Shown here: positions 1-22,558 of the stretch, one piece after another | How positions within the stretch are numbered: position 1 is the stretch's first letter | How the letters are laid out: the number at the start of each line of letters is the position of its first letter | Source of the DNA: Escherichia phage MirsaeidiM_Esher6 | Reading direction: 5' to 3' (one strand) | Length of the DNA stretch: 22,558 nt | Sequence record: PQ585404 | Made by a program: the position numbers and the translations under genes | Notes under the pieces: generated by a model | Told to the model about the DNA's origin: nothing | The model's input: only the letters and a program-made list of their open reading frames with translations | Databases searched by the model: none

Positions 1-1736
1 CCCAGCTCGTCGTCCGTATCGTGAGTCACCCGGACCCCATTGTCCCAGAACTCAGTGTGGATGGACTCGAAGCCTTTCCGTGGGTTCTCCATCTGTTCCT
101 CCAGCCATTCCTCAGTGACTTCACGTTCGCCTTTGTTGGCATCCTTAGCCATCGACTCAACGAAGAACTGTACACCGATAGCCAGCGCATCAAGTCGGTC
201 ATCGTGTGCCAAGGCTCCACGTTCACGAGAGATACGGGTCATCTGGTAGAAGAGAGAGTAGATAGGATTACGCACACCATCCTTATCAGAGGCTGACTGG
301 TAGTCTTGGACTATAGCAGCAGCGTTAACGATAAGCCGGTGAGACCCCATGATAGGCTCCAGAACGTCACAGATGCGGAGTTCTTTCTGACCCTTACTCT
401 TCACTTCAGTTACAGCCGCAGGATGGATACGGGCCGCTACAGGCTTGAATAGCTCAAGGTACATACCATCACCGAAGTTACCCTCAATGACGTATTCGTT
501 GACCTTCCACTTACGACCAATCTTAGCTAGTGCTTCCAGCGTAGAGTCTTCATAACCACCACGCATACCACCAACTTCCATAGCGAAGATGTAGCCGTTG
601 AGCTGATACAGTACCGAATAGCCAGTTTCATCCTTACCACGACCACTAGGGTCAATGACCAGAATCTTCTGGGTGTACGAACTGAAGGCAGAACCTACAG
701 TCTGATACGTGTGGTACGAGTCACCCATGAGTCCAACGTTAGGAACGTCCTCACGCTTGTTCTGAGGGTTCGGTAACCATTGGTAGACCATTGGGCTAGA
801 CGCTGGGTCTAAGTCTGCTACGATAAGGTCACGGAGCTTCAGAGGGTACTTCTCAGCATCACTCAGGTTAGGGTTAAGCATGAACTGTAGAGCGAAGCCA
901 GCTTTGCCATAGGATAGCTCACGTTCCTTCAGGTCCGTATCATCGAATCGTATCTCATCGGTCGGACGCCAGTAGAAGGACTCAGGGTCCTCTTCAAGCT
1001 CTGCCTGAAGCATAGGAGCCAGACGGTCGCCGTAAGACTGCCAGTCCTTCCTGTCGCGTGGATAACGAGCAGGCCAGATAGTAGTGGTGTACCCACGGCC
1101 TTCCAGCTCACGATACAAGGTCATCTCGTTCTGAGGAGTACCCAGATAGATGATTGTGCCTCCGGGCTTCAGGATAGCATCGAACTCTTTCACAAGCTCT
1201 GACAGACGGTCTCGTGCAGCCTGAGTCGCTGAGTTGTTCGGAACCTCCACGTCATCGGCAATCAGGATGTCAGCACGACTACCAGTCAACTGACCAGTGA
1301 TACCAACGGACTTAACCGAAGGTGAGTGGTCTGGCTTGGCTGGCCCAACGTCGAAGCTGATAACCGCATCTCGCTGACCCTGCTTAGGTTTGAGTTCCCG
1401 AAGCTGAGGCATGAGGTCGATGATTCGCTTGATGAAGATGGAGTTAGCATCGGCTCGTTCCTTTGAGGCCGACACAATCATGAACTTCAAGTCTGGGTTG
1501 TTCCATAGCTTCCAGACAACGAAGGCACACGTAATGAAGGACTTCCCGATACCACGGAACGCCTGTAGGATGAAACGCCTGTTGTCCCCAGCCGATAGTT
1601 TCTTCGCCATGTCAATCTGACATCGAGTCGGGACTGGTAGTGACAGAGCTTTCCACAGGACGAACAGGAAGAACACGAAGTCTGCCTTCATACGGGCAGT
1701 CATTAGCGCCTGACGCGCCACTAAATCTTTACTCAA
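1..1736 (-). CDS. gp19: Terminase large subunit (T7 gp19-like), 3' end truncated by the window edge
   Basis: My own minus-strand translation reads [67 protein letters not shown]... and aligns by eye to T7 gp19 along its length. The frame is open to position 1 (last residues ...HDTDDEL). It is missing from the ORF track because its stop lies outside the window. Start is either TTG at 1736 (SD AAGGAGGTGA 6 nt upstream, overlapping the Rz stop) or ATG at 1703. Confidence 0.88.
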
Positions 1737-2182
1737 TGCGTCACCTCCTTATCTTGCTGCAAGGCTCTCACAGTGTCCTGAAGGGCCTTAATCCACTTGT
1801 CTCCTTTCACTCCGATGGTGATAAGACGTTTAGCATCTCGTTCGTCAAGTTCGGCGTAACCATCAATGACGCATCGACCGTCACTTTGCGTGGTTCCACT
1901 CGTTGGTTTGACTCGGATGCGCAGCCGCTTATTGTCAGACTGAAGGTCAGCAATAATCCTATCAGTGCTGCCTTCCAGCGAGGACATTTCGTCCTGAAAC
2001 CGTTTGGACACTTTGTTGACTTCAGCTTGGACAGCAAGCCTTTTATCTTCCGATGCCTTAAGATTCGAGGTGTATTCTTCATTGATCTTAGCCTCCCACT
2101 TATTGTTAGCGGTGTGGTAGCCACCAGCAAACATCACTGCTGCAAGTAACCACGGAGCCGCTCTCTTTAAAAATTCGAGCAT
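1733..2182 (-). CDS. gp18.5: Rz-like i-spanin (T7 gp18.5-like)
   Basis: 149 aa with an N-terminal hydrophobic anchor ([15 protein letters not shown]) and a charged periplasmic region. ATG start preceded by GGGAGGG. Sits between small and large terminase genes as in T7. Confidence 0.85.
1807..2130 (-). CDS. gp18.7: Rz1-like o-spanin lipoprotein embedded in the +1 frame of Rz (T7 gp18.7-like); 5' boundary uncertain
   Basis: The alternate frame inside Rz encodes ...[26 protein letters not shown]..., with a lipobox-like ISGC after a hydrophobic stretch. No ATG precedes the signal peptide in frame; the track ORF starts at a TTG at 2130. The true start is probably internal and non-canonical. Confidence 0.5.
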   Translation of the reverse strand: MLVATTPLTISGRLRSMKNTPRILRHRKIKGLLSKLKSTKCPNGFRTKCPRWKAALIGLLLTFSLTISGCASESNQRVEPRKVTVDASLMVTPNLTNEMLNVLSPSE

Positions 2183-2283
2183 AGTTGCCCTCCCGGTTTA
2201 TCAGATTTCACGTAGAGTCTCCTCCACTAGTTAGTGTTAACCATAAAGGCCACTACATATAGTAATGACCTTGAGTCTAACAC

Positions 2284-2547
2284 TTATTGAACACCATACC
2301 CGGTGTCATTATCTTCCGTAGCCGAGAGCACCTTATCGTACTCTGCGTTCAGGGACTCCATATCAGCCAGAGTCTTCTCGTCGACAGACACCTTGCTTAG
2401 CACGAAGTTGTGACGAGCCAGTAGCTTCTCAATGGCGTTGTAAAGCTGAGGTGAACGCTTAGTGTCATCCCGCAGGTCTTGCAGCATGAGTCGAGCACGT
2501 TCAGTATCTAGCATCAAGAGGAACTTCTCTAAGTCCATCTGCGTCAT
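2284..2547 (-). CDS. gp18: Terminase small subunit / DNA maturation protein A (T7 gp18-like)
   Basis: 87 aa at the T7 gene 18 position and size. ATG start overlaps the holin stop as ATGA, with SD AGGAGGAGG upstream. Confidence 0.75.
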   Translation of the reverse strand: MTQMDLEKFLLMLDTERARLMLQDLRDDTKRSPQLYNAIEKLLARHNFVLSKVSVDEKTLADMESLNAEYDKVLSATEDNDTGYGVQ

Positions 2548-2741
2548 GTTTTACCACCTCCTCCTTTAATCGTTTTGTAGACTAGCACACCAATCTGGAC
2601 AACGGTGTACGCGATAGCTGCAACGTAGAACCATTCGTTAAGTGTGAGCCCGAAGAAGAACCGACTGGCACCATCAGCCGCAGCGGTCCCGACTATAGGA
2701 GAGGCTTTAAGGACCTCATTCTTGAAGTCTAACTCAATCAT
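2544..2741 (-). CDS. gp17.5: Class II holin (T7 gp17.5-like)
   Basis: 65 aa; central ...FFFGLTLNEWFYVAAIAYTVVQIG... is nearly identical to the T7 holin core. SD GGAGG upstream of ATG. Confidence 0.88.
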   Translation of the reverse strand: MIELDFKNEVLKASPIVGTAAADGASRFFFGLTLNEWFYVAAIAYTVVQIGVLVYKTIKGGGGKT

Positions 2742-2850
2742 AAAACCTCCAGTTTAAAGCGGGTCGTCCGTGACCCAAAGTTGTTACCATACGTTGGTTA
2801 GCGTGTAGTTAGCCTCTACCCCACCAACTTAATGGCAAAGGGTTTGTTTA

Positions 2851-5800
2851 TTACTTCTGTTCAAGAGCAGAAAGTCTGGCTTCGATTCTTTCCAGTTTTC
2901 TTCTCTGATAAGCGGCTTCAGCAAAGAAAATTCCGTCAGGCCGAACACCCCACTCCTCACCCTCTTCGTGAATAACCACCTCGGTGTACACAGGTTCTTC
3001 CGTAGTAGTGACATTACCCTCCTCGTCAGTGTGTTCAATGATTTCATTGTGCGAAAATACCGTATCGGTCATCCGTGGATACTTGTCATAGCACAGAACA
3101 GCATAACGACAATTCGTACTGTTTTCATCCATCAGACCATGTGCAATGAATACATCACGAATTTGCTGAGCAATAACCCCGAAGTGAATACGAGCATCAT
3201 TGCCTTTCAGTTGAACAGCATCTAACCACTGGTACATGATGTAGTGAACGTCACCCCAGGCATCTAGGAAAGCATCATCAAAAACTACCGGCTCTGTTTT
3301 CCTCTCCCCGTTAGAAGTAACAATAGGGTTACTTCCTAGGTATGCAGTGGAGAAACGGTTGCTAGGCCCACCAAGCGCAGTGACGTTATCGTTATAAGGC
3401 TTAACATCAGCAGTCTGGAACAGGTGCTCAGCTCCGTTGTAAACTATCCGCCTTGAGTCGGTGTTATTTGCACCATAAAGCGTAATCTGTGCGCCAGAAG
3501 AAGAACTGGTACTGTCGCCTCCGCAAAATATGGTGCGCTGCCCTGCAGGGTTATCAGTCGGTATAGATTTCCCGATAAACCCATATTCACCTTCCATTAA
3601 AACTTCAGAGCGAATGTTACTACTGGTGCTGGCTCTAATGGTCACATGACCTAAACCCAAATCCCCTGTAAATTCCATTGGCGCAGGAACAGTGCGAATC
3701 CCATTCGTATCAAAAAACACGGGAACAGCTCTGTTAGGTACAGCACCATACCTGAAATCACGGGAAACATGATTGCTTGGGCCAATCTTCATTTTGTAGC
3801 AATACAAATCTGAGGGATGACCATCCGATTTGAATGGGTCCTTCGCTGAGTTATCTCCATATGTCCATGGGTTAAAATGGTCCTCTCCACCAAACATGTA
3901 GTAGATGTAATTATCCTTCACAACTACCGAACCAACACCTACACCTGAGTTAACTATTCCGCCCTGATAAATCTGGTCAGTGATGTTAACCAATTCAATA
4001 TCATCTGCATTCCAATTGTTTACATTCAAGCGTGCATAGAAGGTGCGAGGATAAGATGCCTTGTAACGATCATCTGGTGCACCTGCTTCCCATTCATTTT
4101 CTGCACGTTCTGAACCAAACATAATAAGGTCATCCCCTACTTTAGCAAAAGGTAATGTAGTATGATGAACATTATGTGGAAATCTCAGTGACTCCCAAGT
4201 CTGACCTATGTCTCTACTACGATGCAAAGAGCTACCTAGTCTATCCCCACGAGTACCACGAGTGATAAGATACAATACACCATCATAGTACTTGATGCAC
4301 GGTTCTGATGCATCTGGTTCATACTCAGCTGGTATCTGACGACGAACATAGTTAGCTGGATTGTCGAAAGCATTAGGGAAGTAGAAGAGTCCAACTTCGC
4401 GTGGGGCTACATCGCCTTGATGATAACCCATAACAAAGCCATTGTTATCAATAGTAGCAAAGCTATGCACCTCTGTTACACGAGGGATTAGACCGAGGTC
4501 TGTCTTACGCCATGGAGACTTATGGAAAGACGTACCCATGTGCCAATTCTTTCCAGCGTTATTCAAATCTGAAGTCTGCTGGTTGGGTGTAAGAACCGTG
4601 AAGTTGTCCTTATCTATTACGGTTGCAACAGTCATATCACCGGATACACCTGTTACCGCAGAATTAGAGAAGTTAACAAAATCACCCACGAATAGTCCGT
4701 GGTCTGGTACATGTATTGTTGCATATCGCTGATTTGCAGCTTTAGTGATACCACCAGTAAGATGCAGGCTACGAGACATGGGGCGATCCCACAATGCACA
4801 ATTGGTTAATTCGTTCTTGGCTAAAGTACGTGTTTCAATCATGGCAAACAGACGGTTGCGACATACACCCATGCTCATACAGTGATAGTTCACTGTAGGG
4901 TAATCTGGATGCAGATCAGTTAACCACTCTGGAGTAGACCATGTTTGACCATCATCACCAGACTTAACCCATGATACATGCAGACGACTAACACCATGAC
5001 GATCGCCACCCATGTAAGGTGCATATATCACATTATCATATACGAACGCTTTATCCTGAGGCCACGCATTGTAATAAGGGGTGTCCGTTATTTTGAATAA
5101 CTCCCCCTGAACAAATTCCTCAGAGGCATAATAAAGAGGTTGTCCGGGAATGCGCTCATAAAGGAAACGAGTGTTGATGAAGCGACTAATGTCAGGCAGG
5201 GATGTGACCTTATATGTCTTCCCATTGCCATTAATCTTTTGTCCAACCGGTATGTCGTTTAATGCGCTCGTTAACGCTGCTGTATCATCAGTGACACCAT
5301 CCCCTTTAGCACCCCAACCACGAACATCATTTTCATCAAGCCAGCGTGCTCTATGTAATTCAGGGTAGAGTATTGCCCCTTCCGGGTTTGAAATCTGACT
5401 TCTTAAAGCAGCATCACCAACACTAACCCACGCACCTAATCCAATCCCACCAGAAGTTTCAGGAGTTGAACCAGCAGGAACGTTCTTTGGAAGCGTACCA
5501 TCCCAGCGGTAATAATCACCATCCTCTTCCCATAGCAGGACCTCGCTCCATGTTGTAACGTTGTAGCCTTTCTCGAAGGAGCGACGGGTCATATAGCCAA
5601 TTAGACCAGCTTCCCTGATACTCTCAGCGATTCGGCGTGCTTCGTCCTCGCTATCCTTAGCGTTGCCAGCAGAGCTACCAGCAGCATCGGCATATTCCTT
5701 CGCTAAGTCAACCGTTTGGTCTCGACCTTCTTCTGCAATATGGATAGCCTGAAGCTCTGAATTGGTCAGGTCACTAGCTGTCAACACTGAGCCATTCCTG

Positions 5801-6045
5801 AAGTCTACCACTAAGTCAGTTCCAGTCTGACGGTGAATACGAACGATGTCGAAACCTGATTGGTCAACCAACATCTCAATCATCGTTGGATTAAGGAATC
5901 GGTAATCTCGACCAACTTCCAGTACACGGTTCAGGGTAGGGTTAGAGCTATTCACCAGCGTAACAACAACAAACGTTCTGGCTAGGTAATCGAACTCAAT
6001 CCTGTACTGAGTGTTCCCTGAAGGGAATTGTGTAATCGTGGACAT
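2851..6045 (-). CDS. gp17: Tail fiber / tailspike with endosialidase (endo-N-acetylneuraminidase) catalytic region and C-terminal intramolecular chaperone domain
   Basis: 1064 aa. The N-terminal ~150 aa (MSTITQFPSGNTQYRIEFDYLARTFVVVTLVNSSN...) is a T7 gp17-like tail-attachment domain. Length 1064 and Ser911/Lys916 (...VTS-NGERK..., by my count) match what I recall of K1F endoNF. ATG start with SD AGGAGG. Confidence 0.85.
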   Translation of the reverse strand: MSTITQFPSGNTQYRIEFDYLARTFVVVTLVNSSNPTLNRVLEVGRDYRFLNPTMIEMLVDQSGFDIVRIHRQTGTDLVVDFRNGSVLTASDLTNSELQAIHIAEEGRDQTVDLAKEYADAAGSSAGNAKDSEDEARRIAESIREAGLIGYMTRRSFEKGYNVTTWSEVLLWEEDGDYYRWDGTLPKNVPAGSTPETSGGIGLGAWVSVGDAALRSQISNPEGAILYPELHRARWLDENDVRGWGAKGDGVTDDTAALTSALNDIPVGQKINGNGKTYKVTSLPDISRFINTRFLYERIPGQPLYYASEEFVQGELFKITDTPYYNAWPQDKAFVYDNVIYAPYMGGDRHGVSRLHVSWVKSGDDGQTWSTPEWLTDLHPDYPTVNYHCMSMGVCRNRLFAMIETRTLAKNELTNCALWDRPMSRSLHLTGGITKAANQRYATIHVPDHGLFVGDFVNFSNSAVTGVSGDMTVATVIDKDNFTVLTPNQQTSDLNNAGKNWHMGTSFHKSPWRKTDLGLIPRVTEVHSFATIDNNGFVMGYHQGDVAPREVGLFYFPNAFDNPANYVRRQIPAEYEPDASEPCIKYYDGVLYLITRGTRGDRLGSSLHRSRDIGQTWESLRFPHNVHHTTLPFAKVGDDLIMFGSERAENEWEAGAPDDRYKASYPRTFYARLNVNNWNADDIELVNITDQIYQGGIVNSGVGVGSVVVKDNYIYYMFGGEDHFNPWTYGDNSAKDPFKSDGHPSDLYCYKMKIGPSNHVSRDFRYGAVPNRAVPVFFDTNGIRTVPAPMEFTGDLGLGHVTIRASTSSNIRSEVLMEGEYGFIGKSIPTDNPAGQRTIFCGGDSTSSSSGAQITLYGANNTDSRRIVYNGAEHLFQTADVKPYNDNVTALGGPSNRFSTAYLGSNPIVTSNGERKTEPVVFDDAFLDAWGDVHYIMYQWLDAVQLKGNDARIHFGVIAQQIRDVFIAHGLMDENSTNCRYAVLCYDKYPRMTDTVFSHNEIIEHTDEEGNVTTTEEPVYTEVVIHEEGEEWGVRPDGIFFAEAAYQRRKLERIEARLSALEQK

Positions 6046-6092
6046 TATGCCTCCTGTTATGAATTAAAAGGAGACCTATGGTAGCGCCTCCA

Positions 6093-6115
6093 GTTTCCTA
6101 TAGTGATAGTTTAGT
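6093..6115 (-). promoter_or_regulatory. Phage RNAP promoter upstream of gene 17 (phi17-like)
   Basis: Minus strand reads ACTAAACTATCACTATA|GGAAAC, one of five copies of the same 17-mer followed by G. Overlaps the gene 16 stop codon. Confidence 0.8.
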
Positions 6116-9100
6116 CCTTGATGTGGATGCCCTGCTCCTCAAACGTTCCAAGCAACAGCTTCTGGGTAATGGGGTCGTTCGGAACCAGTTCACGGAACGT
6201 GTTATACATCCCGGTCATGTAGTCTCGCTCGTTGACACGGGTATCAGCCTTGAGGTAGCCAGCCAAGTTGTAAGCAGAAACGCCAACGTTAGCAGCATAT
6301 CCGAAAGCTGGAACCTGCTCCAAGAAGTTACCAACAACATTCATCACAGGGTCACTTGTAGCCGCACCAAACGTGATGGCACGTTCAGGCTTCTCTGTAG
6401 GCGAACGAGGAAGGATAGACGAGCGGAGTAACTTAGTGTCCTCATACCCAGCGATGCCACCCAGAATGTTGGCGACCCCAAGAGGTCCACCCAAGTGGGA
6501 GCTACGGGATAGAGCCGCATAGCCAATCATCGTCGGGTTCAGGGCTTGCTTCAGGTACTCACGGTCACGACCGTCCTGCATAGCGTAAGCCTTGATGTGC
6601 GCCTGAGCCATGTAGTACATCCCAGCCAGACCCATAGAGATCACAGTGGACAGTGCAGCATCCATAGCTCGGTTGTTCTTGGTGGCGTTGTAGAAGGTAC
6701 GCATGGTTCGACCGTTGATAGACTTGATAACGTAGTTCTTAAACTGCAAGACAGTCTTCGCTATCGGACCATAAGCCTTGGCGTCCATGTTGCTCAGCTT
6801 GTGGGGACGGAGCAGGGTCTCATCAGCGATGGTGTCACCCATACGCCAGAGGTCCATAGCCCTTGGGTCCTGACTGAACGCCTTCTTATCCTTGATGGTG
6901 TACTTCCCGTCTGGACCACGCGTCACTGACTCACGGATGAGGGACTTAATGCCCTTCCACTGCTCGTCAGAGATACCAGCGGTCTTCAGCCAGCGGTCAT
7001 CGAACTTACGCTTACTACCAGTCAGGCTATGCTCCACGATGTCAGACAGGAAGCCTTGACGTCCAGCATCTAACAGGTAGTTGGTCGTACCGTTGAGGAC
7101 TTTAGTGAACGGAGAGCGTACTGCAAGTTCGCCAGTGTAATACTTGGCAGTCCCCAGAGCTGTAGCTGTACCACGACCGAGGTCACTGTAAGATCGCAGA
7201 CGGTCAATGACATCCTGTTTAGACGGACGGATTGAGTCATCCAGTTCCTTACCGAAGATAACATTGTGCAGGTCCTTAATCTCTGAGGCCCCAACCTTCT
7301 TGTTACGGAAGGCTAGGTCACGGAAAATTGGGACTCCATGCAGCATTGCACGAACGTTGCCACGAGCCAGCATACCACCAATCTCCGTTAAGTTCTGAAC
7401 ACCCATGTAGGCATTCTTAGCGAAGAACGATAGGTCTGTCATTGTGCGCATCACGGTAGCGAAGGCTGCATCATCAGCACCATCACGTCGAGCACGACCA
7501 GTTAGAATCTTCAAGGTGTCACGTAAGGTAGATACTTCACCTTTCAACTTACCGTCATCCCCAGCCTTGTTCATCATGGTCTCAACCAAGTCCTTCATGT
7601 CCTTCGTGGTTTTGCCTGTACCAGCCATGATAGCAATATCGCCATTAATTCGACGGTTGTAGGCCGGGACAATCTTGTCCATGTCCCACTCACGCAGGTT
7701 GTTGACACTGAAGGTCTGACCATTAGGTAGGACGATTGACATATCGCTATCGAACAGGTTACGAGCCTCAAGGAAGCTGTTGTTCTCCAGACCCACCAGA
7801 CCATTGATGTTCTCTTCCATTACGGATGAACGCTCGAACTGCTCGGTGTGAGAGATACCATAAGCCTTATCGTTGGCGTACTTATCGACCGCAGCCGCAA
7901 GTCCTTCTGGAGTCAACGTAGGATCAGCCTCTAAGAGTGCCTCGTCCACACGTTTCTTGACCTCAGGTCGAGACGCATAGCTGGTCAACCATGACTTCTT
8001 GATGGCCTCCTGTAGTGCCTCTGGACTCCCAAGCTCCTTGATGTATAGCTCCTTCATCTGGTTGCTATACACATGCGGGACGTAGGTTCCCTTGAAGCGG
8101 CTGCCCGGAAAGATAGACTGAGCGTCTGGCCGACCAAACATAGCTGGGTTCTCCATCATCTCACGCTTGGCGTCAAACTGGTTCTTCAGTAGGTCATAGA
8201 CTTTAAGTTCTCCCGGAGTAAGTTCAGCCTTCAGGTTTCCGCTGCCATCTTCGATAGCCATAGACACGCGCTGGTAGATGTCCTGACGGAATGCTCCAGA
8301 GTCTCGCCAGAATGCTGTCTGGAAGTACGGGTCCTTCAGTGCCTCAGTAACCGCATCATCGATGTCGTTGTAGAACCGATGGTCCACAGCACGCAGTCTC
8401 TCGAATACGTCTGACGCAGTGGTCCCGATTTTACCTGAGGCCCCTGACTGCATACCAGTCGGTGAACGCACTAAGTCAGCAGCTACTCCACGAATCTCAG
8501 GGTTCTCAGACCGAAGCAGCTTCAGGCCAATCTCGGTAAGTCCACCAAGGTTCACACCAGCAGCGGCACGTTCTGGCTCAATCACTTCGTCAAAGACCTT
8601 ACGTGTCTTAGGGTTCAGAGGGTTCTCACCAATCAGGATTGAACCATCTTCCAGTCGTACACTACCCTGCTCATTCGGAACGTCAGCGAACTTAACTCCT
8701 TGATGACTAAAGGTCTGCTCACCTTCCTGAATAGGGAGACGAGACAGGTCCTGACCATCAATGTTACGAGCGGTCTCACGAGCTTCCAGACGTGTAGCTG
8801 GGCCAGCGAACTCATTAGTGTTGCGACCTAAGGCTCTGCCTAACCCATCAGCGATAGCAGTCATACCACCACCGAAGAGAGCACCACCAAGGATAGCTTC
8901 AGCCACATGAGTATCGCCACCAGCCACTGAGGTACGGGCCATCTCGGACACACCAGCAAGTGCTCCAGATTGAGCAGCCACGGTGAACATCTTGTTGACC
9001 AGCTTCGCACCTTTGCCAACCTGTCCAGCGATAGGAACGTAGGTCAGCGGGTCTACACCAGCACCAATCACACCAGCTGCTAACTGAGCACCAGTCCCAG

Positions 9101-10007
9101 CCTTGGCCTTCTCTTGGTCCAACTTCTGGTTCTCAAGCGCCAAGTTAATAAGCTCGGTCAGGTTCTGAGGAGAGCCACCAGTAATGACACCGTAATACTG
9201 AGGGAGAACTCCAGCGTTACGAATCTGGTCCAGCTCCTCACGAGACCACTTATGGTTGTTCCAGCGGGTAGGGTTGAACACATCGCCAATGACATCAAGT
9301 GAGTCCTCGGTCTGACCAGCGCGGATAGCCACGCCGACCATAGAGTTCTTCACTTCAGCTTCTGTAGCCGAGCCGAAACCGAACCACGTAGAGCGGCCCT
9401 CTCGTTCCTGCATGGTCTCGCCAGTAGACTTATAGAACATCTCACTGAACGATTCGTTGGGAGCTTCAGGTGCTTGACCCTCAATGTTTAGACCAGCAGC
9501 GGTCGGAAGGTTCTCACCCAGAGCTACTTTAGGTTTAGCCTTGAGTCCTTCCGTGAGTGCGTCAAATACGTTAGCGCTTACTGGTGGAGTCTTTGGGGTT
9601 ATGCCTCCCGCACCACTTAAGGCACGAGAGACGCCAGTCTTGTAGACCTCATGGTCATACCGGGAACCAGTCTCGTGGTAGCCGATAGCCTCAGACAGAG
9701 AGGCGAGGACATCAGGGTTCGTCAAGTCGATACTTTGGGTCGCTGGAATGCCAGTAGCAGCCACAACCGAGTCTATGTAAGACTGAGTGTCGTTCTCGCT
9801 GGGGGGCGCCCATCGGTTGATAATCTTCTCGATTGAGTCATAGCCTTGGCGACCGTAGCTTTGAAGGTTTTTCGCTAAGGCTCGGACCCCAGATTCAGGA
9901 CTGTCGAAGATGACGAATGCACCATCGTCGCCTATAGCACCTTCCCACTGGTCTTTGGACTTACGGAGGTTACCGGGGTTTGCGTTCCTTACACCACGTG
10001 TTGCCAT
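6111..10007 (-). CDS. gp16: Internal virion (core/ejection) protein D, T7 gp16-like
   Basis: 1298 aa; from about residue 130 onward it aligns by eye with T7 gp16 (e.g. GGSPQNLTELINLA, GKTTKDMKD, FDSDMSIVLPNGQTFSVNNLREWDM). ATG with SD AAGGAG. The N-terminal ~130 aa does not resemble the T7 SLT domain. Confidence 0.88.
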   Translation of the reverse strand: MATRGVRNANPGNLRKSKDQWEGAIGDDGAFVIFDSPESGVRALAKNLQSYGRQGYDSIEKIINRWAPPSENDTQSYIDSVVAATGIPATQSIDLTNPDVLASLSEAIGYHETGSRYDHEVYKTGVSRALSGAGGITPKTPPVSANVFDALTEGLKAKPKVALGENLPTAAGLNIEGQAPEAPNESFSEMFYKSTGETMQEREGRSTWFGFGSATEAEVKNSMVGVAIRAGQTEDSLDVIGDVFNPTRWNNHKWSREELDQIRNAGVLPQYYGVITGGSPQNLTELINLALENQKLDQEKAKAGTGAQLAAGVIGAGVDPLTYVPIAGQVGKGAKLVNKMFTVAAQSGALAGVSEMARTSVAGGDTHVAEAILGGALFGGGMTAIADGLGRALGRNTNEFAGPATRLEARETARNIDGQDLSRLPIQEGEQTFSHQGVKFADVPNEQGSVRLEDGSILIGENPLNPKTRKVFDEVIEPERAAAGVNLGGLTEIGLKLLRSENPEIRGVAADLVRSPTGMQSGASGKIGTTASDVFERLRAVDHRFYNDIDDAVTEALKDPYFQTAFWRDSGAFRQDIYQRVSMAIEDGSGNLKAELTPGELKVYDLLKNQFDAKREMMENPAMFGRPDAQSIFPGSRFKGTYVPHVYSNQMKELYIKELGSPEALQEAIKKSWLTSYASRPEVKKRVDEALLEADPTLTPEGLAAAVDKYANDKAYGISHTEQFERSSVMEENINGLVGLENNSFLEARNLFDSDMSIVLPNGQTFSVNNLREWDMDKIVPAYNRRINGDIAIMAGTGKTTKDMKDLVETMMNKAGDDGKLKGEVSTLRDTLKILTGRARRDGADDAAFATVMRTMTDLSFFAKNAYMGVQNLTEIGGMLARGNVRAMLHGVPIFRDLAFRNKKVGASEIKDLHNVIFGKELDDSIRPSKQDVIDRLRSYSDLGRGTATALGTAKYYTGELAVRSPFTKVLNGTTNYLLDAGRQGFLSDIVEHSLTGSKRKFDDRWLKTAGISDEQWKGIKSLIRESVTRGPDGKYTIKDKKAFSQDPRAMDLWRMGDTIADETLLRPHKLSNMDAKAYGPIAKTVLQFKNYVIKSINGRTMRTFYNATKNNRAMDAALSTVISMGLAGMYYMAQAHIKAYAMQDGRDREYLKQALNPTMIGYAALSRSSHLGGPLGVANILGGIAGYEDTKLLRSSILPRSPTEKPERAITFGAATSDPVMNVVGNFLEQVPAFGYAANVGVSAYNLAGYLKADTRVNERDYMTGMYNTFRELVPNDPITQKLLLGTFEEQGIHIKD

Positions 10008-10012
10008 TATTA

Positions 10013-12295
10013 TTACTCCTTACTGATTAAGGTGTTTGCGATACCCTCCAGTGAGACGTCATTGTACATCCCACCGCGCTTCTCGATGTTGGCCTCTCGG
10101 TCAGCTCGACGTTTGTCACCAGCAGCTTTAGTCCCGACGATACGCGCTCGCTTGTTAGCGTCACGTTCTGCCTGAGCATATGCGGCATCTTGTGCCTTCT
10201 GCTGTTGTTCGCGGTAGAGTTTACCTACAAGTTCTTTATCGTAGCGAATACGAATAGTCCCTGTAGCGTCTTGGAGGAAGATAGAGCCGTTCTGTTCAAC
10301 AACGGACAACTGAGAGTTAACTACCCAAGGGTTGGCCTTAATGAGCTGCTTACGAGCGGTGTCTATAATGTCTCGACCAACCTGCCACGACTCTGGGTTA
10401 TCCCCGACCATAAGCTGGTGCTTGGACGCCATGCCGATGGACTTACCGTCAGAACCTTCAGACTGGAACGTTACGGTGTTCTCATTCAGCCAGCGTTGAG
10501 TCTGCTGAGTTGCAGCGTCAGCGTTACCTGTACGATAGTACCATGAGTCCCAGACCTTACGAGCACTTGAGTCTAGAGACGTAGGAAGACGCGAAAGGTC
10601 CTTATTCCGAGAGTCGTTCTTCAACTCCTGCCACGCCCTGTCTGACTCCATGCGCATCTCACGGCTTTGACTTGCAGCTTGCTTATCAGCTTCAATCATC
10701 GTCTGAGGGTCCAGACCCATCTTATCCATCTGGTCGAACGTAGAGAACAACTGAGCTTGGTCAGGATACAGAGCAGCGAAACTTGAAGGGTCCTGAGTGT
10801 AGGCACGACGAAGAGATTCGAAGCGTTGCATCTTGTCTGGGTCGTACTGCCCACGGATGACCGCAGCTTGCCACTCACCAGCAGCGTCCTGAGTAAGCGT
10901 TTGGAAGGCATTACGGAACGGACCGTTGTTAGTGTCAGCTCTTAATAATGCAACCTTCTGTGCGTCCTTAGCAGCCTCAGGGATGTCCATCTGGTCAATC
11001 TGCTGTAGCTTAGCAGACGCATAGTTGTTCATGTCTGAACGCTTGAACTCTCCTGTGGCTACAGAGACCGGAAGGTCCTCATAGTTGGTGGACACGTTGT
11101 CTCCAGCCAGACGTCGCTGATACACTTGGTCAATGACCAGTTGCTTGTTCTGGGTCTGGATTAACTTCGTGTTCTCCTTCGCCTGTTCAGCAGACTTACG
11201 CTTTACCGCTTCCAGTAAGCTGGCTTCGGCATTAATAAGCATCTGACGCTGAGGCGTGAGTTCTTCACCCGGTTGAAGCAGGTTGTTCTGCTCCTTGAGT
11301 TTTTGAATCTGGGCCAGACCGATGGTTGGGTCATCCTGAAGAATCGCAGACTGAACGCCTAACGACAAGTCTTCCTGATACTTAGCCACCAGCTTGTACT
11401 CAGTTCCTTGTGCCTCAACAATAGCAGCGTTGAAGACATCAGGTCCTACAATCTCTTCGACTGTAGCATCCACGCCGTTAAGGGTGATTCGCTCGCCTCG
11501 TACTTGCTGTAGGAAGTTTGAGCCGCCTGACTTCTGGATTGCGTCACGGACCGTCTGGGTAACGACCTCCCGCGCTCGCTGGTCCGAGGGGATAGCAGCA
11601 GTAGTCAGTCCATCACGAAGGTAGGCCATGAATGTCTTGCCAGACTCAGGTGAACGCATCAGGTCGCCATCGTTCAGGAATGAGTTCATCTCAATACGAG
11701 TGTTCAACATTGCTGTCTCTTCAGACTGCTTGCTGAAATACTTATTGAAAGACCCATAGATAGCGATGTTGCGGTCTGTGATGTTATCGTTGAACCCACG
11801 CTGGAAGAACTCGTCTGTAGGGTTAATACCCGCCTCTTCAGCATAGGACTTAGCGGCGTCCTGAAGTCGCTGGTGGCGATACTCTTCCATGTCCTGACGT
11901 GTACGGAACTCACCGTTCTGAATCTTAACGTTAATCTCGTCGTCTACAGCAAAGGCAGCATTACGACCAGTCTTGACTCGAAGTGCTTCCATAGCGTAAG
12001 GGTCGTCCTGATACAGCAGTGTGCCGTTCTGGATAGCCTCACGTCTTTGTTGAGGTGTCAGCTTACGGATAATCTCGTTAGACCGCTCGTCGGCCCGTGT
12101 CTTCTCCTCGTCCTTGAACTGCTTGTACAATCCAGTCCCAGACTCAACGAAGTTGGTTAACGCCCGAGCCAGACCTGAGTCACCAGTTGGAGCCTGAACG
12201 CTGGCTGCTTGATAGTTGACGGCGATAGTTTTACCCGGCGCTCTGCCACGACCCATAGTCCGATTAGCCAGAGCTGATTCAATATTACTAGCCAT
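10013..12295 (-). CDS. gp15: Internal virion (core) protein C, T7 gp15-like
   Basis: 760 aa (T7 gp15 is 747 aa) at the syntenic position. ATG with SD GAGGAGG. Confidence 0.82.
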   Translation of the reverse strand: MASNIESALANRTMGRGRAPGKTIAVNYQAASVQAPTGDSGLARALTNFVESGTGLYKQFKDEEKTRADERSNEIIRKLTPQQRREAIQNGTLLYQDDPYAMEALRVKTGRNAAFAVDDEINVKIQNGEFRTRQDMEEYRHQRLQDAAKSYAEEAGINPTDEFFQRGFNDNITDRNIAIYGSFNKYFSKQSEETAMLNTRIEMNSFLNDGDLMRSPESGKTFMAYLRDGLTTAAIPSDQRAREVVTQTVRDAIQKSGGSNFLQQVRGERITLNGVDATVEEIVGPDVFNAAIVEAQGTEYKLVAKYQEDLSLGVQSAILQDDPTIGLAQIQKLKEQNNLLQPGEELTPQRQMLINAEASLLEAVKRKSAEQAKENTKLIQTQNKQLVIDQVYQRRLAGDNVSTNYEDLPVSVATGEFKRSDMNNYASAKLQQIDQMDIPEAAKDAQKVALLRADTNNGPFRNAFQTLTQDAAGEWQAAVIRGQYDPDKMQRFESLRRAYTQDPSSFAALYPDQAQLFSTFDQMDKMGLDPQTMIEADKQAASQSREMRMESDRAWQELKNDSRNKDLSRLPTSLDSSARKVWDSWYYRTGNADAATQQTQRWLNENTVTFQSEGSDGKSIGMASKHQLMVGDNPESWQVGRDIIDTARKQLIKANPWVVNSQLSVVEQNGSIFLQDATGTIRIRYDKELVGKLYREQQQKAQDAAYAQAERDANKRARIVGTKAAGDKRRADREANIEKRGGMYNDVSLEGIANTLISKE

Positions 12296-12306
12296 TAGTC
12301 CTCCTC

Positions 12307-12873
12307 TTAGCTATGACCTGTAGGTGTGCCTTTAGCAGCACTAATCGGTGCAGCACCATCACCAGAGCTGGACGCTCCAGAGATTGACTTACCAGCAGCG
12401 TACCCCTGCATCCCGGCGCTTGCAACATTAAGTGCATGAGCCAGTGGGCTGGTCTTGATGATTTTACCTTGACCGTGGATAGCAGACTTGGTGTTCTCAA
12501 TGTTGGCGATACGGTTCCCGAAGATAGCCGCATAGTCACGGTTGTAGCTTTCGGTAATCCCTGCTCGCTCCTTGACTGTATCTCCTGCGACCTGACGTTC
12601 AATCCTGTCCATAGAGTTACCTTCCAGACCGGACTCAGCCACCGCAGCTCGGACCATACCCTGATTGCGGATACCGTTGAGCGTGGTCTCTGTCAGTTCA
12701 GCCATCTGCTGCTCCTTCAGGTCTCGCTCCTGCATCTTCAGGTTGGCATCAGAGTAATTCATTTGTTTAATCATCTCCTGAGCCTGACGGTTCTGAGCGT
12801 CAATTGCTGCACCTTCGGCCTTGGCTTGTTGAGACGCGGACATAGTGGCCCCTGCTACAGCCATAACGCCCAT
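12307..12873 (-). CDS. gp14: Internal virion protein B, T7 gp14-like
   Basis: 188 aa, Ala/Gln-rich; MSASQQAKAEGAAIDAQNRQAQEMIKQ parallels the T7 gp14 N-terminus. ATG at 12873 has no obvious SD, so the start is slightly uncertain. Confidence 0.78.
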   Translation of the reverse strand: MGVMAVAGATMSASQQAKAEGAAIDAQNRQAQEMIKQMNYSDANLKMQERDLKEQQMAELTETTLNGIRNQGMVRAAVAESGLEGNSMDRIERQVAGDTVKERAGITESYNRDYAAIFGNRIANIENTKSAIHGQGKIIKTSPLAHALNVASAGMQGYAAGKSISGASSSGDGAAPISAAKGTPTGHS

Positions 12874-12900
12874 GCCGATAGAAATTGGTTCGCAAATTTT

Positions 12901-12975
12901 CTAATCCCCCTTCCGGCTATCAGCCAGATACTTAGCAGCCTTCTCAATCTTGCAGACTGTGCAGACCTTCGTCAT
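12901..12975 (-). CDS. Small ORF (24 aa, CxxC) translationally coupled to gene 13
   Basis: Absent from the ORF track (below its size cutoff). ATG overlaps the gene 13 TGA as ATGA, with SD AAGGAGG 5 nt upstream. Translation MTKVCTVCKIEKAAKYLADSRKGD, stop TAG. Confidence 0.4.
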   Translation of the reverse strand: MTKVCTVCKIEKAAKYLADSRKGD

Positions 12976-13430
12976 ACGTCCTCCTTGGAGATTGTGAATA
13001 ATTGAAAACGCTCACCAGTGACAGGACTCTCGGTCCAATCATCATGGAATTTAGCGCCAAGCAACTTCAAGAATTTAATGTGAGACTTATTGTCTGACCA
13101 CACGTAGTTCCAGATGGTCCCGTATTGGTCTAACATTAAGTCCCTGTACTCAGAGATACGCTTTATGAACTCCCGCTTCTCTTTAGGTCTCAGCTTATAG
13201 ACAAGACCTGAAGTCAAGAACCATACGTTATCCCCTTGGTTTCCACCATATGCAAACACTTCGCCTACACCGTTCGTTAAAACCACAGATGACGGAGATA
13301 AATGCTTAAGCAGTCTTTCAGAGAGACCCACGGTTGACCCGTAGTTTGCTTTGCATTCATTAACATCATCTGCCGAAAGATGCCGCATAAAGTAGTGGAC
13401 ATCTGGTTCCGTAGCCTTGCGAATATACAT
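12972..13430 (-). CDS. gp13: Internal virion protein A, T7 gp13-like
   Basis: 152 aa directly downstream of a phage promoter, between genes 12 and 14 as in T7. ATG with SD AGGAG. Confidence 0.72.
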   Translation of the reverse strand: MYIRKATEPDVHYFMRHLSADDVNECKANYGSTVGLSERLLKHLSPSSVVLTNGVGEVFAYGGNQGDNVWFLTSGLVYKLRPKEKREFIKRISEYRDLMLDQYGTIWNYVWSDNKSHIKFLKLLGAKFHDDWTESPVTGERFQLFTISKEDV

Positions 13431-13459
13431 AAAGTCTCCTTATAACCTTAAGGGACTAT

Positions 13460-13482
13460 AGTCCCTATAGTGATAGTTAAGG
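13460..13482 (-). promoter_or_regulatory. Phage RNAP promoter upstream of gene 13 (phi13-like)
   Basis: Minus strand CCTTAACTATCACTATA|GGGACT. The initial transcribed sequence GGGACUAUAGUCCC is a perfect hairpin. Confidence 0.75.
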
Positions 13483-13506
13483 TAAATCTATAGGCCCTTC
13501 AATAAG

Positions 13507-15864
13507 TTAGACGGAACGAGCTTTCTTAGCGTATGACGCCTCCCAGCCACATCCAACGATTGACACTGGGGTAGGATAGTCGGACTCTAAGGTTAGACTC
13601 GTGGTTAATGCGTTACCATTCATAGCGAAGCGATACTGCCCGTCACCAATGTTAGTAGTCCCTATGGTTTGCTGACCAAGGGTGTACCCATTAAAGGTGT
13701 TAACGAACTCTCGCTCACCGTTTCTGACAATGAGTCTCAGAGCGCCAGTGTCCTTGTAGTTGACCCAAGCCCGACGAAGCTGTAGACGACCAGTGTCTTC
13801 AGACTGAGTGCCTCTATCATCTTCAATCTTAATCAGGAACCGTGAGAACTTGTAGGACATCATATAGGACCGTCCGATGAACACTGTACGTCCTGACCAA
13901 TCGCCGTTGAGGGTAATCACAGTAGAGATACTGGTTAATTCCCCAAGGTCCAAATAAGCACCCTGACTGTCAATCAGATAGTACCGACCGGGAGACGGAG
14001 CGCTACCGCCATAAGCAGCACCAATGTCAACCGTAGTCTTATATGTGTCAGCATTAAACGAGCCAATTGGGATGACCATAGACACCTTGGAGTCAACGTG
14101 GAGTCTATACGGCTCTGACGGAAAGTCAGTTGCCTCCTTGATGAACTTAAGGTGCTCAATGTCTACCCCTCCTTGATGCTGACGAACGATGAACATGGTA
14201 GAGCCAATAGAAGCAGACGCCAGAATCTTATCATCTTTAGGGAACTCCCAGTGTGACCAAGAGGCTTGAAGCTGTACGCCGTCCTTAAACAAGAACTTGT
14301 AGATGTAGATACGGTTGTATGCACCTGTAGAGTTGACGCAGATGTAGTTCTCAGTCCCTGTACCTTGAATATCAAACACCCCGTTAGGGATGTAGGACAA
14401 TACGTGACCGGTTGTATCATCAGCATCCTTCACATCAGACACATCAGCTACAGCGAAGTATCGCTTAATGCTGGTGAATGACCCACGAGGAGCTGAGAAG
14501 AAGACTGAGCGTCCTACAGCGAACGGTCTGGCATTGTCGCCTAAGGCAAACTCTGAGCCTACATCAAGCTGGATAGACTTCGAGGTAAGGACCCCAGAGC
14601 TTGTCATCACGAACTGAACTTCATCCGACCAAAGTAGTAGCTGCTCGCTAAACGGAACGGCATACTTAAGGATTGAGATTCGAGGGTGGCTTACAGCTAC
14701 ATCAATAGGGTCATCATCACTCAGTGTCGCCACACTCTTAGGGAAGAACGCAAAGTAGCTGGCTGAACGGCTCATGATTACGTTCTCGCCTGACAAGAAC
14801 CCAAGCCTATTCCTGTAGAAGAACACATCGTTAATCGTAGCATCCACGAAGCTAGGCATAGGGTTTGTGTCATCATTCCCAGCACCACGCTTAGACCAGT
14901 CCAGAGCCTTGAACTCAAAGGAGCCATCAGTTTGTCGTACCAGAGCGTGTGGCATTGTGGTGTTATTGAACCCAGTGACAACTCCAGGCTCCACTGTCTC
15001 CTTCCACGTCTTAGTGTTGGAGTCATACATCACGTAGTATTCGTCGGCGCTACTGTTTGTCTCACCTTGAATCTTAATGATATACCCATTAGGAGCGGCA
15101 AGAGGTAGTTTAGAGATTGTCTGCACAGTATCTAGGACTGGGCTTATTAGCTGGTTAGCGTAGCCATCCTCCGTCTCTACTGAGTTAATATCGGTCCCAG
15201 AAGGAGCTGTGATTAGCAGGAATCCAGACCCAAGGTCAAACGTGAAGGTAGGGTAGGCAGTGACAAGAAGGTCTCTCAGAGCTGCACCAATGGCTTGAGC
15301 GTCCACCTTAGGCGGGTCATTCTCGGCATCGTTACCTGCTGGTAGCTTATGCGAGACCTTAACGCCACCGTTGATTCCCACCTTAAGGGTTCGACCATAC
15401 TGTCCACCACGCAGGTTAATTAAAGCTCGTGCTTTGCGGTTATAACCAGAGTGTGACTTCTCGCTTCCACCTTTGACGACAACCTTACGGTTAACGACGA
15501 ACGTATAGTCTGCCACGGTAACGACACGGATGTCATCTCGTGGGTTTGAGGACTTAACGTAGTCTACCTCACCTGACACTGAGTATTGGTTACCACTCAA
15601 GTCAACTACCTGAATGTCGGACCCATTGAACACGATGTAATACTGCTCATGCTCGTCACGGTTAATCAGGTGGAACTTAGGGTTGCTCCCAACGTCGATG
15701 TTAAGACGTCGCTTGAAGACTGTAGGTGGACGCTTCTGGAGTCCATCACTCTCGGATGACCAGCAGTTAACCTGTGCCTCTCCTTGGTCTGAGAACCTCA
15801 GGATGTCAGGCTGTTGGCTAATGCCACCCTTAAGATTTTTTATGCTTTGCGTAATAAGAGGCAT
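13507..15864 (-). CDS. gp12: Tail tubular protein B (T7 gp12-like)
   Basis: 785 aa (T7 gp12 is 794 aa) at the syntenic position after gene 11. ATG with SD GGGAGGG; start overlaps the gene 11 stop. Confidence 0.85.
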   Translation of the reverse strand: MPLITQSIKNLKGGISQQPDILRFSDQGEAQVNCWSSESDGLQKRPPTVFKRRLNIDVGSNPKFHLINRDEHEQYYIVFNGSDIQVVDLSGNQYSVSGEVDYVKSSNPRDDIRVVTVADYTFVVNRKVVVKGGSEKSHSGYNRKARALINLRGGQYGRTLKVGINGGVKVSHKLPAGNDAENDPPKVDAQAIGAALRDLLVTAYPTFTFDLGSGFLLITAPSGTDINSVETEDGYANQLISPVLDTVQTISKLPLAAPNGYIIKIQGETNSSADEYYVMYDSNTKTWKETVEPGVVTGFNNTTMPHALVRQTDGSFEFKALDWSKRGAGNDDTNPMPSFVDATINDVFFYRNRLGFLSGENVIMSRSASYFAFFPKSVATLSDDDPIDVAVSHPRISILKYAVPFSEQLLLWSDEVQFVMTSSGVLTSKSIQLDVGSEFALGDNARPFAVGRSVFFSAPRGSFTSIKRYFAVADVSDVKDADDTTGHVLSYIPNGVFDIQGTGTENYICVNSTGAYNRIYIYKFLFKDGVQLQASWSHWEFPKDDKILASASIGSTMFIVRQHQGGVDIEHLKFIKEATDFPSEPYRLHVDSKVSMVIPIGSFNADTYKTTVDIGAAYGGSAPSPGRYYLIDSQGAYLDLGELTSISTVITLNGDWSGRTVFIGRSYMMSYKFSRFLIKIEDDRGTQSEDTGRLQLRRAWVNYKDTGALRLIVRNGEREFVNTFNGYTLGQQTIGTTNIGDGQYRFAMNGNALTTSLTLESDYPTPVSIVGCGWEASYAKKARSV

Positions 15865-16430
15865 TAGTCCCTCCCGATGTCAGACATCATGTTGTAGCGA
15901 CCAGTGTCCATCTCATACTCCATAACCTGCTGATAGAGTTCTGCTTCCTGCTCACGAAGGTATAGCTCTGACTCCGGGCTACCGAAGAACTTAGCGTTGA
16001 ACTCACGGCTAGCTTTAGTGACGATGTAGTCCCTGAAGACCACAGGCATCTCGGAGAATGGCTTCATCTCCACAAGCTCTACCGTGATAGGGTCGGTGAA
16101 AGTGGTTGACTGAGTGGACAGGTCGTACAGGTATCCACCCATGTTGCTGTAGTAGCTGGTGGCCCCAGCGGTCATTACACGAAGGTATGACGGCAAGAAT
16201 CGAATCCTATTGTCTTGGACATCAGGTGTCAGGACAGCAGCTTCATTGATGTTAAAGTTCCAGCCTTTAGCTTGGACCTGACGATTAACACGATGCAGGA
16301 TACGTTGAGCGTTCGAGACGTCAGCGTTACCTTCGTCAAGCTGTAGGACTGCCGGTTCACCGATAGCAGCTAACATATCGTTGATGGCGTCTAAGTCATC
16401 GTTAGCATTCAGTGGAATGTATTGAGCCAT
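15864..16430 (-). CDS. gp11: Tail tubular protein A (T7 gp11-like)
   Basis: 188 aa; ...AINDMLAAIGEP...AQRILHRVNRQVQAKGWNFN...VTKASREFNAKFFGSPE... matches T7 gp11 motifs. ATG with SD AAGGAG. Confidence 0.88.
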   Translation of the reverse strand: MAQYIPLNANDDLDAINDMLAAIGEPAVLQLDEGNADVSNAQRILHRVNRQVQAKGWNFNINEAAVLTPDVQDNRIRFLPSYLRVMTAGATSYYSNMGGYLYDLSTQSTTFTDPITVELVEMKPFSEMPVVFRDYIVTKASREFNAKFFGSPESELYLREQEAELYQQVMEYEMDTGRYNMMSDIGRD

Positions 16431-16441
16431 AGGTTTACTCC

Positions 16442-16531
16442 TTAACGGTCATAGGCGCTAGACGGTGAGCTGGACAGCAGGTACGCCCAGAATAAGACGA
16501 ATAGTGCTAACCCTGTGTAAATAAGGACCAT
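16442..16531 (-). CDS. Small hydrophobic ORF (29 aa) between the T-phi-like terminator and gene 11
   Basis: Absent from the ORF track. Translation MVLIYTGLALFVLFWAYLLSSSPSSAYDR. SD AAGGAGGG about 4 nt upstream of ATG. Its TAA stop lies inside the gene 11 SD (cgTTAAGGAGtaaacctATG). Confidence 0.4.
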   Translation of the reverse strand: MVLIYTGLALFVLFWAYLLSSSPSSAYDR

Positions 16532-16544
16532 AGTCCCTCCTTAA

Positions 16545-16582
16545 GCAAAAAACCCCTCAAGCACCCGAAGGCACCCAAGGGG
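16545..16582 (-). terminator. T-phi-like transcription terminator after the capsid gene
   Basis: Minus-strand RNA CCCCUUGGGUGCC-UUCG-GGUGCUUGAGGGG followed by UUUUUU. The stem needs G-U pairs, so it forms only on the minus-sense transcript. Very similar to T7 T-phi (AACCCCTTGGGGCCTCTAAACGGGTCTTGAGGGGTTTTTTG). Confidence 0.85.
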
Positions 16583-16588
16583 TTTCAA

Positions 16589-17763
16589 TTAGTTGTTGGA
16601 CTCAGCCAGTTTAGCGGCCCTGTTCGCAGCACGAGTACGCGCAGCTTTCTGTTGAGGAGTTAGAGTCTCCTCTTCAGGTGCAGCCGCTACTGTAGCGACG
16701 TTAGGTTGGCTAAAGGTGCTTACGCCGCTGGGCTGAAAACCAGTGCGCCAGCCGCTTCAGGACGCAGACCACCATGACCCATAGCGTATTTACCAACAAT
16801 CAGGTCACCCTGAGCATCTACGTCACGGTCACGTTCCAGCGCCAAGTCACGCAGCTTCACAGTGCCTACAGCAGAACGGTGAGAGAACAGGCCCACAACG
16901 TTGTCCAGAGCAACTTTAACATCACCAGCAGCAGTAGCTGGGAAGGCGTGCTTCTGACCAGTCGCAATAGTGATACCATCGGCACCACGAGTTTCACCAG
17001 CACCACCCTGAGTCAAGTGTGGAACTTCAACAACCACGAAGCCCATTACGTTACGGATGTTACCAGTCTCTGGGTCAATCAGCGCAGCATAGTTAGCAGC
17101 GTTCGGCATCAGAGCCGCGAGGATTGCAGAGTAGTTGTCAGGCGTGGTGTAGAAGTAACGGTCGCCAGCAGGAACGTAGTTGGAGGTCAGCTTCGCACGA
17201 GCAATGGTCAATTGACCAATGATTGCTTCACCCAGTTTAGCCGGGGTGTTGAGGTCAGCTTTCTTACCAACTCCCAGTACGGACGCAGTGCCCAGACCAG
17301 CGATGTTCTCGTTGGATGCATCCGGGAGGTTACACAGGATCGCCATTTCAGCCAGCACCGCACCATCAGCAGCGATAGCCAGAGCTTCGCCCAACTGGTT
17401 GGAATACTCACCAGCCACGTCGTAGTGGTTCATCGCGTCTTCAATGTCGAAAATCATCACATCGGCAGTCAGCAGACCATCAATGGTAATCACTTTCTCG
17501 GTATGCTTGATACCTTTACGCTTATCGGACAGTCGCTCACCAGGAGCCAGATACACACCAGAGGTGCGACCCATGACCGGGAACTGAGCAGACTTACCGT
17601 TCTGAATGGTACGGACAATATGCTTGTCAGCAGTTACAGAGCGGCGAGTGAATGCGGTCAGGACTTCACCAGCAAATACCTTCAGGAACAACGCTAGAGC
17701 GTCGGAACTGGATTTGCCTTTACCTTGGTCTGTACCAATTTTCTGACCCGGAACGTTTGCCAT
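16589..17763 (-). CDS. gp10B: Minor capsid protein 10B, predicted product of a -1 ribosomal frameshift near the end of 10A
   Basis: Slippery G GTT TTC (plus-strand 16735..16741, complement) lies 4 codons before the 10A stop. The -1 frame stays open for 49 codons (GFQPSGVSTFSQPNVATVAAAPEEETLTPQQKAARTRAANRAAKLAESNN) and stops at TAA 16589..16591, immediately before the terminator hairpin. Confidence 0.6.
16720..17763 (-). CDS. gp10A: Major capsid protein 10A (T7 gp10A-like)
   Basis: 347 aa with extensive identity to T7 gp10A (e.g. LALFLKVF.GEVLTAF, KHTEKVITIDGLLTADV, AILAALMPNAANYAALIDPE, RNVMGF.VVEVPHLT.GGAG, KYAMGHGGLRPEAAG). ATG with SD. Confidence 0.95.
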   Translation of the reverse strand: MANVPGQKIGTDQGKGKSSSDALALFLKVFAGEVLTAFTRRSVTADKHIVRTIQNGKSAQFPVMGRTSGVYLAPGERLSDKRKGIKHTEKVITIDGLLTADVMIFDIEDAMNHYDVAGEYSNQLGEALAIAADGAVLAEMAILCNLPDASNENIAGLGTASVLGVGKKADLNTPAKLGEAIIGQLTIARAKLTSNYVPAGDRYFYTTPDNYSAILAALMPNAANYAALIDPETGNIRNVMGFVVVEVPHLTQGGAGETRGADGITIATGQKHAFPATAAGDVKVALDNVVGLFSHRSAVGTVKLRDLALERDRDVDAQGDLIVGKYAMGHGGLRPEAAGALVFSPAA

Positions 17764-17865
17764 ATGATAATTCTCCTATTCAATTGAAAGATAAAGTTTA
17801 TTACTTACTGTATGCCCAATCCGTATGGACTGAAGTAATAGGGGAACCTTGAGTCTGTCTCTTGG

Positions 17866-17888
17866 TCTCCCTATAGTGATAGTTTAGT
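17866..17888 (-). promoter_or_regulatory. Phage RNAP promoter upstream of gene 10 (phi10-like)
   Basis: Minus strand ACTAAACTATCACTATA|GGGAGA, followed by a ~100 nt leader and SD AGGAG before the capsid ATG. Confidence 0.85.
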
Positions 17889-17889
17889 C

Positions 17890-18774
17890 CTACAGGCTTG
17901 AGGCAGCTACCTTAGCGCGAACTTCCATCGTGTACTTAGCGTCACGCAGGTATCGCGGGTCACTCATAGCCTTAACCATGTCAGCCTTGGAGCTGAATGC
18001 TTCGGTCTGAGGAGCCTTAGGTGCGACCACAGGTTTAGCCTGAGTGGTGATGGTACGCTGAGGTTTAACACCCACAGCTTTACCCAGAGTCTTGCCAGCC
18101 AGATTCAGCAGAGCCTTGGTAGTCGCAATGTCCTTACGAACGATAGCAGCTTCCAGTGCTTCACGAGTTGACGGGTCGTTGGACTCAAGATGTGACAGGA
18201 TGCGATTAAACTGTTCAGCACCACCAGCGTAGCGAACCACACCAGCAGCATACTGTTCAGCAAGAGCTTCCTGACCACGGACAAACGAATCTACGAAACG
18301 CTTGGTGTAACCTGCTTCCTGTAACTTAGCGTAGGATGCGTCAGACAGCTTACCGTCCTTGGCGTATTCAGCCTTGATAGCGGTAATTTCATCAGCAGTG
18401 ACCTTGCCAGCTTCTACAGCAGAAGACACCATGTCGTCGAATGCAGCTTCGTTTTCATCCAGAGCGGTGACACTTTCAGTCAGCTCTTTCGGTGCATCAC
18501 CTAGTTCGATGAACTCAGGTTGCTCACCATCGGTCTCAGACTCTTCGTCATCGGACTCGTTGTCTTCATCACCCTCAGTCTCTTCGACGTTCTCGTCTTC
18601 TTCGGTCGCCTCTTCGTTTTCGGCTTCCAGTTGCTTGAAGGTAATAGCGTCATCGCCATCACGAACAGCTACGTCCTGTTCAAGCATAGACTTCTGGTGT
18701 TCGTTCAGGTCCTCAACGGAACCAGTGATTGCATTAGAGCTAACGCCGAACTCGGCATAAACTGATTGAGACAT
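17890..18774 (-). CDS. gp9: Capsid assembly / scaffolding protein (T7 gp9-like)
   Basis: Acidic protein; MSQSVYAEFGV...VAVRDGDDAI... parallels the T7 gp9 N-terminus. The track ORF starts at an upstream GTG (18810); I place the start at ATG 18774 because it has SD AAGGAGA and matches the T7 N-terminus. Confidence 0.85.
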   Translation of the reverse strand: MSQSVYAEFGVSSNAITGSVEDLNEHQKSMLEQDVAVRDGDDAITFKQLEAENEEATEEDENVEETEGDEDNESDDEESETDGEQPEFIELGDAPKELTESVTALDENEAAFDDMVSSAVEAGKVTADEITAIKAEYAKDGKLSDASYAKLQEAGYTKRFVDSFVRGQEALAEQYAAGVVRYAGGAEQFNRILSHLESNDPSTREALEAAIVRKDIATTKALLNLAGKTLGKAVGVKPQRTITTQAKPVVAPKAPQTEAFSSKADMVKAMSDPRYLRDAKYTMEVRAKVAASSL

Positions 18775-18853
18775 TAAGTCATTCTCCTTTAAGTCGTTAA
18801 TAGGAAACACCTGCCTCGTCTAGTTTACTCACCTAGAGTTGGACTTATGGTGT

Positions 18854-18876
18854 TGTTCCTATAGTGATAGTTTAGG
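18854..18876 (-). promoter_or_regulatory. Phage RNAP promoter upstream of gene 9 (phi9-like)
   Basis: Minus strand CCTAAACTATCACTATA|GGAACA. Overlaps the gene 8 stop. Confidence 0.78.
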
Positions 18877-20440
18877 CTTGAGCCATGTCCTCACCAGCTC
18901 CCTGACCTACAGCAGCGCCCATGTTAGCACCAGCAGCACCAGCGCCTTGGACTACAGCCTGTTGAGACGACTGCTCAGCCATGCGCTGAATCTTCTCGTC
19001 TTGCGTCAGGAGTAGGCCAGCGGTGTCGATACCCAGAGCGTTCAGGAGTCGTAGCTTAAGGGTCGGCAAGTTGATGTCCGGGTCCTGAGATAGCGGCTGA
19101 AGACCAGTCATCATGTTAACCGCCTGAGTTAGCTTCTCCAAGTCCTGACCACGACCTAACGCTTCCAGACCAGTGGAGACCGTAGGCTCTACCGCTTCTT
19201 TCGGAAGGTCAGGAATCATGCCAGCAGACTGAAGTTGGTTCATCAGCACACGGACGATAGGTAACTGAAGCTCTTGGGATTGTACTGAGTACACGCCACC
19301 TAAGGTCGCCTCCAGTTCGCCAGCAACATAACGAATCTCTTCAGCAGTGACTCGCTCGGCATTACGCTGAACAGCACTATTAAGAAGGAAGGCCCAACCT
19401 AAACGTTGCTCGATAGCGTCAGCCACCGATTTAGCAATCGTAAAGTCCTGACCTTTCGTCAGTTGCAGGAAGTTGATGTCCTCAACGCGACCAGCCACGA
19501 ACTCACCTGTAGCCGCCTTATTCAGACGACGAGGTTGCGTGATACCGTTCGGGTTAACGAGGCCCACCACCTTGGAGGCTACCTTAGCCATTTTGGTGAT
19601 AGCTTCTGTAATCGTCTCCAGCGAGTTCAGGTCTCCCAGATACTCCTCGCAGTAAGAACGACCATAGTCTTCACCATCCAGTCGAACCATTCGTACCGGG
19701 ATGTATGGACATGCAGTCAGTGGGTAGGAACCATCGGTCCCTGATACCTCAATGCCTTCCACTTCTTCATAGCGCAAATACTCGTCGTCCTGACGGTAGA
19801 TGTGCGTATATACTTCCAGCTCTGTGTCAGGCTCATAGTCGTCTGCGTTGAGTTGTGACTTCACGTCTTCCGGTAGAGCACTAAACGCTACCTTGTCGAG
19901 AGTCACAATCTGTAAGATGTTACCGAAAGCATCACGTTGAACAACGTAGGACACTAAGCGGTACATTCGCATAGGACTGTAGGTTCCCTGTTCAGGCTCT
20001 GGAATGTAGAGAAGACAGTTACCGGAGACTATAAGCTGCTTAAGAGCCTCAAACAATGGCACACGGAAACTGTTTGTCTCCATGTAGGCCATCAACACAC
20101 GCTCGACCATAGCAAGCCCCTCGTCAACACGAGCAGCAGCCTCTGAGTCCTGACTCAAGGTCTTTGCCTCATATTCGGAGACTGTCAGTCGCATCCACGG
20201 TGACTGAGGGAATAATGCCAACATCAGCTTTGCAGCCAAGTTGTTCAAGCAGCGAGCACCCACAGCTTGCCACGGAGTGGTGTACTCAGTAGACGAGTTG
20301 TCGGACTCCTTAGGAAACAGTGACGGGATAGTGACAGCAGCACAGTTCTGAGCGCGTGTCTCATATGGCTGTCTACCGTTCTTCAGTCGGTCATAGACCG
20401 CTTTGGCTCCTTCAGCAGCGAACCCTTCACGTTCAGCCAT
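18872..20440 (-). CDS. gp8: Portal / head-to-tail connector protein (T7 gp8-like)
   Basis: 522 aa (T7 gp8 is 536 aa) at the syntenic position upstream of scaffold and capsid. ATG with SD AAGGAGGTGA. Confidence 0.88.
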   Translation of the reverse strand: MAEREGFAAEGAKAVYDRLKNGRQPYETRAQNCAAVTIPSLFPKESDNSSTEYTTPWQAVGARCLNNLAAKLMLALFPQSPWMRLTVSEYEAKTLSQDSEAAARVDEGLAMVERVLMAYMETNSFRVPLFEALKQLIVSGNCLLYIPEPEQGTYSPMRMYRLVSYVVQRDAFGNILQIVTLDKVAFSALPEDVKSQLNADDYEPDTELEVYTHIYRQDDEYLRYEEVEGIEVSGTDGSYPLTACPYIPVRMVRLDGEDYGRSYCEEYLGDLNSLETITEAITKMAKVASKVVGLVNPNGITQPRRLNKAATGEFVAGRVEDINFLQLTKGQDFTIAKSVADAIEQRLGWAFLLNSAVQRNAERVTAEEIRYVAGELEATLGGVYSVQSQELQLPIVRVLMNQLQSAGMIPDLPKEAVEPTVSTGLEALGRGQDLEKLTQAVNMMTGLQPLSQDPDINLPTLKLRLLNALGIDTAGLLLTQDEKIQRMAEQSSQQAVVQGAGAAGANMGAAVGQGAGEDMAQA

Positions 20441-20451
20441 TCGTCACCTCC

Positions 20452-20700
20452 TTAAATAGAAATACCGCCACCAGAGGTACGAGAGACCTGAAGGCTACGC
20501 TTACCGGAACGCTTCACTTTCTTCTCGTCAGATGCTGTTGCTTCGGTATCCACATCTTCCACTTTATCGTTCGGTACTTCCACTGGCGCTGCTGGGGTCT
20601 GAGCCGCAACAACCTTAGGTGCATCGTCAGAGCCAAGACCCACTGTCCCTAACGTACTTTTCACCACTTTCTTGAGAGCCTTACTGATTGATTTACCCAC
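20452..20700 (-). CDS. gp7.3: Tail/virion protein (T7 gp7.3-like)
   Basis: 82 aa, lysine-rich N-terminus (GKSISKALKKVVKS), C-terminus ...SRTSGGGISI as in T7 gp7.3 (...SGGGINI). Starts at GTG with SD AAGGAG 7 nt upstream. Confidence 0.78.
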   Translation of the reverse strand: MGKSISKALKKVVKSTLGTVGLGSDDAPKVVAAQTPAAPVEVPNDKVEDVDTEATASDEKKVKRSGKRSLQVSRTSGGGISI

Positions 20701-21097
20701 GGTTAATCTCCTTAGTTGTTACGATGTCTACCGACACGGAAACATGCTTGACACGAGAATACCAGCCAAGACCCCAACGCTTGCACTCTTCGTCTATGAT
20801 GTGTCTGACAGTCTCAAGAACCTTGCGGGAGGACTGCGAGTCACGACGAATAGCGACGATTGAAAGGTCAAGACCTGGAGTCGGTCGGTGCCAAGATGCG
20901 GTAGCCAGCATGTAGAGATACGCTACTGGTTGACCTGAGACATCGTAGATTGTGTACTCTTCACCATCGAACTCGTCAGCCATACGGTAAGTATGAGCCT
21001 TGAAGTCCTCGAATGACTTGAAGTTAGACTGCCCGTCTTCCCAGAGGCGGCAAGCGCACATGTGGCGACCTTCGCGTGAGTTGAGATATGGTAGCAT
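20693..21097 (-). CDS. gp7: Virion / host-range protein (T7 gp7-like)
   Basis: 134 aa (T7 gp7 is 133 aa) at the syntenic position between 6.7 and 7.3. Assigned by size and position only. Confidence 0.6.
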   Translation of the reverse strand: MLPYLNSREGRHMCACRLWEDGQSNFKSFEDFKAHTYRMADEFDGEEYTIYDVSGQPVAYLYMLATASWHRPTPGLDLSIVAIRRDSQSSRKVLETVRHIIDEECKRWGLGWYSRVKHVSVSVDIVTTKEINRG

Positions 21098-21101
21098 TGT
21101 C

Positions 21102-21326
21102 TTACCCCATGTTGACGCCAGAGGCTCGCATAGCGCGGCTAACTGACGATTTATCTTTAGGTGCAGACTCCTTCTTGACCTTCAGGTCTTTGATACCTTT
21201 GGTCTCGTTGGTGTCAACATCCGATTCAGCCCCGATGTCAACTGACGCAACTTCCTCACTCAGAGGTGCTGGTTCAGGTGCTTGGACCGAAGGCTTCGGA
21301 GTGCTAATCTTTGGACTGAAACACAT
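21102..21326 (-). CDS. gp6.7: Small virion protein (T7 gp6.7-like)
   Basis: 74 aa beginning MCFSPKISTPK..., as T7 gp6.7 begins MCFSPKIKTPK. SD GGAGGG. Confidence 0.82.
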   Translation of the reverse strand: MCFSPKISTPKPSVQAPEPAPLSEEVASVDIGAESDVDTNETKGIKDLKVKKESAPKDKSSVSRAMRASGVNMG

Positions 21327-21340
21327 AGTCCCTCCTACAG

Positions 21341-21613
21341 TTAATCGAACTGAACGGTATCTTTCAGCTCACGACGCATAGCAATCGCAGAGTCGAGAGT
21401 GTCAGAACAATACTGGAGACCCTTGATGAACCCGGCAATGAACGCATCGCTGTAGCCTTGCTGCTTGAGGAGACTGATAGCTCCCATCTTCTCAGCATAG
21501 CTTGCGTTGAACAATACGTGCAGGAACTGGATGGCAGACTGGGAGATGTTAGGGACATCGAGTCTTTCTTCCTGTAACTGCTTAACAACGTTTTCAATAG
21601 CATTAATCGCCAT
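21341..21613 (-). CDS. gp6.5: Hypothetical protein at the T7 gene 6.5 position
   Basis: 90 aa ORF immediately downstream of a phage promoter, ATG with SD AAGAGGAG. Assigned by synteny and size. Confidence 0.65.
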   Translation of the reverse strand: MAINAIENVVKQLQEERLDVPNISQSAIQFLHVLFNASYAEKMGAISLLKQQGYSDAFIAGFIKGLQYCSDTLDSAIAMRRELKDTVQFD

Positions 21614-21674
21614 CTTGAATCTCCTCTTTAAGTTAAGACTAAAGTCTATCTTATAGTCATATCTTAGGTCCTAA

Positions 21675-21697
21675 AGTCCCTATAGTGATAGTTTAGT
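21675..21697 (-). promoter_or_regulatory. Phage RNAP promoter upstream of gene 6.5 (phi6.5-like)
   Basis: Minus strand ACTAAACTATCACTATA|GGGACT. Confidence 0.82.
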
Positions 21698-21749
21698 GTT
21701 TCACCTATGGATGACTGTTGGATTGATAGGATATGACTATCGGCTAGAC

Positions 21750-21842
21750 TCAGTGTTTAGGGCGGTTGTTCGACCCGAACCACTTGTACATGCAGTAAAG
21801 GGCAAGAAGTCCGACCCAGTAAATTACATGGATGGTGTCCAT
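21750..21842 (-). CDS. Small hydrophobic ORF (30 aa) at the T7 gene 6.3 position
   Basis: Absent from the ORF track. Translation MDTIHVIYWVGLLALYCMYKWFGSNNRPKH. SD AGGAGGT 6 nt upstream of ATG; overlaps the last 19 nt of gene 6 in another frame. Confidence 0.4.
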   Translation of the reverse strand: MDTIHVIYWVGLLALYCMYKWFGSNNRPKH

Positions 21843-22558
21843 AGGATGACCTCCTTGGACTTAGGGTCATAGTCAGATGCTCGACAAATACGAGCGACCT
21901 GAGCTTGGACCAGAAGTTCCTCCTCGGTCATGCCAGCCTTAGCAGCCAGTGTAACCATGCAGTCCCACAGCGTCATGTCTTCACGCTTCGGATACTTCTT
22001 CCACTCAGTCTTAATCTGGCCTTTGTTCTTGCCAGTCTTAAGCTCGCGGCTCTCCTGCACGAAGTAATACGGTTCGTCAAGGAATGCACGAGTGGTGTCC
22101 TCACCCATCCCCGGAATACCGCCGTAGCCATCTGTAGTGTCACCCTTGATGGTCTGCTCCATGTGCCAGTAGTCTGCCTCGGAAGTCGTATGACTCAGGA
22201 TTTCACCAGTGGTTAACCAGAAGAACTCACAGTTCGGGATGGTCTTGAAGTCCTTATCGCAGGACACCAGCACCGCATGGTCGCATCCGACAATCTGAGG
22301 TCTGGTCCCGATGATACCCATACAATCATCACCCTCAAGCGTTGGACGCAGGAAGCTGTTGAACCGTGGGTCATCCATCACTTCGGCTACGAACTTCTTG
22401 TAACCTACAGGCTTGCGAGAACCCTTACGGTTAGCCTTATAGGTAGGCAAAACGTCCTTACGCCAGTTGTTATCATCAGTAAAGCACATCACAATCTTAG
22501 CGTCTTTCCACGCCTTGCGCTTCTTAACGATTTCAGCGATGGTGTTCTCAAGGATACG
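21824..22558 (-). CDS. gp6: 5'-3' exonuclease (T7 gp6-like), N-terminal part lies beyond the window end
   Basis: Translation ...NWRKDVLPTYKANRKG...KPVGY...LEGDDCMGIIG...SCDKDFKTIPNCEFFW...TIKGDTTDGYGGIPG...KAGMTEEE... aligns with T7 gp6. The frame runs open to the window edge. Confidence 0.9.
   Translation of the reverse strand, partial: RILENTIAEIVKKRKAWKDAKIVMCFTDDNNWRKDVLPTYKANRKGSRKPVGYKKFVAEVMDDPRFNSFLRPTLEGDDCMGIIGTRPQIVGCDHAVLVSCDKDFKTIPNCEFFWLTTGEILSHTTSEADYWHMEQTIKGDTTDGYGGIPGMGEDTTRAFLDEPYYFVQESRELKTGKNKGQIKTEWKKYPKREDMTLWDCMVTLAAKAGMTEEELLVQAQVARICRASDYDPKSKEVILWTPSM

Follow-up and report, generated by a model that had tools for sequence, protein, structure and literature searches.

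The open reading frame at 2851..6045 (minus strand) of the phage DNA analysed here, a stretch of 22,558 nucleotides referred to below as the window, is almost certainly gene 17 of a K1F-like Kayfunavirus and encodes an endosialidase tailspike, an endoNF allele that by homology would be both self-cleaving and K1-capsule-digesting. Relative to the 1064-residue gp17 of phage K1F (endoNF), its product carries 30 substitutions and no indels (97.2% amino acid identity), and the two genes share 97.3% nucleotide identity across all 3195 nt; since this identity holds along the entire gene, the likeness is far beyond chance. A preliminary description of this DNA had called the tailspike a known type of system, which the 97% identity to the well-studied K1F protein bears out. 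Self-cleavage, enzyme activity and K1 host specificity are predicted for this allele from its sequence, and for K1 specificity the combination of 97% identity to endoNF with the K1 hosts of near-identical phages argues strongly. The hosts recorded for those phages are K1 strains (O18ac:K1:H7, UTI89, DSM 30083, ‘K1 LU_100’ and IMT5155). A few records with near-identical genes give non-K1 hosts (K-12 MG1655 and Acinetobacter), and these we take to be propagation or annotation quirks.

A K1F-type endosialidase tailspike is already known and its presence here is ordinary. Few phage depolymerases are as well characterised as endoNF, for which crystal structures, a worked-out mechanism of chaperone self-cleavage and a complete deep mutational scan are available, and the present gene adds little to that body of work. 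Its value is for annotation, as a K1F-like phage with this spike should infect K1-encapsulated Escherichia coli, which include neonatal meningitis and urinary tract infection strains.

Gene 17 and its genomic setting

The reading frame is a single ORF of 1064 codons plus a stop codon (2851-2853) that begins with ATG on the minus strand. Its coordinates and the product length of 1064 aa had been given correctly before, with the strand left unstated; the minus-strand translation is clean. Reading 2851-6045 on the plus strand was also considered and was rejected, being riddled with stops. A Shine-Dalgarno sequence, AGGAGG, was read off the upstream sequence at 6050..6055 (minus strand), separated from the ATG by 4 nt. 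Further upstream, a motif match identified a phage-RNA-polymerase promoter-like site (TAAACTATCACTATAGGAAAC, 6093..6113, minus strand) that overlaps the stop codon of gene 16. This motif was matched five times, every time on the minus strand, where 0.02 matches were expected by chance, and its positions correspond to those of the class III promoters of T7. Scans for sigma-70 promoters and intrinsic terminators around gene 17 stayed at or below chance level, and an Rfam scan of the 22.6-kb window returned no family at gathering score. When the 112 nt past the end of gene 17 were folded, the signal was only weak (z = −1.97), and no terminator is claimed. The holin gene 17.5 follows 109 nt after gene 17, with no second spike gene at that place. 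K1F gene 17 likewise lies between genes 16 and 17.5, although the downstream intergenic region is 24 nt shorter here.

The likeness to K1F extends well beyond the spike. Its alignment to K1F genes 6-19 is collinear, covers 99% of the window and shows 95.6% identity. Judged by this alignment, the whole window represents genes 6-19 of a K1F-like Kayfunavirus (Studiervirinae) in reverse complement, a membership drawn from the window and applying to genus rather than species. Both proteins on which the gp17 anchor is expected to dock, the adaptor gp11 and the nozzle gp12, are encoded in the window: gene 11 (tail tube/adaptor) at 15864-16430 (minus strand; PF17212, E 3.6e-46) and gene 12 at 13507-15864 (minus strand; PF25675, 1096 bits), each also supported by synteny with K1F. 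The tail-fibre gene of phage MirsaeidiM_Esher7 has 99.3% DNA identity to the gene 17 studied here, and an exact-sequence look-up of the 1064-aa protein in a collection of 15 billion sequences found no match.

Attachment modules and endosialidase body

The product starts with a T7 gp17-type tail anchor (residues 1-130; 5656..6045, minus strand), predicted to attach to the gp11/gp12 tail. Pfam places Phage_T7_tail (PF03906) at residues 10-115 with 58 bits (cutoff 25.2), and identity to T7 gp17 is 40% over residues 6-113. PDB structures of the T7 fibre N-terminus (7boz, 8dsp, 8e4g) match residues 6-116 (E 1e-15 to 1e-18), a further alignment of 7boz covers residues 12-122 (E 1e-15), and anchors of the KP32 and other types match residues 1-130. 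No match to T7 was found past about residue 130, and the remainder of T7 gp17, with its fibre shaft and tip, is unrelated. The T7-like N-terminal attachment domain proposed in the preliminary description is thus present but is not a single module, as the anchor is followed by a neck domain, Tail_spike_N (PF18668, E 3.7e-19; residues 156-211; 5413..5580, minus strand), which lies between anchor and enzyme and also matches the N-terminal domains of CBA120 tailspikes (4oj5, 5w6f, 5w6h).

These PF18668 and CBA120/G7C-type matches could in principle mark a site where a second receptor-binding protein branches off, giving two spikes as in KP32 or K1-5, and related podoviruses do dock a second spike on a domain just past the anchor (PMC13352976). 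However, K1F has been described as carrying one receptor-binding protein by its anchor only, and the branching domain of those podoviruses is a different, T4 gp10-like one (PMC13352976). With the holin gene, and no spike gene, following gene 17, a branching role for the neck is extremely improbable and was rejected in favour of the single K1F-type spike.

The body of that spike, between about residues 250 and 910, had been read as a large non-T7 endosialidase, and the structural and profile matches agree. Against the endoNF crystal structures (1v0e, 3gvl), residues 246-910 score about 1525 bits, and together with 3gw6 these PDB chains span residues 245-1064. Four Pfam domains of endosialidases, the endo-N-acetylneuraminidases of family GH58, were found, with E values from 1.7e-220 to 7e-37. 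An N-terminal extension (residues 246-312; 5110..5310, minus strand; PF12218, E 7e-37), starting where the crystallised endoNF fragment (1v0e) begins, leads into the six-bladed beta-propeller catalytic domain (residues 313-754; 3784..5109, minus strand), for which PF12217 scores 731.8 bits (E 1.7e-220) and is covered from profile position 1 to 366 of 367. Inserted in the propeller is a beta-barrel polysialic-acid-binding domain (residues 424-506; 4528..4776, minus strand; PF12195, E 6e-48). The propeller is followed by a triple-beta-helix stalk that ends at Thr910 (residues 757-910; 3316..3777, minus strand; PF12219, E 2.7e-77). All six Pfam domains expected of such a protein scored above their cutoffs. 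The earlier label of tail fibre was right as to the gene, gp17, but the product is properly termed a tailspike.

Conservation extends to individual residues. The beta-barrel and stalk of such enzymes carry additional polysialic-acid binding sites, and R812 and Y821 are kept, as are the presumed stalk-site residues R837, S848 and Q853. The catalytic residues, which the preliminary description had singled out for confirmation, are likewise intact: H350 (codon 4996-4998), R549 (4399-4401), E581 (4303-4305), R596 (4258-4260) and R647 (4105-4107), all on the minus strand, are invariant across 60-65 aligned homologues, and roles in catalysis or sialic-acid coordination have been described for them (PMC13564897). 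In all, the 23 functionally named residues, including those that contact or cleave polysialic acid, are unchanged from K1F.

Chaperone domain and predicted self-cleavage site

The C-terminal part of the protein (residues 911-1064; 2854..3315, minus strand) is an intramolecular chaperone domain of the Peptidase_S74 type and is predicted to be released by self-cleavage. It is identical to the K1F gp17 C-terminal domain at 153 of 154 residues; PDB 3gw6 matches residues 790-1064, the GA-1 chaperone domain (CIMCD, 3gud) matches 914-1014, and PF13884 scores 36.2 bits (cutoff 22) over residues 916-971. A scripted count placed serine at 911 (codon 3313-3315) and lysine at 916 (codon 3298-3300, both minus strand) in the context NPIVT-S-NGER-K, in agreement with the positions reported earlier for the Ser/Lys dyad. 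The profile supports the same placement, as its position 6 aligns to K916 and S911 is therefore position 1. The earlier assignment of 911-1064 to the S74 chaperone, with this dyad at its start, accordingly holds. In the K1F GenBank record the mature gp17* comprises residues 2-910 and the chaperone domain 911-1064, with the cut between Thr910 and Ser911. The Thr-Ser-x4-Lys motif (T910, S911, K916) was invariant in nine of nine divergent chaperone-bearing proteins, including that of Bacillus phage GA-1, and two stalk residues encoded on the minus strand, D886 (codon 3388-3390) and R897 (codon 3355-3357), were present in eight of the nine. The parts assigned to this pair, with R897 as the upstream oxyanion or folding-sensor arginine, are carried over from the mechanism of T5 pb1 / K1F. 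Chaperone-domain self-cleavage uses a Ser/Lys dyad and an oxyanion arginine (PMC3742443), and residues of the D886/R897 type help cleavage in T5 pb1 and K1F (PMC4690869).

By homology, the 1064-aa precursor would trimerise with nucleation by the chaperone domain, which would serve as the template on which the triple-beta-helix stalk folds. Correct folding of the stalk would allow Arg897 of a neighbouring chain, with Asp886, to position the Thr910 carbonyl, and Ser911, activated by Lys916, would attack the Thr910-Ser911 bond and thereby free the chaperone. As a mature trimer of residues 2-910, the spike would dock on the gp11/gp12 tail by its T7-type anchor and bind alpha-2,8-polysialic acid at the beta-barrel and stalk sites, and digestion of the polymer would let the phage bore its way through the K1 capsule.

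Related spikes and the substitutions relative to K1F

The closest known system is K1F gp17 itself (endoNF; AM084414 CAJ29390; 1V0E, 3GVL, 3GW6), with the same length, domain order, T910/S911 site and catalytic and binding residues. Four other endosialidase groups share the propeller, barrel, stalk and S74 body with all key residues conserved: K1E/K1-5 (Vectrevirus gp47; 71% identity), the P22-like CUS-3 (64%), the phi92-like ESCO5/phAPEC8 (54%) and the K1G/K1H siphoviruses (51%). None of these carries the T7-type anchor; the K1E protein gp47 begins close to its catalytic body, and in proteins of the CUS-3 type a P22 head-binding domain (PF09008) takes the place of the anchor. One and the same enzyme module is thus joined to different attachment modules. 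The reverse combination is found in a Studiervirinae spike (9vvr_A), whose anchor is about 98% identical over residues 1-245 but whose 843-aa body is different, and the KP32 gp37 anchor is 47% identical over residues 1-130. More distantly, the GA-1 and phi29 neck appendages, T5 pb1 and eukaryotic MYRF share the T-S-x4-K motif, the upstream Arg and Asp and a C-terminal coiled-coil helix (PMC4690869, PMC3742443); sequence identity is low (18-32%), and their receptor-binding or transcription-factor bodies are unrelated.

The 30 substitutions that separate the present protein from K1F are not evenly spread. Residues 500-599 contain seven of them and residues 800-899 eight, blocks that also hold 27 and 19 of the nucleotide differences, and the clusters lie at 558-573, in a peripheral propeller loop, and at 838-878, in the stalk, where the patch 838-850 flanks the polysialic-acid binding site. 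Among the changes in these patches are D558N, N561D, S562N and S564A in the loop and I838T, E844D, G845S, T849S and T850S in the stalk. Such clustering may suggest an endoNF-like spike with an altered fine specificity or host range (e.g., favouring O-acetylated K1 capsule or particular O-antigen backgrounds) through the 558-573 patch, W685L and stalk residues 838-850. Deep mutational scanning of K1F gp17 found the N565 loop, the position beside V686 and the stalk to be adaptive or host-discriminating (PMC13564897). Against this, every residue named for polysialic-acid contact or cleavage is unchanged, the majority of the variant residues can be found in further K1 phages (e.g., Pipis, Esher7 and K1E), and single mutations never re-targeted the K1F spike to other capsule types (PMC13564897). 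We consider a shifted specificity unlikely. It is similarly doubtful that the patches 558-573 and 838-850, together with W685L, represent adaptive tuning to variant K1 surfaces (O-acetylation, O-antigen context), perhaps by short-tract recombination between endosialidase genes; if they did, they would be a natural counterpart of the hotspots of the deep mutational scan. An origin of the divergent patch (residues 520-600) in a K1E-type gene has equivocal support: its identity is 90.5% with K1F and 90.9% with K1E, and megablast with the 93-nt core of the patch listed K1E-type genes and not K1F.

The sole oddity of this otherwise standard endoNF allele is W685L, which is private to it. Codon 685 (3991..3993, minus strand) reads TTG (Leu), a single-base change from the TGG (Trp) of K1F and relatives. 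Of 58 aligned cluster representatives, 51 have tryptophan here, as does every homologue of at least 50% identity, and among viral and metagenome contigs the Trp685 version was found in four viral contigs while the Leu685 version had no exact match. This pattern could point to a deleterious change or a sequencing error. However, residue 685 is V, T or A in distant endosialidases and hence not a catalytic one, the reading frame is uninterrupted, and the adjoining V686 lies in a surface-exposed, mutation-tolerant loop (PMC13564897). An impaired or miscalled gene is thus quite improbable, and the endoNF-type tailspike reported here provides one further natural variant, with its unusual W685L, for comparison with mutational-scan data.

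The gp17 precursor and its predicted cleavage site

Gene 17 is a single 1064-codon open reading frame on the minus strand (2851-6045), with an ATG start preceded 4 nt upstream by an AGGAGG Shine-Dalgarno sequence and a clean translation ending in a single stop at 2851-2853. A plus-strand reading of the same interval was riddled with stops and was rejected. All Pfam domains of the product exceeded their curated cutoffs: Phage_T7_tail (residues 10-115, 58 bits), Tail_spike_N (PF18668, 156-211, E 3.7e-19), End_N_terminal (246-312), End_beta_propel (313-754, E 1.7e-220) with End_beta_barrel inserted in the propeller (424-506), End_tail_spike (757-910) and Peptidase_S74 (916-971, 36.2 bits, cutoff 22). 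This layout is borne out by solved structures: the T7 fibre N-terminus (7boz, 8dsp, 8e4g) matches residues 6-116, the endoNF chains 1v0e and 3gvl match 245/246-910, the stalk and chaperone structure 3gw6 matches 790-1064 and the GA-1 chaperone (3gud) matches 914-1014. The GenBank annotation of K1F places mature gp17* at residues 2-910 and an 'intramolecular triple-beta-helix chaperone domain' at 911-1064; in this C-terminal domain (CTD), 153 of 154 residues are identical between the window and K1F.

A self-cleaving chaperone had been proposed from a Ser/Lys pair, and counting by script placed Ser 911 and Lys 916 in NPIVT-S-NGER-K exactly as first numbered. The dyad and an oxyanion-stabilising arginine have been described (PMC3742443), and the Asp-x10-Arg-x12-Thr-Ser-x4-Lys spacing of the cleavage mechanism transposed from K1F to T5 pb1 (PMC4690869) corresponds to D886, R897, T910, S911 and K916, all unchanged in the window. 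In an alignment of nine divergent chaperone-bearing proteins (window, K1F, K1E, CUS-3, ESCO5, K1G, GA-1, fFiEco02 and KpnM-20), the cleavage-site Thr, Ser and Lys were invariant in 9/9, and the Arg and Asp were present in 8/9. Also unchanged were H350, R549, E581, R596 and R647, as well as Q330, D331, H527, S528, K585, N699, R812, Y821, R866 and D994; roles for most of the named residues come from a 2026 deep mutational scan of K1F gp17 (PMC13564897). The five catalytic residues were invariant wherever aligned among 66 cluster representatives from a search of 5.8 billion proteins. The observation first made for this element is confirmed and its interpretation supported: it is an already known, textbook K1F-type endosialidase tailspike with a self-cleaving chaperone, as the preliminary description had held.

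By homology, the precursor would trimerise via the CTD, which would template the triple-beta-helix stalk. Correct folding would bring D886 and, from the neighbouring chain, R897 to the T910 carbonyl, and S911, activated by K916, would then cut the T910-S911 bond. The released spike would dock to gp11/gp12 by its anchor and depolymerise alpha-2,8-polysialic acid in the propeller, with extra binding sites predicted on the barrel and stalk.

Modular composition of gp17

The suggestion that gp17 fuses a T7 adaptor to an endosialidase holds in the evolutionary sense, since both parts recur separately, but it overlooked a helical linker and the small PF18668 domain that separate anchor from enzyme. 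Matches to the N-terminal 245 residues occur in 2417 phage records; identity to this region is 40% in T7 (over 6-113), 47% in KP32 (1-130) and 92% in Salmonella phage ST20 (1-211), and the solved 843-aa tailspike 9vvr_A is ~98% identical over 1-245 before continuing into an unrelated body. The body (246-1064), in turn, is found on other backbones, including SP6-like K1E (71% identity, without the T7 anchor), P22-like CUS-3 (64%, attached to the P22 head-binding domain PF09008), phi92-like myoviruses (54%) and the K1G/K1H siphoviruses (51%). The chaperone domain by itself recurs on unrelated spikes, as far as Bacillus phage GA-1. Modularity of K1-phage spikes is already well described and has been exploited in engineering (PMC13352976).

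The PF18668 domain is common to CBA120-type tailspikes, yet little suggests that in gp17 it serves as a platform on which a second spike branches off, which we consider highly improbable. At the junction motif WGAKGDGVTDDTAAL (residues 241-263; 5257-5325, minus), a weak, sub-threshold match to PF12708, a pectate-lyase-like depolymerase N-terminus, was observed (E 0.0018). Similarity to 9vvr_A stops at this same junction, its match reaching residue 264, and the motif may be a shared linker easing module swapping.

Divergence from K1F and capsule specificity

Read in reverse orientation, the entire 22.6-kb window is collinear with K1F genes 6-19, with 99% of the window aligning at 95.6% identity, and Pfam identified the neighbours of gene 17 as portal (gene 8), scaffold (gene 9), capsid (gene 10A), tail tube (gene 11), nozzle (gene 12), gp13, gp14 and Rz. 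Megablast of gene 17 against 50,697 phage records found 30 with a coverage of 80% or more; Escherichia phage MirsaeidiM_Esher7 was the top match (99.3%), and the K1F reference records matched at 97.3% over all 3195 nt. The protein differs from K1F gp17 by 30 substitutions and no indels (97.2% identity). Its exact sequence was absent from a collection of 15 billion proteins, so a known protein is represented here by a new allele. Specificity for the K1 capsule, proposed at first reading, is supported by the hosts on record for near-identical phages, which are K1 strains. Near-identical endosialidase genes also occur in PV615262 and MZ311862, with Acinetobacter baumannii and E. coli K-12 MG1655 as stated hosts; because neither is expected to bear a K1 capsule, these labels are probably wrong or name propagation strains.

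The substitutions are clustered, with 7 in residues 500-599 and 8 in 800-899 (27 and 19 nucleotide changes, respectively). They include D558N, N561D, S562N, S564A and S573A around N565, and I838T, E844D, G845S, T849S and T850S in the stalk, and coincide with the adaptive regions of the K1F scan, namely peripheral loops at N565 and V686 and the stalk as a 'tuning knob' (PMC13564897). Despite this coincidence, little argues for an altered fine specificity of the window spike, which seems unlikely; the variant states are mostly common to phage Pipis and Esher7, and several also occur in K1E. Two patches on the minus strand, 4306-4398 (codons 550-580) and 3406-3543 (codons 835-880), are ~87-88% identical to K1F, well below the 97% of the gene overall, but ~99% to Esher7 and 95-99% to Pipis. 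For patch 4306-4398, K1E-type (Vectrevirus) endosialidase genes are at least as close as K1F, a hint that endosialidase alleles may recombine over short tracts.

The sole private substitution is W685L (3991-3993, minus; TGG in K1F, TTG in the window). Of the 58 aligned representatives, 51 have Trp at this position, as do all homologues with at least 50% identity; Val, Thr or Ala replaces it only in distant enzymes of the Mannheimia type and the like. None of the phage records examined has the Leu version, and a 21-mer carrying its codon is absent from both the viral and the metagenome contig collections; the Trp version of the 21-mer is present in four viral contigs. W685L could reflect genuine private variation, a deleterious mutation or a miscalled base. 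Little points to an allele impaired through this change, which we regard as very unlikely.

Promoter-like sites, gene 10 and insertions

A phage-RNA-polymerase promoter-like motif (TAAACTATCACTATAGG...) occurs five times on the minus strand, against 0.02 copies expected by chance: ahead of gene 17 (6093-6110, overlapping the gene 16 stop codon), gene 13 (13460-13477), gene 10 (17866-17883), gene 9 (18854-18871) and gene 6.5 (21675-21692). We take these positions to match those of the T7 class III promoters phi17, phi13, phi10, phi9 and phi6.5.

At the 3' end of gene 10 (~16590-16745, minus), a T7-like slippery heptamer, GGTTTTC, lies shortly upstream of the gene 10A stop, and the -1 frame stays open for ~52 more codons (ending in FQPSGVSTFSQPNVATVAAAPEEETLTPQQKAARTRAANRAAKLAESNN and a stop) before a T-phi-like hairpin (AAACCCCTTGGGTGCCTTCGGGTGCTTGAGGGGTTTTTTG). 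Heptamer and open frame together suggest a frameshifted 10B capsid protein, which is without annotation in the K1F record.

Compared with K1F, the window has a 100-nt insertion (16441-16540, minus) after the gene 10 terminator and before gene 11, with a strong Shine-Dalgarno sequence and a 29-codon hydrophobic open reading frame (MVLIYTGLALFVLFWAYLLSSSPSSAYDR). Copies with 90-100% identity occur in 47 phage records, chiefly of Kayfunavirus and other Escherichia phages, and most of them lack annotation. A second insertion relative to K1F, of 75 nt (12898-12972, minus), falls at the gene 13/gene 14 junction exactly on the gene 14 start, replacing its ribosome-binding site and ATG, and encodes a 24-aa CxxC peptide (MTKVCTVCKIEKAAKYLADSRKGD, then a stop); from the first remaining ATG, gene 14 encodes 188 aa rather than 195. 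Its 3' part matches the final stretch of the 'recombination endonuclease VII' genes that phages Penshu1 and Ro45lw carry at this site, and the insertion, identical in Esher7, has the appearance of a homing-endonuclease remnant of the endonuclease VII type left by an internal deletion.

Follow-up and report, generated by a model that had tools for sequence, protein, structure and literature searches.

Homology and synonymous composition of a low-GC endosialidase cassette in gene 17 of a K1F-like phage

Gene 17 of phage K1F is the type example in the literature of horizontal transfer of a tailspike module (PMC6872550). Its product, endoNF (DQ111067, AM084414), has a solved catalytic part and C-terminal domain (PDB 1V0E, 3GVL and 3GW6). 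In K1-5 and K1E (Vectrevirus), the endosialidase gp47 does not carry a T7-type adaptor of its own and is attached via a separate adaptor protein (PMC6872550). The gene 17 that we analysed in Escherichia phage MirsaeidiM_Esher6 has the same length as that of K1F (3195 nt, 1064 aa), the same order of domains and the same genomic place between genes 16 and 17.5, and the solved parts align with its product end to end. The two genes are 97.3% identical in nucleotide sequence, and the differences of about 3% occur in patches, the identity being 88% in codons 551-600 and 92-94% in codons 751-900. The horizontal origin of the gene 17 cassette is already known. Because both the gene and its origin are textbook matter, our finding adds little, and the locus is an ordinary, already known one with a modest compositional nuance. 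A search of the literature, which did not take in the K1F genome paper (PMC1317022), yielded no paper reporting that K1F gene 17 is anomalous in GC or codon usage, and the matches on 'lower GC content' concerned other matters.

The window, which is the whole stretch of 22,558 nt that was analysed, covers the right half of the genome of a K1F-like Kayfunavirus (T7 family), whose genes here lie on the minus strand. Around the cassette, genes 19, 18.5, 18, 17.5, 16 and 15 are in Kayfunavirus synteny, in the order annotated in L001 and L002. The nearest deposited genome is that of phage MirsaeidiM_Esher7, with 98.2% identity over 8 kb and 99.3% in gene 17. The features of the locus are collected in Table 1. 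The N-terminus of T7 gp17 (7boz) aligns to aa 6-116 of the gene 17 product, and the CBA120 tailspike structures (PMC3184105) align to aa 155-265. The catalytic part was recognized by PF12217 (E = 1.7e-220), PF12195 (E = 6e-48) and PF12218 (E = 7e-37), and the alignments of 1V0E and 3GVL span aa 245-910 and score 1525-1527 bits. The alignment of 3GW6 to aa 790-1064 agrees with a stalk followed by a chaperone domain.

Table 1. Positions of gene 17, its parts, its borders and the backbone comparator in the window
Feature	Position	Strand	Basis
Gene 17, endosialidase tailspike precursor, 1064 aa	2851..6045	-	ORF and translation; seven Pfam domains
T7-type tail adaptor, codons 1-150 (genus backbone)	5596..6045	-	Pfam Phage_T7_tail PF03906, aa 10-115, E = 1.2e-15
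Tail_spike_N domain and linker, codons ~151-275, with 5' junction zone 5220-5425	5220..5595	-	Pfam PF18668, aa 156-211
Endosialidase N-terminal extension, catalytic beta-propeller and inserted beta-barrel, codons 246-754	3784..5310	-	Pfam PF12218, PF12217, PF12195
Stalk (End_tail_spike) domain, codons 757-910	3316..3777	-	Pfam PF12219, aa 757-910
C-terminal intramolecular chaperone domain, codons 911-1064 and stop codon	2851..3315	-	Pfam Peptidase_S74 PF13884, aa 916-971
Cassette 3' junction, 11-32 nt beyond the gene 17 stop codon	2819..2840	.	End of sister homology / start of foreign-carrier homology
Gene 16 (internal virion protein D), backbone comparator	6111..10007	-	ORF; 92-96% identity to non-K1 Kayfunaviruses
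Low-GC3 tract, codons 175-1062	2860..5521	-	Unsupervised GC3 scan

Gene 17 is a chimera, in which a cassette of about 2.6 kb follows the adaptor and linker in the same reading frame. This cassette, from about 2831 to 5220-5425, would encode an endosialidase degrading the K1 capsule together with its C-terminal intramolecular chaperone. Judging from the near-identity to endoNF, the adaptor would attach the trimer to the tail, the propeller would cleave alpha-2,8-polysialic acid, and the chaperone would drive folding of the trimer and then be cleaved off. Both the polysialic acid cleavage and the autocleavage of the chaperone domain are predicted from the 97% nucleotide identity to the K1F gene and the near-full-length alignment to solved structures.

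The original prediction, made from the letters alone, was that the catalytic and chaperone modules had been acquired horizontally, and homology supports this independently of composition. Eight non-K1 Kayfunaviruses are 90-97% identical to the window on either side of the cassette (94-97% in the adaptor): the first match stops at 2819-2830, and the second starts at 5272-5425 and runs to 8000. On the 5' side of the cassette their homology ends at 5272, 5280, 5287, 5399, 5401, 5411, 5413 and 5425. Between these borders, the sequence is unrelated in seven of the eight sisters, whose gene 17 products have 676-913 aa; the record of the eighth, ST16, is cut in this stretch. The intervening stretch is present in four unrelated carriers: the siphovirus IME207 (2840-5522, 93.6%), the N4-like phage UE-S5b (2821-5328, 82.3%), the Ackermannviridae phage YX22 (2840-5481, 81.1%) and K1-5 (3314-5145, 82.5%). 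On the 3' side, the foreign homology thus starts at 2821 (UE-S5b) or 2840 (IME207 and YX22). On the 5' side, the high identity to IME207 (at least 95%) stops near 5220. The 5' junction zone lies at codons ~207-275, within and after the Tail_spike_N linker, rather than where the T7-type adaptor stops. Part of the linker (5387-5524) is 72-80% identical to the N-termini of tailspikes from 561 phage records. The cassette is exchanged among unrelated phages. We suggest that this happens by recombination, which would occur on the 5' side in this widely conserved linker and on the 3' side just beyond the stop codon, and that it would switch the host range. Promoter and terminator consensus hits in 2500-6300 were no commoner than in shuffled sequence, with none at the junctions. 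A search of E. coli chromosomes for a chromosomal donor found none, but just the endosialidases of CUS-3-type prophages (72% over 330 nt).

The cassette itself is a mosaic of segments with differing relatedness. This was seen in pairwise blastn profiles; a MAFFT alignment across the carriers misaligned codons ~175-275 and was dropped. The tail spike of IME207 (Shuimuvirus) shares the cassette, beginning at codon ~275 and ending 11 nt beyond the stop codon, with 95-100% identity in most 120-nt windows, and has the same GC3 (0.39) as gene 17 here, but it differs in its N-terminal anchor, its long non-contractile tail and its backbone GC3 of 0.48. The propeller and barrel are most like those of K1-5 (87-97% over codons ~316-715), in which GC3 is likewise under that of the backbone (0.32 vs 0.42). 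However, the stalk of K1-5 is only 59-72% identical, and blastn gave no match to K1-5 in the chaperone domain. The reverse holds for UE-S5b (Gamaleyavirus) and YX22, whose stalk and chaperone are 81-99% identical (81-95% in the stalk) and whose homology stops at the same point beyond the stop codon, whereas their propellers are just 62-82% identical. In UE-S5b, the GC3 of the module equals that of its backbone (0.39 vs 0.37). In the chaperone domain, the nucleotide identity to UE-S5b, YX22 and IME207 is 92-99%. Among the K1F-like phages, too, the variation within the cassette is patchy.

The tail-spike body had been described as lower in GC than its neighbours, which held for the complete sequence: the cassette (2840-5522) has 44.8% GC, compared to 50.6% in 1-2830 and 50.8% in 6046-22558. 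The 44 lines of 60 nt in the cassette averaged 0.448 +/- 0.040, and the 321 lines outside gene 17 averaged 0.508 +/- 0.053 (Mann-Whitney p = 4e-12). In the complete genome of L001, the closest relative, the cassette is the lowest-GC stretch of 2.7 kb (0.445 vs 0.503 +/- 0.013). The two lines cited for the claim were read exactly (43.3% in 3841-3900 and 56.7% in 7441-7500), but they overstated the contrast, at 14 points instead of the true 6, as gene 16 averages 52.7% GC and reaches 56.7% or more in just 22% of its 60-nt lines. A scan of raw GC returned a broader interval (1986-6115; LLR 18.9 vs a null maximum of 9.8). The excess breadth comes from genes 18.5-17.5 and the first 100 codons of gene 17, where amino-acid content and spacers raise the share of AT. 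We therefore used a GC3 scan of all 7038 codons of the window to place the edges, and it returned the tract of Table 1, with a GC3 of 0.373 inside and 0.542 outside (LLR 44.7; null values averaged 9.1 and reached 15.1 at most). A step near the adaptor/catalytic junction is thus present. The 2-LLR support runs from 5464 to 5998 at the upper edge, and so takes in the border of 5600 originally drawn, and from 2658 to 3136 at the lower edge. The module boundary was therefore correctly spotted from the raw sequence. The homology breakpoints bracket the tract, and its upper edge is upstream of the zone where homology breaks off, at a distance of 40-300 nt. Codons 175-211, which are common to all Kayfunaviruses, are already low in GC3, so the edge of composition and the latest breakpoints do not exactly coincide.

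The GC deficit of the cassette lies wholly at synonymous third codon positions. GC3 in codons 175-1064 is 0.374, compared to 0.559 in gene 16 (Fisher p = 1.6e-17), 0.543-0.559 in the flanks and 0.543 in the pooled backbone. The gap in GC1+2 is slight (0.486 vs 0.511 in gene 16 and 0.49-0.51 in the backbone). Gene 17 is 4.2 SD under the per-gene mean of GC3 in the full sister genome. By segment, GC3 is 0.254 in codons 175-245, 0.352 in 313-715, 0.415 in 716-910 and 0.422 in 911-1064. The adaptor end had been thought to look like the rest of the genome, which was true in part. Its GC3 does not differ significantly from that of gene 16 (0.489 in codons 1-174, p = 0.088; p = 0.005 vs the cassette), but it is only intermediate (0.46-0.49), and the GC of this part is 0.485, falling to 46% in codons 1-100 with a GC1+2 of 0.445. 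The fibre gene of T7, also gene 17, is no outlier, with a GC3 of 0.487.

In both GC3 and codon usage the cassette is atypical of its resident genome, as a compositional island would be. In the 'amelioration' model of Lawrence and Ochman, horizontally acquired DNA is compositionally atypical and drifts toward the composition of the recipient. Our cassette shares with this model its atypical composition, its sharp tract, its presence in unrelated genomes and its absence from sisters. It differs in that no drift toward the recipient was seen and in that backbones differing widely in GC3 carry modules of this composition. In whole endosialidase genes, GC3 is 0.39 in IME207 (backbone 0.48), 0.32 in K1-5 (0.42), 0.39 in UE-S5b (0.37) and 0.41 in YX22 (0.52). 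Among catalytic modules, those of CUS-3-like prophages have 0.35-0.36 (backbone 0.45-0.51), those of Sashavirus 0.37 (0.35-0.36) and that of L026 0.375 (0.60). These backbone figures derive from a crude ORF picker. Endosialidase modules are thus at 0.32-0.38 on backbones of 0.35-0.60, except in one group of carriers, the K1H-like, whose endosialidases have 0.47-0.48 on a backbone of 0.57; some tracking of the backbone therefore occurs. Low GC3 is also found in six of seven other Kayfunavirus cassettes (0.33-0.44; the exception is Penshu1 with 0.565), in three further tailspikes of YX22 (0.32-0.35) and in two K5 lyases (0.36-0.37). Low GC is no clean fingerprint of a donor, since it is common to most other tailspike cassettes as well.

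The polarised third-position changes in eight K1F-like phages bear on the same point. In gene 16, there were 147 W->S and 141 S->W changes, which imply an equilibrium GC3 of 0.56. In the cassette, there were 79 and 68, respectively, implying 0.41, and the rates of gene 16 were rejected for it (W->S fraction 0.537 observed vs 0.685 expected, p = 2.4e-4). With clustered variation removed, p was 0.004, and with the strictest filter, which has lower power, it was 0.41. Across the filters, the implied equilibrium was 0.36-0.47 in the cassette and 0.56-0.60 in gene 16. Accordingly, no drift of the cassette toward the backbone GC3 was seen in these eight phages. The variation in the cassette is patchy, and recombination has probably brought in part of it; the counts may therefore reflect the wider pool and not mutation in place.

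Because GC3 travels with the module and does not drift toward the backbone in K1F-like genomes, we think that the dip of this swapped chimeric gene very probably represents the standing composition of a shared mobile pool of tailspike genes, and not the fading fingerprint of one recent donor. The synonymous deficit moves together with the module, and endosialidases and most other enterobacterial tailspike cassettes are at about 0.32-0.44 on any backbone. The low GC3 may be kept either by reservoir lineages of low GC or by selection on synonymous sites. Dips of GC in receptor-binding genes should thus not be read naively as recent low-GC imports, as the deficit in this phage group is purely synonymous, common to tailspike cassettes on widely varied backbones and without amelioration.

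A recent import from a single donor of lower GC, K1-5-like or Gamaleyavirus-like, with too little time to drift to the Kayfunavirus composition, seems to us rather unlikely. The codon usage of the cassette does suit the backbones of K1-5 (-1.59 bits/codon) and UE-S5b (-1.60) best and its own backbone (-1.72) worst, the backbones of UE-S5b and Sashavirus match the GC3 of the module, and the identity of 93.6% to IME207, with 96-99% in the chaperone domain across families, indicates that recent transfers happen. However, modules with only 65-67% amino-acid identity retain a GC3 of 0.35-0.38 on backbones of 0.45-0.60, the changes in the cassette are balanced when about 2:1 would be expected under the rates of gene 16, and a GC3 just as low is seen in unrelated tailspike cassettes.

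That tailspike bodies are by their nature under selection at synonymous sites, which would keep GC3 low in any genome, is improbable to about the same degree; A/T-ending, slower codons could, for example, aid the co-translational folding and trimerisation of beta-propeller and beta-helix proteins. Such selection would agree with the steadiness of GC3 at 0.32-0.44 over many carriers and several unrelated tailspike folds, and with an implied equilibrium in the cassette below that in gene 16 of the same genome. The step also falls inside one gene, so transcript level is no explanation. However, the Penshu1 cassette and the K1H-type modules function at higher GC3, the T7 fibre gene is not low, and a reservoir of low-GC phages explains the pattern equally well. 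A broader claim, that the enzymatic cassettes of enterobacterial phage tailspikes are at a low GC3 equilibrium of their own (~0.32-0.44), actively maintained on any backbone by synonymous selection or a cassette-specific substitution regime, is possible but doubtful. If it were true, a GC dip in a receptor-binding gene would signal a tailspike module instead of a recent import and would provide no clock for transfer. If it were general and selected, it would bear on codon design in host-range engineering by tailspike swaps.

It is highly improbable that the dip is unrelated to transfer and simply follows from the amino-acid composition, or from poor codon adaptation of a gene 17 expressed at a lower level. 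Low-GC spots driven by amino acids do exist in the window (gene 13 and codons 1-100 of gene 17), but the partition between GC1+2 and GC3 and the step between the two parts of gene 17 rule this out; moreover, the low-copy gp16 has a high GC3 and T7 gene 17 is no outlier. A chance pick of one AT-rich and one GC-rich line has a negligible probability and is ruled out by the line statistics, the scan LLRs far beyond those of shuffled nulls and the minimum in the sister genome, although the two lines do exaggerate the contrast and 300-nt windows of gene 16 over 7351-7800 have just 48% GC. Elsewhere in the window, the low GC of gene 13 is driven by its amino-acid composition, with a GC1+2 of 0.41 and a GC3 of 0.50.

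The body of gene 17, the endosialidase tailspike gene, is poorer in GC than its neighbouring genes, as the original prediction held. Its distal cassette (2840-5522) has 44.8% GC, compared to 50.6% on its left side and 50.8% beyond gene 17 on the right, and at third codon positions (GC3) its codons 175-1064 have 0.374, compared to 0.559 in gene 16 (Fisher p = 1.6e-17). The sampled lines behind that claim were read exactly (43.3% and 56.7%), but as a measure of the contrast they were extreme picks; the mean of gene 16 is 52.7% and that of the whole window 50.0%. When all 60-nt lines were used, the values were 0.448 in the cassette and 0.508 outside gene 17. Across the closest relative's complete genome, no 2.7-kb stretch is lower in GC than the cassette (0.445 vs 0.503 +/- 0.013). 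A raw-GC interval scan picked 1986-6115 (LLR 18.9 vs a shuffled maximum of 9.8), a significant and blurry result; other causes make the small neighbouring genes, the spacers and gene 17 codons 1-100 rich in AT. Other low-GC stretches (0.41-0.47) occur at 12900-13650, 17551-18000, 21451-21900 and 1951-2400. Gene 13 (12972-13430; GC 0.44) owes its low GC to amino-acid content, because its GC1+2 is low (0.41) and its GC3 normal (0.50). The stretches 17551-18000 and 21451-21900 overlap the gene 9/10 and gene 6/6.5 spacers, and 1951-2400 lies mostly within genes 18.5 and 18.

The GC deficit of the cassette sits entirely at third codon positions. GC1+2 is 0.486, compared to 0.511 in gene 16, which excludes amino-acid composition as the cause. 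A GC3 scan of the 7038 codons in the whole window picked 2860-5521, that is, gene 17 codons 175-1062, with an LLR of 44.7 (null mean 9.1, null maximum 15.1); this and the comparison of 60-nt lines (Mann-Whitney p = 4e-12) exclude chance. The upper edge of the tract has a 2-LLR support of 5464-5998. Taken whole, gene 17 is 4.2 SD under the per-gene GC3 mean of the sister genome, and its lowest GC3 (0.254) is in codons 175-245. The adaptor end, supposed to resemble the rest of the genome, is instead intermediate: GC3 is 0.489 in codons 1-174 (p = 0.088 vs gene 16, p = 0.005 vs cassette) and 0.460 in codons 1-150 (p = 0.047 vs the pooled backbone, 0.543). Because GC3 changes within a single gene, and because gp16 has a high GC3 despite its low copy number, expression level is excluded as a cause. 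The fibre gene of T7 is no outlier (GC3 0.487).

The labels of genes 17 and 16 were correct. All long ORFs of the window are on the minus strand and the genes run leftward, so that gene 17 runs from its adaptor end at 6045 down to a 3' end at 2851. Gene 17 is 99.3% identical to that of Escherichia phage MirsaeidiM_Esher7 and 97.3% to that of phage K1F, annotated as endo-N-acetylneuraminidase (endoNF). Two solved endoNF structures, 1V0E and 3GVL, align with aa 245-910; that of the C-terminal domain, 3GW6, aligns with aa 790-1064. The flanking gene order (19, 18.5, 18, 17.5, 17, 16, 15 and onward) matches that of Kayfunavirus.

Gene 17 and its domains
Feature	Position	Strand	Basis
Gene 17	window 2851-6045	-	ORF, 1064 aa, seven Pfam domains
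Phage_T7_tail	residues 10-115		Pfam
Tail_spike_N	residues 156-211		Pfam
End_N_terminal	residues 246-312		Pfam
End_beta_propel	residues 313-754		Pfam
End_beta_barrel (inserted)	residues 424-506		Pfam
End_tail_spike	residues 757-910		Pfam
Peptidase_S74	residues 916-971		Pfam

Horizontal acquisition of the catalytic and chaperone modules was supported, and this follows from the homology pattern, independently of composition. In local blastn of window 1-8000 against the fetched genomes, eight non-K1 Kayfunaviruses matched (90-97%) between position 1 and 2819-2830, and the match resumed at 5272, 5280, 5287, 5399, 5401, 5411, 5413 or 5425; between those borders, each of the seven whose gene 17 is complete has an unrelated tail-spike body (676-913 aa). 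The stretch absent from these sisters was found in four unrelated phages (IME207, UE-S5b, YX22 and K1-5), and an IMG/VR scan added CUS-3-like prophages, Sashavirus and K1H-like siphoviruses and one unplaced 54%-GC contig. Among E. coli chromosomes, only CUS-3-type endosialidases were found. The gene is well known and its modular exchange is already a textbook example.

The 3' border lies at 2819-2840, 11-32 nt beyond the stop codon, and the 5' borders are scattered over 5220-5425 (codons ~207-275), within and just after the Tail_spike_N domain. Tailspike N-termini with 72-80% identity to the segment 5387-5524 occur in 561 phage records, many genomes having more than one, and this common segment could plausibly be where homologous recombination takes place. 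A 2011 paper (PMC3184105) reported that K1F aa 156-264 are homologous to CBA120 tailspikes. By composition, the ML edge (5521) is somewhat upstream of the 5' junction zone, and therefore the linker common to all Kayfunaviruses is already tailspike-like in composition.

Judged by its identities, the cassette too is a mosaic. Propeller and barrel (codons ~316-715) are 87-97% identical to K1-5 and 62-82% to UE-S5b/YX22; the corresponding values are 59-72% and 81-95% in the stalk, and in the chaperone domain there is no blastn match to K1-5 and 92-99% identity to UE-S5b/YX22. IME207 is mostly 95-100% identical in propeller, barrel and stalk and 95-98% in the chaperone domain, its high identity extending from about codon 275 to the gene end. 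Because the pattern differs by segment, the histories of the catalytic and chaperone parts are partly separate. GC3 loosely parallels the mosaic (propeller 0.352, stalk and chaperone 0.42, p = 0.07). Four unrelated phage groups share the chaperone-domain DNA (2821-3300, compared with genomes L005, L006 and L003) at 92-99% identity, and in two of them the adjoining propeller is just 62-82% identical, which suggests that the 3' chaperone segment alone spread very recently or underwent gene conversion. Several non-K1 Kayfunaviruses retain, at 96-97% identity, the terminal ~214 nt of the endosialidase gene, which encode part of the chaperone domain (codons ~994-1064), with window 2851-3064 corresponding to 5001-5214 of vB_EcoP-101120B2. 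This piece adjoins the downstream side of their own, different tail-spike gene and is annotated as a 55-aa 'tail fiber protein'; it was also matched (first 234 nt of a 2831-3313 query) in 101120B1-2, PM129, PM137 and AN17P1. It resembles a relic left behind when a K1F-like ancestor had its cassette replaced.

Carriers of the endosialidase; GC3 refers to the whole tail-spike gene for some carriers and to the catalytic module for others
Carrier	Group	Window match	Identity	Endosialidase GC3	Backbone GC3
K1F-like				0.37-0.39	0.55-0.59
IME207	siphovirus	2840-5522	93.6% nt	0.38-0.39	0.47-0.48
UE-S5b	N4-like Gamaleyavirus	2821-5328	82.3% nt	0.39	0.37
YX22	Ackermannviridae	2840-5481	81.1% nt	0.41	0.52
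K1-5 (GC3: K1-5/K1E-like)	Vectrevirus	3314-5145	82.5% nt	0.32-0.38	0.40-0.43
CUS-3-like	prophages		65% aa	0.35-0.36	0.45-0.51
Sashavirus			67% aa	0.37	0.35-0.36
L026	contig		67% aa	0.375	0.60
K1H-like			52% aa	0.47-0.48	0.57

If the low GC3 reflected recent import from a low-GC donor, module GC3 should vary by carrier and drift toward each backbone. This was not seen: endosialidase GC3 is 0.32-0.41 on backbones of 0.35-0.60, K1H-like modules being the only higher ones among the carriers compared. Most other tailspike cassettes are equally low, including six of seven from other Kayfunaviruses (0.33-0.44; the exception is Penshu1, 0.565), three further tailspikes of YX22 (0.32-0.35) and two K5 lyases (0.36-0.37). 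The largest module-to-backbone contrast seen was in L026 (IMGVR_UViG_3300011706_000037), a 44-kb viral contig with a backbone GC of 0.54 and faint similarity to Klebsiella phages.

In eight K1F-like phages we polarised the changes at third codon positions, using IME207 as the cassette outgroup. The cassette had 79 AT-to-GC and 68 GC-to-AT changes (implied equilibrium GC3 0.41) and gene 16 had 147 and 141 (0.56), though cassette variation is patchy and may be partly imported, so that its counts may describe a wider pool. The AT-to-GC share in the cassette was 53.7%, compared to 68.5% expected under gene-16 rates (p = 2.4e-4); without clustered variation p was 0.004, and power was lost only under the strictest filter. 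Cassette codon usage best fits the K1-5 and UE-S5b backbones and fits its own backbone worst. In sum, the deficit is confined to synonymous sites, shared across the pool and not ameliorating. Two mechanisms that may maintain it remain: cassettes may be repeatedly redrawn from a low-GC reservoir of carrier lineages, or selection on synonymous sites may be inherent in tailspike bodies. What composition adds is only a nuance, and a broad survey is needed before it counts as a separate finding.

A K1F-type gene 17 (96.9% identity) also occurs in PV615262.1, 'Acinetobacter phage vB_Aba_01KA', whose A. baumannii host label seems doubtful given a K1-capsule-specific tailspike. Between genes 18, 18.5 and 19, some relatives have additional genes for HNH or putative homing endonucleases (2444-3556 in comparison genome L019, 3454-3891 in vB_EcoP-101120B2); the window lacks such genes at ~1733-2284, where genes 19 and 18.5 overlap directly. 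Gene 16 (6111-10007) shows a 9-nt in-frame length polymorphism among relatives, being 3897 nt in the window, Esher7, Esher2 and PhiNW-B1, 3888 nt in K1F, 216Ecol046PP, phiYIO1-1, LNA3 and most non-K1 relatives, and 3891 nt in Penshu1.

Follow-up and report, generated by a model that had tools for sequence, protein, structure and literature searches.

Five predicted late promoters of the K1F type in the structural-gene half of Escherichia phage MirsaeidiM_Esher6

The stretch of Escherichia phage MirsaeidiM_Esher6 DNA analysed here (record PQ585404; 22,558 nucleotides, hereafter the window) contains a repeated sequence, AACTATCACTATAGG, which an earlier note had read as the shared part of five promoters, all on the minus strand, for a polymerase with its own specificity. 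This raises the question of whether these repeats are phage promoters at all and, if so, which polymerase would read them and what the differences between the copies mean. The window covers the structural-gene half of a Kayfunavirus, with 98% identity to Escherichia phage MirsaeidiM_Esher7 and 95.6% identity to phage K1F. We are highly confident that its five repeats serve as late (class III-type) promoters in this K1F-like phage of the T7 family, read by its own single-subunit RNA polymerase.

Five exact copies of AACTATCACTATAGG were indeed found in the whole window, all of them on the minus strand (6097-6111, 13464-13478, 17870-17884, 18858-18872 and 21679-21693). None was seen in 100 dinucleotide-preserving shuffles, the chance expectation in the window being no copies, and an unbiased repeat search returned this family as the top direct-repeat family of the window. 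The conserved stretch is longer than the earlier note gave, the consensus of the five sites being N-C-T-W-AACTATCACTATAGG. Every site reads TCACTATA followed by GG, with the core TCACTATA occupying positions -8 to -1, and conservation extends from -16 to +2. The span that had been assigned to the family, 6093 to 21697, has +6 of the first site and -17 of the last as its exact ends. The promoters, together with a putative terminator, are as follows, in the direction of transcription.

21675-21697, minus strand: phi6.5-equivalent promoter (-17 to +6), ACTAAACTATCACTATA followed by GGGACT, with +1 the G at 21680; exact motif.
18854-18876, minus strand: phi9-equivalent promoter, CCTAAACTATCACTATA followed by GGAACA, with +1 the G at 18859; exact motif.
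17866-17888, minus strand: phi10-equivalent promoter, ahead of the major capsid gene, ACTAAACTATCACTATA followed by GGGAGA, with +1 the G at 17871.
16547-16583, minus strand: putative Tphi-like terminator downstream of gene 10, a G+C-rich hairpin (CCCCTTGGGTGCCTTCGGGTGCTTGAGGGG) followed by six T residues, from the terminator scan.
13460-13482, minus strand: phi13-equivalent promoter, CCTTAACTATCACTATA followed by GGGACT, with +1 the G at 13465; exact motif.
6093-6115, minus strand: phi17-equivalent promoter, ahead of the tailspike (endosialidase) gene, ACTAAACTATCACTATA followed by GGAAAC, with +1 the G at 6098.

Promoters of the T7 group are about 23 bp long (-17 to +6), contain the core TCACTATA with GG at +1 and +2, and occur as multiple co-directional copies that are either intergenic or placed over the 3' end of the upstream gene; all five sites have these properties. 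The genes of the window are all on the minus strand, and each site precedes a gene start on that same strand by 35-108 nt. The phi6.5-equivalent is 67 nt upstream of the gene 6.5 ATG (21613), the phi9-equivalent 85 nt upstream of the gene 9 ATG (18774), which has a preceding Shine-Dalgarno sequence, the phi13-equivalent 35 nt upstream of gene 13, and the phi17-equivalent 53 nt upstream of the gene 17 ATG (6045). Two sites overlap stop codons: the TAA at -15 to -13 of the phi9-equivalent ends gene 8, and the TAA at these positions of the phi17-equivalent ends gene 16. The five sites would drive genes 6.5-8, 9, 10, 13-16 and 17-19. The position of the Tphi-like hairpin matches that of T7 Tphi and of the terminator annotated in phage Ro45lw, and with the promoters this putative phage-polymerase terminator would bound late transcription units.

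Related phages carry the same arrangement. The sites orthologous to the phi6.5- and phi17-equivalents are labelled 'promoter phi6.5' and 'promoter phi17' in the Ro45lw RefSeq entry, and the ortholog of the phi10-equivalent is annotated as a promoter in the Ro45lw record. The phi9 site is identical in K1F, Esher7, Kc166A and GW1 except for the specificity bases, and the region of the phi13-equivalent shows 73-99% identity in 221 phage records. In IMG/VR nearly all contigs with the promoter 18-mer are about 39-40 kb long, and where a retrieved stretch holds several copies these are all on one strand. The family had been described as five-member, which is right for the window; the genomes of relatives, however, carry about 11-12 such promoters, and the count of five arises because the window edge cuts a set of that size.

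All four forms of the +1 to +6 region that the earlier note listed (GGGAGA, GGGACT, GGAAAC and GGAACA) occur at the sites given above, with GGGACT at two of them. These initial transcribed sequences are position-specific and are conserved across the genus. The differences at -17, -14 and +3 to +6 are predicted to tune promoter strength or escape, which we consider probable, and it is plausible that those at +3 to +6 set promoter strength. A competing explanation accepts the promoters as real and holds that the differences at +1 to +6 (and at -17 and -14) contain no strength code, being either neutral or constrained by the leader through stability hairpins, RNase III processing or translation signals and not through the initiation rate. 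We regard this as a serious contender, though a somewhat improbable one. It agrees with the report that a Ro45lw promoter without +5 and +6 supports undiminished RNA synthesis in vitro (PMC12272871), and with the pairing, in relatives, of each initial sequence with its downstream leader. When the five 5' leaders were folded, hairpins were predicted at the 5' ends of the phi10 transcript, whose 108-nt leader opens with one, and of the phi13 transcript; these take in +1 to +14 or +31, and the initial sequence is therefore also part of RNA structure. Against this explanation, none of the leader hairpins was significant when compared with shuffles, and the initial sequences stay constant at each position while the genome flanks diverge to about 78% identity, and are kept even through the specificity switch in GW1. 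The initial transcribed sequence of the capsid promoter is, moreover, the T7 consensus GGGAGA, which is that of T7 class III promoters and the T7 optimum at +1 to +6. Temme et al. also describe a strength-determining region of the T7 promoter that is separable from the binding region.

Relative to the T7 promoter (TAATACGACTCACTATAG), differences had been claimed at -14 and at -12 to -9. Those at -12 to -9 are present in all five sites, but the one at -14 is present in only four, the promoter at 13465 having a T there as T7 does, and positions -17, -16 and -15, which the earlier note did not include, also differ from T7 in every site. The K1F-type binding region A-A-C-T-A-T-C (-13 to -7), preceded by an invariant C-T at -16 and -15, is exact in 5/5 sites and likewise in K1F, Esher7, Ro45lw and 109 distinct IMG/VR sites from relatives. 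The promoters of Kc166A are of the K1F type from -13 to -7, but have ATT(A/T) at -17 to -14.

Although the polymerase gene lies outside the window, the loops of relatives lend indirect support to the proposal that the cognate polymerase has its own specificity loop. The polymerase of the closest relatives (DNA identity 98% and 95.6%) is 893 aa long and shares 64% identity with that of T7. Where T7 has R at position 756 it has N, its loop tip is different, and its AT-rich recognition loop is followed by an insertion of about 11 residues. The polymerases of Esher7, K1F, Ro45lw and Kc166A have R746/N748/N756/Q758 (RNNQ), as against RNRQ in T7, along with other loop changes, and in these four phages RNNQ loops go together with AACTA promoters, while in T7 RNRQ goes with ACGAC. 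The K1F-type loop (containing TRLNLMFLGSFNLQPTVNKG, with N at T7 position 756) is present in every examined relative that has AACTA promoters. In the congener Cronobacter phage GW1 it is replaced by D748/R756, so that the loop residues are of the T3 type (RDRQ), and the promoters are T3-type AACCC; loop and promoter thus covary within the genus. From relatives that are 95-98% identical we infer that the phage's own polymerase carries a K1F-type loop.

How such a polymerase might read the five sites can be proposed by analogy with T7, in which N748 reads -10/-11, R756 reads -9 and Q758 reads -8. The beta-hairpin of the specificity loop would read the major groove at about -12 to -7, the N-terminal loop would read -17 to -13, and the conserved TATA at -4 to -1 would melt, with transcription starting at the first G of the GG that follows it. 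The K1F-type AACTA (-13 to -9; ACGAC in T7) would be matched by the K1F-type loop, in which the main difference would be the N in place of T7 R756, the residue for base pair -9. Because of this match, T7 polymerase should be poor on these promoters, and a K1F-type polymerase poor on those of T7. The C-16 and T-15 of K1F, Esher7 and Ro45lw, where T7 has A at both positions, may be a determinant independent of the known specificity loop, and the protein partner may be lineage-specific sequence, with the insertion of about 11 residues, beside the AT-rich recognition loop of the polymerase. That C-16/T-15 is a second specificity determinant and, jointly, that the initial sequences form a fixed hierarchy of late-promoter strength is a proposal that we put forward only tentatively and think rather doubtful.

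It could also be supposed that the repeats are ordinary T7-type promoters with no distinct specificity, used efficiently by T7 polymerase or by that of any member of the Studiervirinae. They are identical to T7 from -8 to +2 (TCACTATAGG), and variable background in the PURE system has been ascribed to cross-reactivity of T7 polymerase in the Ro45lw paper, which gives no figure for ACTTAACTATCACTATAGGGACT (PMC12272871). When the K1F hairpin loop was grafted into T7 polymerase and the K1F bases -12 to -7 were placed in the promoter, the pair was reported to be orthogonal to T7, each polymerase on the other's promoter, with 17-fold induction of the K1F promoter by its grafted polymerase; a later paper found only limited orthogonality between the grafted T7(K1F) and T7 pairs, with appreciable non-cognate activity. 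All five sites, however, depart from T7 over -12 to -9, -9 itself among them, and the activity of T7 polymerase drops to less than 5% with single substitutions in -9 to -7. Since the residue that reads -9 has changed from R756 to N in the polymerases of relatives, and GW1 shows covariation of loop and promoter within the genus, we consider shared use by T7 polymerase very improbable.

Still weaker, and effectively refuted by the absence of the motif from shuffled sequence, by its strict position and orientation before gene starts and by its identity to an experimentally validated polymerase promoter, is the idea that the repeats are sigma-70 promoters, replication or packaging signals (some T7 promoters do double as replication origins), recombination sites or products of chance. 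Sigma-70-like sites were no more common in the window than in shuffled sequence, and none was sense-oriented at the five sites; scans for host-type promoters and terminators likewise gave no excess over shuffles and nothing at the five sites, although the Tphi-like hairpin was found. Rfam gave no matches in the window at gathering thresholds.

Further members of the family were sought in the window by allowing up to three mismatches, and with the looser core TCACTATAGG plus or minus one base. The sole match was AACTATCACTGTATG at 4876-4890 (with a reverse-strand shadow at 4898), which has two mismatches and falls within gene 17. We rejected it as an unlikely promoter, since its +1 base is a T and the site is not kept in K1F; it also has no C at -16 and belongs to an inverted repeat within coding sequence. 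Separately, two segments of about 108 bp that are absent from K1F were considered as copies of one mobile element, and this was rejected as they are mutually unrelated.

The late promoters of MirsaeidiM_Esher6, as we read them, are of a type already described, tested in vitro, used in synthetic biology and annotated in RefSeq, so the finding, while correct, is an ordinary one. Purified Ro45lw RNA polymerase transcribes in vitro from ACTTAACTATCACTATAGGGACT, which the phi13-equivalent equals at all positions from -16 to +6; the +1 G was mapped by deep sequencing, and the minimal promoter extends from -17 to +4 (PMC12272871). The same 18-mer has been described as a promoter in the Kayfunavirus Sparklingdew, with the repeats CTWAACTATCACTATAGG (PMC13298934). 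The K1F promoter was treated by Temme et al. in 2012 (PMC3458549), and the native K1F polymerase has served with its promoter as an orthogonal system. K1F-type pairs being orthogonal expression parts already, five more natural variants add only marginal part diversity. The significance beyond correct annotation is small: the window is placed as the late region of a K1F-like phage, with five predicted start sites and one putative terminator. For comparative purposes it is mildly useful that, between close relatives (K1F type versus GW1), a switch in loop residues 748/756 accompanies one in promoter bases -11 to -9, a clean natural illustration of polymerase-promoter coevolution.

Among known systems, the T7 class III promoters (consensus TAATACGACTCACTATAGGGAGA) are a close parallel in layout. 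According to the T7 record the five sites map one-to-one onto phi6.5, phi9, phi10, phi13 and phi17, upstream of genes 6.5, 9, 10, 13 and 17, and both phages have a terminator of the Tphi type, putative in MirsaeidiM_Esher6, after gene 10 and promoters that overlap upstream stop codons. The 23-bp architecture is common to the two, -8 to +2 is identical, and distances to gene starts are similar: the T7 counterpart of the phi6.5-equivalent is at 18545, T7 phi9 (21865) precedes the gene 9 start (21950) by a spacing equal to that found here, and T7 phi17 is at 34566, 15 nt past the end of gene 16. T7 differs at -17 to -14 (TAAT versus NCTW here) and at -12 to -9 (CGAC versus ACTA here). Its class III promoters are by definition all identical from -17 to +6 and share GGGAGA at +1 to +6, whereas those described here vary at -17, -14 and +3 to +6, with GGGAGA at phi10 only. 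The five late sites are nevertheless nearer the consensus than the relatives' early and middle promoters, in which -12, -3 or -2 varies. The T3 promoter, AATTAACCCTCACTAAAGGGAGA, is another natural specificity variant; it has A-13, A-12 and C-11 in common with the K1F type, but the T and A of the K1F type at -10 and -9 are both C in T3, and T3 polymerase has D748/R756 where the K1F type has N748/N756. Promoters of the Kayfunavirus phages K1F, Ro45lw and Sparklingdew share a core of 15-18 nt identical to that of the five sites, and K1F, Esher7 and Ro45lw each have all five orthologous sites, in which the core is unchanged and the initial sequences are nearly so. Compared with K1F, whose promoter sequence we take to be TAATAACTATCACTATAGGGAGA, a single base differs in the leader of phi17 (+7, T versus G), the flanks show minor changes, and otherwise nothing substantive distinguishes the sites.

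Five exact copies of the 15-mer AACTATCACTATAGG are present in the window, on the minus strand only, and an unbiased repeat search of the whole window returned this family as its largest direct-repeat family. The 15-mer was absent from all 100 dinucleotide-preserving shuffles of the window. When the five sites are aligned, the conserved stretch runs from -16 to +2, with the consensus N-C-T-W-A-A-C-T-A-T-C-A-C-T-A-T-A/G-G (slash before +1).

Late-type promoter sites, named by their T7 equivalents, with initial sequence (+1 to +6) and distance to the ATG; T7 distances are from the T7 RefSeq record.
21679-21693, minus strand: phi6.5-equivalent, +1 at 21680, GGGACT, 67 nt to the gene 6.5 ATG (T7 phi6.5, 60 nt)
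18858-18872, minus strand: phi9-equivalent, +1 at 18859, GGAACA, 85 nt to the gene 9 ATG at 18774, the one preceded by a Shine-Dalgarno sequence (T7 phi9, 85 nt)
17870-17884, minus strand: phi10-equivalent (capsid), +1 at 17871, GGGAGA, 108 nt to the gene 10 ATG (T7 phi10, 63 nt)
13464-13478, minus strand: phi13-equivalent, +1 at 13465, GGGACT, 35 nt to the gene 13 ATG (T7 phi13, 33 nt)
6097-6111, minus strand: phi17-equivalent, +1 at 6098, GGAAAC, 53 nt to the gene 17 ATG (T7 phi17, 58 nt)

An earlier note on this DNA had claimed that five promoters share one minus-strand sequence, which is borne out, as are the four +1 to +6 strings that it listed. Of the differences that it claimed from the T7 consensus (TAATACGACTCACTATAG), those at -12 to -9 hold at every site, but that at -14 holds at only four of the five, site 13465 retaining T as in T7; departures at -17, -16 and -15, found at all five sites, were missing from it. 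The sole addition when up to three mismatches to the 15-mer are allowed is AACTATCACTGTATG at 4876-4890. This sequence lies in gene 17 (4876-4898, minus strand) within the inverted repeat ACAGTGA-tag-TTCACTGT, and is also found in the relative Esher7 and, with one more mismatch, in K1F. Two mismatches to the promoter motif and a T at +1 make it an unlikely sixth promoter.

In a megablast of the window against 50,697 phage records, the best relative was Escherichia phage MirsaeidiM_Esher7 (coverage 100%, identity 98.0%), and phage K1F, the type species of Kayfunavirus (Studiervirinae), matched with 99% coverage and 95.6% identity. The window holds the late half of the genome in reverse complement, from gene 6 (partial) through gene 19 (partial), and its minus strand carries every gene and all five promoter sites; the gene 17 product is the K1F endosialidase tailspike (1064 aa). 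Because the gene-by-gene positions match those of T7, with broadly similar distances to the ATG, the five sites are one-to-one positional equivalents of the T7 class III promoters. The idea that the repeats are host promoters, serve some other repeat function or arose by chance is excluded by the shuffles, by the position and orientation of the sites and by their sequence identity with a promoter already validated. At two sites the promoter TAA (-15 to -13) also terminates the gene upstream, gene 16 at 6111-6113 and gene 8 at 18872-18874 (minus strand), placing a double constraint on those bases. Gene 16 (internal virion protein D) has no CDS annotation in the Esher7 record (PQ593108.1, 7081-11049); its ORF is intact in the window (1298 codons, 6111-10007), so the lack in Esher7 is an annotation gap and not a biological difference.

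Between genes 10 and 11 (16583-16547, minus strand) there is a predicted Tphi-like terminator, a G+C-rich hairpin (CCCCTTGGGTGCCTTCGGGTGCTTGAGGGG) with T6 after it. It occupies the same position as T7 Tphi, which it resembles in sequence. Inspection by eye found that the -1 frame stays open for ~44 codons beyond the gene 10A stop (16722-16720), ending at a TAA at 16591-16589 (16589-16722, minus strand). This open frame suggests a T7-style 10B capsid variant, predicted to be made by frameshifting; the record of Ro45lw, a Kayfunavirus relative, has a separate small ORF annotated in the matching area. Two further segments are present in Esher7 and absent from K1F, and comparison showed no relation between them. 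The first (108 bp, 12865-12972), between genes 13 and 14 where K1F has 30 bp, contains a 24-codon ORF (MTKVCTVCKIEKAAKYLADSRKGD) as well as a Shine-Dalgarno sequence. As the same junction in Ro45lw carries a gene for endonuclease VII, this segment may be the remnant of a homing-endonuclease insertion. The second (109 bp, 16432-16540), between the terminator and gene 11, contains a Shine-Dalgarno sequence and a hydrophobic 29-codon ORF (MVLIYTGLALFVLFWAYLLSSSPSSAYDR).

Each of the complete K1F and Esher7 genomes contains eight exact promoter copies and three or four variants with 1-2 mismatches, all co-directional, and the count of five is thus a product of the window end; a phiOR-equivalent copy falls just past window position 1 (K1F +1 at 38869). 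The variants, located in the early/middle region, deviate at -12 (AGCTA) or -3 (TCACTGTA), begin with GGA(C/T) and parallel the weaker class II promoters of T7. The phi13 region is common to 221 phage records, and the 18-mer CTAAACTATCACTATAGG occurs in ~25 IMG/VR contigs, nearly all of 39-40 kb, with the copies on one strand wherever a retrieved stretch contains several. Three IMG/VR contigs of 72.9, 29.3 and 15.7 kb (L040, L064 and L087) have one exact copy each, all other matches being in ~40-kb contigs; chance, fragmentation or misassembly could account for these single copies. Of five Kayfunavirus genomes examined, four also have a phage-type promoter ~75 nt upstream of the gene for their own RNA polymerase (+1 at 2491 in K1F, 37199 in Esher7, 3296 in Kc166A and 13258 in Cronobacter phage GW1), and Ro45lw has a variant site, TCACTAAA, at 2417. 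Such a promoter could let the polymerase gene drive its own transcription; the T7 record has no phage promoter annotated between phiOL and gene 1.

Each promoter position keeps its own initial sequence across K1F, Esher7, Ro45lw, Kc166A and GW1, despite flanks down to ~78% identity and a switch of specificity bases in GW1.

Initial sequences across the five relatives.
phi6.5: GG(G/A)A(C/T)TTT
phi9: GGAAC(A/T)
phi10: GGGAGA(C/A)C
phi13: GGGACTAT
phi17: GGAA(A/T)

Just a handful of initial sequences recur among 109 distinct IMG/VR sites, and GGGAGA at the capsid promoter is the sequence common to T7 class III promoters. This conservation fits functional tuning, but a constraint on the leader RNA fits equally well, because hairpins are predicted at the start of the phi10 and phi13 transcripts, although without significance against shuffled sequences. 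Removal of +5/+6 did not lower Ro45lw transcription in vitro (Takatsuki et al. 2025, PMC12272871). That the +1 to +6 differences set promoter strengths is therefore plausible but unproven.

As gene 1 lies outside the window, we examined the RNA polymerases of the relatives (893 aa, 64% identity to T7 polymerase) in an alignment with those of T7, T3 and K11.

Residues at T7 polymerase positions 746/748/756/758.
T7: RNRQ
T3: RDRQ
K11: RKNK
K1F, Esher7, Ro45lw, Kc166A: RNNQ
GW1: RDRQ

The K1F-type specificity loop is TRLNLMFLGSFNLQPTVNKG, with R/N/N/Q at these positions. Promoters in the genomes scanned read, at -13 to -9, ACGAC in T7, AACTA in K1F, Esher7, Ro45lw and Kc166A, and AACCC in GW1; the T3 promoter consensus also has AACCC there. 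The loop residues of GW1 are those of T3, D748/R756 and not N748/N756, and its promoters are T3-type (AACCCTCACTATAGG), even though its polymerase is 89% identical to that of K1F (86-91% across the genus). GW1 thus represents a within-genus switch to the T3 type, in its loop residues and its promoter bases alike. This joint switch gives direct comparative support to the claim of the earlier note that the cognate polymerase probably has a specificity loop of its own to match these promoters. Published structural and genetic work has N748 reading -10/-11, R756 reading -9 and Q758 reading -8, and substitutions in -9 to -7 leave T7 polymerase with <5% activity; in the K1F-type polymerase, R756 to N accompanies C to A at -9. 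The N-terminal AT-rich recognition loop region of the relatives' polymerases is likewise unlike that of T7, with another sequence and an insertion of ~11 residues, and accompanies the altered bases at -17 to -14; it may be a second specificity determinant.

A subfamily of K1F beta-hairpins that has a promoter binding region to itself was defined by Temme et al. 2012 (PMC3458549), who swapped T7 residues Q744-I761 together with promoter bases -12 to -7, obtained 17-fold induction and reported the pair as orthogonal to T7. T7 polymerase is very unlikely to recognise the window promoters fully, given this orthogonality and the four substitutions in -12 to -9, -9 among them, although residual cross-talk has been reported and a 2025 paper found the orthogonality of the swap to be limited. 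For orthogonal expression and mutagenesis, native K1F polymerase and its promoter are already in use. With purified Ro45lw polymerase, Takatsuki et al. 2025 (PMC12272871) showed transcription from ACTTAACTATCACTATAGGGACT, mapped +1 to G by deep sequencing and defined the minimal promoter as ACTTAACTATCACTATAGGGA (-17 to +4); between -16 and +6, window site 13465 is identical to the Ro45lw promoter. In the RefSeq record of Ro45lw, the orthologous sites carry promoter names (phi6.5, phi17 and so on) and a terminator is annotated after gene 10. For another Kayfunavirus, a genome note from 2026 gives eight copies of CTWAACTATCACTATAGG as the promoters of that phage. The five sites are the already-described K1F/Kayfunavirus promoter family, here in another isolate of a well-known phage group.

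What the first reader, a model, noticed from the sequence alone, without database searches (positions are those of the whole stretch)
9600..10007. gp16 N-terminal domain does not resemble the T7 lytic transglycosylase domain
Most of gp16 aligns with T7 gp16, but the first ~130 residues (MATRGVRNANPGNLRKSKDQWEGAIGDDGAFVIFDSPESGVRALAKNLQSYGRQGYDSIEKIINRWAPP...) lack the SLT-type catalytic motif I expect from T7 (TESRF... and GLMQ). The peptidoglycan-breaching domain of the ejection protein may have been replaced by a different module.
Basis: partly seen in the sequence, partly recalled or inferred. Interest (0 to 1): 0.5.

Follow-up and report, generated by a model that had tools for sequence, protein, structure and literature searches.

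The report
Swapped cell-wall cutter on phage gp16
In this K1F-like relative of phage T7, the first ~130 residues of the DNA-ejection protein gp16 are a small helical cell-wall hydrolase of the already characterised phage Enc34 endolysin family, not T7's lytic transglycosylase. This is a real but ordinary module swap that many database records mislabel.

Summary
The window is the late-gene region of a Kayfunavirus (K1F-like T7 relative), read on the minus strand. gp16 is 6111..10007 (-), 1298 aa. Residues 120-1298 align with T7 gp16 at 53% identity. Residues 1-~130 have no similarity to T7's N-terminal SLT domain by BLASTP, Pfam or profile-profile comparison (hhalign probability 0.9%).

The family is large (~19,400 clusters at 50% identity). 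It occurs as stand-alone endolysins and inside ejection proteins of other podoviruses.

Compared with K1F, exactly this domain is a mosaic patch: dS 1.96 against 0.115 in the core, with dN/dS 0.075. It is therefore an exchangeable module under purifying selection.

Verdict: a real module replacement and a new member of a known kind. Enzymatic activity and bond specificity are inferred, not shown. Interest is modest.

The parts
6111..10007 (-). gene 16: internal virion protein D / ejectosome protein, 1298 aa
   Evidence: ORF list and translation. phrog_342 E 0. 53% identity to T7 gp16 over residues 120-1298. Near-identical full-length chain in PDB 9vvp_L 'Gp29', and T7 gp16 chains 7eyb/7k5c/6yt5. 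Lies between gp15 (10013..12295, phrog_1339) and the tail fibre (2851..6045).
9618..10007 (-). N-terminal Enc34-type (PHA02564) muralytic domain, residues 1-~130
9672..9674 (-). codon of Glu112, predicted catalytic glutamate (equivalent to Enc34 Glu131)
   Evidence: Residue mapping from the HMMER alignment. Invariant in 36- and 8-sequence alignments. Codon gag read directly from the sequence.
9777..9779 (-). codon of Tyr77 (equivalent to Enc34 Tyr95)
   Evidence: Invariant.
9810..9812 (-). codon of Trp66 (equivalent to Enc34 Trp79)
   Evidence: In the alignments the position holds Trp in most sequences and always an aromatic residue (Trp, Tyr or Phe).
9591..9608 (-). GGITPK, residues 134-139: the junction where homology with T7-type gp16 begins, at the start of a flexible linker
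   Evidence: Four-way alignment of window, K1F, T7 and Sibilus. pLDDT falls to 58 in residues 131-140.
9561..10010 (-). mosaic patch: the only part of genes 15-16 that is strongly diverged from phage K1F
   Evidence: Nucleotide identity is 64-83% here, against 92-100% (mostly 96-100%) in gene 15 and 94-99% just downstream. dS is 1.96 against 0.115 in the core; dN/dS is 0.075.
10016..10021 (-). Shine-Dalgarno AAGGAG of gene 16, inside the end of gene 15
   Evidence: Read from the sequence. The same TAAGGAGTAata..ATG arrangement is tabulated for the gene 16 equivalents of the Citrobacter Kayfunavirus phages in PMC4925675.

Best explanation
The first ~130 residues of this Kayfunavirus gp16 are an Enc34-type (PHA02564) peptidoglycan glycosidase domain. 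It occupies the position of the SLT lytic-transglycosylase domain of T7-type gp16. It is joined through a flexible linker, starting at GGITPK, to an otherwise T7-like ejectosome protein. By analogy with T7 gp16 (inference), the protein is packaged in the capsid core and ejected through the tail at infection. In the periplasm the N-domain then opens a local hole in the murein so that the gp14/15/16 conduit can reach the inner membrane. Catalysis would use Glu112 as the general acid, with Tyr77 and Trp66 positioning the glycan. The bond cleaved is most probably GlcNAc-beta-1,4-MurNAc (N-acetylglucosaminidase, as reported for M4Lys and proposed for Enc34), not the MurNAc-GlcNAc bond cut by T7's transglycosylase. 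The domain behaves as an exchangeable cassette: it replaced SLT in the Kayfunavirus lineage, and its alleles are still being shuffled among members of the genus. Shown here: homology, predicted fold, residue conservation, the sharp junction, the mosaic patch and purifying selection. Inferred: muralytic activity of this protein, bond specificity, and a role at entry.
Against: No enzymatic test exists for any gp16-borne copy of this domain. Enc34's Glu131 was assigned by superposition, and the text read reports no mutagenesis. The authors obtained no substrate complex. M4Lys data also suggested an endopeptidase activity, so bond specificity in the family is unsettled. The fold evidence rests on a predicted model. 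The near-identical PDB chain 9vvp_L was not returned by Foldseek, so I cannot say whether the N-domain is resolved experimentally. From my own knowledge, T7's transglycosylase activity is dispensable under many growth conditions (Moak & Molineux 2000), so a role at entry may be conditional.
Confidence: 0.85

Rival explanations
1. The domain is an Enc34-type fold but cleaves the same MurNAc-GlcNAc bond as T7 gp16, acting as a muramidase or lytic transglycosylase. The swap would then change the scaffold but not the chemistry.
For: The Enc34 paper finds the catalytic Glu superimposable on that of the GH23 enzymes phiKZ gp144 and MltC as well as on GH73. Bond specificity was not measured for Enc34. 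GenBank records call these proteins 'lytic exotransglycosylase', although that label is inherited from T7.
Confidence: 0.2
2. The N-terminus is a T7-type SLT domain that has diverged beyond recognition, rather than a replacement.
For: According to PMC8943055, Enc34-type, GH73 and GH23 enzymes may share very remote ancestry.
Against: hhalign of the two family profiles gives 0.86% probability. The break is abrupt, next to a region of 53% identity. The core helices are in permuted order relative to GH23. The domain is 35-54% identical to domains in unrelated phages (epsilon15, Chivirus endolysins, Pseudomonas siphophages). The closest non-Kayfunavirus core (Sibilus, 66% identity) has a clear SLT domain.
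Confidence: 0.02
3. The domain is catalytically inactive in gp16 and serves as a murein-binding or assembly/structural module of the internal core.
For: No activity data exist for gp16-borne copies. From my own knowledge, T7's enzymatic activity is conditionally dispensable.
Against: The proposed catalytic Glu and the Tyr are invariant, and the Trp position is always aromatic. dN/dS is 0.075. 35% identity and a 1.6 A rmsd link the model to an enzyme with demonstrated lytic activity.
Confidence: 0.06
4. The domain functions mainly at the end of infection, as an auxiliary endolysin, rather than at entry.
For: Many family members are bona fide endolysins, in Chivirus, Nonagvirus and Seuratvirus. 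Stand-alone homologues carry N-terminal hydrophobic anchors.
Against: Here it is fused to a 1170-residue ejectosome protein with no signal sequence. The protein is packaged in virions: IVP-D was detected by mass spectrometry in the Kayfunaviruses SH3 and SH4 (PMC4925675), and 9vvp_L is a solved chain. The window also encodes a holin and an Rz-like spanin. From my own knowledge, T7-like phages use the gp3.5 amidase as endolysin.
Confidence: 0.04

Closest known systems
Hafnia phage Enc34 ORF39 endolysin catalytic domain (PDB 7Q47; NCBI CDD family PHA02564 'V virion protein'), and its homologue Salmonella phage BSPM4 M4Lys
   Different: Enc34 and M4Lys are ~26 kDa lysis-cassette proteins with a C-terminal transmembrane domain, and they act at lysis. 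Here the domain is the N-terminal head of a 141-kDa virion ejection protein and lacks that transmembrane tail. The alpha1-alpha2 loop is shorter and is predicted as a small beta-hairpin (residues 24-34).
T7 gp16 (internal virion protein D; PDB 7EYB, 7K5C, 6YT5)
   Same: Residues 120-1298 are homologous (53% identity). Same gene order, 15-16-17. Same overall architecture: N-terminal murein-cleaving domain, linker, ejectosome body.
   Different: The N-terminal enzyme is SLT/GH23 in T7 (PF01464, catalytic Glu37 in WTESRF). Here it is an unrelated-in-sequence Enc34-type domain, with a probable difference in the bond cleaved.
Other podovirus ejection proteins carrying the same domain: Burkholderia phage Bp-AMP3 IVP-D (1665 aa, N-terminal copy), Providencia phage PSTRCR_120 IVP-D, Salmonella phage epsilon15 gp15 and Klebsiella phage BUCT711 (internal copy, about residues 246-365)
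   Same: The same muralytic domain (37-50% identity in the alignment; 42% for PSTRCR_120 by Foldseek) is grafted onto internal virion proteins. This fits the general rule of Hardies et al. (PMC4819975) that internal virion proteins variably host tail-lysozyme domains.
   Different: The host protein (IVP-C or IVP-D homologue) and the position in the chain differ. The carrier proteins are unrelated or only distantly related.
GH73 N-acetylglucosaminidases (FlgJ 5DN5, C. difficile Ecd09610 8YXK, T. maritima TM0633 4QDN)
   Different: No sequence or Pfam match. No beta-lobe. The core helices are in permuted order.

Membership tests
Enc34-type / PHA02564 muralytic domain | Significant sequence similarity to the Enc34 ORF39 catalytic domain | tested here: met
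   phmmer E 1.1e-11 for residues 3-120 against 7q47_A. A family profile finds 19,446 clusters at E <= 1e-3.
Enc34-type / PHA02564 muralytic domain | Compact helical fold of 7Q47 (helices alpha2-alpha5 forming the groove) | tested here: met
Enc34-type / PHA02564 muralytic domain | Conserved Trp79 / Tyr95 / Glu131 signature | tested here: met
   W66, Y77 and E112 align to these residues. Y77 and E112 are invariant, and the position of W66 is always aromatic, in 36 + 8 sequences.
Enc34-type / PHA02564 muralytic domain | Peptidoglycan-degrading activity and its bond specificity | not testable with these tools
   Activity is shown only for Enc34 ORF39deltaC and M4LysdeltaTMD (PMC8943055, PMC7143992).
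SLT / GH23 lytic transglycosylase (Pfam PF01464), as in T7 gp16 | Match to the SLT profile | tested here: not met
   No Pfam hit for the domain or the whole protein, even at E <= 1. Positive controls: T7 at 2.6e-31 and Sibilus at 6.8e-25. None of the 36 family members hits SLT or Glucosaminidase.
SLT / GH23 lytic transglycosylase (Pfam PF01464), as in T7 gp16 | Catalytic E-S motif followed by the GLMQ-type and AYNxG-type motifs | tested here: not met
   The invariant columns of the T7-type alignment (E37, S38, G52, Q55, Y108...) have no counterpart. hhalign of the two profiles gives probability 0.86%.
SLT / GH23 lytic transglycosylase (Pfam PF01464), as in T7 gp16 | GH23 fold | tested here: not met
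T7-type gp16 / internal virion protein D (ejectosome component) | Homology of the ~1170-residue body, and position between genes 15 and 17 | tested here: met
   53% identity over 1190 columns. phrog_342 E 0. The neighbours are gp15 (phrog_1339) and the tail fibre.
T7-type gp16 / internal virion protein D (ejectosome component) | Packaged in the capsid core and ejected to form the trans-envelope channel | not testable with these tools
   Indirect only. IVP-D was detected by mass spectrometry in virions of the Kayfunaviruses SH3 and SH4 (PMC4925675). A near-identical chain is present in PDB 9vvp.
GH73 N-acetylglucosaminidase | Sequence-profile membership, and an alpha+beta lysozyme-like fold with a beta-lobe | tested here: not met

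The most novel reading that the evidence does not exclude
Kayfunavirus-type phages breach the murein with an N-acetylglucosaminidase rather than a lytic transglycosylase. On this reading, the continuing exchange of N-domain alleles (dS about 2 against 0.1 in the flanking DNA) is adaptive. It would let the ejectosome cope with host-specific murein chemistry, or evade periplasmic inhibitors of lysozymes and transglycosylases. The muralytic head of gp16 would then be a second, hitherto unnoticed host-range or condition-range determinant alongside the tail fibre.
Probability: 0.12. Interest if true: 0.55.

Novelty: new member of a known kind. Interest (0 to 1): 0.3.

Why it matters
There are three practical points.

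1. Annotation. Public Kayfunavirus gp16 records are variously labelled 'peptidoglycan lytic exotransglycosylase', 'transglycosylase' or 'hypothetical protein', by transfer from T7. A 2025 review reported that in silico tools found no domain in these 1295-aa proteins (PMC12031403). The correct assignment is an Enc34-type (PHA02564) muralytic domain, probably a glucosaminidase.

2. Missing models. The family is large (~19,400 clusters at 50% identity) yet has no Pfam or NCBIfam model in the copies searched, so it is systematically missed.

3. Comparative biology. K1F-like phages are being developed for therapy against K1 E. coli. T7 and K1F gp16 form a natural pair for asking whether the chemistry of the murein cut matters for DNA ejection.

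None of this overturns current understanding. Swapping of lysozyme domains on internal virion proteins is an established theme (PMC4819975).

Tried and rejected
- Pfam and NCBIfam scans of the domain, the whole protein and 36 family members gave nothing meaningful. The only hits were chance matches such as HCNGP at E 0.063 and Peptidase_C39 at E 0.0026 in 2 members.
- A profile-profile comparison with a 7-sequence SLT alignment showed no relationship.
- The word-indexed homologue search with residues 1-120 returned only 37 short stand-alone metagenomic proteins and, oddly, none of the long gp16 proteins. These were good enough for the structure-prediction alignment, but not for judging distribution. 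Distribution was taken from tblastn against phage genomes and from the exhaustive representative search.
- Foldseek against the PDB did not return 9vvp_L, although it is about 82% identical in the N-domain. Either that entry is newer than the fold library, or the N-domain is not modelled. This could not be resolved.
- Literature. The K1F genome paper (PMC1317022) is not held, so I could not check whether its authors had already remarked on the missing transglycosylase motif. I have a vague, unverified recollection that they did. No paper for PDB 9vvp was found. Searches for K1F with gp16, transglycosylase or muralytic gave only reviews that list T7, T3 and SP6.
- The idea that the divergence of the N-domain from K1F reflects relaxed or accelerated protein evolution was rejected. 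Synonymous divergence is 17-fold higher than in the core, and dN/dS is low. That pattern means a different allele was brought in by recombination.
- Two first attempts failed for technical reasons: one script because a locus file was stored under another name, and one query because of a frame error. Both were repeated correctly.

Full report
**What is in the window.** The 22.6-kb window is the late (structural and lysis) region of a K1F-like T7 relative (genus Kayfunavirus, Autographiviridae). All genes lie on the minus strand. The whole window is 98.0% identical to Escherichia phage MirsaeidiM_Esher7 and 95-96% identical to other K1F-like coliphages. PHROG scans identify the following:
- portal (18872..20440)
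- major capsid protein (16720..17763)
- tail tube proteins (15864..16430 and 13507..15864)
- internal virion proteins gp13, gp14 and gp15 (12972..13430, 12307..12873, 10013..12295)
- holin, small terminase subunit and Rz-like spanin (2544..2741, 2284..2547, 1733..2182)

The 1064-aa tail fibre (2851..6045) is the K1F endosialidase (PDB 3GVL/1V0E, E = 0).

**Checking the observation.** An AAGGAG ribosome-binding site precedes the ATG. BLASTP against T7 gp16, fetched from NC_001604, aligns residues 120-1298 with T7 residues 144-1315 at 53% identity. The first ~120 residues find nothing in T7's first 160 (best E 0.33). T7's N-terminus is a textbook SLT domain (Pfam PF01464, E 2.6e-31). The window's N-terminus hits no Pfam or NCBIfam model.

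**What the domain is.** It is not an orphan.
- PHROG profiles labelled 'endolysin' (phrog_873, E 4e-49), 'tail injection transglycosylase', 'head protein' and 'tape measure' all match residues 2-130, at internal positions of those much longer families.
- Against PDB sequences, two matches stand out. One is a near-identical full-length chain, 9vvp_L 'Gp29'. [quoted passage not shown]
- I aligned the domain with 35 homologues and predicted its structure. The model has mean pLDDT 93.4 and pTM 0.87, and is helical apart from a small hairpin at residues 24-34.
- Foldseek against the PDB finds only 7Q47 (E 2e-9, TMq 0.83).
- A profile-profile comparison of the N-domain family with a 7-sequence alignment of T7-type SLT domains gives 0.86% probability.

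**What is known about this family.** The Enc34 paper (PMC8943055) reports the following.
- The domain (NCBI CDD family PHA02564, 'V virion protein') lyses outer-membrane-permeabilised E. coli, P. aeruginosa and Hafnia.
- Glu131, Trp79 and Tyr95 superimpose on the catalytic and substrate-positioning residues of those enzymes.
- The authors conclude that it is most likely a beta-N-acetylglucosaminidase.

The homologue M4Lys gave muropeptide products lacking a GlcNAc residue (PMC7143992). Some ambiguity remains, because an additional endopeptidase activity was also suggested.

Using the HMMER alignment (PDB chain numbering is +1 relative to the paper), Enc34 Trp79/Tyr95/Glu131 correspond to W66/Y77/E112 of the window protein. 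Y77 and E112 are invariant, and the position of W66 is always aromatic, both in the 36-sequence alignment and in an alignment with K1F, Bp-AMP3, epsilon15 and BUCT711.

**Distribution.**
- tblastn of the domain against 50,697 phage records finds 806 records. Of these, 223 are at >=60% identity; the ones listed are gp16 of K1F-like phages of Escherichia, Salmonella, Enterobacter, Citrobacter and Cronobacter.
- The other 583 are at lower identity, in very different contexts. They include 'head proteins' of epsilon15 and phiV10, virion proteins of JBD30-like Pseudomonas phages (~37 kb genomes), endolysins such as that of Salmonella phage SE1 (Nonagvirus) and of several ~58-60 kb Salmonella, Escherichia and Klebsiella phages, small (10-14 kb) Vibrio phage records and a 6.2-kb record named 'bajarodmic virus'.
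- In epsilon15 gp15 and in the Uetakevirus BUCT711 the domain sits at about residues 246-365 of an ~840-aa internal protein.
- In the Okabevirinae phage Bp-AMP3 it sits at the N-terminus of a 1665-aa IVP-D homologue. BFVD also shows it in the 1292-aa IVP-D of Providencia phage PSTRCR_120.
- An exhaustive HMM search of 1.84 billion cluster representatives finds 19,446 clusters at E <= 1e-3 (13,733 at 1e-10). Among the 150 best, these are stand-alone proteins of about 134-250 aa and N-terminal, internal or C-terminal domains of proteins of up to about 1270 aa.
- Several stand-alone members in the alignment have N-terminal hydrophobic stretches.

**Was it a replacement?** A conserved core segment of gp16 (residues 481-760) finds 1281 phage records, 195 of them at >=80% identity. 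T7's SLT head finds 1227 records. Every non-Kayfunavirus Studiervirinae gp16 I inspected carries SLT: T7, Ningirsuvirus Sibilus (whose core is the closest outside the genus, at 66%), Berlinvirus, Przondovirus K11 and Ghunavirus. By parsimony the Enc34-type head is the derived state in the Kayfunavirus lineage; this is an inference. The junction is sharp. Homology with T7 and Sibilus begins at a shared GGI(T/S)PK motif (window residues 134-139), which opens a low-confidence, Pro/Ala-rich linker.

**The module is still mobile.** The window was compared with K1F itself (locus L002) in 90-nt bins.
- Gene 15 is 92-100% identical (mostly 96-100%).
- Identity drops to 64-83% exactly over 10010..9561, which is the N-domain.
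- It returns to 94-99% immediately downstream.
- Nei-Gojobori estimates give dS 1.96, dN 0.146 and dN/dS 0.075 for codons 1-130. For codons 441-1040 they give dS 0.115 and dN 0.003.

A 17-fold excess of synonymous divergence confined to the domain indicates a different, older allele brought in by recombination, not relaxed constraint. The low dN/dS shows that the domain is under purifying selection. The window's allele is rare: 16 records at >=90% identity against 199 at 80-90%.

**Mechanism.** The following steps are inferred. As in T7, whose gp14/15/16 ejectosome structures are the PDB entries returned, gp16 would be packaged in the capsid core and ejected through the tail. It would then assemble with gp15 into the periplasmic conduit, with the N-terminal enzyme cutting the murein locally. 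Here the enzyme would use Glu112 as the general acid and probably hydrolyse the GlcNAc-MurNAc bond.

Three statements rest on my own knowledge rather than on tool output: that ejection proteins must pass the portal-tail channel at least partly unfolded; that T7's transglycosylase is needed only under conditions of highly cross-linked murein (Moak & Molineux 2000); and that T7-like phages use the gp3.5 amidase for lysis.

**Comparison, novelty and verdict.** The domain passes every membership test I could run for the Enc34/PHA02564 family, and fails every test for SLT/GH23. The carrier protein is a bona fide T7-type gp16.

The general phenomenon is already described: internal virion proteins variably host 'tail lysozyme' domains (PMC4819975). 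The specific assignment of K1F-type gp16 heads to the Enc34 family was not found in the searchable literature. A 2025 review states that in silico tools found no domain in these proteins (PMC12031403), and GenBank labels are mostly inherited from T7.

I rate it a new member of a known kind. Interest is modest (0.3). The value lies in re-annotation, in flagging a large family without a Pfam or NCBIfam model, and in a clean natural experiment (T7 against K1F) on whether the chemistry of the murein cut matters for ejection.

Noticed in passing
window 8661..9110, 6411..6860 and 12801..13070: Besides the N-domain patch, gene 16 has two more segments markedly more diverged from K1F than their surroundings: about residues 300-450 (78-88% nt identity) and about residues 1050-1200 (87-90%). 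The gp13/gp14 junction also has a short stretch that is almost unalignable (13% in one 90-nt bin). These suggest further mosaic exchange within the internal-core genes.
   Followed up: no
window 2851..6045 (-): The 1064-aa tail fibre is the K1F endosialidase (endoNF; PDB 3GVL/1V0E at E 0; C-terminal chaperone domain 3GW6). The phage is therefore predicted to be specific for the K1 polysialic-acid capsule. PDB 9vvr, 'Tail spike protein' (843 aa), numbered next to 9vvp, shares only the N-terminal 264 residues.
   Followed up: partly
window 9588..10007 (-) and its family: This muralytic family has about 19,400 clusters at 50% identity but no model in the Pfam-A (2025) or NCBIfam (2026) copies searched. 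Domain-based annotation pipelines therefore miss it.
   Followed up: partly
public records matched by window 6111..10007: The annotation of this gene is inconsistent. Labels include 'peptidoglycan lytic exotransglycosylase', 'peptidoglycan transglycosylase', 'hypothetical protein', and 'similar to tail spike protein' (SHAK7854). The closest genome (PQ593108.1, Esher7) has no feature at all over gene 16. A 92.8%-identical genome is deposited as 'Enterococcus phage EFA-1' with host Enterococcus faecalis, which looks like a host mis-assignment.
   Followed up: no
relatives of window 6046..6110 (gene 16 / gene 17 intergenic region): Several close relatives (Pipis, EPr2, TM1, EFA-1, BUCT-3589) have an HNH homing endonuclease annotated under or next to the gene 16 match. 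In the window, genes 16 and 17 are separated by only 65 nt, so no such insert is present.
   Followed up: no
P0038 (762 aa) and P0039 (1259 aa): The two best-scoring representatives carry the domain in several copies: 4 matched stretches in a 762-aa protein and 2 in a 1259-aa protein. This would be a tandemly repeated muralytic domain, an architecture not described for this family.
   Followed up: no
alignment A1: Many stand-alone homologues (130-205 aa, from metagenomes) have an N-terminal hydrophobic segment before the domain. [quoted passage not shown]
   Followed up: no
PDB 9vvp_L versus window 6111..10007: The solved chain 'Gp29' (1295 aa) is nearly identical to the window's gp16 in the aligned stretch printed (residues 140-950). 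Like K1F, it carries the other N-domain allele, with many more substitutions and a 3-residue gap in the first 140 residues. Foldseek did not return it for the N-domain model. Either the entry post-dates the fold library or the N-domain is not modelled.
   Followed up: partly

Follow-up and report, generated by a model that had tools for sequence, protein, structure and literature searches.

Homing endonuclease genes are said to pass through a cycle of invasion, decay, and loss, as reportedly set out by Goddard and Burt in 1999. Proteins of the Endo VII-motif group are characterized by a catalytic D-H-x-H, a conserved Arg, and an Asn after the second CX2C, represented in T4 endonuclease VII by D40, H41, H43, R54, and N62 (PMC6083498). 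The resolvase of T7-group podoviruses is T7 endonuclease I, and the proteins with a C-terminal Endo VII motif found in endonuclease I-encoding podoviruses fall into an endonuclease (non-resolvase) clade (PMC6083498). In the homing endonuclease gene (HEG) of phage ICP1, gp174, an in-frame, repeat-mediated deletion of 228 bp has been reported (PMC10055350). For initiation in overlapping or adjacent genes, reporters of the thrS-infC junction demonstrated that reinitiation and de novo initiation make about equal contributions (PMC3592434).

Here, we compared these systems with the slot between genes 13 and 14 of Escherichia phage MirsaeidiM_Esher6 (PQ585404), in a stretch of 22,558 nucleotides hereafter called the window. 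The slot contains a 24-codon open reading frame (ORF), which is best explained as a decayed copy of gene 13.5, now a stub that possibly relays ribosomes to gene 14. We put the probability of this explanation as a whole at roughly 0.85.

The 24-codon ORF and its parent gene

All genes of the window lie on the minus strand and belong to the late region of a T7-group phage, with genes for the portal, capsid, nozzle, gp15, gp16, endosialidase tailspike, holin, small terminase, and spanin. The 1064-aa tailspike (2851-6045, minus strand) carries the complete endosialidase set (PF12217, PF12219, PF12195, and PF12218) together with an S74 chaperone domain, and this domain set indicates that the phage is K1-capsule-specific (K1F-like). 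A repeat family of five copies (6097-6118, 13464-13485, 17870-17891, 18858-18879, and 21679-21700) was found upstream of genes 17, 13, 10, 9, and the 6.5/7 region; its sequence is CCTATAGTGATAGTTTAG on the plus strand and ...CTAAACTATCACTATAGG... / ...TAAACTATCACTATAGG... on the minus strand. This repeat family evidently represents the predicted promoters for the phage RNA polymerase in this Kayfunavirus. The capsid gene and gene 11 are separated by 289 nt, and this gap contains, at 16554-16571 (minus strand), a GC hairpin with a T run after it (CCTTCGGGTGCTTGAGGG GTTTTTTGCT); the element resembles a terminator and occupies the place of the T-phi terminator of T7.

The first-pass annotation had recognized a T7-like phage with genes 13 and 14 as neighbors of the ORF, and Pfam matches of both neighbors bore this out (PF11090, E value, 2e-42; PF24072, E value, 8e-42). 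The features around the start of the ORF are as follows:

13460..13485, minus strand: phage-RNA-polymerase promoter-like repeat upstream of gene 13, a member of the five-copy family
12972..13430, minus strand: gene 13 (gp13, internal virion/assembly protein, 152 aa; PF11090 Phage_T7_Gp13, E value, 2.3e-42), whose TGA stop overlaps the stub ATG
12980..12986, minus strand: Shine-Dalgarno sequence (SD) AAGGAGG, 4 nt (ACGT) 5' of the ATG and orthologous to the ancestral gene 14 SD
12901..12975, minus strand: 24-codon ORF, in-frame deletion stub of gene 13.5 (Endo VII-motif, homing-endonuclease-like; 69/75 nt versus the Penshu1 gene)
12940..12945, minus strand: GAGAAG, surviving copy of a 6-bp repeat where the two ends were joined; any cut position from 30 to 36 gives the same fit

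The existence of the ORF was confirmed. It runs on the minus strand from the ATG at 12975 to the TAG ending at 12901, comprises 24 codons plus the stop, and encodes MTKVCTVCKIEKAAKYLADSRKGD. Its minus-strand reading is ATG ACG AAG GTC TGC ACA GTC TGC AAG ATT GAG AAG GCT GCT AAG TAT CTG GCT GAT AGC CGG AAG GGG GAT TAG. The SD and the ATGA overlap (gtATGAcg), in which the start codon is shared with the TGA stop of gene 13, had both been pointed out earlier and were confirmed in the sequence, on the minus strand; the SD-ATG spacing, given then as 5 nt, is actually 4 nt (ACGT). The duplex of this SD with the 16S tail was calculated at -11.4 kcal/mol, which is within the range of the real gene starts of the window and roughly in the top 1% of window positions. 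As many as 21 ORFs of at least 20 aa were present in the surrounding 1.2 kb, and the length of the ORF is therefore uninformative by itself. What stands above chance is the strong SD, the ATGA overlap, and the identity of 69/75 nt to the two ends of a known gene of relatives.

This known gene occupies the same slot in other phages and is named gene 13.5 in EcoDS1 and phiYeO3-12 and 'recombination endonuclease VII' in Penshu1. A megablast search of the region demonstrated that several relatives match over approximately 813 bp versus 501 bp, with an 'endonuclease VII' gene between genes 13 and 14, and that most others match over approximately 423 bp. In the alignment with the Penshu1 gene, 69 of the 75 nt of the ORF were identical (92%), covering nt 1-36 and nt 349-387. 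The ORF thus consists of Penshu1 codons 1-12 joined to codons 117-128, with codons 13-116 absent, and the product of the Penshu1 gene is a protein of 128 aa (MTKVCTVCKIEK-[104 aa]-AAEYLAGSRKGD). The segment missing relative to Penshu1 is exactly 312 bp, in frame, and represented by a single gap. The Penshu1 gene contains the direct repeat GAGAAG twice (nt 31 and nt 343), and the window has a single copy of it. Homology to the ends of the Penshu1/ST21 gene was seen for each half of the ORF, and the tail and the downstream sequence are shared. The ORF lies in the slot between genes 13 and 14, begins with the SD-ATG signal found where gene 13 ends, and is collinear with a full-length gene at both ends; it belongs to the gene 13.5 locus as a degenerate allele. 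On this sequence comparison, two observations that would speak otherwise, namely halves that are non-collinear with gene 13.5 or an ORF conserved without a full-length relative, are already contradicted.

The full-length proteins of the slot matched PF02945 Endonuclease_7 (Penshu1, E value, 9.4e-18; 101136BS1, E value, 8.6e-28) and also the PHROG family 'endonuclease VII'. Their motif map comprises CxxC at positions 5, 31, 66, and 94, D81-H82-C-H84, R91, and C94xxC97-N98. The deletion removed three of the four CxxC motifs and the whole DHCH...R...CxxCN catalytic core, leaving C5xxC8 alone in the stub. C5xxC8 is the first knuckle, that is, one half, of the N-terminal Cys4 ribbon of the parent (C5xxC8 + C31xxC34). 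The earlier remark that a lone CxxC is not a metal site was correct, as the partner pair has been deleted. The 24-aa product had no Pfam match at E ≤ 0.01 and was not placed in PF02945. A search of the stub for the DHxH, R, and CxxCN segment of the DHHRN catalytic motif found none, and the zinc site made of CX2-4C and CX2C flanking DHxH is likewise missing from the stub, with C5xxC8 belonging to the separate N-terminal ribbon. We infer that the stub cannot be an enzyme and would be a 24-aa peptide without activity of its own. Judged by its sequence, it shows none of the functional features of the Endo VII family, and its proper classification is that of a pseudogene remnant and neither an endonuclease nor a small-protein gene.

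A second Endo VII-family homologue was noted outside the window, in the related phage MirsaeidiM_Esher7 (PQ593108, 37497-37931), where it is annotated as hypothetical and shares 45.6% identity with the EcoDS1-type protein. At least one member of the Endo VII family therefore appears to remain intact in this lineage.

Gene 13.5 alleles in related phages

The locus was surveyed with a 161-nt probe, which matched 175 phage records. Among these, the deletion was common only to the window phage and MirsaeidiM_Esher7 (99.8% identity, genus Kayfunavirus). Comparison across T7-like phages, proposed in the first-pass annotation as a check on conservation of the ORF and its frame, therefore gave a clear negative answer: no 24-codon gene is conserved at this position, and only Esher7 shares the ORF. 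The slot was filled in approximately 25 records by an endonuclease VII-family gene of 128-136 aa. About a dozen records had the full Penshu1/CY1-type gene, eight had the EcoDS1 type, and Ro45lw had a third, very different allele; alleles or stubs of the ATT type, described below, were present in approximately 16 phages. The site was empty in approximately 150 records, including K1F and T7, and among the matches listed only the gene 13 end matched, as in K1F and vB_EcoP_F. At least three diverged alleles occur at one insertion point, with gene bodies sharing 56-61% nucleotide identity between types. The last 42 nt of gene 13.5 were 39/42 identical between the Ro45lw and Penshu1 types, though the bodies share 56%. 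Such near-identical tails fit a tail that would serve gene 14; an alternative is allele replacement by recombination within the tail.

Independent decay products at the locus number four, the stub of the window and the following:

KM02 stub: 204-bp in-frame deletion between AAGCTG repeats, 60 aa
Monomax stub: 321-bp in-frame deletion of a Ro45lw-type allele, 29 aa
ZG49 stub: 5'-truncated, with the gene 13 3' end and the 5' half of gene 13.5 deleted

The two other in-frame stubs, of KM02 and Monomax, differ from that of the window in length and sequence. In ZG49 (NC_047777, 480-830), gene 13 is fused after ...DQYGTIWN to the middle of gene 13.5 with a TGA at the junction, leaving gp13 without approximately 40 C-terminal residues. 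ZG49 is an isolated, RefSeq-listed virus, and either the C-terminus of gp13 is dispensable or the record is in error. An IMG/VR search returned ZG49 and Ro45lw again and no others. Of two metagenome scans, the first yielded none and the second one further full-length Ro45lw-type allele. A match in a genome collection was rejected as chance similarity in a Dehalococcoidales MAG.

The gene is thus sporadically present at one precise site with intact, degenerate, and empty alleles, as is expected of a free-standing homing endonuclease gene. Such genes are recognized by this combination of patchy distribution, one exact site, multiple alleles, and recurrent decay. From this distribution and the description of the F-CphI family (PMC6083498), gene 13.5 appears to behave like a free-standing homing endonuclease gene. 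One idea is that the stub could still interrupt the target site of the endonuclease and so, while sparing the phage the burden of the full gene, shield it from cleavage by intact gene 13.5 products when other phages infect the same cell.

Proposed initiation of gene 14 and probable translation of the stub

In K1F and vB_EcoP_F, the empty site reads identically, AAGGAGGACGTATG, and the ATG there starts gene 14 (MCEPVSIG...), within ...AAGGAGGACGT ATG TGY GAR CC.... T7 has the same design, in which AAGGAGG...ATG TGT TGG (MCW...) starts gene 14. These alignments showed that AAGGAGG-ACGT-ATG at the gene 13 end represents the ancestral initiation site of gene 14 in T7, K1F, and most Kayfunaviruses. 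They also showed gene 13.5 as an insertion exactly between codons 1 and 2 of gene 14, capturing the SD and the ATG, so that gene 13.5 uses gene 14's own SD and ATG. Within the last codons of every gene 13.5 allele lies a substitute SD, and each allele also provides a new first codon for gene 14:

phiYeO3-12: AGAGGAG...ATG
KLB12: AGGAGGGA...ATG
EcoDS1: GGAGG-6 nt-ATG
101136BS1, PDP21P1, and VIPECLMC06: GGAGG-6 nt-GTG
Penshu1-, CY1-, and Ro45lw-type alleles and all stubs: GGAAGG(G/A)GGA TTAG RAA ATT

In the window, the corresponding stretch is TAG AAA ATT TGC GAA CCA ATT TCT ATC GGC ATG..., which gives the stop, a Lys codon, and (I)CEPISIGMGVMAVAG in frame. In the allele group of the last line (ATT type), gene 14 probably starts at ATT (12897-12895 in the window), with the following predicted features:

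12905..12914, minus strand: second SD (GGAAGGGGGA) in the last codons of the stub (SRKGD), 8 nt 5' of ATT
12895..12897, minus strand: ATT, proposed gene 14 start, 3 nt after the stub TAG and aligned with the ATG/GTG starts of the other alleles
12307..12897, minus strand: gene 14 as read from the proposed ATT, encoding internal virion protein B (gp14; PF24072 T7_gp14, E value, 7.5e-42; N-terminal comparison)

The second SD scored -10.8 kcal/mol, in the top 0.9% of window positions, and was kept in all 14 ATT-type sequences inspected, with a perfect AAGGAGG in Ro45lw. The ATT aligned with an ATG start in K1F, vB_EcoP_F, and EcoDS1 and with GTG in 101136BS1, PDP21P1, and VIPECLMC06, and this ATG or GTG position is the start accepted by the annotators of K1F, EcoDS1, and VIPECLMC06. 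Codons 2-8 of gene 14 read CEP[IV]SIG in 14/14 ATT-type sequences, with mostly synonymous variation (GAA/GAG, TCT/TCA/AGC, ATC/ATT/ATA, and GGC/GGT/GGG). This variation would be supporting but not decisive for an ATT start, because homing co-converts the flanks and import from ATG-type phages by recombination is possible. At the sequence level, gene 14 thus has what an AUU-initiated gene is expected to have, namely an aligned AUU, an SD at working distance, and conserved coding downstream. The first-pass annotation had described a 98-nt gap between genes 13 and 14 as otherwise unexplained. The figure holds if gene 14 starts at the ATG at 12873, and the gap can now be broken down into 72 of the 75 nt of the stub (its ATG being in overlap with gene 13), a spacer of 3 nt, and a further 24 nt, which most likely belong to gene 14 as its real 5' end.

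Every annotated ATT-type record (10/10) calls gene 14 from codon 9 or 12, which is 8 or 11 codons short relative to K1F and EcoDS1. Taken at face value, these calls would favor an inert scar, that is, a stub that is not usefully translated beside a gene 14 expressed independently from the ATG at 12873 or 12864. AUU is moreover a poor start, 6-8 times weaker than AUG in reporters (PMC3592434), ZG49 survives without upstream translation reaching the tail, and there is no statistical signal of frame conservation. Neither ATG, however, is conserved or preceded by an SD: codon 9 (12873; +0.4 kcal/mol) is Leu in seven ATT-type sequences (ST21, CY1, KM02, U8, PSK1, HC13, and L024), and codon 12 (12864; -3.4 kcal/mol) is Leu in Monomax, as against -10.8 kcal/mol for ATT at a position aligned with accepted starts in EcoDS1, K1F, and VIPECLMC06. 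Furthermore, the SD and ATG of the stub are those of the working gene 14 site, and an absence of translation would require a special reason. We therefore consider an inert scar unlikely, and the annotated starts appear to be mis-called systematically, by gene callers for which ATT is not a permitted start codon.

A decayed gene 13.5 that is still read by ribosomes agrees better with these signals. The stub is probably still translated, through the intact strong SD and the ATG directly following gene 13, as its initiation region is nucleotide-identical to the working gene 14 start. It may also pass ribosomes to gene 14: those finishing at the TAG, 3 nt before ATT, would reinitiate gene 14 there beside de novo initiation directed by the SD. 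Features suited to such a relay are present as sequence features only: the SD of -11.4 kcal/mol, the ATGA overlap, and a TAG 3 nt 5' of ATT. What matters would then be the DNA of the stub, whose 5' end holds the gene 13 stop and whose 3' end holds the gene 14 SD, so that neither end could be lost without cost. No copy of the phage promoter repeat and no convincing sigma-70 or terminator site was found in the gap between genes 13 and 14, and gene 13, the stub, and gene 14 are therefore expected on one transcript. The fuller proposal, that gp14 is AUU-initiated in at least 14 Kayfunavirus genomes and that the stub is kept as a relay from the original initiation site of gene 14, is tentative, and we rate it at somewhat below an even chance.

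No evidence of selection on a relay or on the frame of the stub was found, and the deletion state occurs in one lineage only (the window phage and Esher7). All three internal deletions (312, 204, and 321 bp) are in frame, but this pattern was rejected as evidence of frame selection, since 53-100% of direct-repeat pairs of at least 6 bp inside these genes, being repeats of codon pairs, are in phase anyway. After an in-frame deletion, the stop still lies 3 nt ahead of ATT, and out-of-frame deletions would place it 34-239 nt upstream or 43 nt inside gene 14, which makes a cost of out-of-frame stubs plausible. In ZG49, the stop lies 150 nt upstream of ATT in a viable isolate, and tight coupling is thus evidently not essential. 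As a separate observation, gene 13.5 (or the stub) of the ATT type and gene 14 share one reading frame that is split by TAG AAA only (12901-12903 / 12895-12897), and if the amber stop were read through, as may occur in laboratory hosts of the supE type, gp14 would acquire an N-terminal extension.

RNA structure did not distinguish the region, as the minimum free energy fold of 12850-13000 was no better than shuffles (z = -0.13), and Rfam gave no match anywhere in the window. A 6-bp hairpin, CTGGCT-NNN-AGCCGG (12915-12929, minus strand), lies directly 5' of the second SD, and its stem pairs in 9/9 sequences. The stem showed two one-sided changes (U-G/U-A), no covariation, and no excess over the shuffle control, and hypervariability within the tail is confined to a single codon, the triplet that forms the loop (GAT, GGT, ACA, ACC, AGA, and ATA). 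A 189-aa antisense ORF (12436-13005, plus strand) opposite gene 14 and the stub had no PHROG match and is probably a chance ORF.

It could also be supposed that the ORF is a genuine, selected micro-protein gene, whose 24-aa CxxC product acts, for example, as a zinc-binding virion or regulatory peptide or as a decoy against the endonuclease of co-infecting phages. The strong SD, the ATG, the ATGA coupling, and the intact frame would agree with this, as would the nucleotide differences from Penshu1 in the 5' 12 codons, of which all four are synonymous. Both differences in the 3' 12 codons, however, are non-synonymous (E to K and G to D). The ORF moreover occurs only in the window phage and its 99.8% identical twin, approximately 150 relatives have no ORF in the slot among the matches listed, and the stubs of 60 and 29 aa have different sequences, so that no common peptide is kept. 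With one of the two N-terminal ribbon knuckles left and no family match, we regard a selected peptide as very improbable. An assembly or sequencing artefact, with 312 bp of a full-length gene 13.5 lost in assembly, can be practically dismissed: a short repeat does flank the deletion and only two near-identical records have it, but a 6-bp repeat is far too short for assembly collapse, the deletion is clean and in frame, and analogous deletions exist in unrelated records (204 bp between AAGCTG repeats in KM02; 321 bp in Monomax).

Significance and comparison with known systems

The stub of gene 13.5 is an ordinary finding, a pseudogene remnant of a known mobile endonuclease gene, and neither annotation nor further pursuit as a CxxC peptide gene is warranted. 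The locus nevertheless presents a clean, datable example of how homing endonuclease genes cycle through decay in T7-group phages: alleles that are intact, decayed three times over, or empty occur at a nucleotide-precise site. It also shows how a mobile gene can sit in the initiation region of an essential gene without killing the phage, by taking the SD and ATG and supplying substitutes in its tail. No description of the gene 13.5/gene 14 start-codon arrangement (ATG to GTG or ATT), of an AUU start of gene 14, or of gene 13.5 stubs was found in the searched literature. The only elements that appear mildly new are the start-codon replacement accompanying gene 13.5 and the predicted AUU start of gene 14.

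If true, the ATT start would correct the annotated N-terminus of gp14 in more than a dozen therapeutic-candidate phage genomes and would add a natural AUU-initiated phage structural gene; under the AUU/relay reading, all database records of these phages would have the gene 14 start wrong, by 8 or 11 codons. The protein concerned, gp14, is an essential ejectosome protein, and a true relay would represent an infC-like arrangement created by a selfish element. For engineering of K1F-type phages around genes 13-14, the 3' 40 nt of the stub should be treated as part of the gene 14 ribosome-binding site.

Compared with gene 13.5 of Kayfunavirus and Teetrevirus phages (EcoDS1, phiYeO3-12, and Penshu1), the stub has the same slot, start, stop, and 3' tail but lacks the second half of the N-terminal zinc ribbon and the entire Endo VII catalytic domain. 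Full-length gene 13.5 products resemble the F-CphI/'DHHRN' homing endonucleases (PMC6083498) in their C-terminal motif (CX2C, DHxH, R, CX2C-N) and their occurrence in T7-group podoviruses, whereas the motif is missing from the stub altogether; cleavage and homing are putative activities of gp13.5. The parent gene also has the PF02945 domain in common with T4 endonuclease VII (gp49), a Holliday-junction resolvase. In the T4 enzyme, however, the motif is N-terminal and serves a core recombination function, whereas in gene 13.5 it is C-terminal and the gene is sporadic. Gene 13.5 is dispensable, given that most relatives do not have it.

The junction of the stub with gene 14 has the same geometry as that of E. 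coli thrS-infC, with UAG AAA AUU here versus UAA GGU AUU there and an SD inside the upstream ORF. In contrast to thrS-infC, the AUU start of gene 14 is predicted from sequence, nothing suggests autoregulation of the IF3 type, and the arrangement arose through insertion of a mobile gene. The stub and ICP1 gp174 have in common that part of a phage HEG was lost in frame between short repeats, but the deletion here takes out the whole catalytic domain, whereas in ICP1 it reshaped DNA-binding repeats. Finally, as in the decay cycle of homing endonucleases, intact, degenerate, and empty alleles coexist at the gene 13.5 site.

Follow-up and report, generated by a model that had tools for sequence, protein, structure and literature searches.

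A probable accessory gene for a predicted 29-residue membrane microprotein between the capsid-gene terminator and gene 11 of K1F-like phages

The window, that is, the whole stretch of 22,558 nucleotides of Escherichia phage MirsaeidiM_Esher6 (PQ585404) that was analysed, is the late region of a Kayfunavirus (K1F-like, Autographiviridae, Studiervirinae), and every gene in it lies on the minus strand. Its nearest relative is Escherichia phage MirsaeidiM_Esher7, with 98.0% identity over the full length. The genes and signals around the junction of genes 10 and 11, together with two genes of the lysis cassette, are listed below in window coordinates.

16720-17763, minus strand: gene 10A
16589..16741, minus strand: -1 frameshift tail of gene 10 (10B-like), with the slippery sequence GGTTTTC at 16735-16741 and the translation GFQPSGV...AESNN followed by a stop
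16547-16582, minus strand: Tphi-like intrinsic terminator, identified by RNA folding, a terminator scan, the terminator annotated in ASO2B and the equivalent place of Tphi in T7
16536-16543, minus strand: Shine-Dalgarno (SD) sequence of the small ORF, TAAGGAGG, 4 nt 5' of the ATG at 16529-16531
16442-16531, minus strand: small ORF of 29 codons plus the stop codon TAA
16472..16528, minus strand: predicted transmembrane helix VLIYTGLALFVLFWAYLLS, codons 2-20 (Kyte-Doolittle)
16445..16471, minus strand: juxtamembrane tail SSPSSAYDR, codons 21-29, fitting the pattern [ST][GS]-P-x-S-x-[YA]-[DE]-[RK]
16438-16444, minus strand: gene 11 SD TAAGGAG, which contains the small-ORF stop TAA (16442-16444), with a 7-nt spacer to the gene 11 ATG at 16428-16430
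15864-16430, minus strand: gene 11 (tail tubular protein A / adaptor), directly downstream of the small ORF, named from the annotations of relatives
13507-15864, minus strand: gene 12, after gene 11
2544-2741: gp17.5 holin homologue of 65 aa in the lysis cassette, assigned by synteny
1733-2182: Rz homologue in the lysis cassette, assigned by synteny

The -1 frame of gene 10 stops at TAA 16589-16591, directly ahead of the terminator, and in the Pipis record a minor capsid protein is annotated over this frameshift tail. The terminator has a G+C-rich stem of 13 bp with a UUCG loop (CCCCTTGGGTGCC-TTCG-GGTGCTTGAGGGG, 16553-16582) followed by T6 at 16547-16552, and its hairpin dominated the RNA fold of the region. 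A weak hairpin, AGGGAC-UAUG-GUCCUU, includes the start codon of the small ORF in the same fold and could dampen its initiation. The preliminary description of this DNA had pointed to a 29-codon ORF between the terminator and gene 11, with a strong SD ahead of its ATG and a stop codon embedded in the gene 11 SD, and each of these elements was found at the positions listed above; the TAA makes up the first three bases of TAAGGAG and is 11 nt from the gene 11 ATG. Few genomes in biology are annotated as well as those of the T7 group, in which the Tphi-gene 11 junction is normally taken as a fixed spacer of 15-40 nt. The same description knew of no T7 gene at this position, which agrees with the T7 map: gene 11 (24228) follows Tphi (24210) there without any gene in between.

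The product of the small ORF is MVLIYTGLALFVLFWAYLLSSSPSSAYDR, 29 residues. Its resemblance to a single-pass membrane peptide, also proposed earlier, was borne out by the hydropathy values: the best 19-residue Kyte-Doolittle window is 2.22 (residues 1-19), and the corresponding values are 2.2-2.6 across all the alleles described below. The single transmembrane pass is thus a prediction from hydropathy. The tail of the peptide carries charges of +1 and -1, with a net charge of 0.

Further copies of the ORF were collected in two ways. The interval from the terminator to gene 11 was taken by position from IMG/VR relatives of gp11, and additional copies were obtained by tblastn. Four states of the slot were found, namely allele A, which is the version in the window; allele B; a compact junction of 16-26 nt without an ORF, seen in K1F and many others; and an endonuclease insert. 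Allele A was present in 46 phage records by tblastn, 27 of which were identical; LM33_P1, ASO2B and Mt1B1_P3 are among the phages with this allele. Allele B (MFYLLTALGLFVSFWAIILLTGPCSPYDR) also has 29 codons, occupies the same slot in phages of the vB_EcoP_F / ZG49 type (15 records by tblastn) and has its stop fused to the gene 11 SD (TAGGAGGG). A Przondovirus version (MFIVLSAVSLAVATMLYVVVTGPCSPYDK) was found by tblastn in six syntenic records and has the stop-in-SD layout as well (TAAGGAGG), and a version from Klebsiella and Proteus Molineuxvirinae (MYYLLCVTLLLFASFWCYVLATGPVSVAERRDNANSK; 17 records) is 37 aa long and overlaps the start of gene 11. The endonuclease state is represented by L010, in which a 450-nt insert encodes an Endonuclease VII / His-Me protein (Pfam PF02945, 1.6e-19). 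All 23 copies that were read lie directly after the capsid-gene terminator and directly before the gene for tail tubular protein A, on the same strand, and in each of the Kayfunavirus, Przondovirus and Molineuxvirinae records tblastn placed the ORF at a single site. An N-terminal hydrophobic helix of about 19 residues and a tail of the form [ST][GS]-P-x-S-x-[YA]-[DE]-[RK] were present in every allele group. In the alignment, P23 and S25 are invariant in all four groups, and the C-terminal nine residues are the most conserved stretch of the peptide.

The ORF had been described as unannotated, and this was correct for many records, which omit it, call a different frame (Pipis) or extend gp11 across it. 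However, a CDS is annotated over it in about a third of the 46 allele A records, and the identical peptide has already been deposited as a hypothetical protein (QZI78483.1, QZI79740.1, QZI79920.1 and URY99520.1; UniRef A0A9E7M778). These entries, like the Przondovirus entry WQZ00629.1 from Klebsiella phage vB_KpnP_cmc355D, occupy the same slot between the capsid terminator and tail tubular protein A, but nothing beyond a gene call has been deposited for them: they carry no family, name or function and come with no comparative analysis, and no PHROG or Pfam family covers them. Our literature search found nothing on the small ORF.

An ATG-started frame of this base composition stays open for 28 further codons with a probability of about 0.25. 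The ORF is therefore not significant by itself, and its significance has to come from comparative data. The frame was open in 23 of 23 sequences read, and 22 of these were free of stops and frameshifts; the sole exception, L034, has a late C-terminal frameshift that replaces YDR with MTAKE. Apart from this copy, all Kayfunavirus and Przondovirus copies have 29 codons, so that exactly the same length is found in three allele groups whose DNA is just 45-57% identical. The window and allele B share 54% nucleotide identity and 52% amino acid identity, and the comparison between them is unbiased, because allele B was located by position and not by similarity. In the proposed frame, pS was 0.87, with synonymous sites saturated, against a pN of 0.34 (Fisher p=2.6e-5), whereas frames +1 and +2 gave pN/pS ratios of 1.0-1.7 with 1-5 stops and no coding signal. 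Within the four allele groups pooled, 28 synonymous and 26 nonsynonymous minimal changes were counted where 24% synonymous would be expected under neutrality (binomial p=1e-5, crude omega about 0.3); these codon counts are small, the ORF having only 29 codons. The nonsynonymous changes in codons 1-20 are mostly swaps between hydrophobic residues (V/F, A/V, I/V, I/M, L/I and A/T), with G7W as an exception. Between the two main allele A haplotypes there are five differences, all of them nonsynonymous, which is too few to interpret; these differences are compatible with relaxed or diversifying selection, and constraint within allele A alone is not demonstrable. The Przondovirus and Molineuxvirinae copies came from tblastn, so comparisons with them are biased towards protein similarity, and their independent support is the synteny.

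The expectation that the ORF and its frame would be conserved in relatives, with synonymous change exceeding nonsynonymous change, was thus upheld, since pS exceeded pN in that frame only and the frame was open in all copies read, with the caveat that K1F itself and most relatives do not have the ORF. In these phages it is absent and not disrupted, so that it counts as accessory and not as part of the conserved core. About 70% of the close relatives, K1F and T7 do without it, and any function must therefore be dispensable for growth. Taken together, the comparisons show purifying selection on the protein and support the earlier reading of the ORF as a real gene that encodes a single-pass membrane peptide, and we consider it likely, from sequence comparison, that the ORF is a protein-coding accessory gene for a 29-residue single-helix membrane microprotein.

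The slot behaves like a cassette site. The 400 nt on either side of it are 95-99% identical between the window and genomes with allele B (L006), an empty junction (K1F, L008 and L009) or the endonuclease (L010), and despite these near-identical flanks the ORF itself is only 54% identical between alleles A and B. A gp11 that is 100% identical to that of the window was found with all three slot states. The junction was 14-38 nt long, with no hydrophobic ORF, at every one of 56 gp11 loci that are more distant (47-57% identity; T7- and T3-like), and the compact junction is the default state. The edges of the indel coincide with the two ATGs (microhomology CTATGG / TATG), and the unit is effectively the ORF body plus a new SD and ATG. 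The gene is an addition confined to certain lineages and has passed between those that resemble each other in the terminator and gene 11 flanks; recombination in these conserved flanks is the probable route of its gain, loss and exchange. The homing-endonuclease and moron-like cassettes of T7-like phages are comparable in that the slot is shared with the L010 endonuclease, presence and absence alternate on near-identical backbones, and the gene brings its own SD. Unlike them, the microprotein gene (96 nt) has no enzymatic or mobility function, promoter or terminator, and depends on read-through of Tphi. Among eight whole genomes (three with allele A, two with allele B and three empty), no partner gene tracked the presence of the ORF besides the locus itself, which in so small a sample is a weak negative.

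Searches with the sequence led to no known family. Scans of Pfam, PHROGs, NCBIfam and PADLOC gave only noise, above E=0.06, with no PADLOC match for any allele. HMMER searches of 1.84 billion representatives, using the 32-aa in-frame translation of the window as query, recovered only the allele A representative (P0003) and two longer proteins, one of which (P0005) is a repetitive hydrophobic protein that looks spurious, while the other (P0004) had no aligned stretch. A host origin found no support in blastn searches of 5,426 E. coli genomes, nor did a plasmid origin in tblastn searches of plasmids; neither gave a match. A degenerate DNA pattern yielded no loci in IMG/VR beyond those already found, four true matches in metagenomes, all in the same phage context, plus one chance match, and only three chance matches, interrupted by stops, in the genomes of 185,579 species.

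Several specific identities were considered and rejected. A holin was rejected because the product has 29 aa and no charged C-terminal domain, is encoded between genes 10 and 11, and matched no PHROG or Pfam holin; to our knowledge, known holins are at least roughly twice as long as this peptide. None of the type I toxin families (Hok/Gef, TisB, Ldr, Ibs and ShoB) was matched in Pfam or NCBIfam at E up to 10, and on the opposite strand no promoter-like site faced the ORF and no antisense-RNA arrangement was evident. The TGPCS of allele B had raised a lipoprotein or o-spanin-like protein as a candidate, which was rejected for want of a lipobox ([LVI][ASTVI][GAS]C): allele B and the Przondovirus version read TGPC, with Pro at -1, and allele A and the Molineuxvirinae version have no Cys at that position. 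A structured RNA or RNase site was rejected as well, since Rfam gave no match at E up to 1 and the folds of the four alleles had z-scores of -1.8 to +1.3, no better than shuffles and with no structure in common.

Among characterised proteins, it is similar in build to the small inner-membrane regulators of bacteria, such as AcrZ, MgtS, KdpF, PmrR and CydX, which presumably bind a larger membrane protein. They likewise have about 30 residues, with one transmembrane helix and few polar residues; however, the microprotein is phage-encoded, shows no sequence relationship to them (Pfam and NCBIfam were empty) and has no counterpart in E. coli or on plasmids. The type I toxins (TisB, Hok, Ldr, Ibs and ShoB), of which TisB is a membrane-active toxin of 29 aa, resemble it in length, in the single hydrophobic helix and in the potential to perturb the membrane when abundant, whereas the microprotein gene is embedded in the late operon of a lytic phage and its product matched none of those Pfam families. 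With gp17.5 of the T7 group and other holins it shares a small size, a phage origin, late expression and, as a prediction, insertion into the membrane, but it has less than half of the 65 aa of gp17.5 and no charged C-terminal domain, and its gene lies in the structural-gene block. Small membrane proteins of phages form a known class, and the microprotein is a new, so far uncharacterised, member of it.

For the expression of the gene, the K1F-type promoter consensus TAAACTATCACTATAGG was recovered from the window, and the ASO2B record cites a matching consensus. With three mismatches allowed, it matched only at 4876, 6097, 13464, 17870, 18858 and 21679; the phage promoters listed are at 6097, 13464, 17870, 18858 and 21679, with none between gene 10 and gene 13. 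A promoter inside the ORF (the CACTAT in GGGTTAGCACTATTCG) was rejected, since the same search found no site there. Since no promoter lies between genes 10 and 13, transcription can reach the small ORF, and likewise genes 11 and 12, only by reading through the terminator. The initiation region of the ORF, GCTTAAGGAGGGACTATGG, is essentially that of gene 11 itself in relatives without the ORF (GCTTAAGGAGGGCCTATGG and GCTTAAGGAGGGCCTATGGCT; L013, L015-L018, L021 and L029), and the initiation region of allele B likewise matches the gene 11 leader of K1F. Since this region drives gene 11 directly in relatives without the ORF, the SD of the small ORF is a proven ribosome-binding site.

The stop-in-SD geometry, common to allele A, allele B and the Przondovirus version and replaced by an overlap with the gene 11 start in Molineuxvirinae, makes translational coupling of the small ORF to gene 11 plausible. 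The coupling would not be obligatory: gene 11 is equipped with an SD of its own and, in relatives without the ORF, starts directly from the same upstream initiation region. Ribosomes ending at the TAA would sit on the gene 11 SD, and some coupling or re-initiation onto gene 11 is therefore likely a side effect and not the purpose of the gene.

From these data the following course can be proposed. The small ORF would be carried, together with genes 11 and 12, on late (class III) RNAs extending past the Tphi-like terminator, and it would be translated late, from its full-consensus SD, at mRNA levels roughly like those of gene 11. The ribosome exit tunnel is long enough to hold a 29-mer whole. 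Since the peptide would still be inside the tunnel at termination, its insertion into the inner membrane would be post-translational, and once there the helix and the juxtamembrane motif may bind a membrane protein, either of the host or of the core phage.

As for what such a microprotein might do, a role in conflict (phage-host or phage-phage) or in the timing of envelope changes or lysis is, in our view, more likely than one in virion assembly. Among the kinds of function, a conflict-related one, such as superinfection exclusion or anti-abortive-infection, is a tentative possibility; modulation of another host membrane protein is rather unlikely, and lysis or envelope timing more doubtful. 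In its specific form, the conflict function would consist of blocking DNA ejection by a superinfecting T7-like phage or of neutralising a membrane-acting abortive-infection effector. PifA of the F plasmid, which is triggered by the T7 gp10 capsid protein, is an example of such an effector. We regard this specific proposal as unlikely taken singly, and the cassette-like turnover weakly favours it. If true, it would explain the alternation of deeply diverged alleles with an empty slot and a homing endonuclease on backbones that are nearly identical, and the patchy spread of the gene over two Autographiviridae subfamilies.

Within the microprotein reading, the peptide might alternatively build up late in the inner membrane and act on lysis timing or depolarise the membrane, as a mini-holin, an antiholin or a pore former of the type I toxin kind that modulates the triggering of gp17.5. 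Late co-expression with the structural genes would suit such a factor, as would a size and hydrophobicity like those of membrane-active toxins (e.g., the 29-aa TisB), and in being dispensable and variable the gene is like many lysis modulators. However, it lies outside the lysis cassette, the canonical holin and Rz being encoded elsewhere in the window (2544-2741 and 1733-2182), its product is far shorter than the 65-residue gp17.5 and does not have the charged C-terminal domain, and no toxin or holin family of Pfam, NCBIfam or PHROG was matched. This role therefore appears improbable.

Another explanation holds that the ORF is a cis-acting leader, in which the act of translation, or an arrest at the C-terminal xPxSxYDR-stop, tunes the delivery of ribosomes to genes 11 and 12 directly past the terminator and the free peptide has no function. 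The fusion of the stop to the gene 11 SD, 11 nt from the gene 11 ATG, in three allele groups would fit this, as would the position of the best-conserved residues, which are the nine at the C terminus, and the location of the entire 29-mer inside the exit tunnel at termination. In allele B, moreover, the gene 11 SD is hidden in a hairpin to which the 3' end of the ORF contributes and which translation of the ORF would open. Such sequestration occurs in allele B only, however, and not in allele A, the Przondovirus version or Molineuxvirinae. A leader would have no need to keep a transmembrane-grade segment of about 19 residues across four alleles at 45-57% nucleotide identity, and in Molineuxvirinae the helix and the TGPxS motif are retained although both YDR and the stop-in-SD layout are missing. 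In addition, the SD of gene 11 itself is well spaced, and most relatives translate gene 11 directly from the initiation region that the ORF uses. On balance we consider a leader distinctly improbable.

The weakest explanation, a chance ORF in a non-coding spacer or a recombination scar of a hypervariable slot, with no selection and no purposeful translation, could draw on the unremarkable probability of a 29-codon frame, the hotspot nature of the slot (empty, allele A, allele B or endonuclease VII), the lack of the segment in most relatives and the five nonsynonymous against no synonymous differences between the main allele A haplotypes, but it is hardly credible given an open frame of the same length in independently diverged alleles, a pS well above pN in the proposed frame only, the excess of synonymous polymorphism, the conserved hydrophobicity and P23/S25 motif, the perfect SD and the near absence of stops and frameshifts among the sequences read.

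The microprotein adds one more small phage membrane protein to a large class, with no new principle. What it means for these phages is that a selected microprotein gene is probably hidden at the Tphi-gene 11 junction of some K1F-like, Przondovirus and Molineuxvirinae phages, where annotation pipelines systematically miss or mis-frame it, either by calling a wrong frame or by extending gp11 over it. Many of the carrier phages are candidates for use in therapy against E. coli K1, UPEC and Klebsiella, and their uncharacterised product, predicted to lie in the membrane, could have effects on lysis timing, host range, exclusion or the evasion of defences. The series of allele A, allele B and empty junctions on near-isogenic backbones is a ready-made system for studying a 29-residue phage membrane peptide.

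The slot between the Tphi-like terminator and gene 11 (tail tubular protein A), which holds the microprotein in the window, carries a 450-nt insert at 1014-1498 in the close relative L010 (IMGVR_UViG_3300045988_000061). The protein encoded by the insert is of the Endonuclease VII / His-Me finger type (PF02945, E=1.6e-19) and homing-endonuclease-like; the Tphi-gene 11 slot is therefore an insertion hotspot. The gene 11/gene 12 junction is a second presence/absence slot, adjoining that of the microprotein. A 75-aa ORF, labeled as RNA-binding or DUF3850, was found there in the relatives ASO2B, LM33_P1, vB_EcoP_F and ST31 (1437-1664 in locus L002), and was absent from this junction in the window (at 15864), K1F and YZ1.

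Variation was also observed within allele A, the window version of the microprotein (16442-16531). Esher7, the closest overall relative of the window with 98.0% nucleotide identity, differs at 5 of the 29 residues. The two main haplotypes of allele A are separated by five changes, every one of them nonsynonymous (V2F, G7W, A9V, S20P and A26P), and recombinant intermediates were found in other phages. This pattern points to local mosaicism or diversifying selection, but the counts are too small for a decision. The host label of 'Acinetobacter phage vB_Aba_01KA' (PV615262.1) looks doubtful; this phage shares 98% identity with E. coli Kayfunavirus across the region and has almost the same length as E. 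coli phage vB_Eco_1RS (PV615263). Allele A is likewise present in 'Klebsiella phage phi1_146013'.

Records mis-annotated near the microprotein include Pipis, ZG49 KX669227.5 (23174), PmP19 MT680615.1 and several Klebsiella Molineuxvirinae. The Pipis CDS (PV714130.1 22582-22686, corresponding to 741-845 of locus L001) uses a different frame from the microprotein and starts at a TTG within the terminator stem. In several records the 'tail tubular protein A' start was set too far upstream, so that it covers the small ORF.

Upstream of the terminator, gene 10 contains a frameshift site and an extended reading frame:

16735-16741, minus strand: T7-like -1 frameshift site GGTTTTC in gene 10
16589-16741, minus strand: -1 frame extension of gene 10 (GFQPSGV...AESNN*), 50 codons

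The -1 frame is closed by a TAA at 16589-16591, immediately ahead of the terminator, and it specifies a minor capsid protein of the 10B type.

The phage promoter consensus is matched, more weakly, at a sixth site in the window, where 0.02 such matches are expected by chance:

4876-4892, minus strand: TGAACTATCACTGTATG, 3 mismatches, inside tailspike gene 17

In the T3-like IMG/VR loci L116, L122 and L128, a T3-type promoter, AACCCTCACTAACAGGAGG, is located about 30 nt before gene 11. In the T3-like relatives this promoter lies directly 5' of gene 11 and overlaps the gene 11 SD, whereas Kayfunavirus has none at that place. Expression of gene 11 in Kayfunavirus must depend on terminator read-through.

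Follow-up and report, generated by a model that had tools for sequence, protein, structure and literature searches.

The capsid gene of Escherichia phage MirsaeidiM_Esher6 very probably carries the gene 10 -1 frameshift of T7-like phages

Does the capsid gene of Escherichia phage MirsaeidiM_Esher6 encode one protein or two? The initial annotation of this DNA placed a -1 frameshift site close to the end of gene 10A, from which a longer capsid protein, 10B, would be made. We followed up this claim in the window, by which we mean the whole stretch of 22,558 nt that was analysed (record PQ585404). The locus around gene 10 is a block of structural genes on the minus strand. Gene 10 is immediately preceded by a match to gene 9, the capsid assembly/scaffolding gene in the annotations of Pipis, Penshu1 and K1F, and immediately followed by a match to gene 11, tail tubular protein A. 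Gene 10A itself (17763..16720, minus strand) appears in the ORF list as a zero-frame gene of 347 aa for the major capsid protein. Its product matches the Pfam domain Gp10A-like with E=4e-105 and is 96% identical to PDB chain 9vvq; structures of T7 10A are also homologous. The best DNA identity between 10A and Kayfunavirus capsid genes is 97.7%, and 223 phage records cover at least 80% of the gene. By its sequence, the window belongs to a K1F-like Kayfunavirus. An exact-sequence look-up in a collection of 15 billion proteins found neither 10A nor 10B of MirsaeidiM_Esher6.

The 3' end of 10A reads GCA CTG GTT TTC AGC CCA GCG GCG TAA and contains the slippery heptamer G GTT TTC (G_GUU_UUC; 16741..16735, minus strand) in the X XXY YYZ phase of the zero frame. 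Four sense codons (SPAA) separate the heptamer from the 10A stop (16722..16720), a spacing that had been given in the initial annotation and is borne out by both sequence and phase. A -1 shift would be productive over a stretch of 12 zero-frame codons (16756..16720, minus strand), which extends from a -1-frame TGA (16759..16757) to the 10A stop. The heptamer falls within this stretch, which holds no second slippery heptamer, and no further slippery candidate is in frame anywhere else in the 347 codons of 10A. The string GGTTTTY occurs three times in the 22.5-kb window, namely at the heptamer, once on the opposite strand and once inside the terminator described below, and the heptamer is the only coding-strand copy outside the terminator. 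The site was also said to occupy the same relative position as that of T7. This is correct, as it falls on a homologous Val-Phe (...EAAGALVF in the window vs. ...EAAGAVVF in T7) which is encoded by xTG GTT TTC in both phages. T7 gene 10 (10A of 345 aa and 10B of 398 aa) thus has the identical G GTT TTC, and its 10A stop comes three codons after the site rather than four. In a 2016 review the T7 site is given as G_GU U_UUC, and G_GU sites are described as intermediates between the hexanucleotide and the full heptanucleotide cases (PMC5009743).

The -1 frame is open from 16756 and runs past the 10A stop until it meets TAA (16591..16589). In 10B, the part read in the -1 frame (16738..16589, minus strand) would begin with Phe, re-paired on TTT (16738..16736), and continue with 48 sense codons (QPSGVSTFSQPNVATVAAAPEEETLTPQQKAARTRAANRAAKLAESNN) and this stop. 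The earlier count of 49 open codons is right when it starts from the re-paired TTT, with 48 sense codons following Phe343, and the range of 16589..16745 given for the feature was accurate to within 4 nt. 10B corresponds to join(17763..16735, 16735..16589) on the minus strand; its 343+48 residues agree with the capsid species of 391 aa that had been predicted. The predicted shift junction is ...GALVF|QPSGVSTFSQPNVATVAAAPEEETLTPQQK, the new part of which begins QPSGVSTF. Exactly 44 codons lie beyond the 10A stop in the window, and the number is the same in Pipis, Penshu1 and K1F.

The initial annotation argued that a long open -1 frame placed here was unlikely by chance. The frame is indeed long and open, but its length alone is a weak argument. 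When the sequence was shuffled with dinucleotides preserved (n=20,000), 7.4% of the shuffles kept the -1 frame open for at least 48 codons. The open frame by itself is only mildly unusual (p~0.07), and this agrees with a reading in which the frame is open by chance, or is vestigial, and functional 10B is not made in MirsaeidiM_Esher6. Evidence of other kinds that bears on this reading is given below.

Another route to the same tail would be its synthesis as a separate small protein from an internal start. The record of ETEP21B does annotate a short CDS of this kind, a 39-aa ORF named 'putative minor capsid protein'. No ATG, GTG or TTG occurs in the -1 frame of the window between 16756 and 16589, and the ORF list shows no ORF in the tail region. 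With no start codon available, frameshifting is the only way into the -1 frame, and we give a separately started tail protein almost no credence.

The extension proved to be homologous to the tail of T7 10B. BLASTP aligned the two with E=2e-11 and 64% identity over 36 columns (ATVAAAPEE..ETLTPQQKAARTRAANRAAK in the window vs. STVAASPEE..ETLTPAQEAARTRAANKARK in T7). The T7 tail is 9 residues longer and shares EETLTPxQxAARTRAAN(K/R)A with that of the window. We compared the window with T7, T3 and K1F, with three more Kayfunavirus records from GenBank and another six phage records, and with 78 loci from IMG/VR, the last with capsid identities of 44-98%. The motif LTPxQxAARTRAAN(K/R)A was found behind the same heptamer in Teseptimavirus (T7), in Berlinvirus (P694, CarlSpitteler and ETEP21B), in Kayfunavirus, and in unclassified Klebsiella and Yersinia phages. 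In a multiple alignment of 16 tails, the core of 19 codons has 7, 6 and 18 variable sites at -1-frame positions 1, 2 and 3, respectively. Since this core lies beyond the 10A stop, the third-position pattern is explained only by translation in the -1 frame. Between the tail and those of other lineages, dN/dS is about 0.3 with dS of at least 1.4, a value that is saturated. Judged from the alignment, purifying selection acts on the tail core as a -1-frame coding sequence in at least four phage lineages.

The third-position pattern and the low dN/dS across distant lineages argue against a chance or vestigial frame, and so does the co-occurrence of heptamer and extension among the relatives. K1F has a tail with a single residue changed, and the display of cargo on the end of that tail also speaks for a frame in use. 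On the other side, one close relative (L010) has a deletion of 1 nt at the 10A stop that leaves its tail in the +1 frame and out of reach of a -1 shift, and 10B of K1F has been called 'non essential' in a preprint (bioRxiv 10.1101/2024.10.11.617866). Taking both sides together, we regard a chance or vestigial frame in MirsaeidiM_Esher6 as very improbable.

The co-occurrence was examined codon by codon at the site. A protein-like -1 extension is present in 37 of the 38 distinct sequences with GTT TTY, vs. none of the 18 distinct sequences that have GTC, GTA or GTG before TTY and no alternative A_AAG site (Fisher p=9e-14, with sequences counted as independent of phylogeny). The -1 frame in those 18 is short and unconserved and passes straight through the terminator. 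The complete heptamer G GTT TTC is unchanged in 36 distinct relatives with an extension and is missing from those without one. The third positions of the neighbouring Ala and Gly codons vary freely in the same sequences. Very long -1 or +1 frames in five relatives (L042/L047/L056 and L054/L057) were rejected as extensions; they cross the terminator and run for 217-225 codons, and the -1 frames among them read into gene 11. A third group of relatives is without GTT TTY and has an A_AAG-type site near the stop, as does T3 (C CCA AAG); the extensions of this group match Pfam Big_2 where tested. The comparison shows clearly that, among these relatives, slippery codons are retained only in front of an extension module. 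Close relatives, it further shows, exchange the module at one and the same site, which may be followed by a T7-like tail, by a Big_2 domain (Ig-like) or by a domain of ~90 aa that is unassigned.

T3 gene 10 is like the window in having a -1 frameshift near the 3' end of the capsid gene that leads to a C-terminally extended minor capsid protein. Its site is different in sequence and lies one codon further downstream, and its extension, with 86 codons beyond the stop, is Ig-like (PMC5009743), whereas no Pfam family matches the tail of the window. A 10B of the T3 type was rejected for the window, where the productive stretch has no A AAG site and the tail has no Big_2 match.

The same set of relatives bears on how much of the heptamer the ribosome would use. 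In a variant of the frameshift mechanism, tRNA-Phe alone would slip on U_UUC, so that the hexamer GUU UUC would serve and the full heptamer would not be needed. The re-pairing of GUU to GGU in the P site is imperfect, and the intermediate rank of G_GU sites in the review (PMC5009743) is in line with such a slip. Two relatives (L027 and L028) have C GTT TTC and yet keep an intact extension of ~91 codons; this suggests that the first G of the heptamer is not strictly required. Against the single-tRNA slip it can be said that 36 of the 38 distinct GTT TTY sequences have G as the last base of the codon before GTT. This conservation says little either way, because CTG is the dominant Leu codon in 10A (22 of 31). 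We consider the single-tRNA slip unlikely, though still worth keeping in mind beside the tandem slip that we prefer.

A slip might also occur one step earlier, if the phage RNA polymerase slipped on the T4 run and left one base fewer or two more. The site does contain a short T run, but four T's are far below the run lengths that give productive polymerase slippage. Moreover, it is the phase-specific CTG GTT TTC that is conserved and not any T run. Transcriptional slippage is a known route to alternative C-termini and is a subject of the review cited above (PMC5009743); in the literature on T7 and K1F, however, the event is taken to be ribosomal or translational (PMC5009743, PMC6277420). Slippage of the polymerase is accordingly a highly unlikely source of 10B.

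We read the feature as the programmed -1 ribosomal frameshift of gene 10 in T7-like phages, in its K1F (Kayfunavirus) form, with a probability of about 0.93. The basis for this reading is the site, its phase, the open frame, the homology to the T7 tail, the -1-frame selection, and the joint occurrence of the heptamer and an extension among the relatives. The interpretation of the initial annotation, a 10A/10B frameshift, is supported. The feature is already known, being the described gene 10 frameshift of K1F and T7, and it is nothing new in kind; the original case is reportedly the T7 gene 10 frameshift of Condron, Atkins and Gesteland (1991).

In the mechanism that we propose, most ribosomes would read 10A to its TAA and produce the 347-aa major capsid protein. 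A minority would slip back by one base with tRNA-Val on GUU in the P site and tRNA-Phe on UUC in the A site. The tandem re-pairing would be from GUU to GGU, which is imperfect, and from UUC to UUU, and base 16735 would be read again as the first base of CAG. The shifted ribosomes would then add 48 codons and end at 16591..16589, just before the Tφ terminator. In T7, frameshifting in gene 10 is about 10% (PMC1635266). The resulting 391-aa 10B would have the complete capsid fold plus the tail, and it would co-assemble with 10A as a minor capsid species; its production and its carriage in the capsid are taken from the K1F and T7 literature.

For the elements around the heptamer, the E. coli dnaX gene is a useful comparison; its heptamer A AAA AAG is preceded by an SD-like element and followed by a stem-loop. 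Like the window, dnaX has a -1 tandem slip of the bacterial ribosome on a heptamer of the X XXY YYZ type, with two products from one gene; its frameshift product is truncated, whereas that of the window is lengthened. Unlike dnaX, the window has no SD-like element visible in the ~20 nt upstream of the heptamer (CGTCCTGAAGCGGCTGGCGCACTG) and no statistically supported adjacent stem-loop.

A Tφ-type intrinsic terminator was located by terminator scan and folding at 16586..16547 (minus strand), with the structure GAAACCCCUUGGGUGCC-UUCG-GGUGCUUGAGGGGUUUU plus a T-run. The hairpin has 17 bp (16586..16549), and the T-run occupies 16552..16547. The CCCC core of the terminator (16582..16579) is 152 nt 3' of the heptamer and starts 6 nt after the TAA of the -1 frame, just as the initial annotation had placed the stop 6 nt ahead of the terminator; all of its factual statements hold. 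The K1F terminator likewise lies 6 nt after the 10B stop, and in T7 the 10B stop is again just upstream of the Tφ terminator, with the conserved AACCCCTTGGG...CTTGAGGGGTTTTTT. The hairpin is conserved in 10 relatives, with a few compensatory changes. In those relatives with a T7-like tail that retain the terminator and its CCCC, the two are always 6-14 nt from the 10B stop. The CCCC of the T7 terminator, located >200 nt downstream (vs. 152 nt in the window), is reported to affect gene 10 frameshifting by a long-range effect that is unexplained (PMC5009743). By analogy, our best guess is that the CCCC of the terminator is a candidate distal stimulator in the window, with an effect like that in T7. 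The stimulatory element here is probably distal and would involve the terminator as in T7, perhaps together with a proximal stem.

The candidate for this proximal stem came from RNA folds, in which AGCGGCGU (16729..16722) pairs with ACGUCGCU (16701..16694) to form a stem-loop at 16729..16694 (minus strand). The stem has 8 bp, begins 5 nt after the heptamer, and is found in both the MFE and the centroid structures of the 153- and 198-nt folds. An 85-nt fold gives a different, competing hairpin, and the local fold of the first 70 nt past the heptamer does not beat shuffles (z=-0.01). K1F has a mismatch within the candidate stem. The last residue of 10A is A (GCG) in the window and E (GAG) in K1F, and this change removes the mismatch. 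T7 and Berlinvirus have long local hairpins that differ from one another and start 4-5 nt after the heptamer (4 nt in T7), whereas the window has no such hairpin. Two relatives (L011 and L035) have a hairpin of the Berlinvirus type built from different sequences. An Rfam scan of 16300..17000 returned no family at E<=1. Judged from the folding models, the proximal stem-loop may be a stimulator.

The fold of the whole 153-nt extension, on the other hand, beats shuffles with z=-3.2. It forms a closed domain in which UUCAGCC (16737..16731) pairs with GGCUGAG (16607..16601), at the 3' end of the 10B ORF, and is stacked on the 8-bp stem. The pair probabilities of this closing helix are mostly 0.9-1.0 in the Kayfunavirus variants. 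One variant (L009) weakens the helix; in another (L040) it is re-registered to 12 bp, and the flanking segments look mosaic. No column-wise covariation was found within Kayfunavirus. A clade of Klebsiella phages has an analogous long-range helix of 11 bp. From these models, we think it rather improbable that in K1F-type phages the RNA fold of the whole extension, and not a simple adjacent hairpin, stimulates the frameshift. If it were true, long-range or domain-level 3' structure would be a shared theme, and it might bear on the requirement of T7 for its distal terminator.

Two pairings of the heptamer itself were rejected. In each of the 10 sequences, Alifold paired GGUUUUC with a conserved element, CAGAAAGCU, located ~100 nt 3' of it. 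We do not take this pairing as meaningful, because a 7-mer complement that tolerates GU pairs is expected ~0.7 times in 190 nt (by our own estimate, 64 of the 16,384 7-mers can pair) and because the conservation of CAGAAAGCU is explained by its encoding Q-K-A. Pairing between GGUUU of the heptamer and AAACC in the 5' flank of the terminator, noticed by eye, was considered as an explanation of the T7 CCCC effect. It was dismissed because it follows trivially from the architecture of the terminator (an A-tract plus a C-rich arm) and because it is weakest (4 bp) in T7, where the CCCC effect has been reported.

The tail was modelled by AlphaFold (AF2) from the single sequence. Tail residues 1-27 were without regular structure, and residues 28-48 formed a helix with pLDDT of about 86-90. 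The model predicts a flexible acidic linker (PEEE) of ~27 residues followed by a basic C-terminal helix of ~20 residues (PQQKAARTRAANRAAKLAES), and this helix would be expected on the exterior of the capsid.

The closest known system is K1F. It shares with the window the genus-level lineage, the CTG GTT TTC AGC CCA GCG context of the site and the 44 codons beyond the stop; the nucleotide divergence is about 2-4%, and the single difference in the tail is NRADKLAESNN in K1F vs. NRAAKLAESNN in the window. The 'gene10b' of K1F has been described as a -1 frameshift that adds 44 triplets, and it has been used for display (PMC6277420, PMC13370021, bioRxiv 10.1101/2024.10.11.617866). GFP placed at the end of gene10b gave a stable fluorescent K1F phage (PMC6277420), and SpyTag and Ig-like adhesins were displayed on K1F in the same way (PMC13370021, bioRxiv 10.1101/2024.10.11.617866). 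10B may be dispensable, because the relative with the 1-nt deletion has lost access to its tail and because the K1F preprint calls the protein non-essential. The opposite, that 10B is not dispensable, was speculated for K1F in 2018 (PMC6277420).

Existing records treat this gene product unevenly. GenBank MK903281 (Penshu1) has a joined CDS for the identical tail, under the name 'minor capsid protein ... -1 frameshift'. A CDS for 10B is absent from the RefSeq record of K1F, and in the records of Pipis and PRF-SP2 the name 'minor capsid protein' is put on the 347-aa 10A. Gene 10 of MirsaeidiM_Esher6 should carry a second, joined CDS for the 391-aa 10B, a CDS that many Kayfunavirus records leave out or whose name they give to 10A. 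The C-terminus of 10B is an established low-copy display point on K1F-type capsids, and the same engineering should transfer to MirsaeidiM_Esher6.

Among close relatives of the phage, the extension that follows the capsid frameshift site is not always the T7-like tail of 10B, the 391-aa -1 frameshift product. A -1 extension of ~90 aa replaces this tail after the same GTT TTC in Kayfunavirus-like IMG/VR loci (L012, L014-L024, L071, L075, L076 and L027/L028) whose major capsid protein 10A is 93-97% identical. Its motifs include DVTDWSLL and SYSRRTNSLYFKA...GYDGSPVRSFNV, and no Pfam match was found in the single representative scanned, L015. The slippery site stays constant while extension modules are swapped there among relatives.

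In another IMG/VR locus, L010 (IMGVR_UViG_2974615076_000001), the T7-like tail is retained out of frame. A 1-nt deletion at the 10A stop changes GCGTAAGC to GCGTAGC and moves the otherwise intact tail to the +1 frame. With this deletion, ribosomes that slip by -1 on the conserved heptamer would add only ~15 unrelated residues. The deletion is either a sequencing error or a natural loss of 10B.

In the window, a 29-codon ORF (MVLIYTGLALFVLFWAYLLSSSPSSAYDR; 16442..16531, minus strand) with a strong ribosome binding site, TAAGGAGGG, lies downstream of the Tφ terminator and ahead of gene 11. Small hypothetical ORFs are annotated at this place in the records of the related phages Pipis and Penshu1, and the Pipis counterpart has a predicted transmembrane segment. 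A peptide similar to the ORF product is joined onto the end of the -1 extension in L014. In Yersinia phage AKS2022HT31GU_phi (L090; OR671237), the usual terminator is absent 3' of the 10B stop. Its place is taken by an RBS-like AAGGAGG and a reading frame starting with ATG, which suggests that a gene has been inserted between 10B and Tφ.

In Berlinvirus-type loci (L011, L035 and L085-L087), a two-tier hairpin begins 5 nt 3' of GGTTTTC and spans 5-66 nt after the heptamer (GGCUUAACUUC...GUAGGGGAC-loop-GUCCCUUAC...GAAGUUGAGC), with z = -2.8 to -3.8. Both tiers are built of different sequences in L035 and the architecture is unchanged. The hairpin is a plausible candidate for a proximal frameshift stimulator in the Berlinvirus-type clade; the window does not contain it.

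The 347-aa zero-frame 10A is called 'minor capsid protein' in PV714130 (Pipis), OM867676 (PRF-SP2) and PDB 9vvq. The true 10B join is unannotated in both of these GenBank records, and the K1F RefSeq record has no 10B CDS.

A -1 extension of 471 codons was found in the relatives L043 (IMGVR_UViG_3300034349_000001) and L055 (IMGVR_UViG_3300034127_000003), with ~74% capsid identity, at the capsid 3' end and over ~1.4 kb downstream. G GTT TTT occupies the slippery site in both. At the start of the extension is a Big_2 domain (Pfam E=5e-11), and the ~390 residues behind it carry the motifs IFIHCGTNN and DGTHSN, which, judged by eye, resemble those of SGNH/GDSL hydrolases. This extension could be an enzyme displayed on the capsid via frameshifting.

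Follow-up and report, generated by a model that had tools for sequence, protein, structure and literature searches.

A putative membrane micropeptide gene at the gene 6.3 position of Kayfunavirus phages

The DNA analysed here, referred to as the window, is a stretch of 22,558 nucleotides from Escherichia phage MirsaeidiM_Esher6 (record PQ585404). All of its genes lie on the minus strand and none on the plus strand, in the T7-like order gene 6, a small ORF, 6.5, 6.7, 7, 7.3, 8, 9, 10, the Tphi terminator, 11, 12 and onward to 17. A megablast search with window positions 21300..22558 retrieved 223 phage records, headed by Escherichia phage vB_EcoP_F at 99.6% identity, and the window phage is a Kayfunavirus (K1F-like, Studiervirinae, T7 family). 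Compared with its nearest relatives the window is a mosaic: the gene 6/6.5 region is 99.6% identical to vB_EcoP_F, and the Tphi/gene 11 region (window 16100..17000) is closest, at 98.2%, to other phages and not to vB_EcoP_F. Near-identical Kayfunavirus sequence is also found in records PV615262 (Acinetobacter phage vB_Aba_01KA) and OR786095 (Staphylococcus phage MBBL139), where the small ORF is 93–97% identical; these host labels probably reflect mislabelling or contamination of the deposited records. Features relevant to the small ORF are collected in Table 1.

Table 1. Coordinates of the small ORF at the gene 6/6.5 junction, its signals and neighbours, and the second small peptide of the window.
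Feature	Window coordinates	Strand	Remarks
Gene 6 (exonuclease), 3′ part	21824..22558	minus	continues past window end; last 19 nt shared with the 6.3 ORF
Shine-Dalgarno AAGGAGG	21850..21856	minus	7 nt upstream of start; spelled by gene 6 codons Lys-Glu-Val
Gene 6 Leu-Trp codons CTA TGG	21839..21844	minus	contain the 6.3 ATG (21842..21840)
Gene 6.3-position ORF	21750..21842	minus	30 codons plus TGA stop; encodes MDTIHVIYWVGLLALYCMYKWFGSNNRPKH
Hydrophobic aromatic-rich helix core, residues 4–22	21777..21833	minus	from hydropathy, AlphaFold and per-codon table
Tail N-R-P-K-H, residues 26–30	21753..21767	minus	from per-codon table
phi6.5 phage-RNA-polymerase promoter	21676..21698	minus	downstream of the 6.3 ORF, upstream of gene 6.5; core match 21677..21691
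Gene 6.5 (DUF2717)	21341..21613	minus	next gene downstream of the 6.3 ORF
29-aa post-terminator peptide	16442..16531	minus	MVLIYTGLALFVLFWAYLLSSSPSSAYDR; on a 101-bp cassette between Tphi and gene 11

A preliminary description of this DNA had reported a 30-codon ORF with a strong Shine-Dalgarno (SD) sequence that overlaps the end of gene 6, and all of these elements are present in the sequence and the ORF list; the stop codon of gene 6, at 21826..21824, sets the length of the overlap. The product had been called hydrophobic, and it does consist of an aromatic-rich core (KD15 = 1.86; six Trp, Tyr or Phe residues) followed by a basic tail. Assignment to the gene 6.3 position was likewise borne out, the synteny of gene 6, small ORF, phi6.5, 6.5, 6.7 and 7 being that of T7 and phiYeO3-12. 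The promoter core CTATCACTATAGGGA has five matches on the minus strand of the window against 0.04 expected by chance, and the homologous position in phage PE3-1 carries a phi6.5 annotation. Because phi6.5, a class III promoter, lies directly downstream of it, the small ORF is the last class II gene, as is gene 6.3 of T7. The gene 6.3 slot itself has been known since the T7 sequence was determined.

The peptide was recovered by tblastn from 204 phage records, with coverage of ≥80% in 200. Its match to phrog_28149 spans the whole peptide (E = 1.3e-27; residues 1–30 against profile positions 1–30 of 30), and a 29-aa variant matches the same PHROG at E = 8.5e-15. A member of the same family stands in RefSeq as YP_009789106.1, a "hypothetical protein" encoded at the homologous coordinates of vB_EcoP_F (NC_047808). 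The ORF is therefore already catalogued, both in RefSeq (hypothetical protein) and among the PHROGs (phrog_28149), and its presence in a known slot is what one would expect. It nonetheless merits consistent annotation across Kayfunavirus genomes: it is present and unannotated in the type phage K1F (NC_007456) and in PE3-1, and many other records omit it. Searches of Pfam and NCBIfam with the window peptide gave zero matches, and a PDB profile search gave a chance-level match only (E = 0.09). DltX (PF12459) was a sub-threshold match in three of 11 family members (18 bits, E = 0.0015, against a gathering score of 25 bits), and the window peptide was unmatched by the DltX HMM. DltX is part of a Gram-positive D-alanylation system that the E. 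coli host does not have; with scores below the gathering score, we judged the match to be compositional and rejected membership.

The start codon of the ORF is embedded in gene 6, where it is formed by the last base of a Leu codon and the first two bases of a Trp codon. Loci anchored on the exonuclease were collected from IMG/VR, 53 at first and then 80 more. Across the first 53, the Leu codon is CTA in 28, CTG in 18, TTA in five and TTG in two, so that ATG or GTG is generated in 53/53; at other Leu positions of gene 6, CTT and CTC make up 38% and CTA and TTA together only 13%. When the wider set was reduced to the 38 lineages that retain Leu-Trp, clustered at 75% exonuclease identity, ATG-generating xTA codons accounted for 21 of 38 lineage × codon observations against a background of 12% (binomial p = 2e-10). 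A Fisher test of the third base of the Leu codon against an open frame downstream was not significant (p = 0.41); its count took in open frames with no valid start, which makes the test poorly posed, and it carries no weight here. Most Kayfunaviruses use GTG and the window uses ATG, a change that is silent in gene 6. The bias in start codons supports a selected start, and we infer that this start is translationally coupled to gene 6. In distant lineages the same embedded start leads into genes of 56–216 aa, and in enterobacterial T7-like lineages into a micropeptide.

Two further observations concern this start. Across many Autographiviridae lineages (loci L006–L058 and L087–L166) the conserved C-terminal Leu-Trp of the T7-type exonuclease doubles as the start of the next cistron. 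In the minimum-free-energy fold of window 21837..21860 (minus strand), the SD sequence (GUCCAAGGA) pairs with UCCU-A-UGGAC, placing SD and start in one small hairpin in which the first base of the start codon (A or G) is bulged; the region's z of −1.5 is not significant, and T7 does not conserve the pairing. Such a hairpin, as modelled, would fit translation that depends on ribosomes completing gene 6.

Comparison with T7 gp6.3, which the preliminary description had proposed, gave a divided answer: position and architecture agree, and sequence homology failed to appear in BLASTP, shuffling, hhalign or DUF5516 searches. The T7 protein (METVAYIGLGLCVLGVCLISWGLWDLARIIKSLHDTK, 37 aa) belongs to Pfam DUF5516 (PF17637) and phrog_11345, and its Przondovirus homologues to phrog_5008. 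The proteins of T7, phiYeO3-12 and Przondovirus are mutually recognisable and all DUF5516 members, with scores of 56.5 bits for T7 and 68.4 bits for the Przondovirus type against a gathering score of 25 bits. In contrast, the window peptide and 11 members of its family were unmatched by the DUF5516 HMM at E ≤ 1–10. Between the window peptide and T7 gp6.3 there was no BLASTP alignment, alignment against shuffled sequences gave z = 1.1 (p = 0.145), and hhalign returned a probability of 0.6%.

The two genes agree in place and build. Both begin at an embedded Leu-Trp start at the end of gene 6, behind an SD sequence made of gene 6 codons, and both are the last class II gene, directly upstream of phi6.5. 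Like the T7, phiYeO3-12 and Przondovirus proteins, the window peptide falls within 27–37 aa, is built around a single hydrophobic helix and carries basic residues at its C-terminal end, the N-terminus being acidic or neutral. The M-D/E-T N-terminus common to it and T7 gp6.3 is there because the overlapping gene 6 codons, L-W-T/R-P, dictate it. Unlike T7 gp6.3, the window peptide has no A-R-G-L-W...A-L-I-I-K motif, is shorter (30 aa), carries six aromatic residues instead of one to three, and ends in the non-helical NRPKH where the T7 protein has an amphipathic basic helix. The ORF thus looks like a DUF5516 gene in position (overlap with the 3′ end of gene 6, phi6.5 downstream) and build (about 30–37 aa, one helix), and differs from one in sequence. 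As judged by these alignments and profile searches, it corresponds to T7 gene 6.3 in place and architecture, but its membership of that family is not demonstrable.

A rival reading is that the peptide is a true but highly diverged homologue of T7 gp6.3, descended from one ancestral 6.3 gene and not an independent replacement. Position, overlap, embedded start, a length of 27–37 aa, a single helix and a C-terminal basic residue are common to all types; short transmembrane peptides lose sequence signal fast, and identity has already fallen to 33% within one exonuclease lineage (L027). Against this, every comparison listed above fell short of significance, the T7, phiYeO3-12 and Przondovirus types still recognise each other, and the shared M-D/E-T start is imposed by gene 6. 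A phmmer search against 1.84 billion representatives also recovered only the peptide's own family and the 29-aa variant, apart from a spurious repetitive 609-aa protein. We consider distant homology conceivable and rather less probable than its absence.

A small hydrophobic ORF occurs at the gene 6/6.5 junction in six lineages by way of the embedded start, and in locus L056 by way of a nearby start, and the sequences are unrelated. At least seven mutually unalignable types can be told apart at the junction: DUF5516, phrog_28149 (including L027), MVAGTVAF.., L032, L097, the L125 group and L056. A tblastn search with the MVAGTVAF.. peptide gave no matches, probably an effect of low-complexity filtering. 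These patterns raise the tentative idea that the junction is a fixed 'translation launch pad', with SD and ATG held in the exonuclease codons K-E-V/I-x-L-W, at which the birth or exchange of unrelated single-pass membrane micropeptides has happened time and again, and that the Kayfunavirus peptide is one such independent invention. If this idea is true, the junction would show in compact natural form how micropeptides turn over, or arise de novo, behind a constrained start. The finding of the ORF is otherwise ordinary, and the occurrence of unrelated micropeptide families behind an exonuclease-embedded start is a modest side result. As a separate observation, in L030, L094, L095 and L096 the same embedded ATG opens an 83–96 aa Cys-rich ORF (METVKACQDC..., METKPIKPVKVCVDC...), which takes the place of the transmembrane micropeptide.

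Examined in a single sequence, the ORF is not exceptional. Of the 118 ORFs of 25–40 aa that the window contains in its six frames, 6 (about 5%) are just as hydrophobic, so the single-sequence observation is within chance; the most hydrophobic other small ORF, at 4920..5024 (minus strand), was rejected as a gene, since it lies inside gene 17 in a different frame. The SD sequence is kept in 24 of 25 Kayfunavirus sequences, but SD and start also persist where the ORF is broken, in L028 (stop at codon 3) and L033, and, being partly hard-wired by gene 6 codons, these signals alone prove nothing. It is conservation across relatives that lifts the ORF above chance. The frame is open in all 25 distinct Kayfunavirus sequences, and the only indels, of 3 and 3+6 nt, are in frame. 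Over the 23 codons outside the gene 6 overlap, Nei-Gojobori dN/dS is 0.29 in the ORF frame, compared to 1.14 in one shifted frame and 1.36 in the other. The same shifted-frame values, together with the lack of genes on the plus strand, led us to reject the overlapping ORFs 21757..21870 (minus) and 21696..21872 (plus) as genes.

Fitch parsimony on the gene 6 tree placed 23, 17 and 43 changes at codon positions 1, 2 and 3 of the ORF (chi-square p = 0.0012). Gene 6 just upstream had 1, 0 and 49, and the intergenic stretch downstream accumulated 1.24 changes per site. The peptide is under real but relaxed selection, with constraint much weaker than that on gene 6. Within it, N26-R27-P28-K29-H30 is invariant as protein in 24/24 sequences while all five codons vary synonymously (Arg is CGC, CGT, CGA or AGG), and Y8, W9, G11, L12, L13, A14, Y16 and Y19 are invariant in the same number of sequences. 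Rfam had no match over window 21300..22100, and neither the fold of the ORF region (z = −1.5) nor that of the phi6.5 leader (z = 0.0) was significant, leaving no RNA-based alternative reason for the conservation. On this comparative evidence the 6.3-position ORF is a genuine conserved coding gene. It is also a dispensable one, given that some natural genomes, L028 and L033, have lost it. Neither translation nor proteomic detection of a 6.3 product from any phage, T7 included, was found in the literature searched, and the same holds for membrane insertion of this peptide and of T7 gp6.3.

The same data bear on whether the ORF could be a non-functional by-product, its SD and ATG being hard-wired by exonuclease codons, or whether the act of translation alone might matter, for example by coupling or by protecting mRNA upstream of phi6.5. 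The signals that remain over truncated ORFs, the hydrophobicity matched by one random ORF in about twenty of this size, the modest constraint and the dispensability of the gene in nature are all what such an origin would predict. It does not predict purifying selection confined to the ORF frame with every indel in frame, nor the invariance of the tail and of eight core residues through synonymous change that includes Arg written both as CGN and as AGG, nor the fact that six or seven lineages have a hydrophobic micropeptide at the same junction. We therefore regard a by-product as improbable.

AlphaFold, run on the single sequence, predicted one helix at residues 3–25 (mean pLDDT 83.7) and a non-helical tail. 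The N-terminal flank (MDT) has a net charge of −1 and the C-terminal flank (YKWFGSNNRPKH) of +3. Under the well-established positive-inside rule, these charges predict a single-pass inner-membrane peptide with its N-terminus out and its C-terminus in. Model and charges together suggest a single-pass membrane peptide, and it is from them that we infer both insertion and topology.

The reading that we prefer, and hold to be likely, is that the ORF fills the gene 6.3 slot in Kayfunaviruses as a genuine gene, conserved yet dispensable, whose translation would be coupled to that of gene 6 and whose product would be a single-helix membrane peptide. With SD and start inside gene 6, ribosomes completing gene 6 would most likely re-initiate at the ORF or be recruited to it, and 6.3 would be read as the last cistron of class II (DNA-metabolism) transcripts. 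Its 30-residue product would form a single helix, aromatic-rich and hydrophobic, between an acidic N-terminus (MDT) and a short basic tail ending in NRPKH, and would most likely reside in the inner membrane with its N-terminus outside and its C-terminus inside. By analogy, it might there tune a membrane-linked late step such as the timing of lysis.

The analogy comes from T7, in which a missense change in gene 6.3 cut the lysis time of a lysis-impaired background to 12.3 min, down from 15 min (PMC2680503). The 6.3 changes A5S and L9P were also fixed in heat-adaptation lines (PMC8923235). T7 gp6.3 is regarded as non-essential (PMC2680503, PMC9825161), yet despite being listed as such it was absent among the deletable genes recovered in MG1655 (PMC9825161). 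The T7 precedent concerns a peptide with no detectable homology to that of the window. Holins and antiholins of phages, T7 gp17.5 among them, are likewise small membrane proteins, and, like changes in holins, the T7 6.3 change alters lysis timing (PMC2680503). The window ORF differs from them in lying outside the lysis cassette, between gene 6 and phi6.5 and away from endolysin and spanin genes, in being expressed with class II genes, and in encoding a single 30-aa helix for which Pfam and PHROGs returned no match among holin families. Our working model, in which the peptide sits in the membrane and modulates some late event there, for example when lysis occurs, is a speculative proposal, drawn from position, architecture and one non-homologous precedent, and we would put it forward as possible only. 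The 6.3 ORF is well conserved and easily mutated, since a start knockout can be silent in gene 6, and it joins the few uncharacterised small membrane peptides of T7-like phages that are candidates for tuning the time of lysis or another membrane-linked step.

The second small peptide pointed out in the preliminary description, downstream of the Tphi terminator, is present as described, and was said there to have the same architecture as the 6.3 peptide and perhaps to be its paralogue. The generic build is indeed common to both: each has about 30 aa, a short N-terminus, one aromatic-rich hydrophobic helix with six Trp, Tyr or Phe residues, a polar tail and its own strong SD. The chemistry of the tail is not, that of the post-terminator peptide being Ser/Pro-rich with net charge 0 and ending in YDR, compared to the basic tail (+3) of the 6.3 peptide, which ends in NRPKH. 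The two also differ in distribution, with 46 phage records for the post-terminator peptide against 204, and the former is carried on an indel cassette.

Sequence comparisons of the two were at chance level throughout. BLASTP gave no alignment at E ≤ 100. The best local alignment scored against composition-preserving shuffles was marginal for the window allele (z = 1.9, p = 0.057) and no better than shuffled sequence for the other natural allele (z = −0.06), whereas true homologues used as positive controls gave z = 4.6–12; hhalign of the two family profiles returned a probability of 6.3%, and the post-terminator peptide had no match in PHROGs, phrog_28149 included. The pairwise alignment that had been suggested as a check thus found similarity no greater than that of composition-matched random hydrophobic peptides. 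The architecture common to both is the look of any 30-aa transmembrane peptide. Descent of the pair from two copies of one small membrane-peptide gene is, as far as sequence can tell, effectively refuted and in our view very improbable, which removes a false lead.

Two diverged alleles of the post-terminator peptide exist; they are equally long, both have F-W in the helix, and both end in (S/P)-Y-D-R. vB_EcoP_F has the allele not found in the window. The repeat CTATGG, present in each of two SD-plus-ATG sites, bounds the 101-bp cassette of the peptide (window 16430..16531, minus strand; loci L059–L084). In relatives free of the insert, gene 11 begins at the start site that is used here by the post-terminator peptide, and each allele has a matching insert-free counterpart. 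This arrangement suggests precise gain or loss of the cassette between two start sites, which would explain the presence of the peptide in only 46 of about 231 records. In a further Kayfunavirus contig (locus L065), an ORF ending in ...CQRCNCAIGLLSENPEHIANAIRYLKGD lies directly upstream of gene 11, at the site that the terminator and small peptide occupy in the window; on visual inspection it resembles an insertion of the HNH-endonuclease type.
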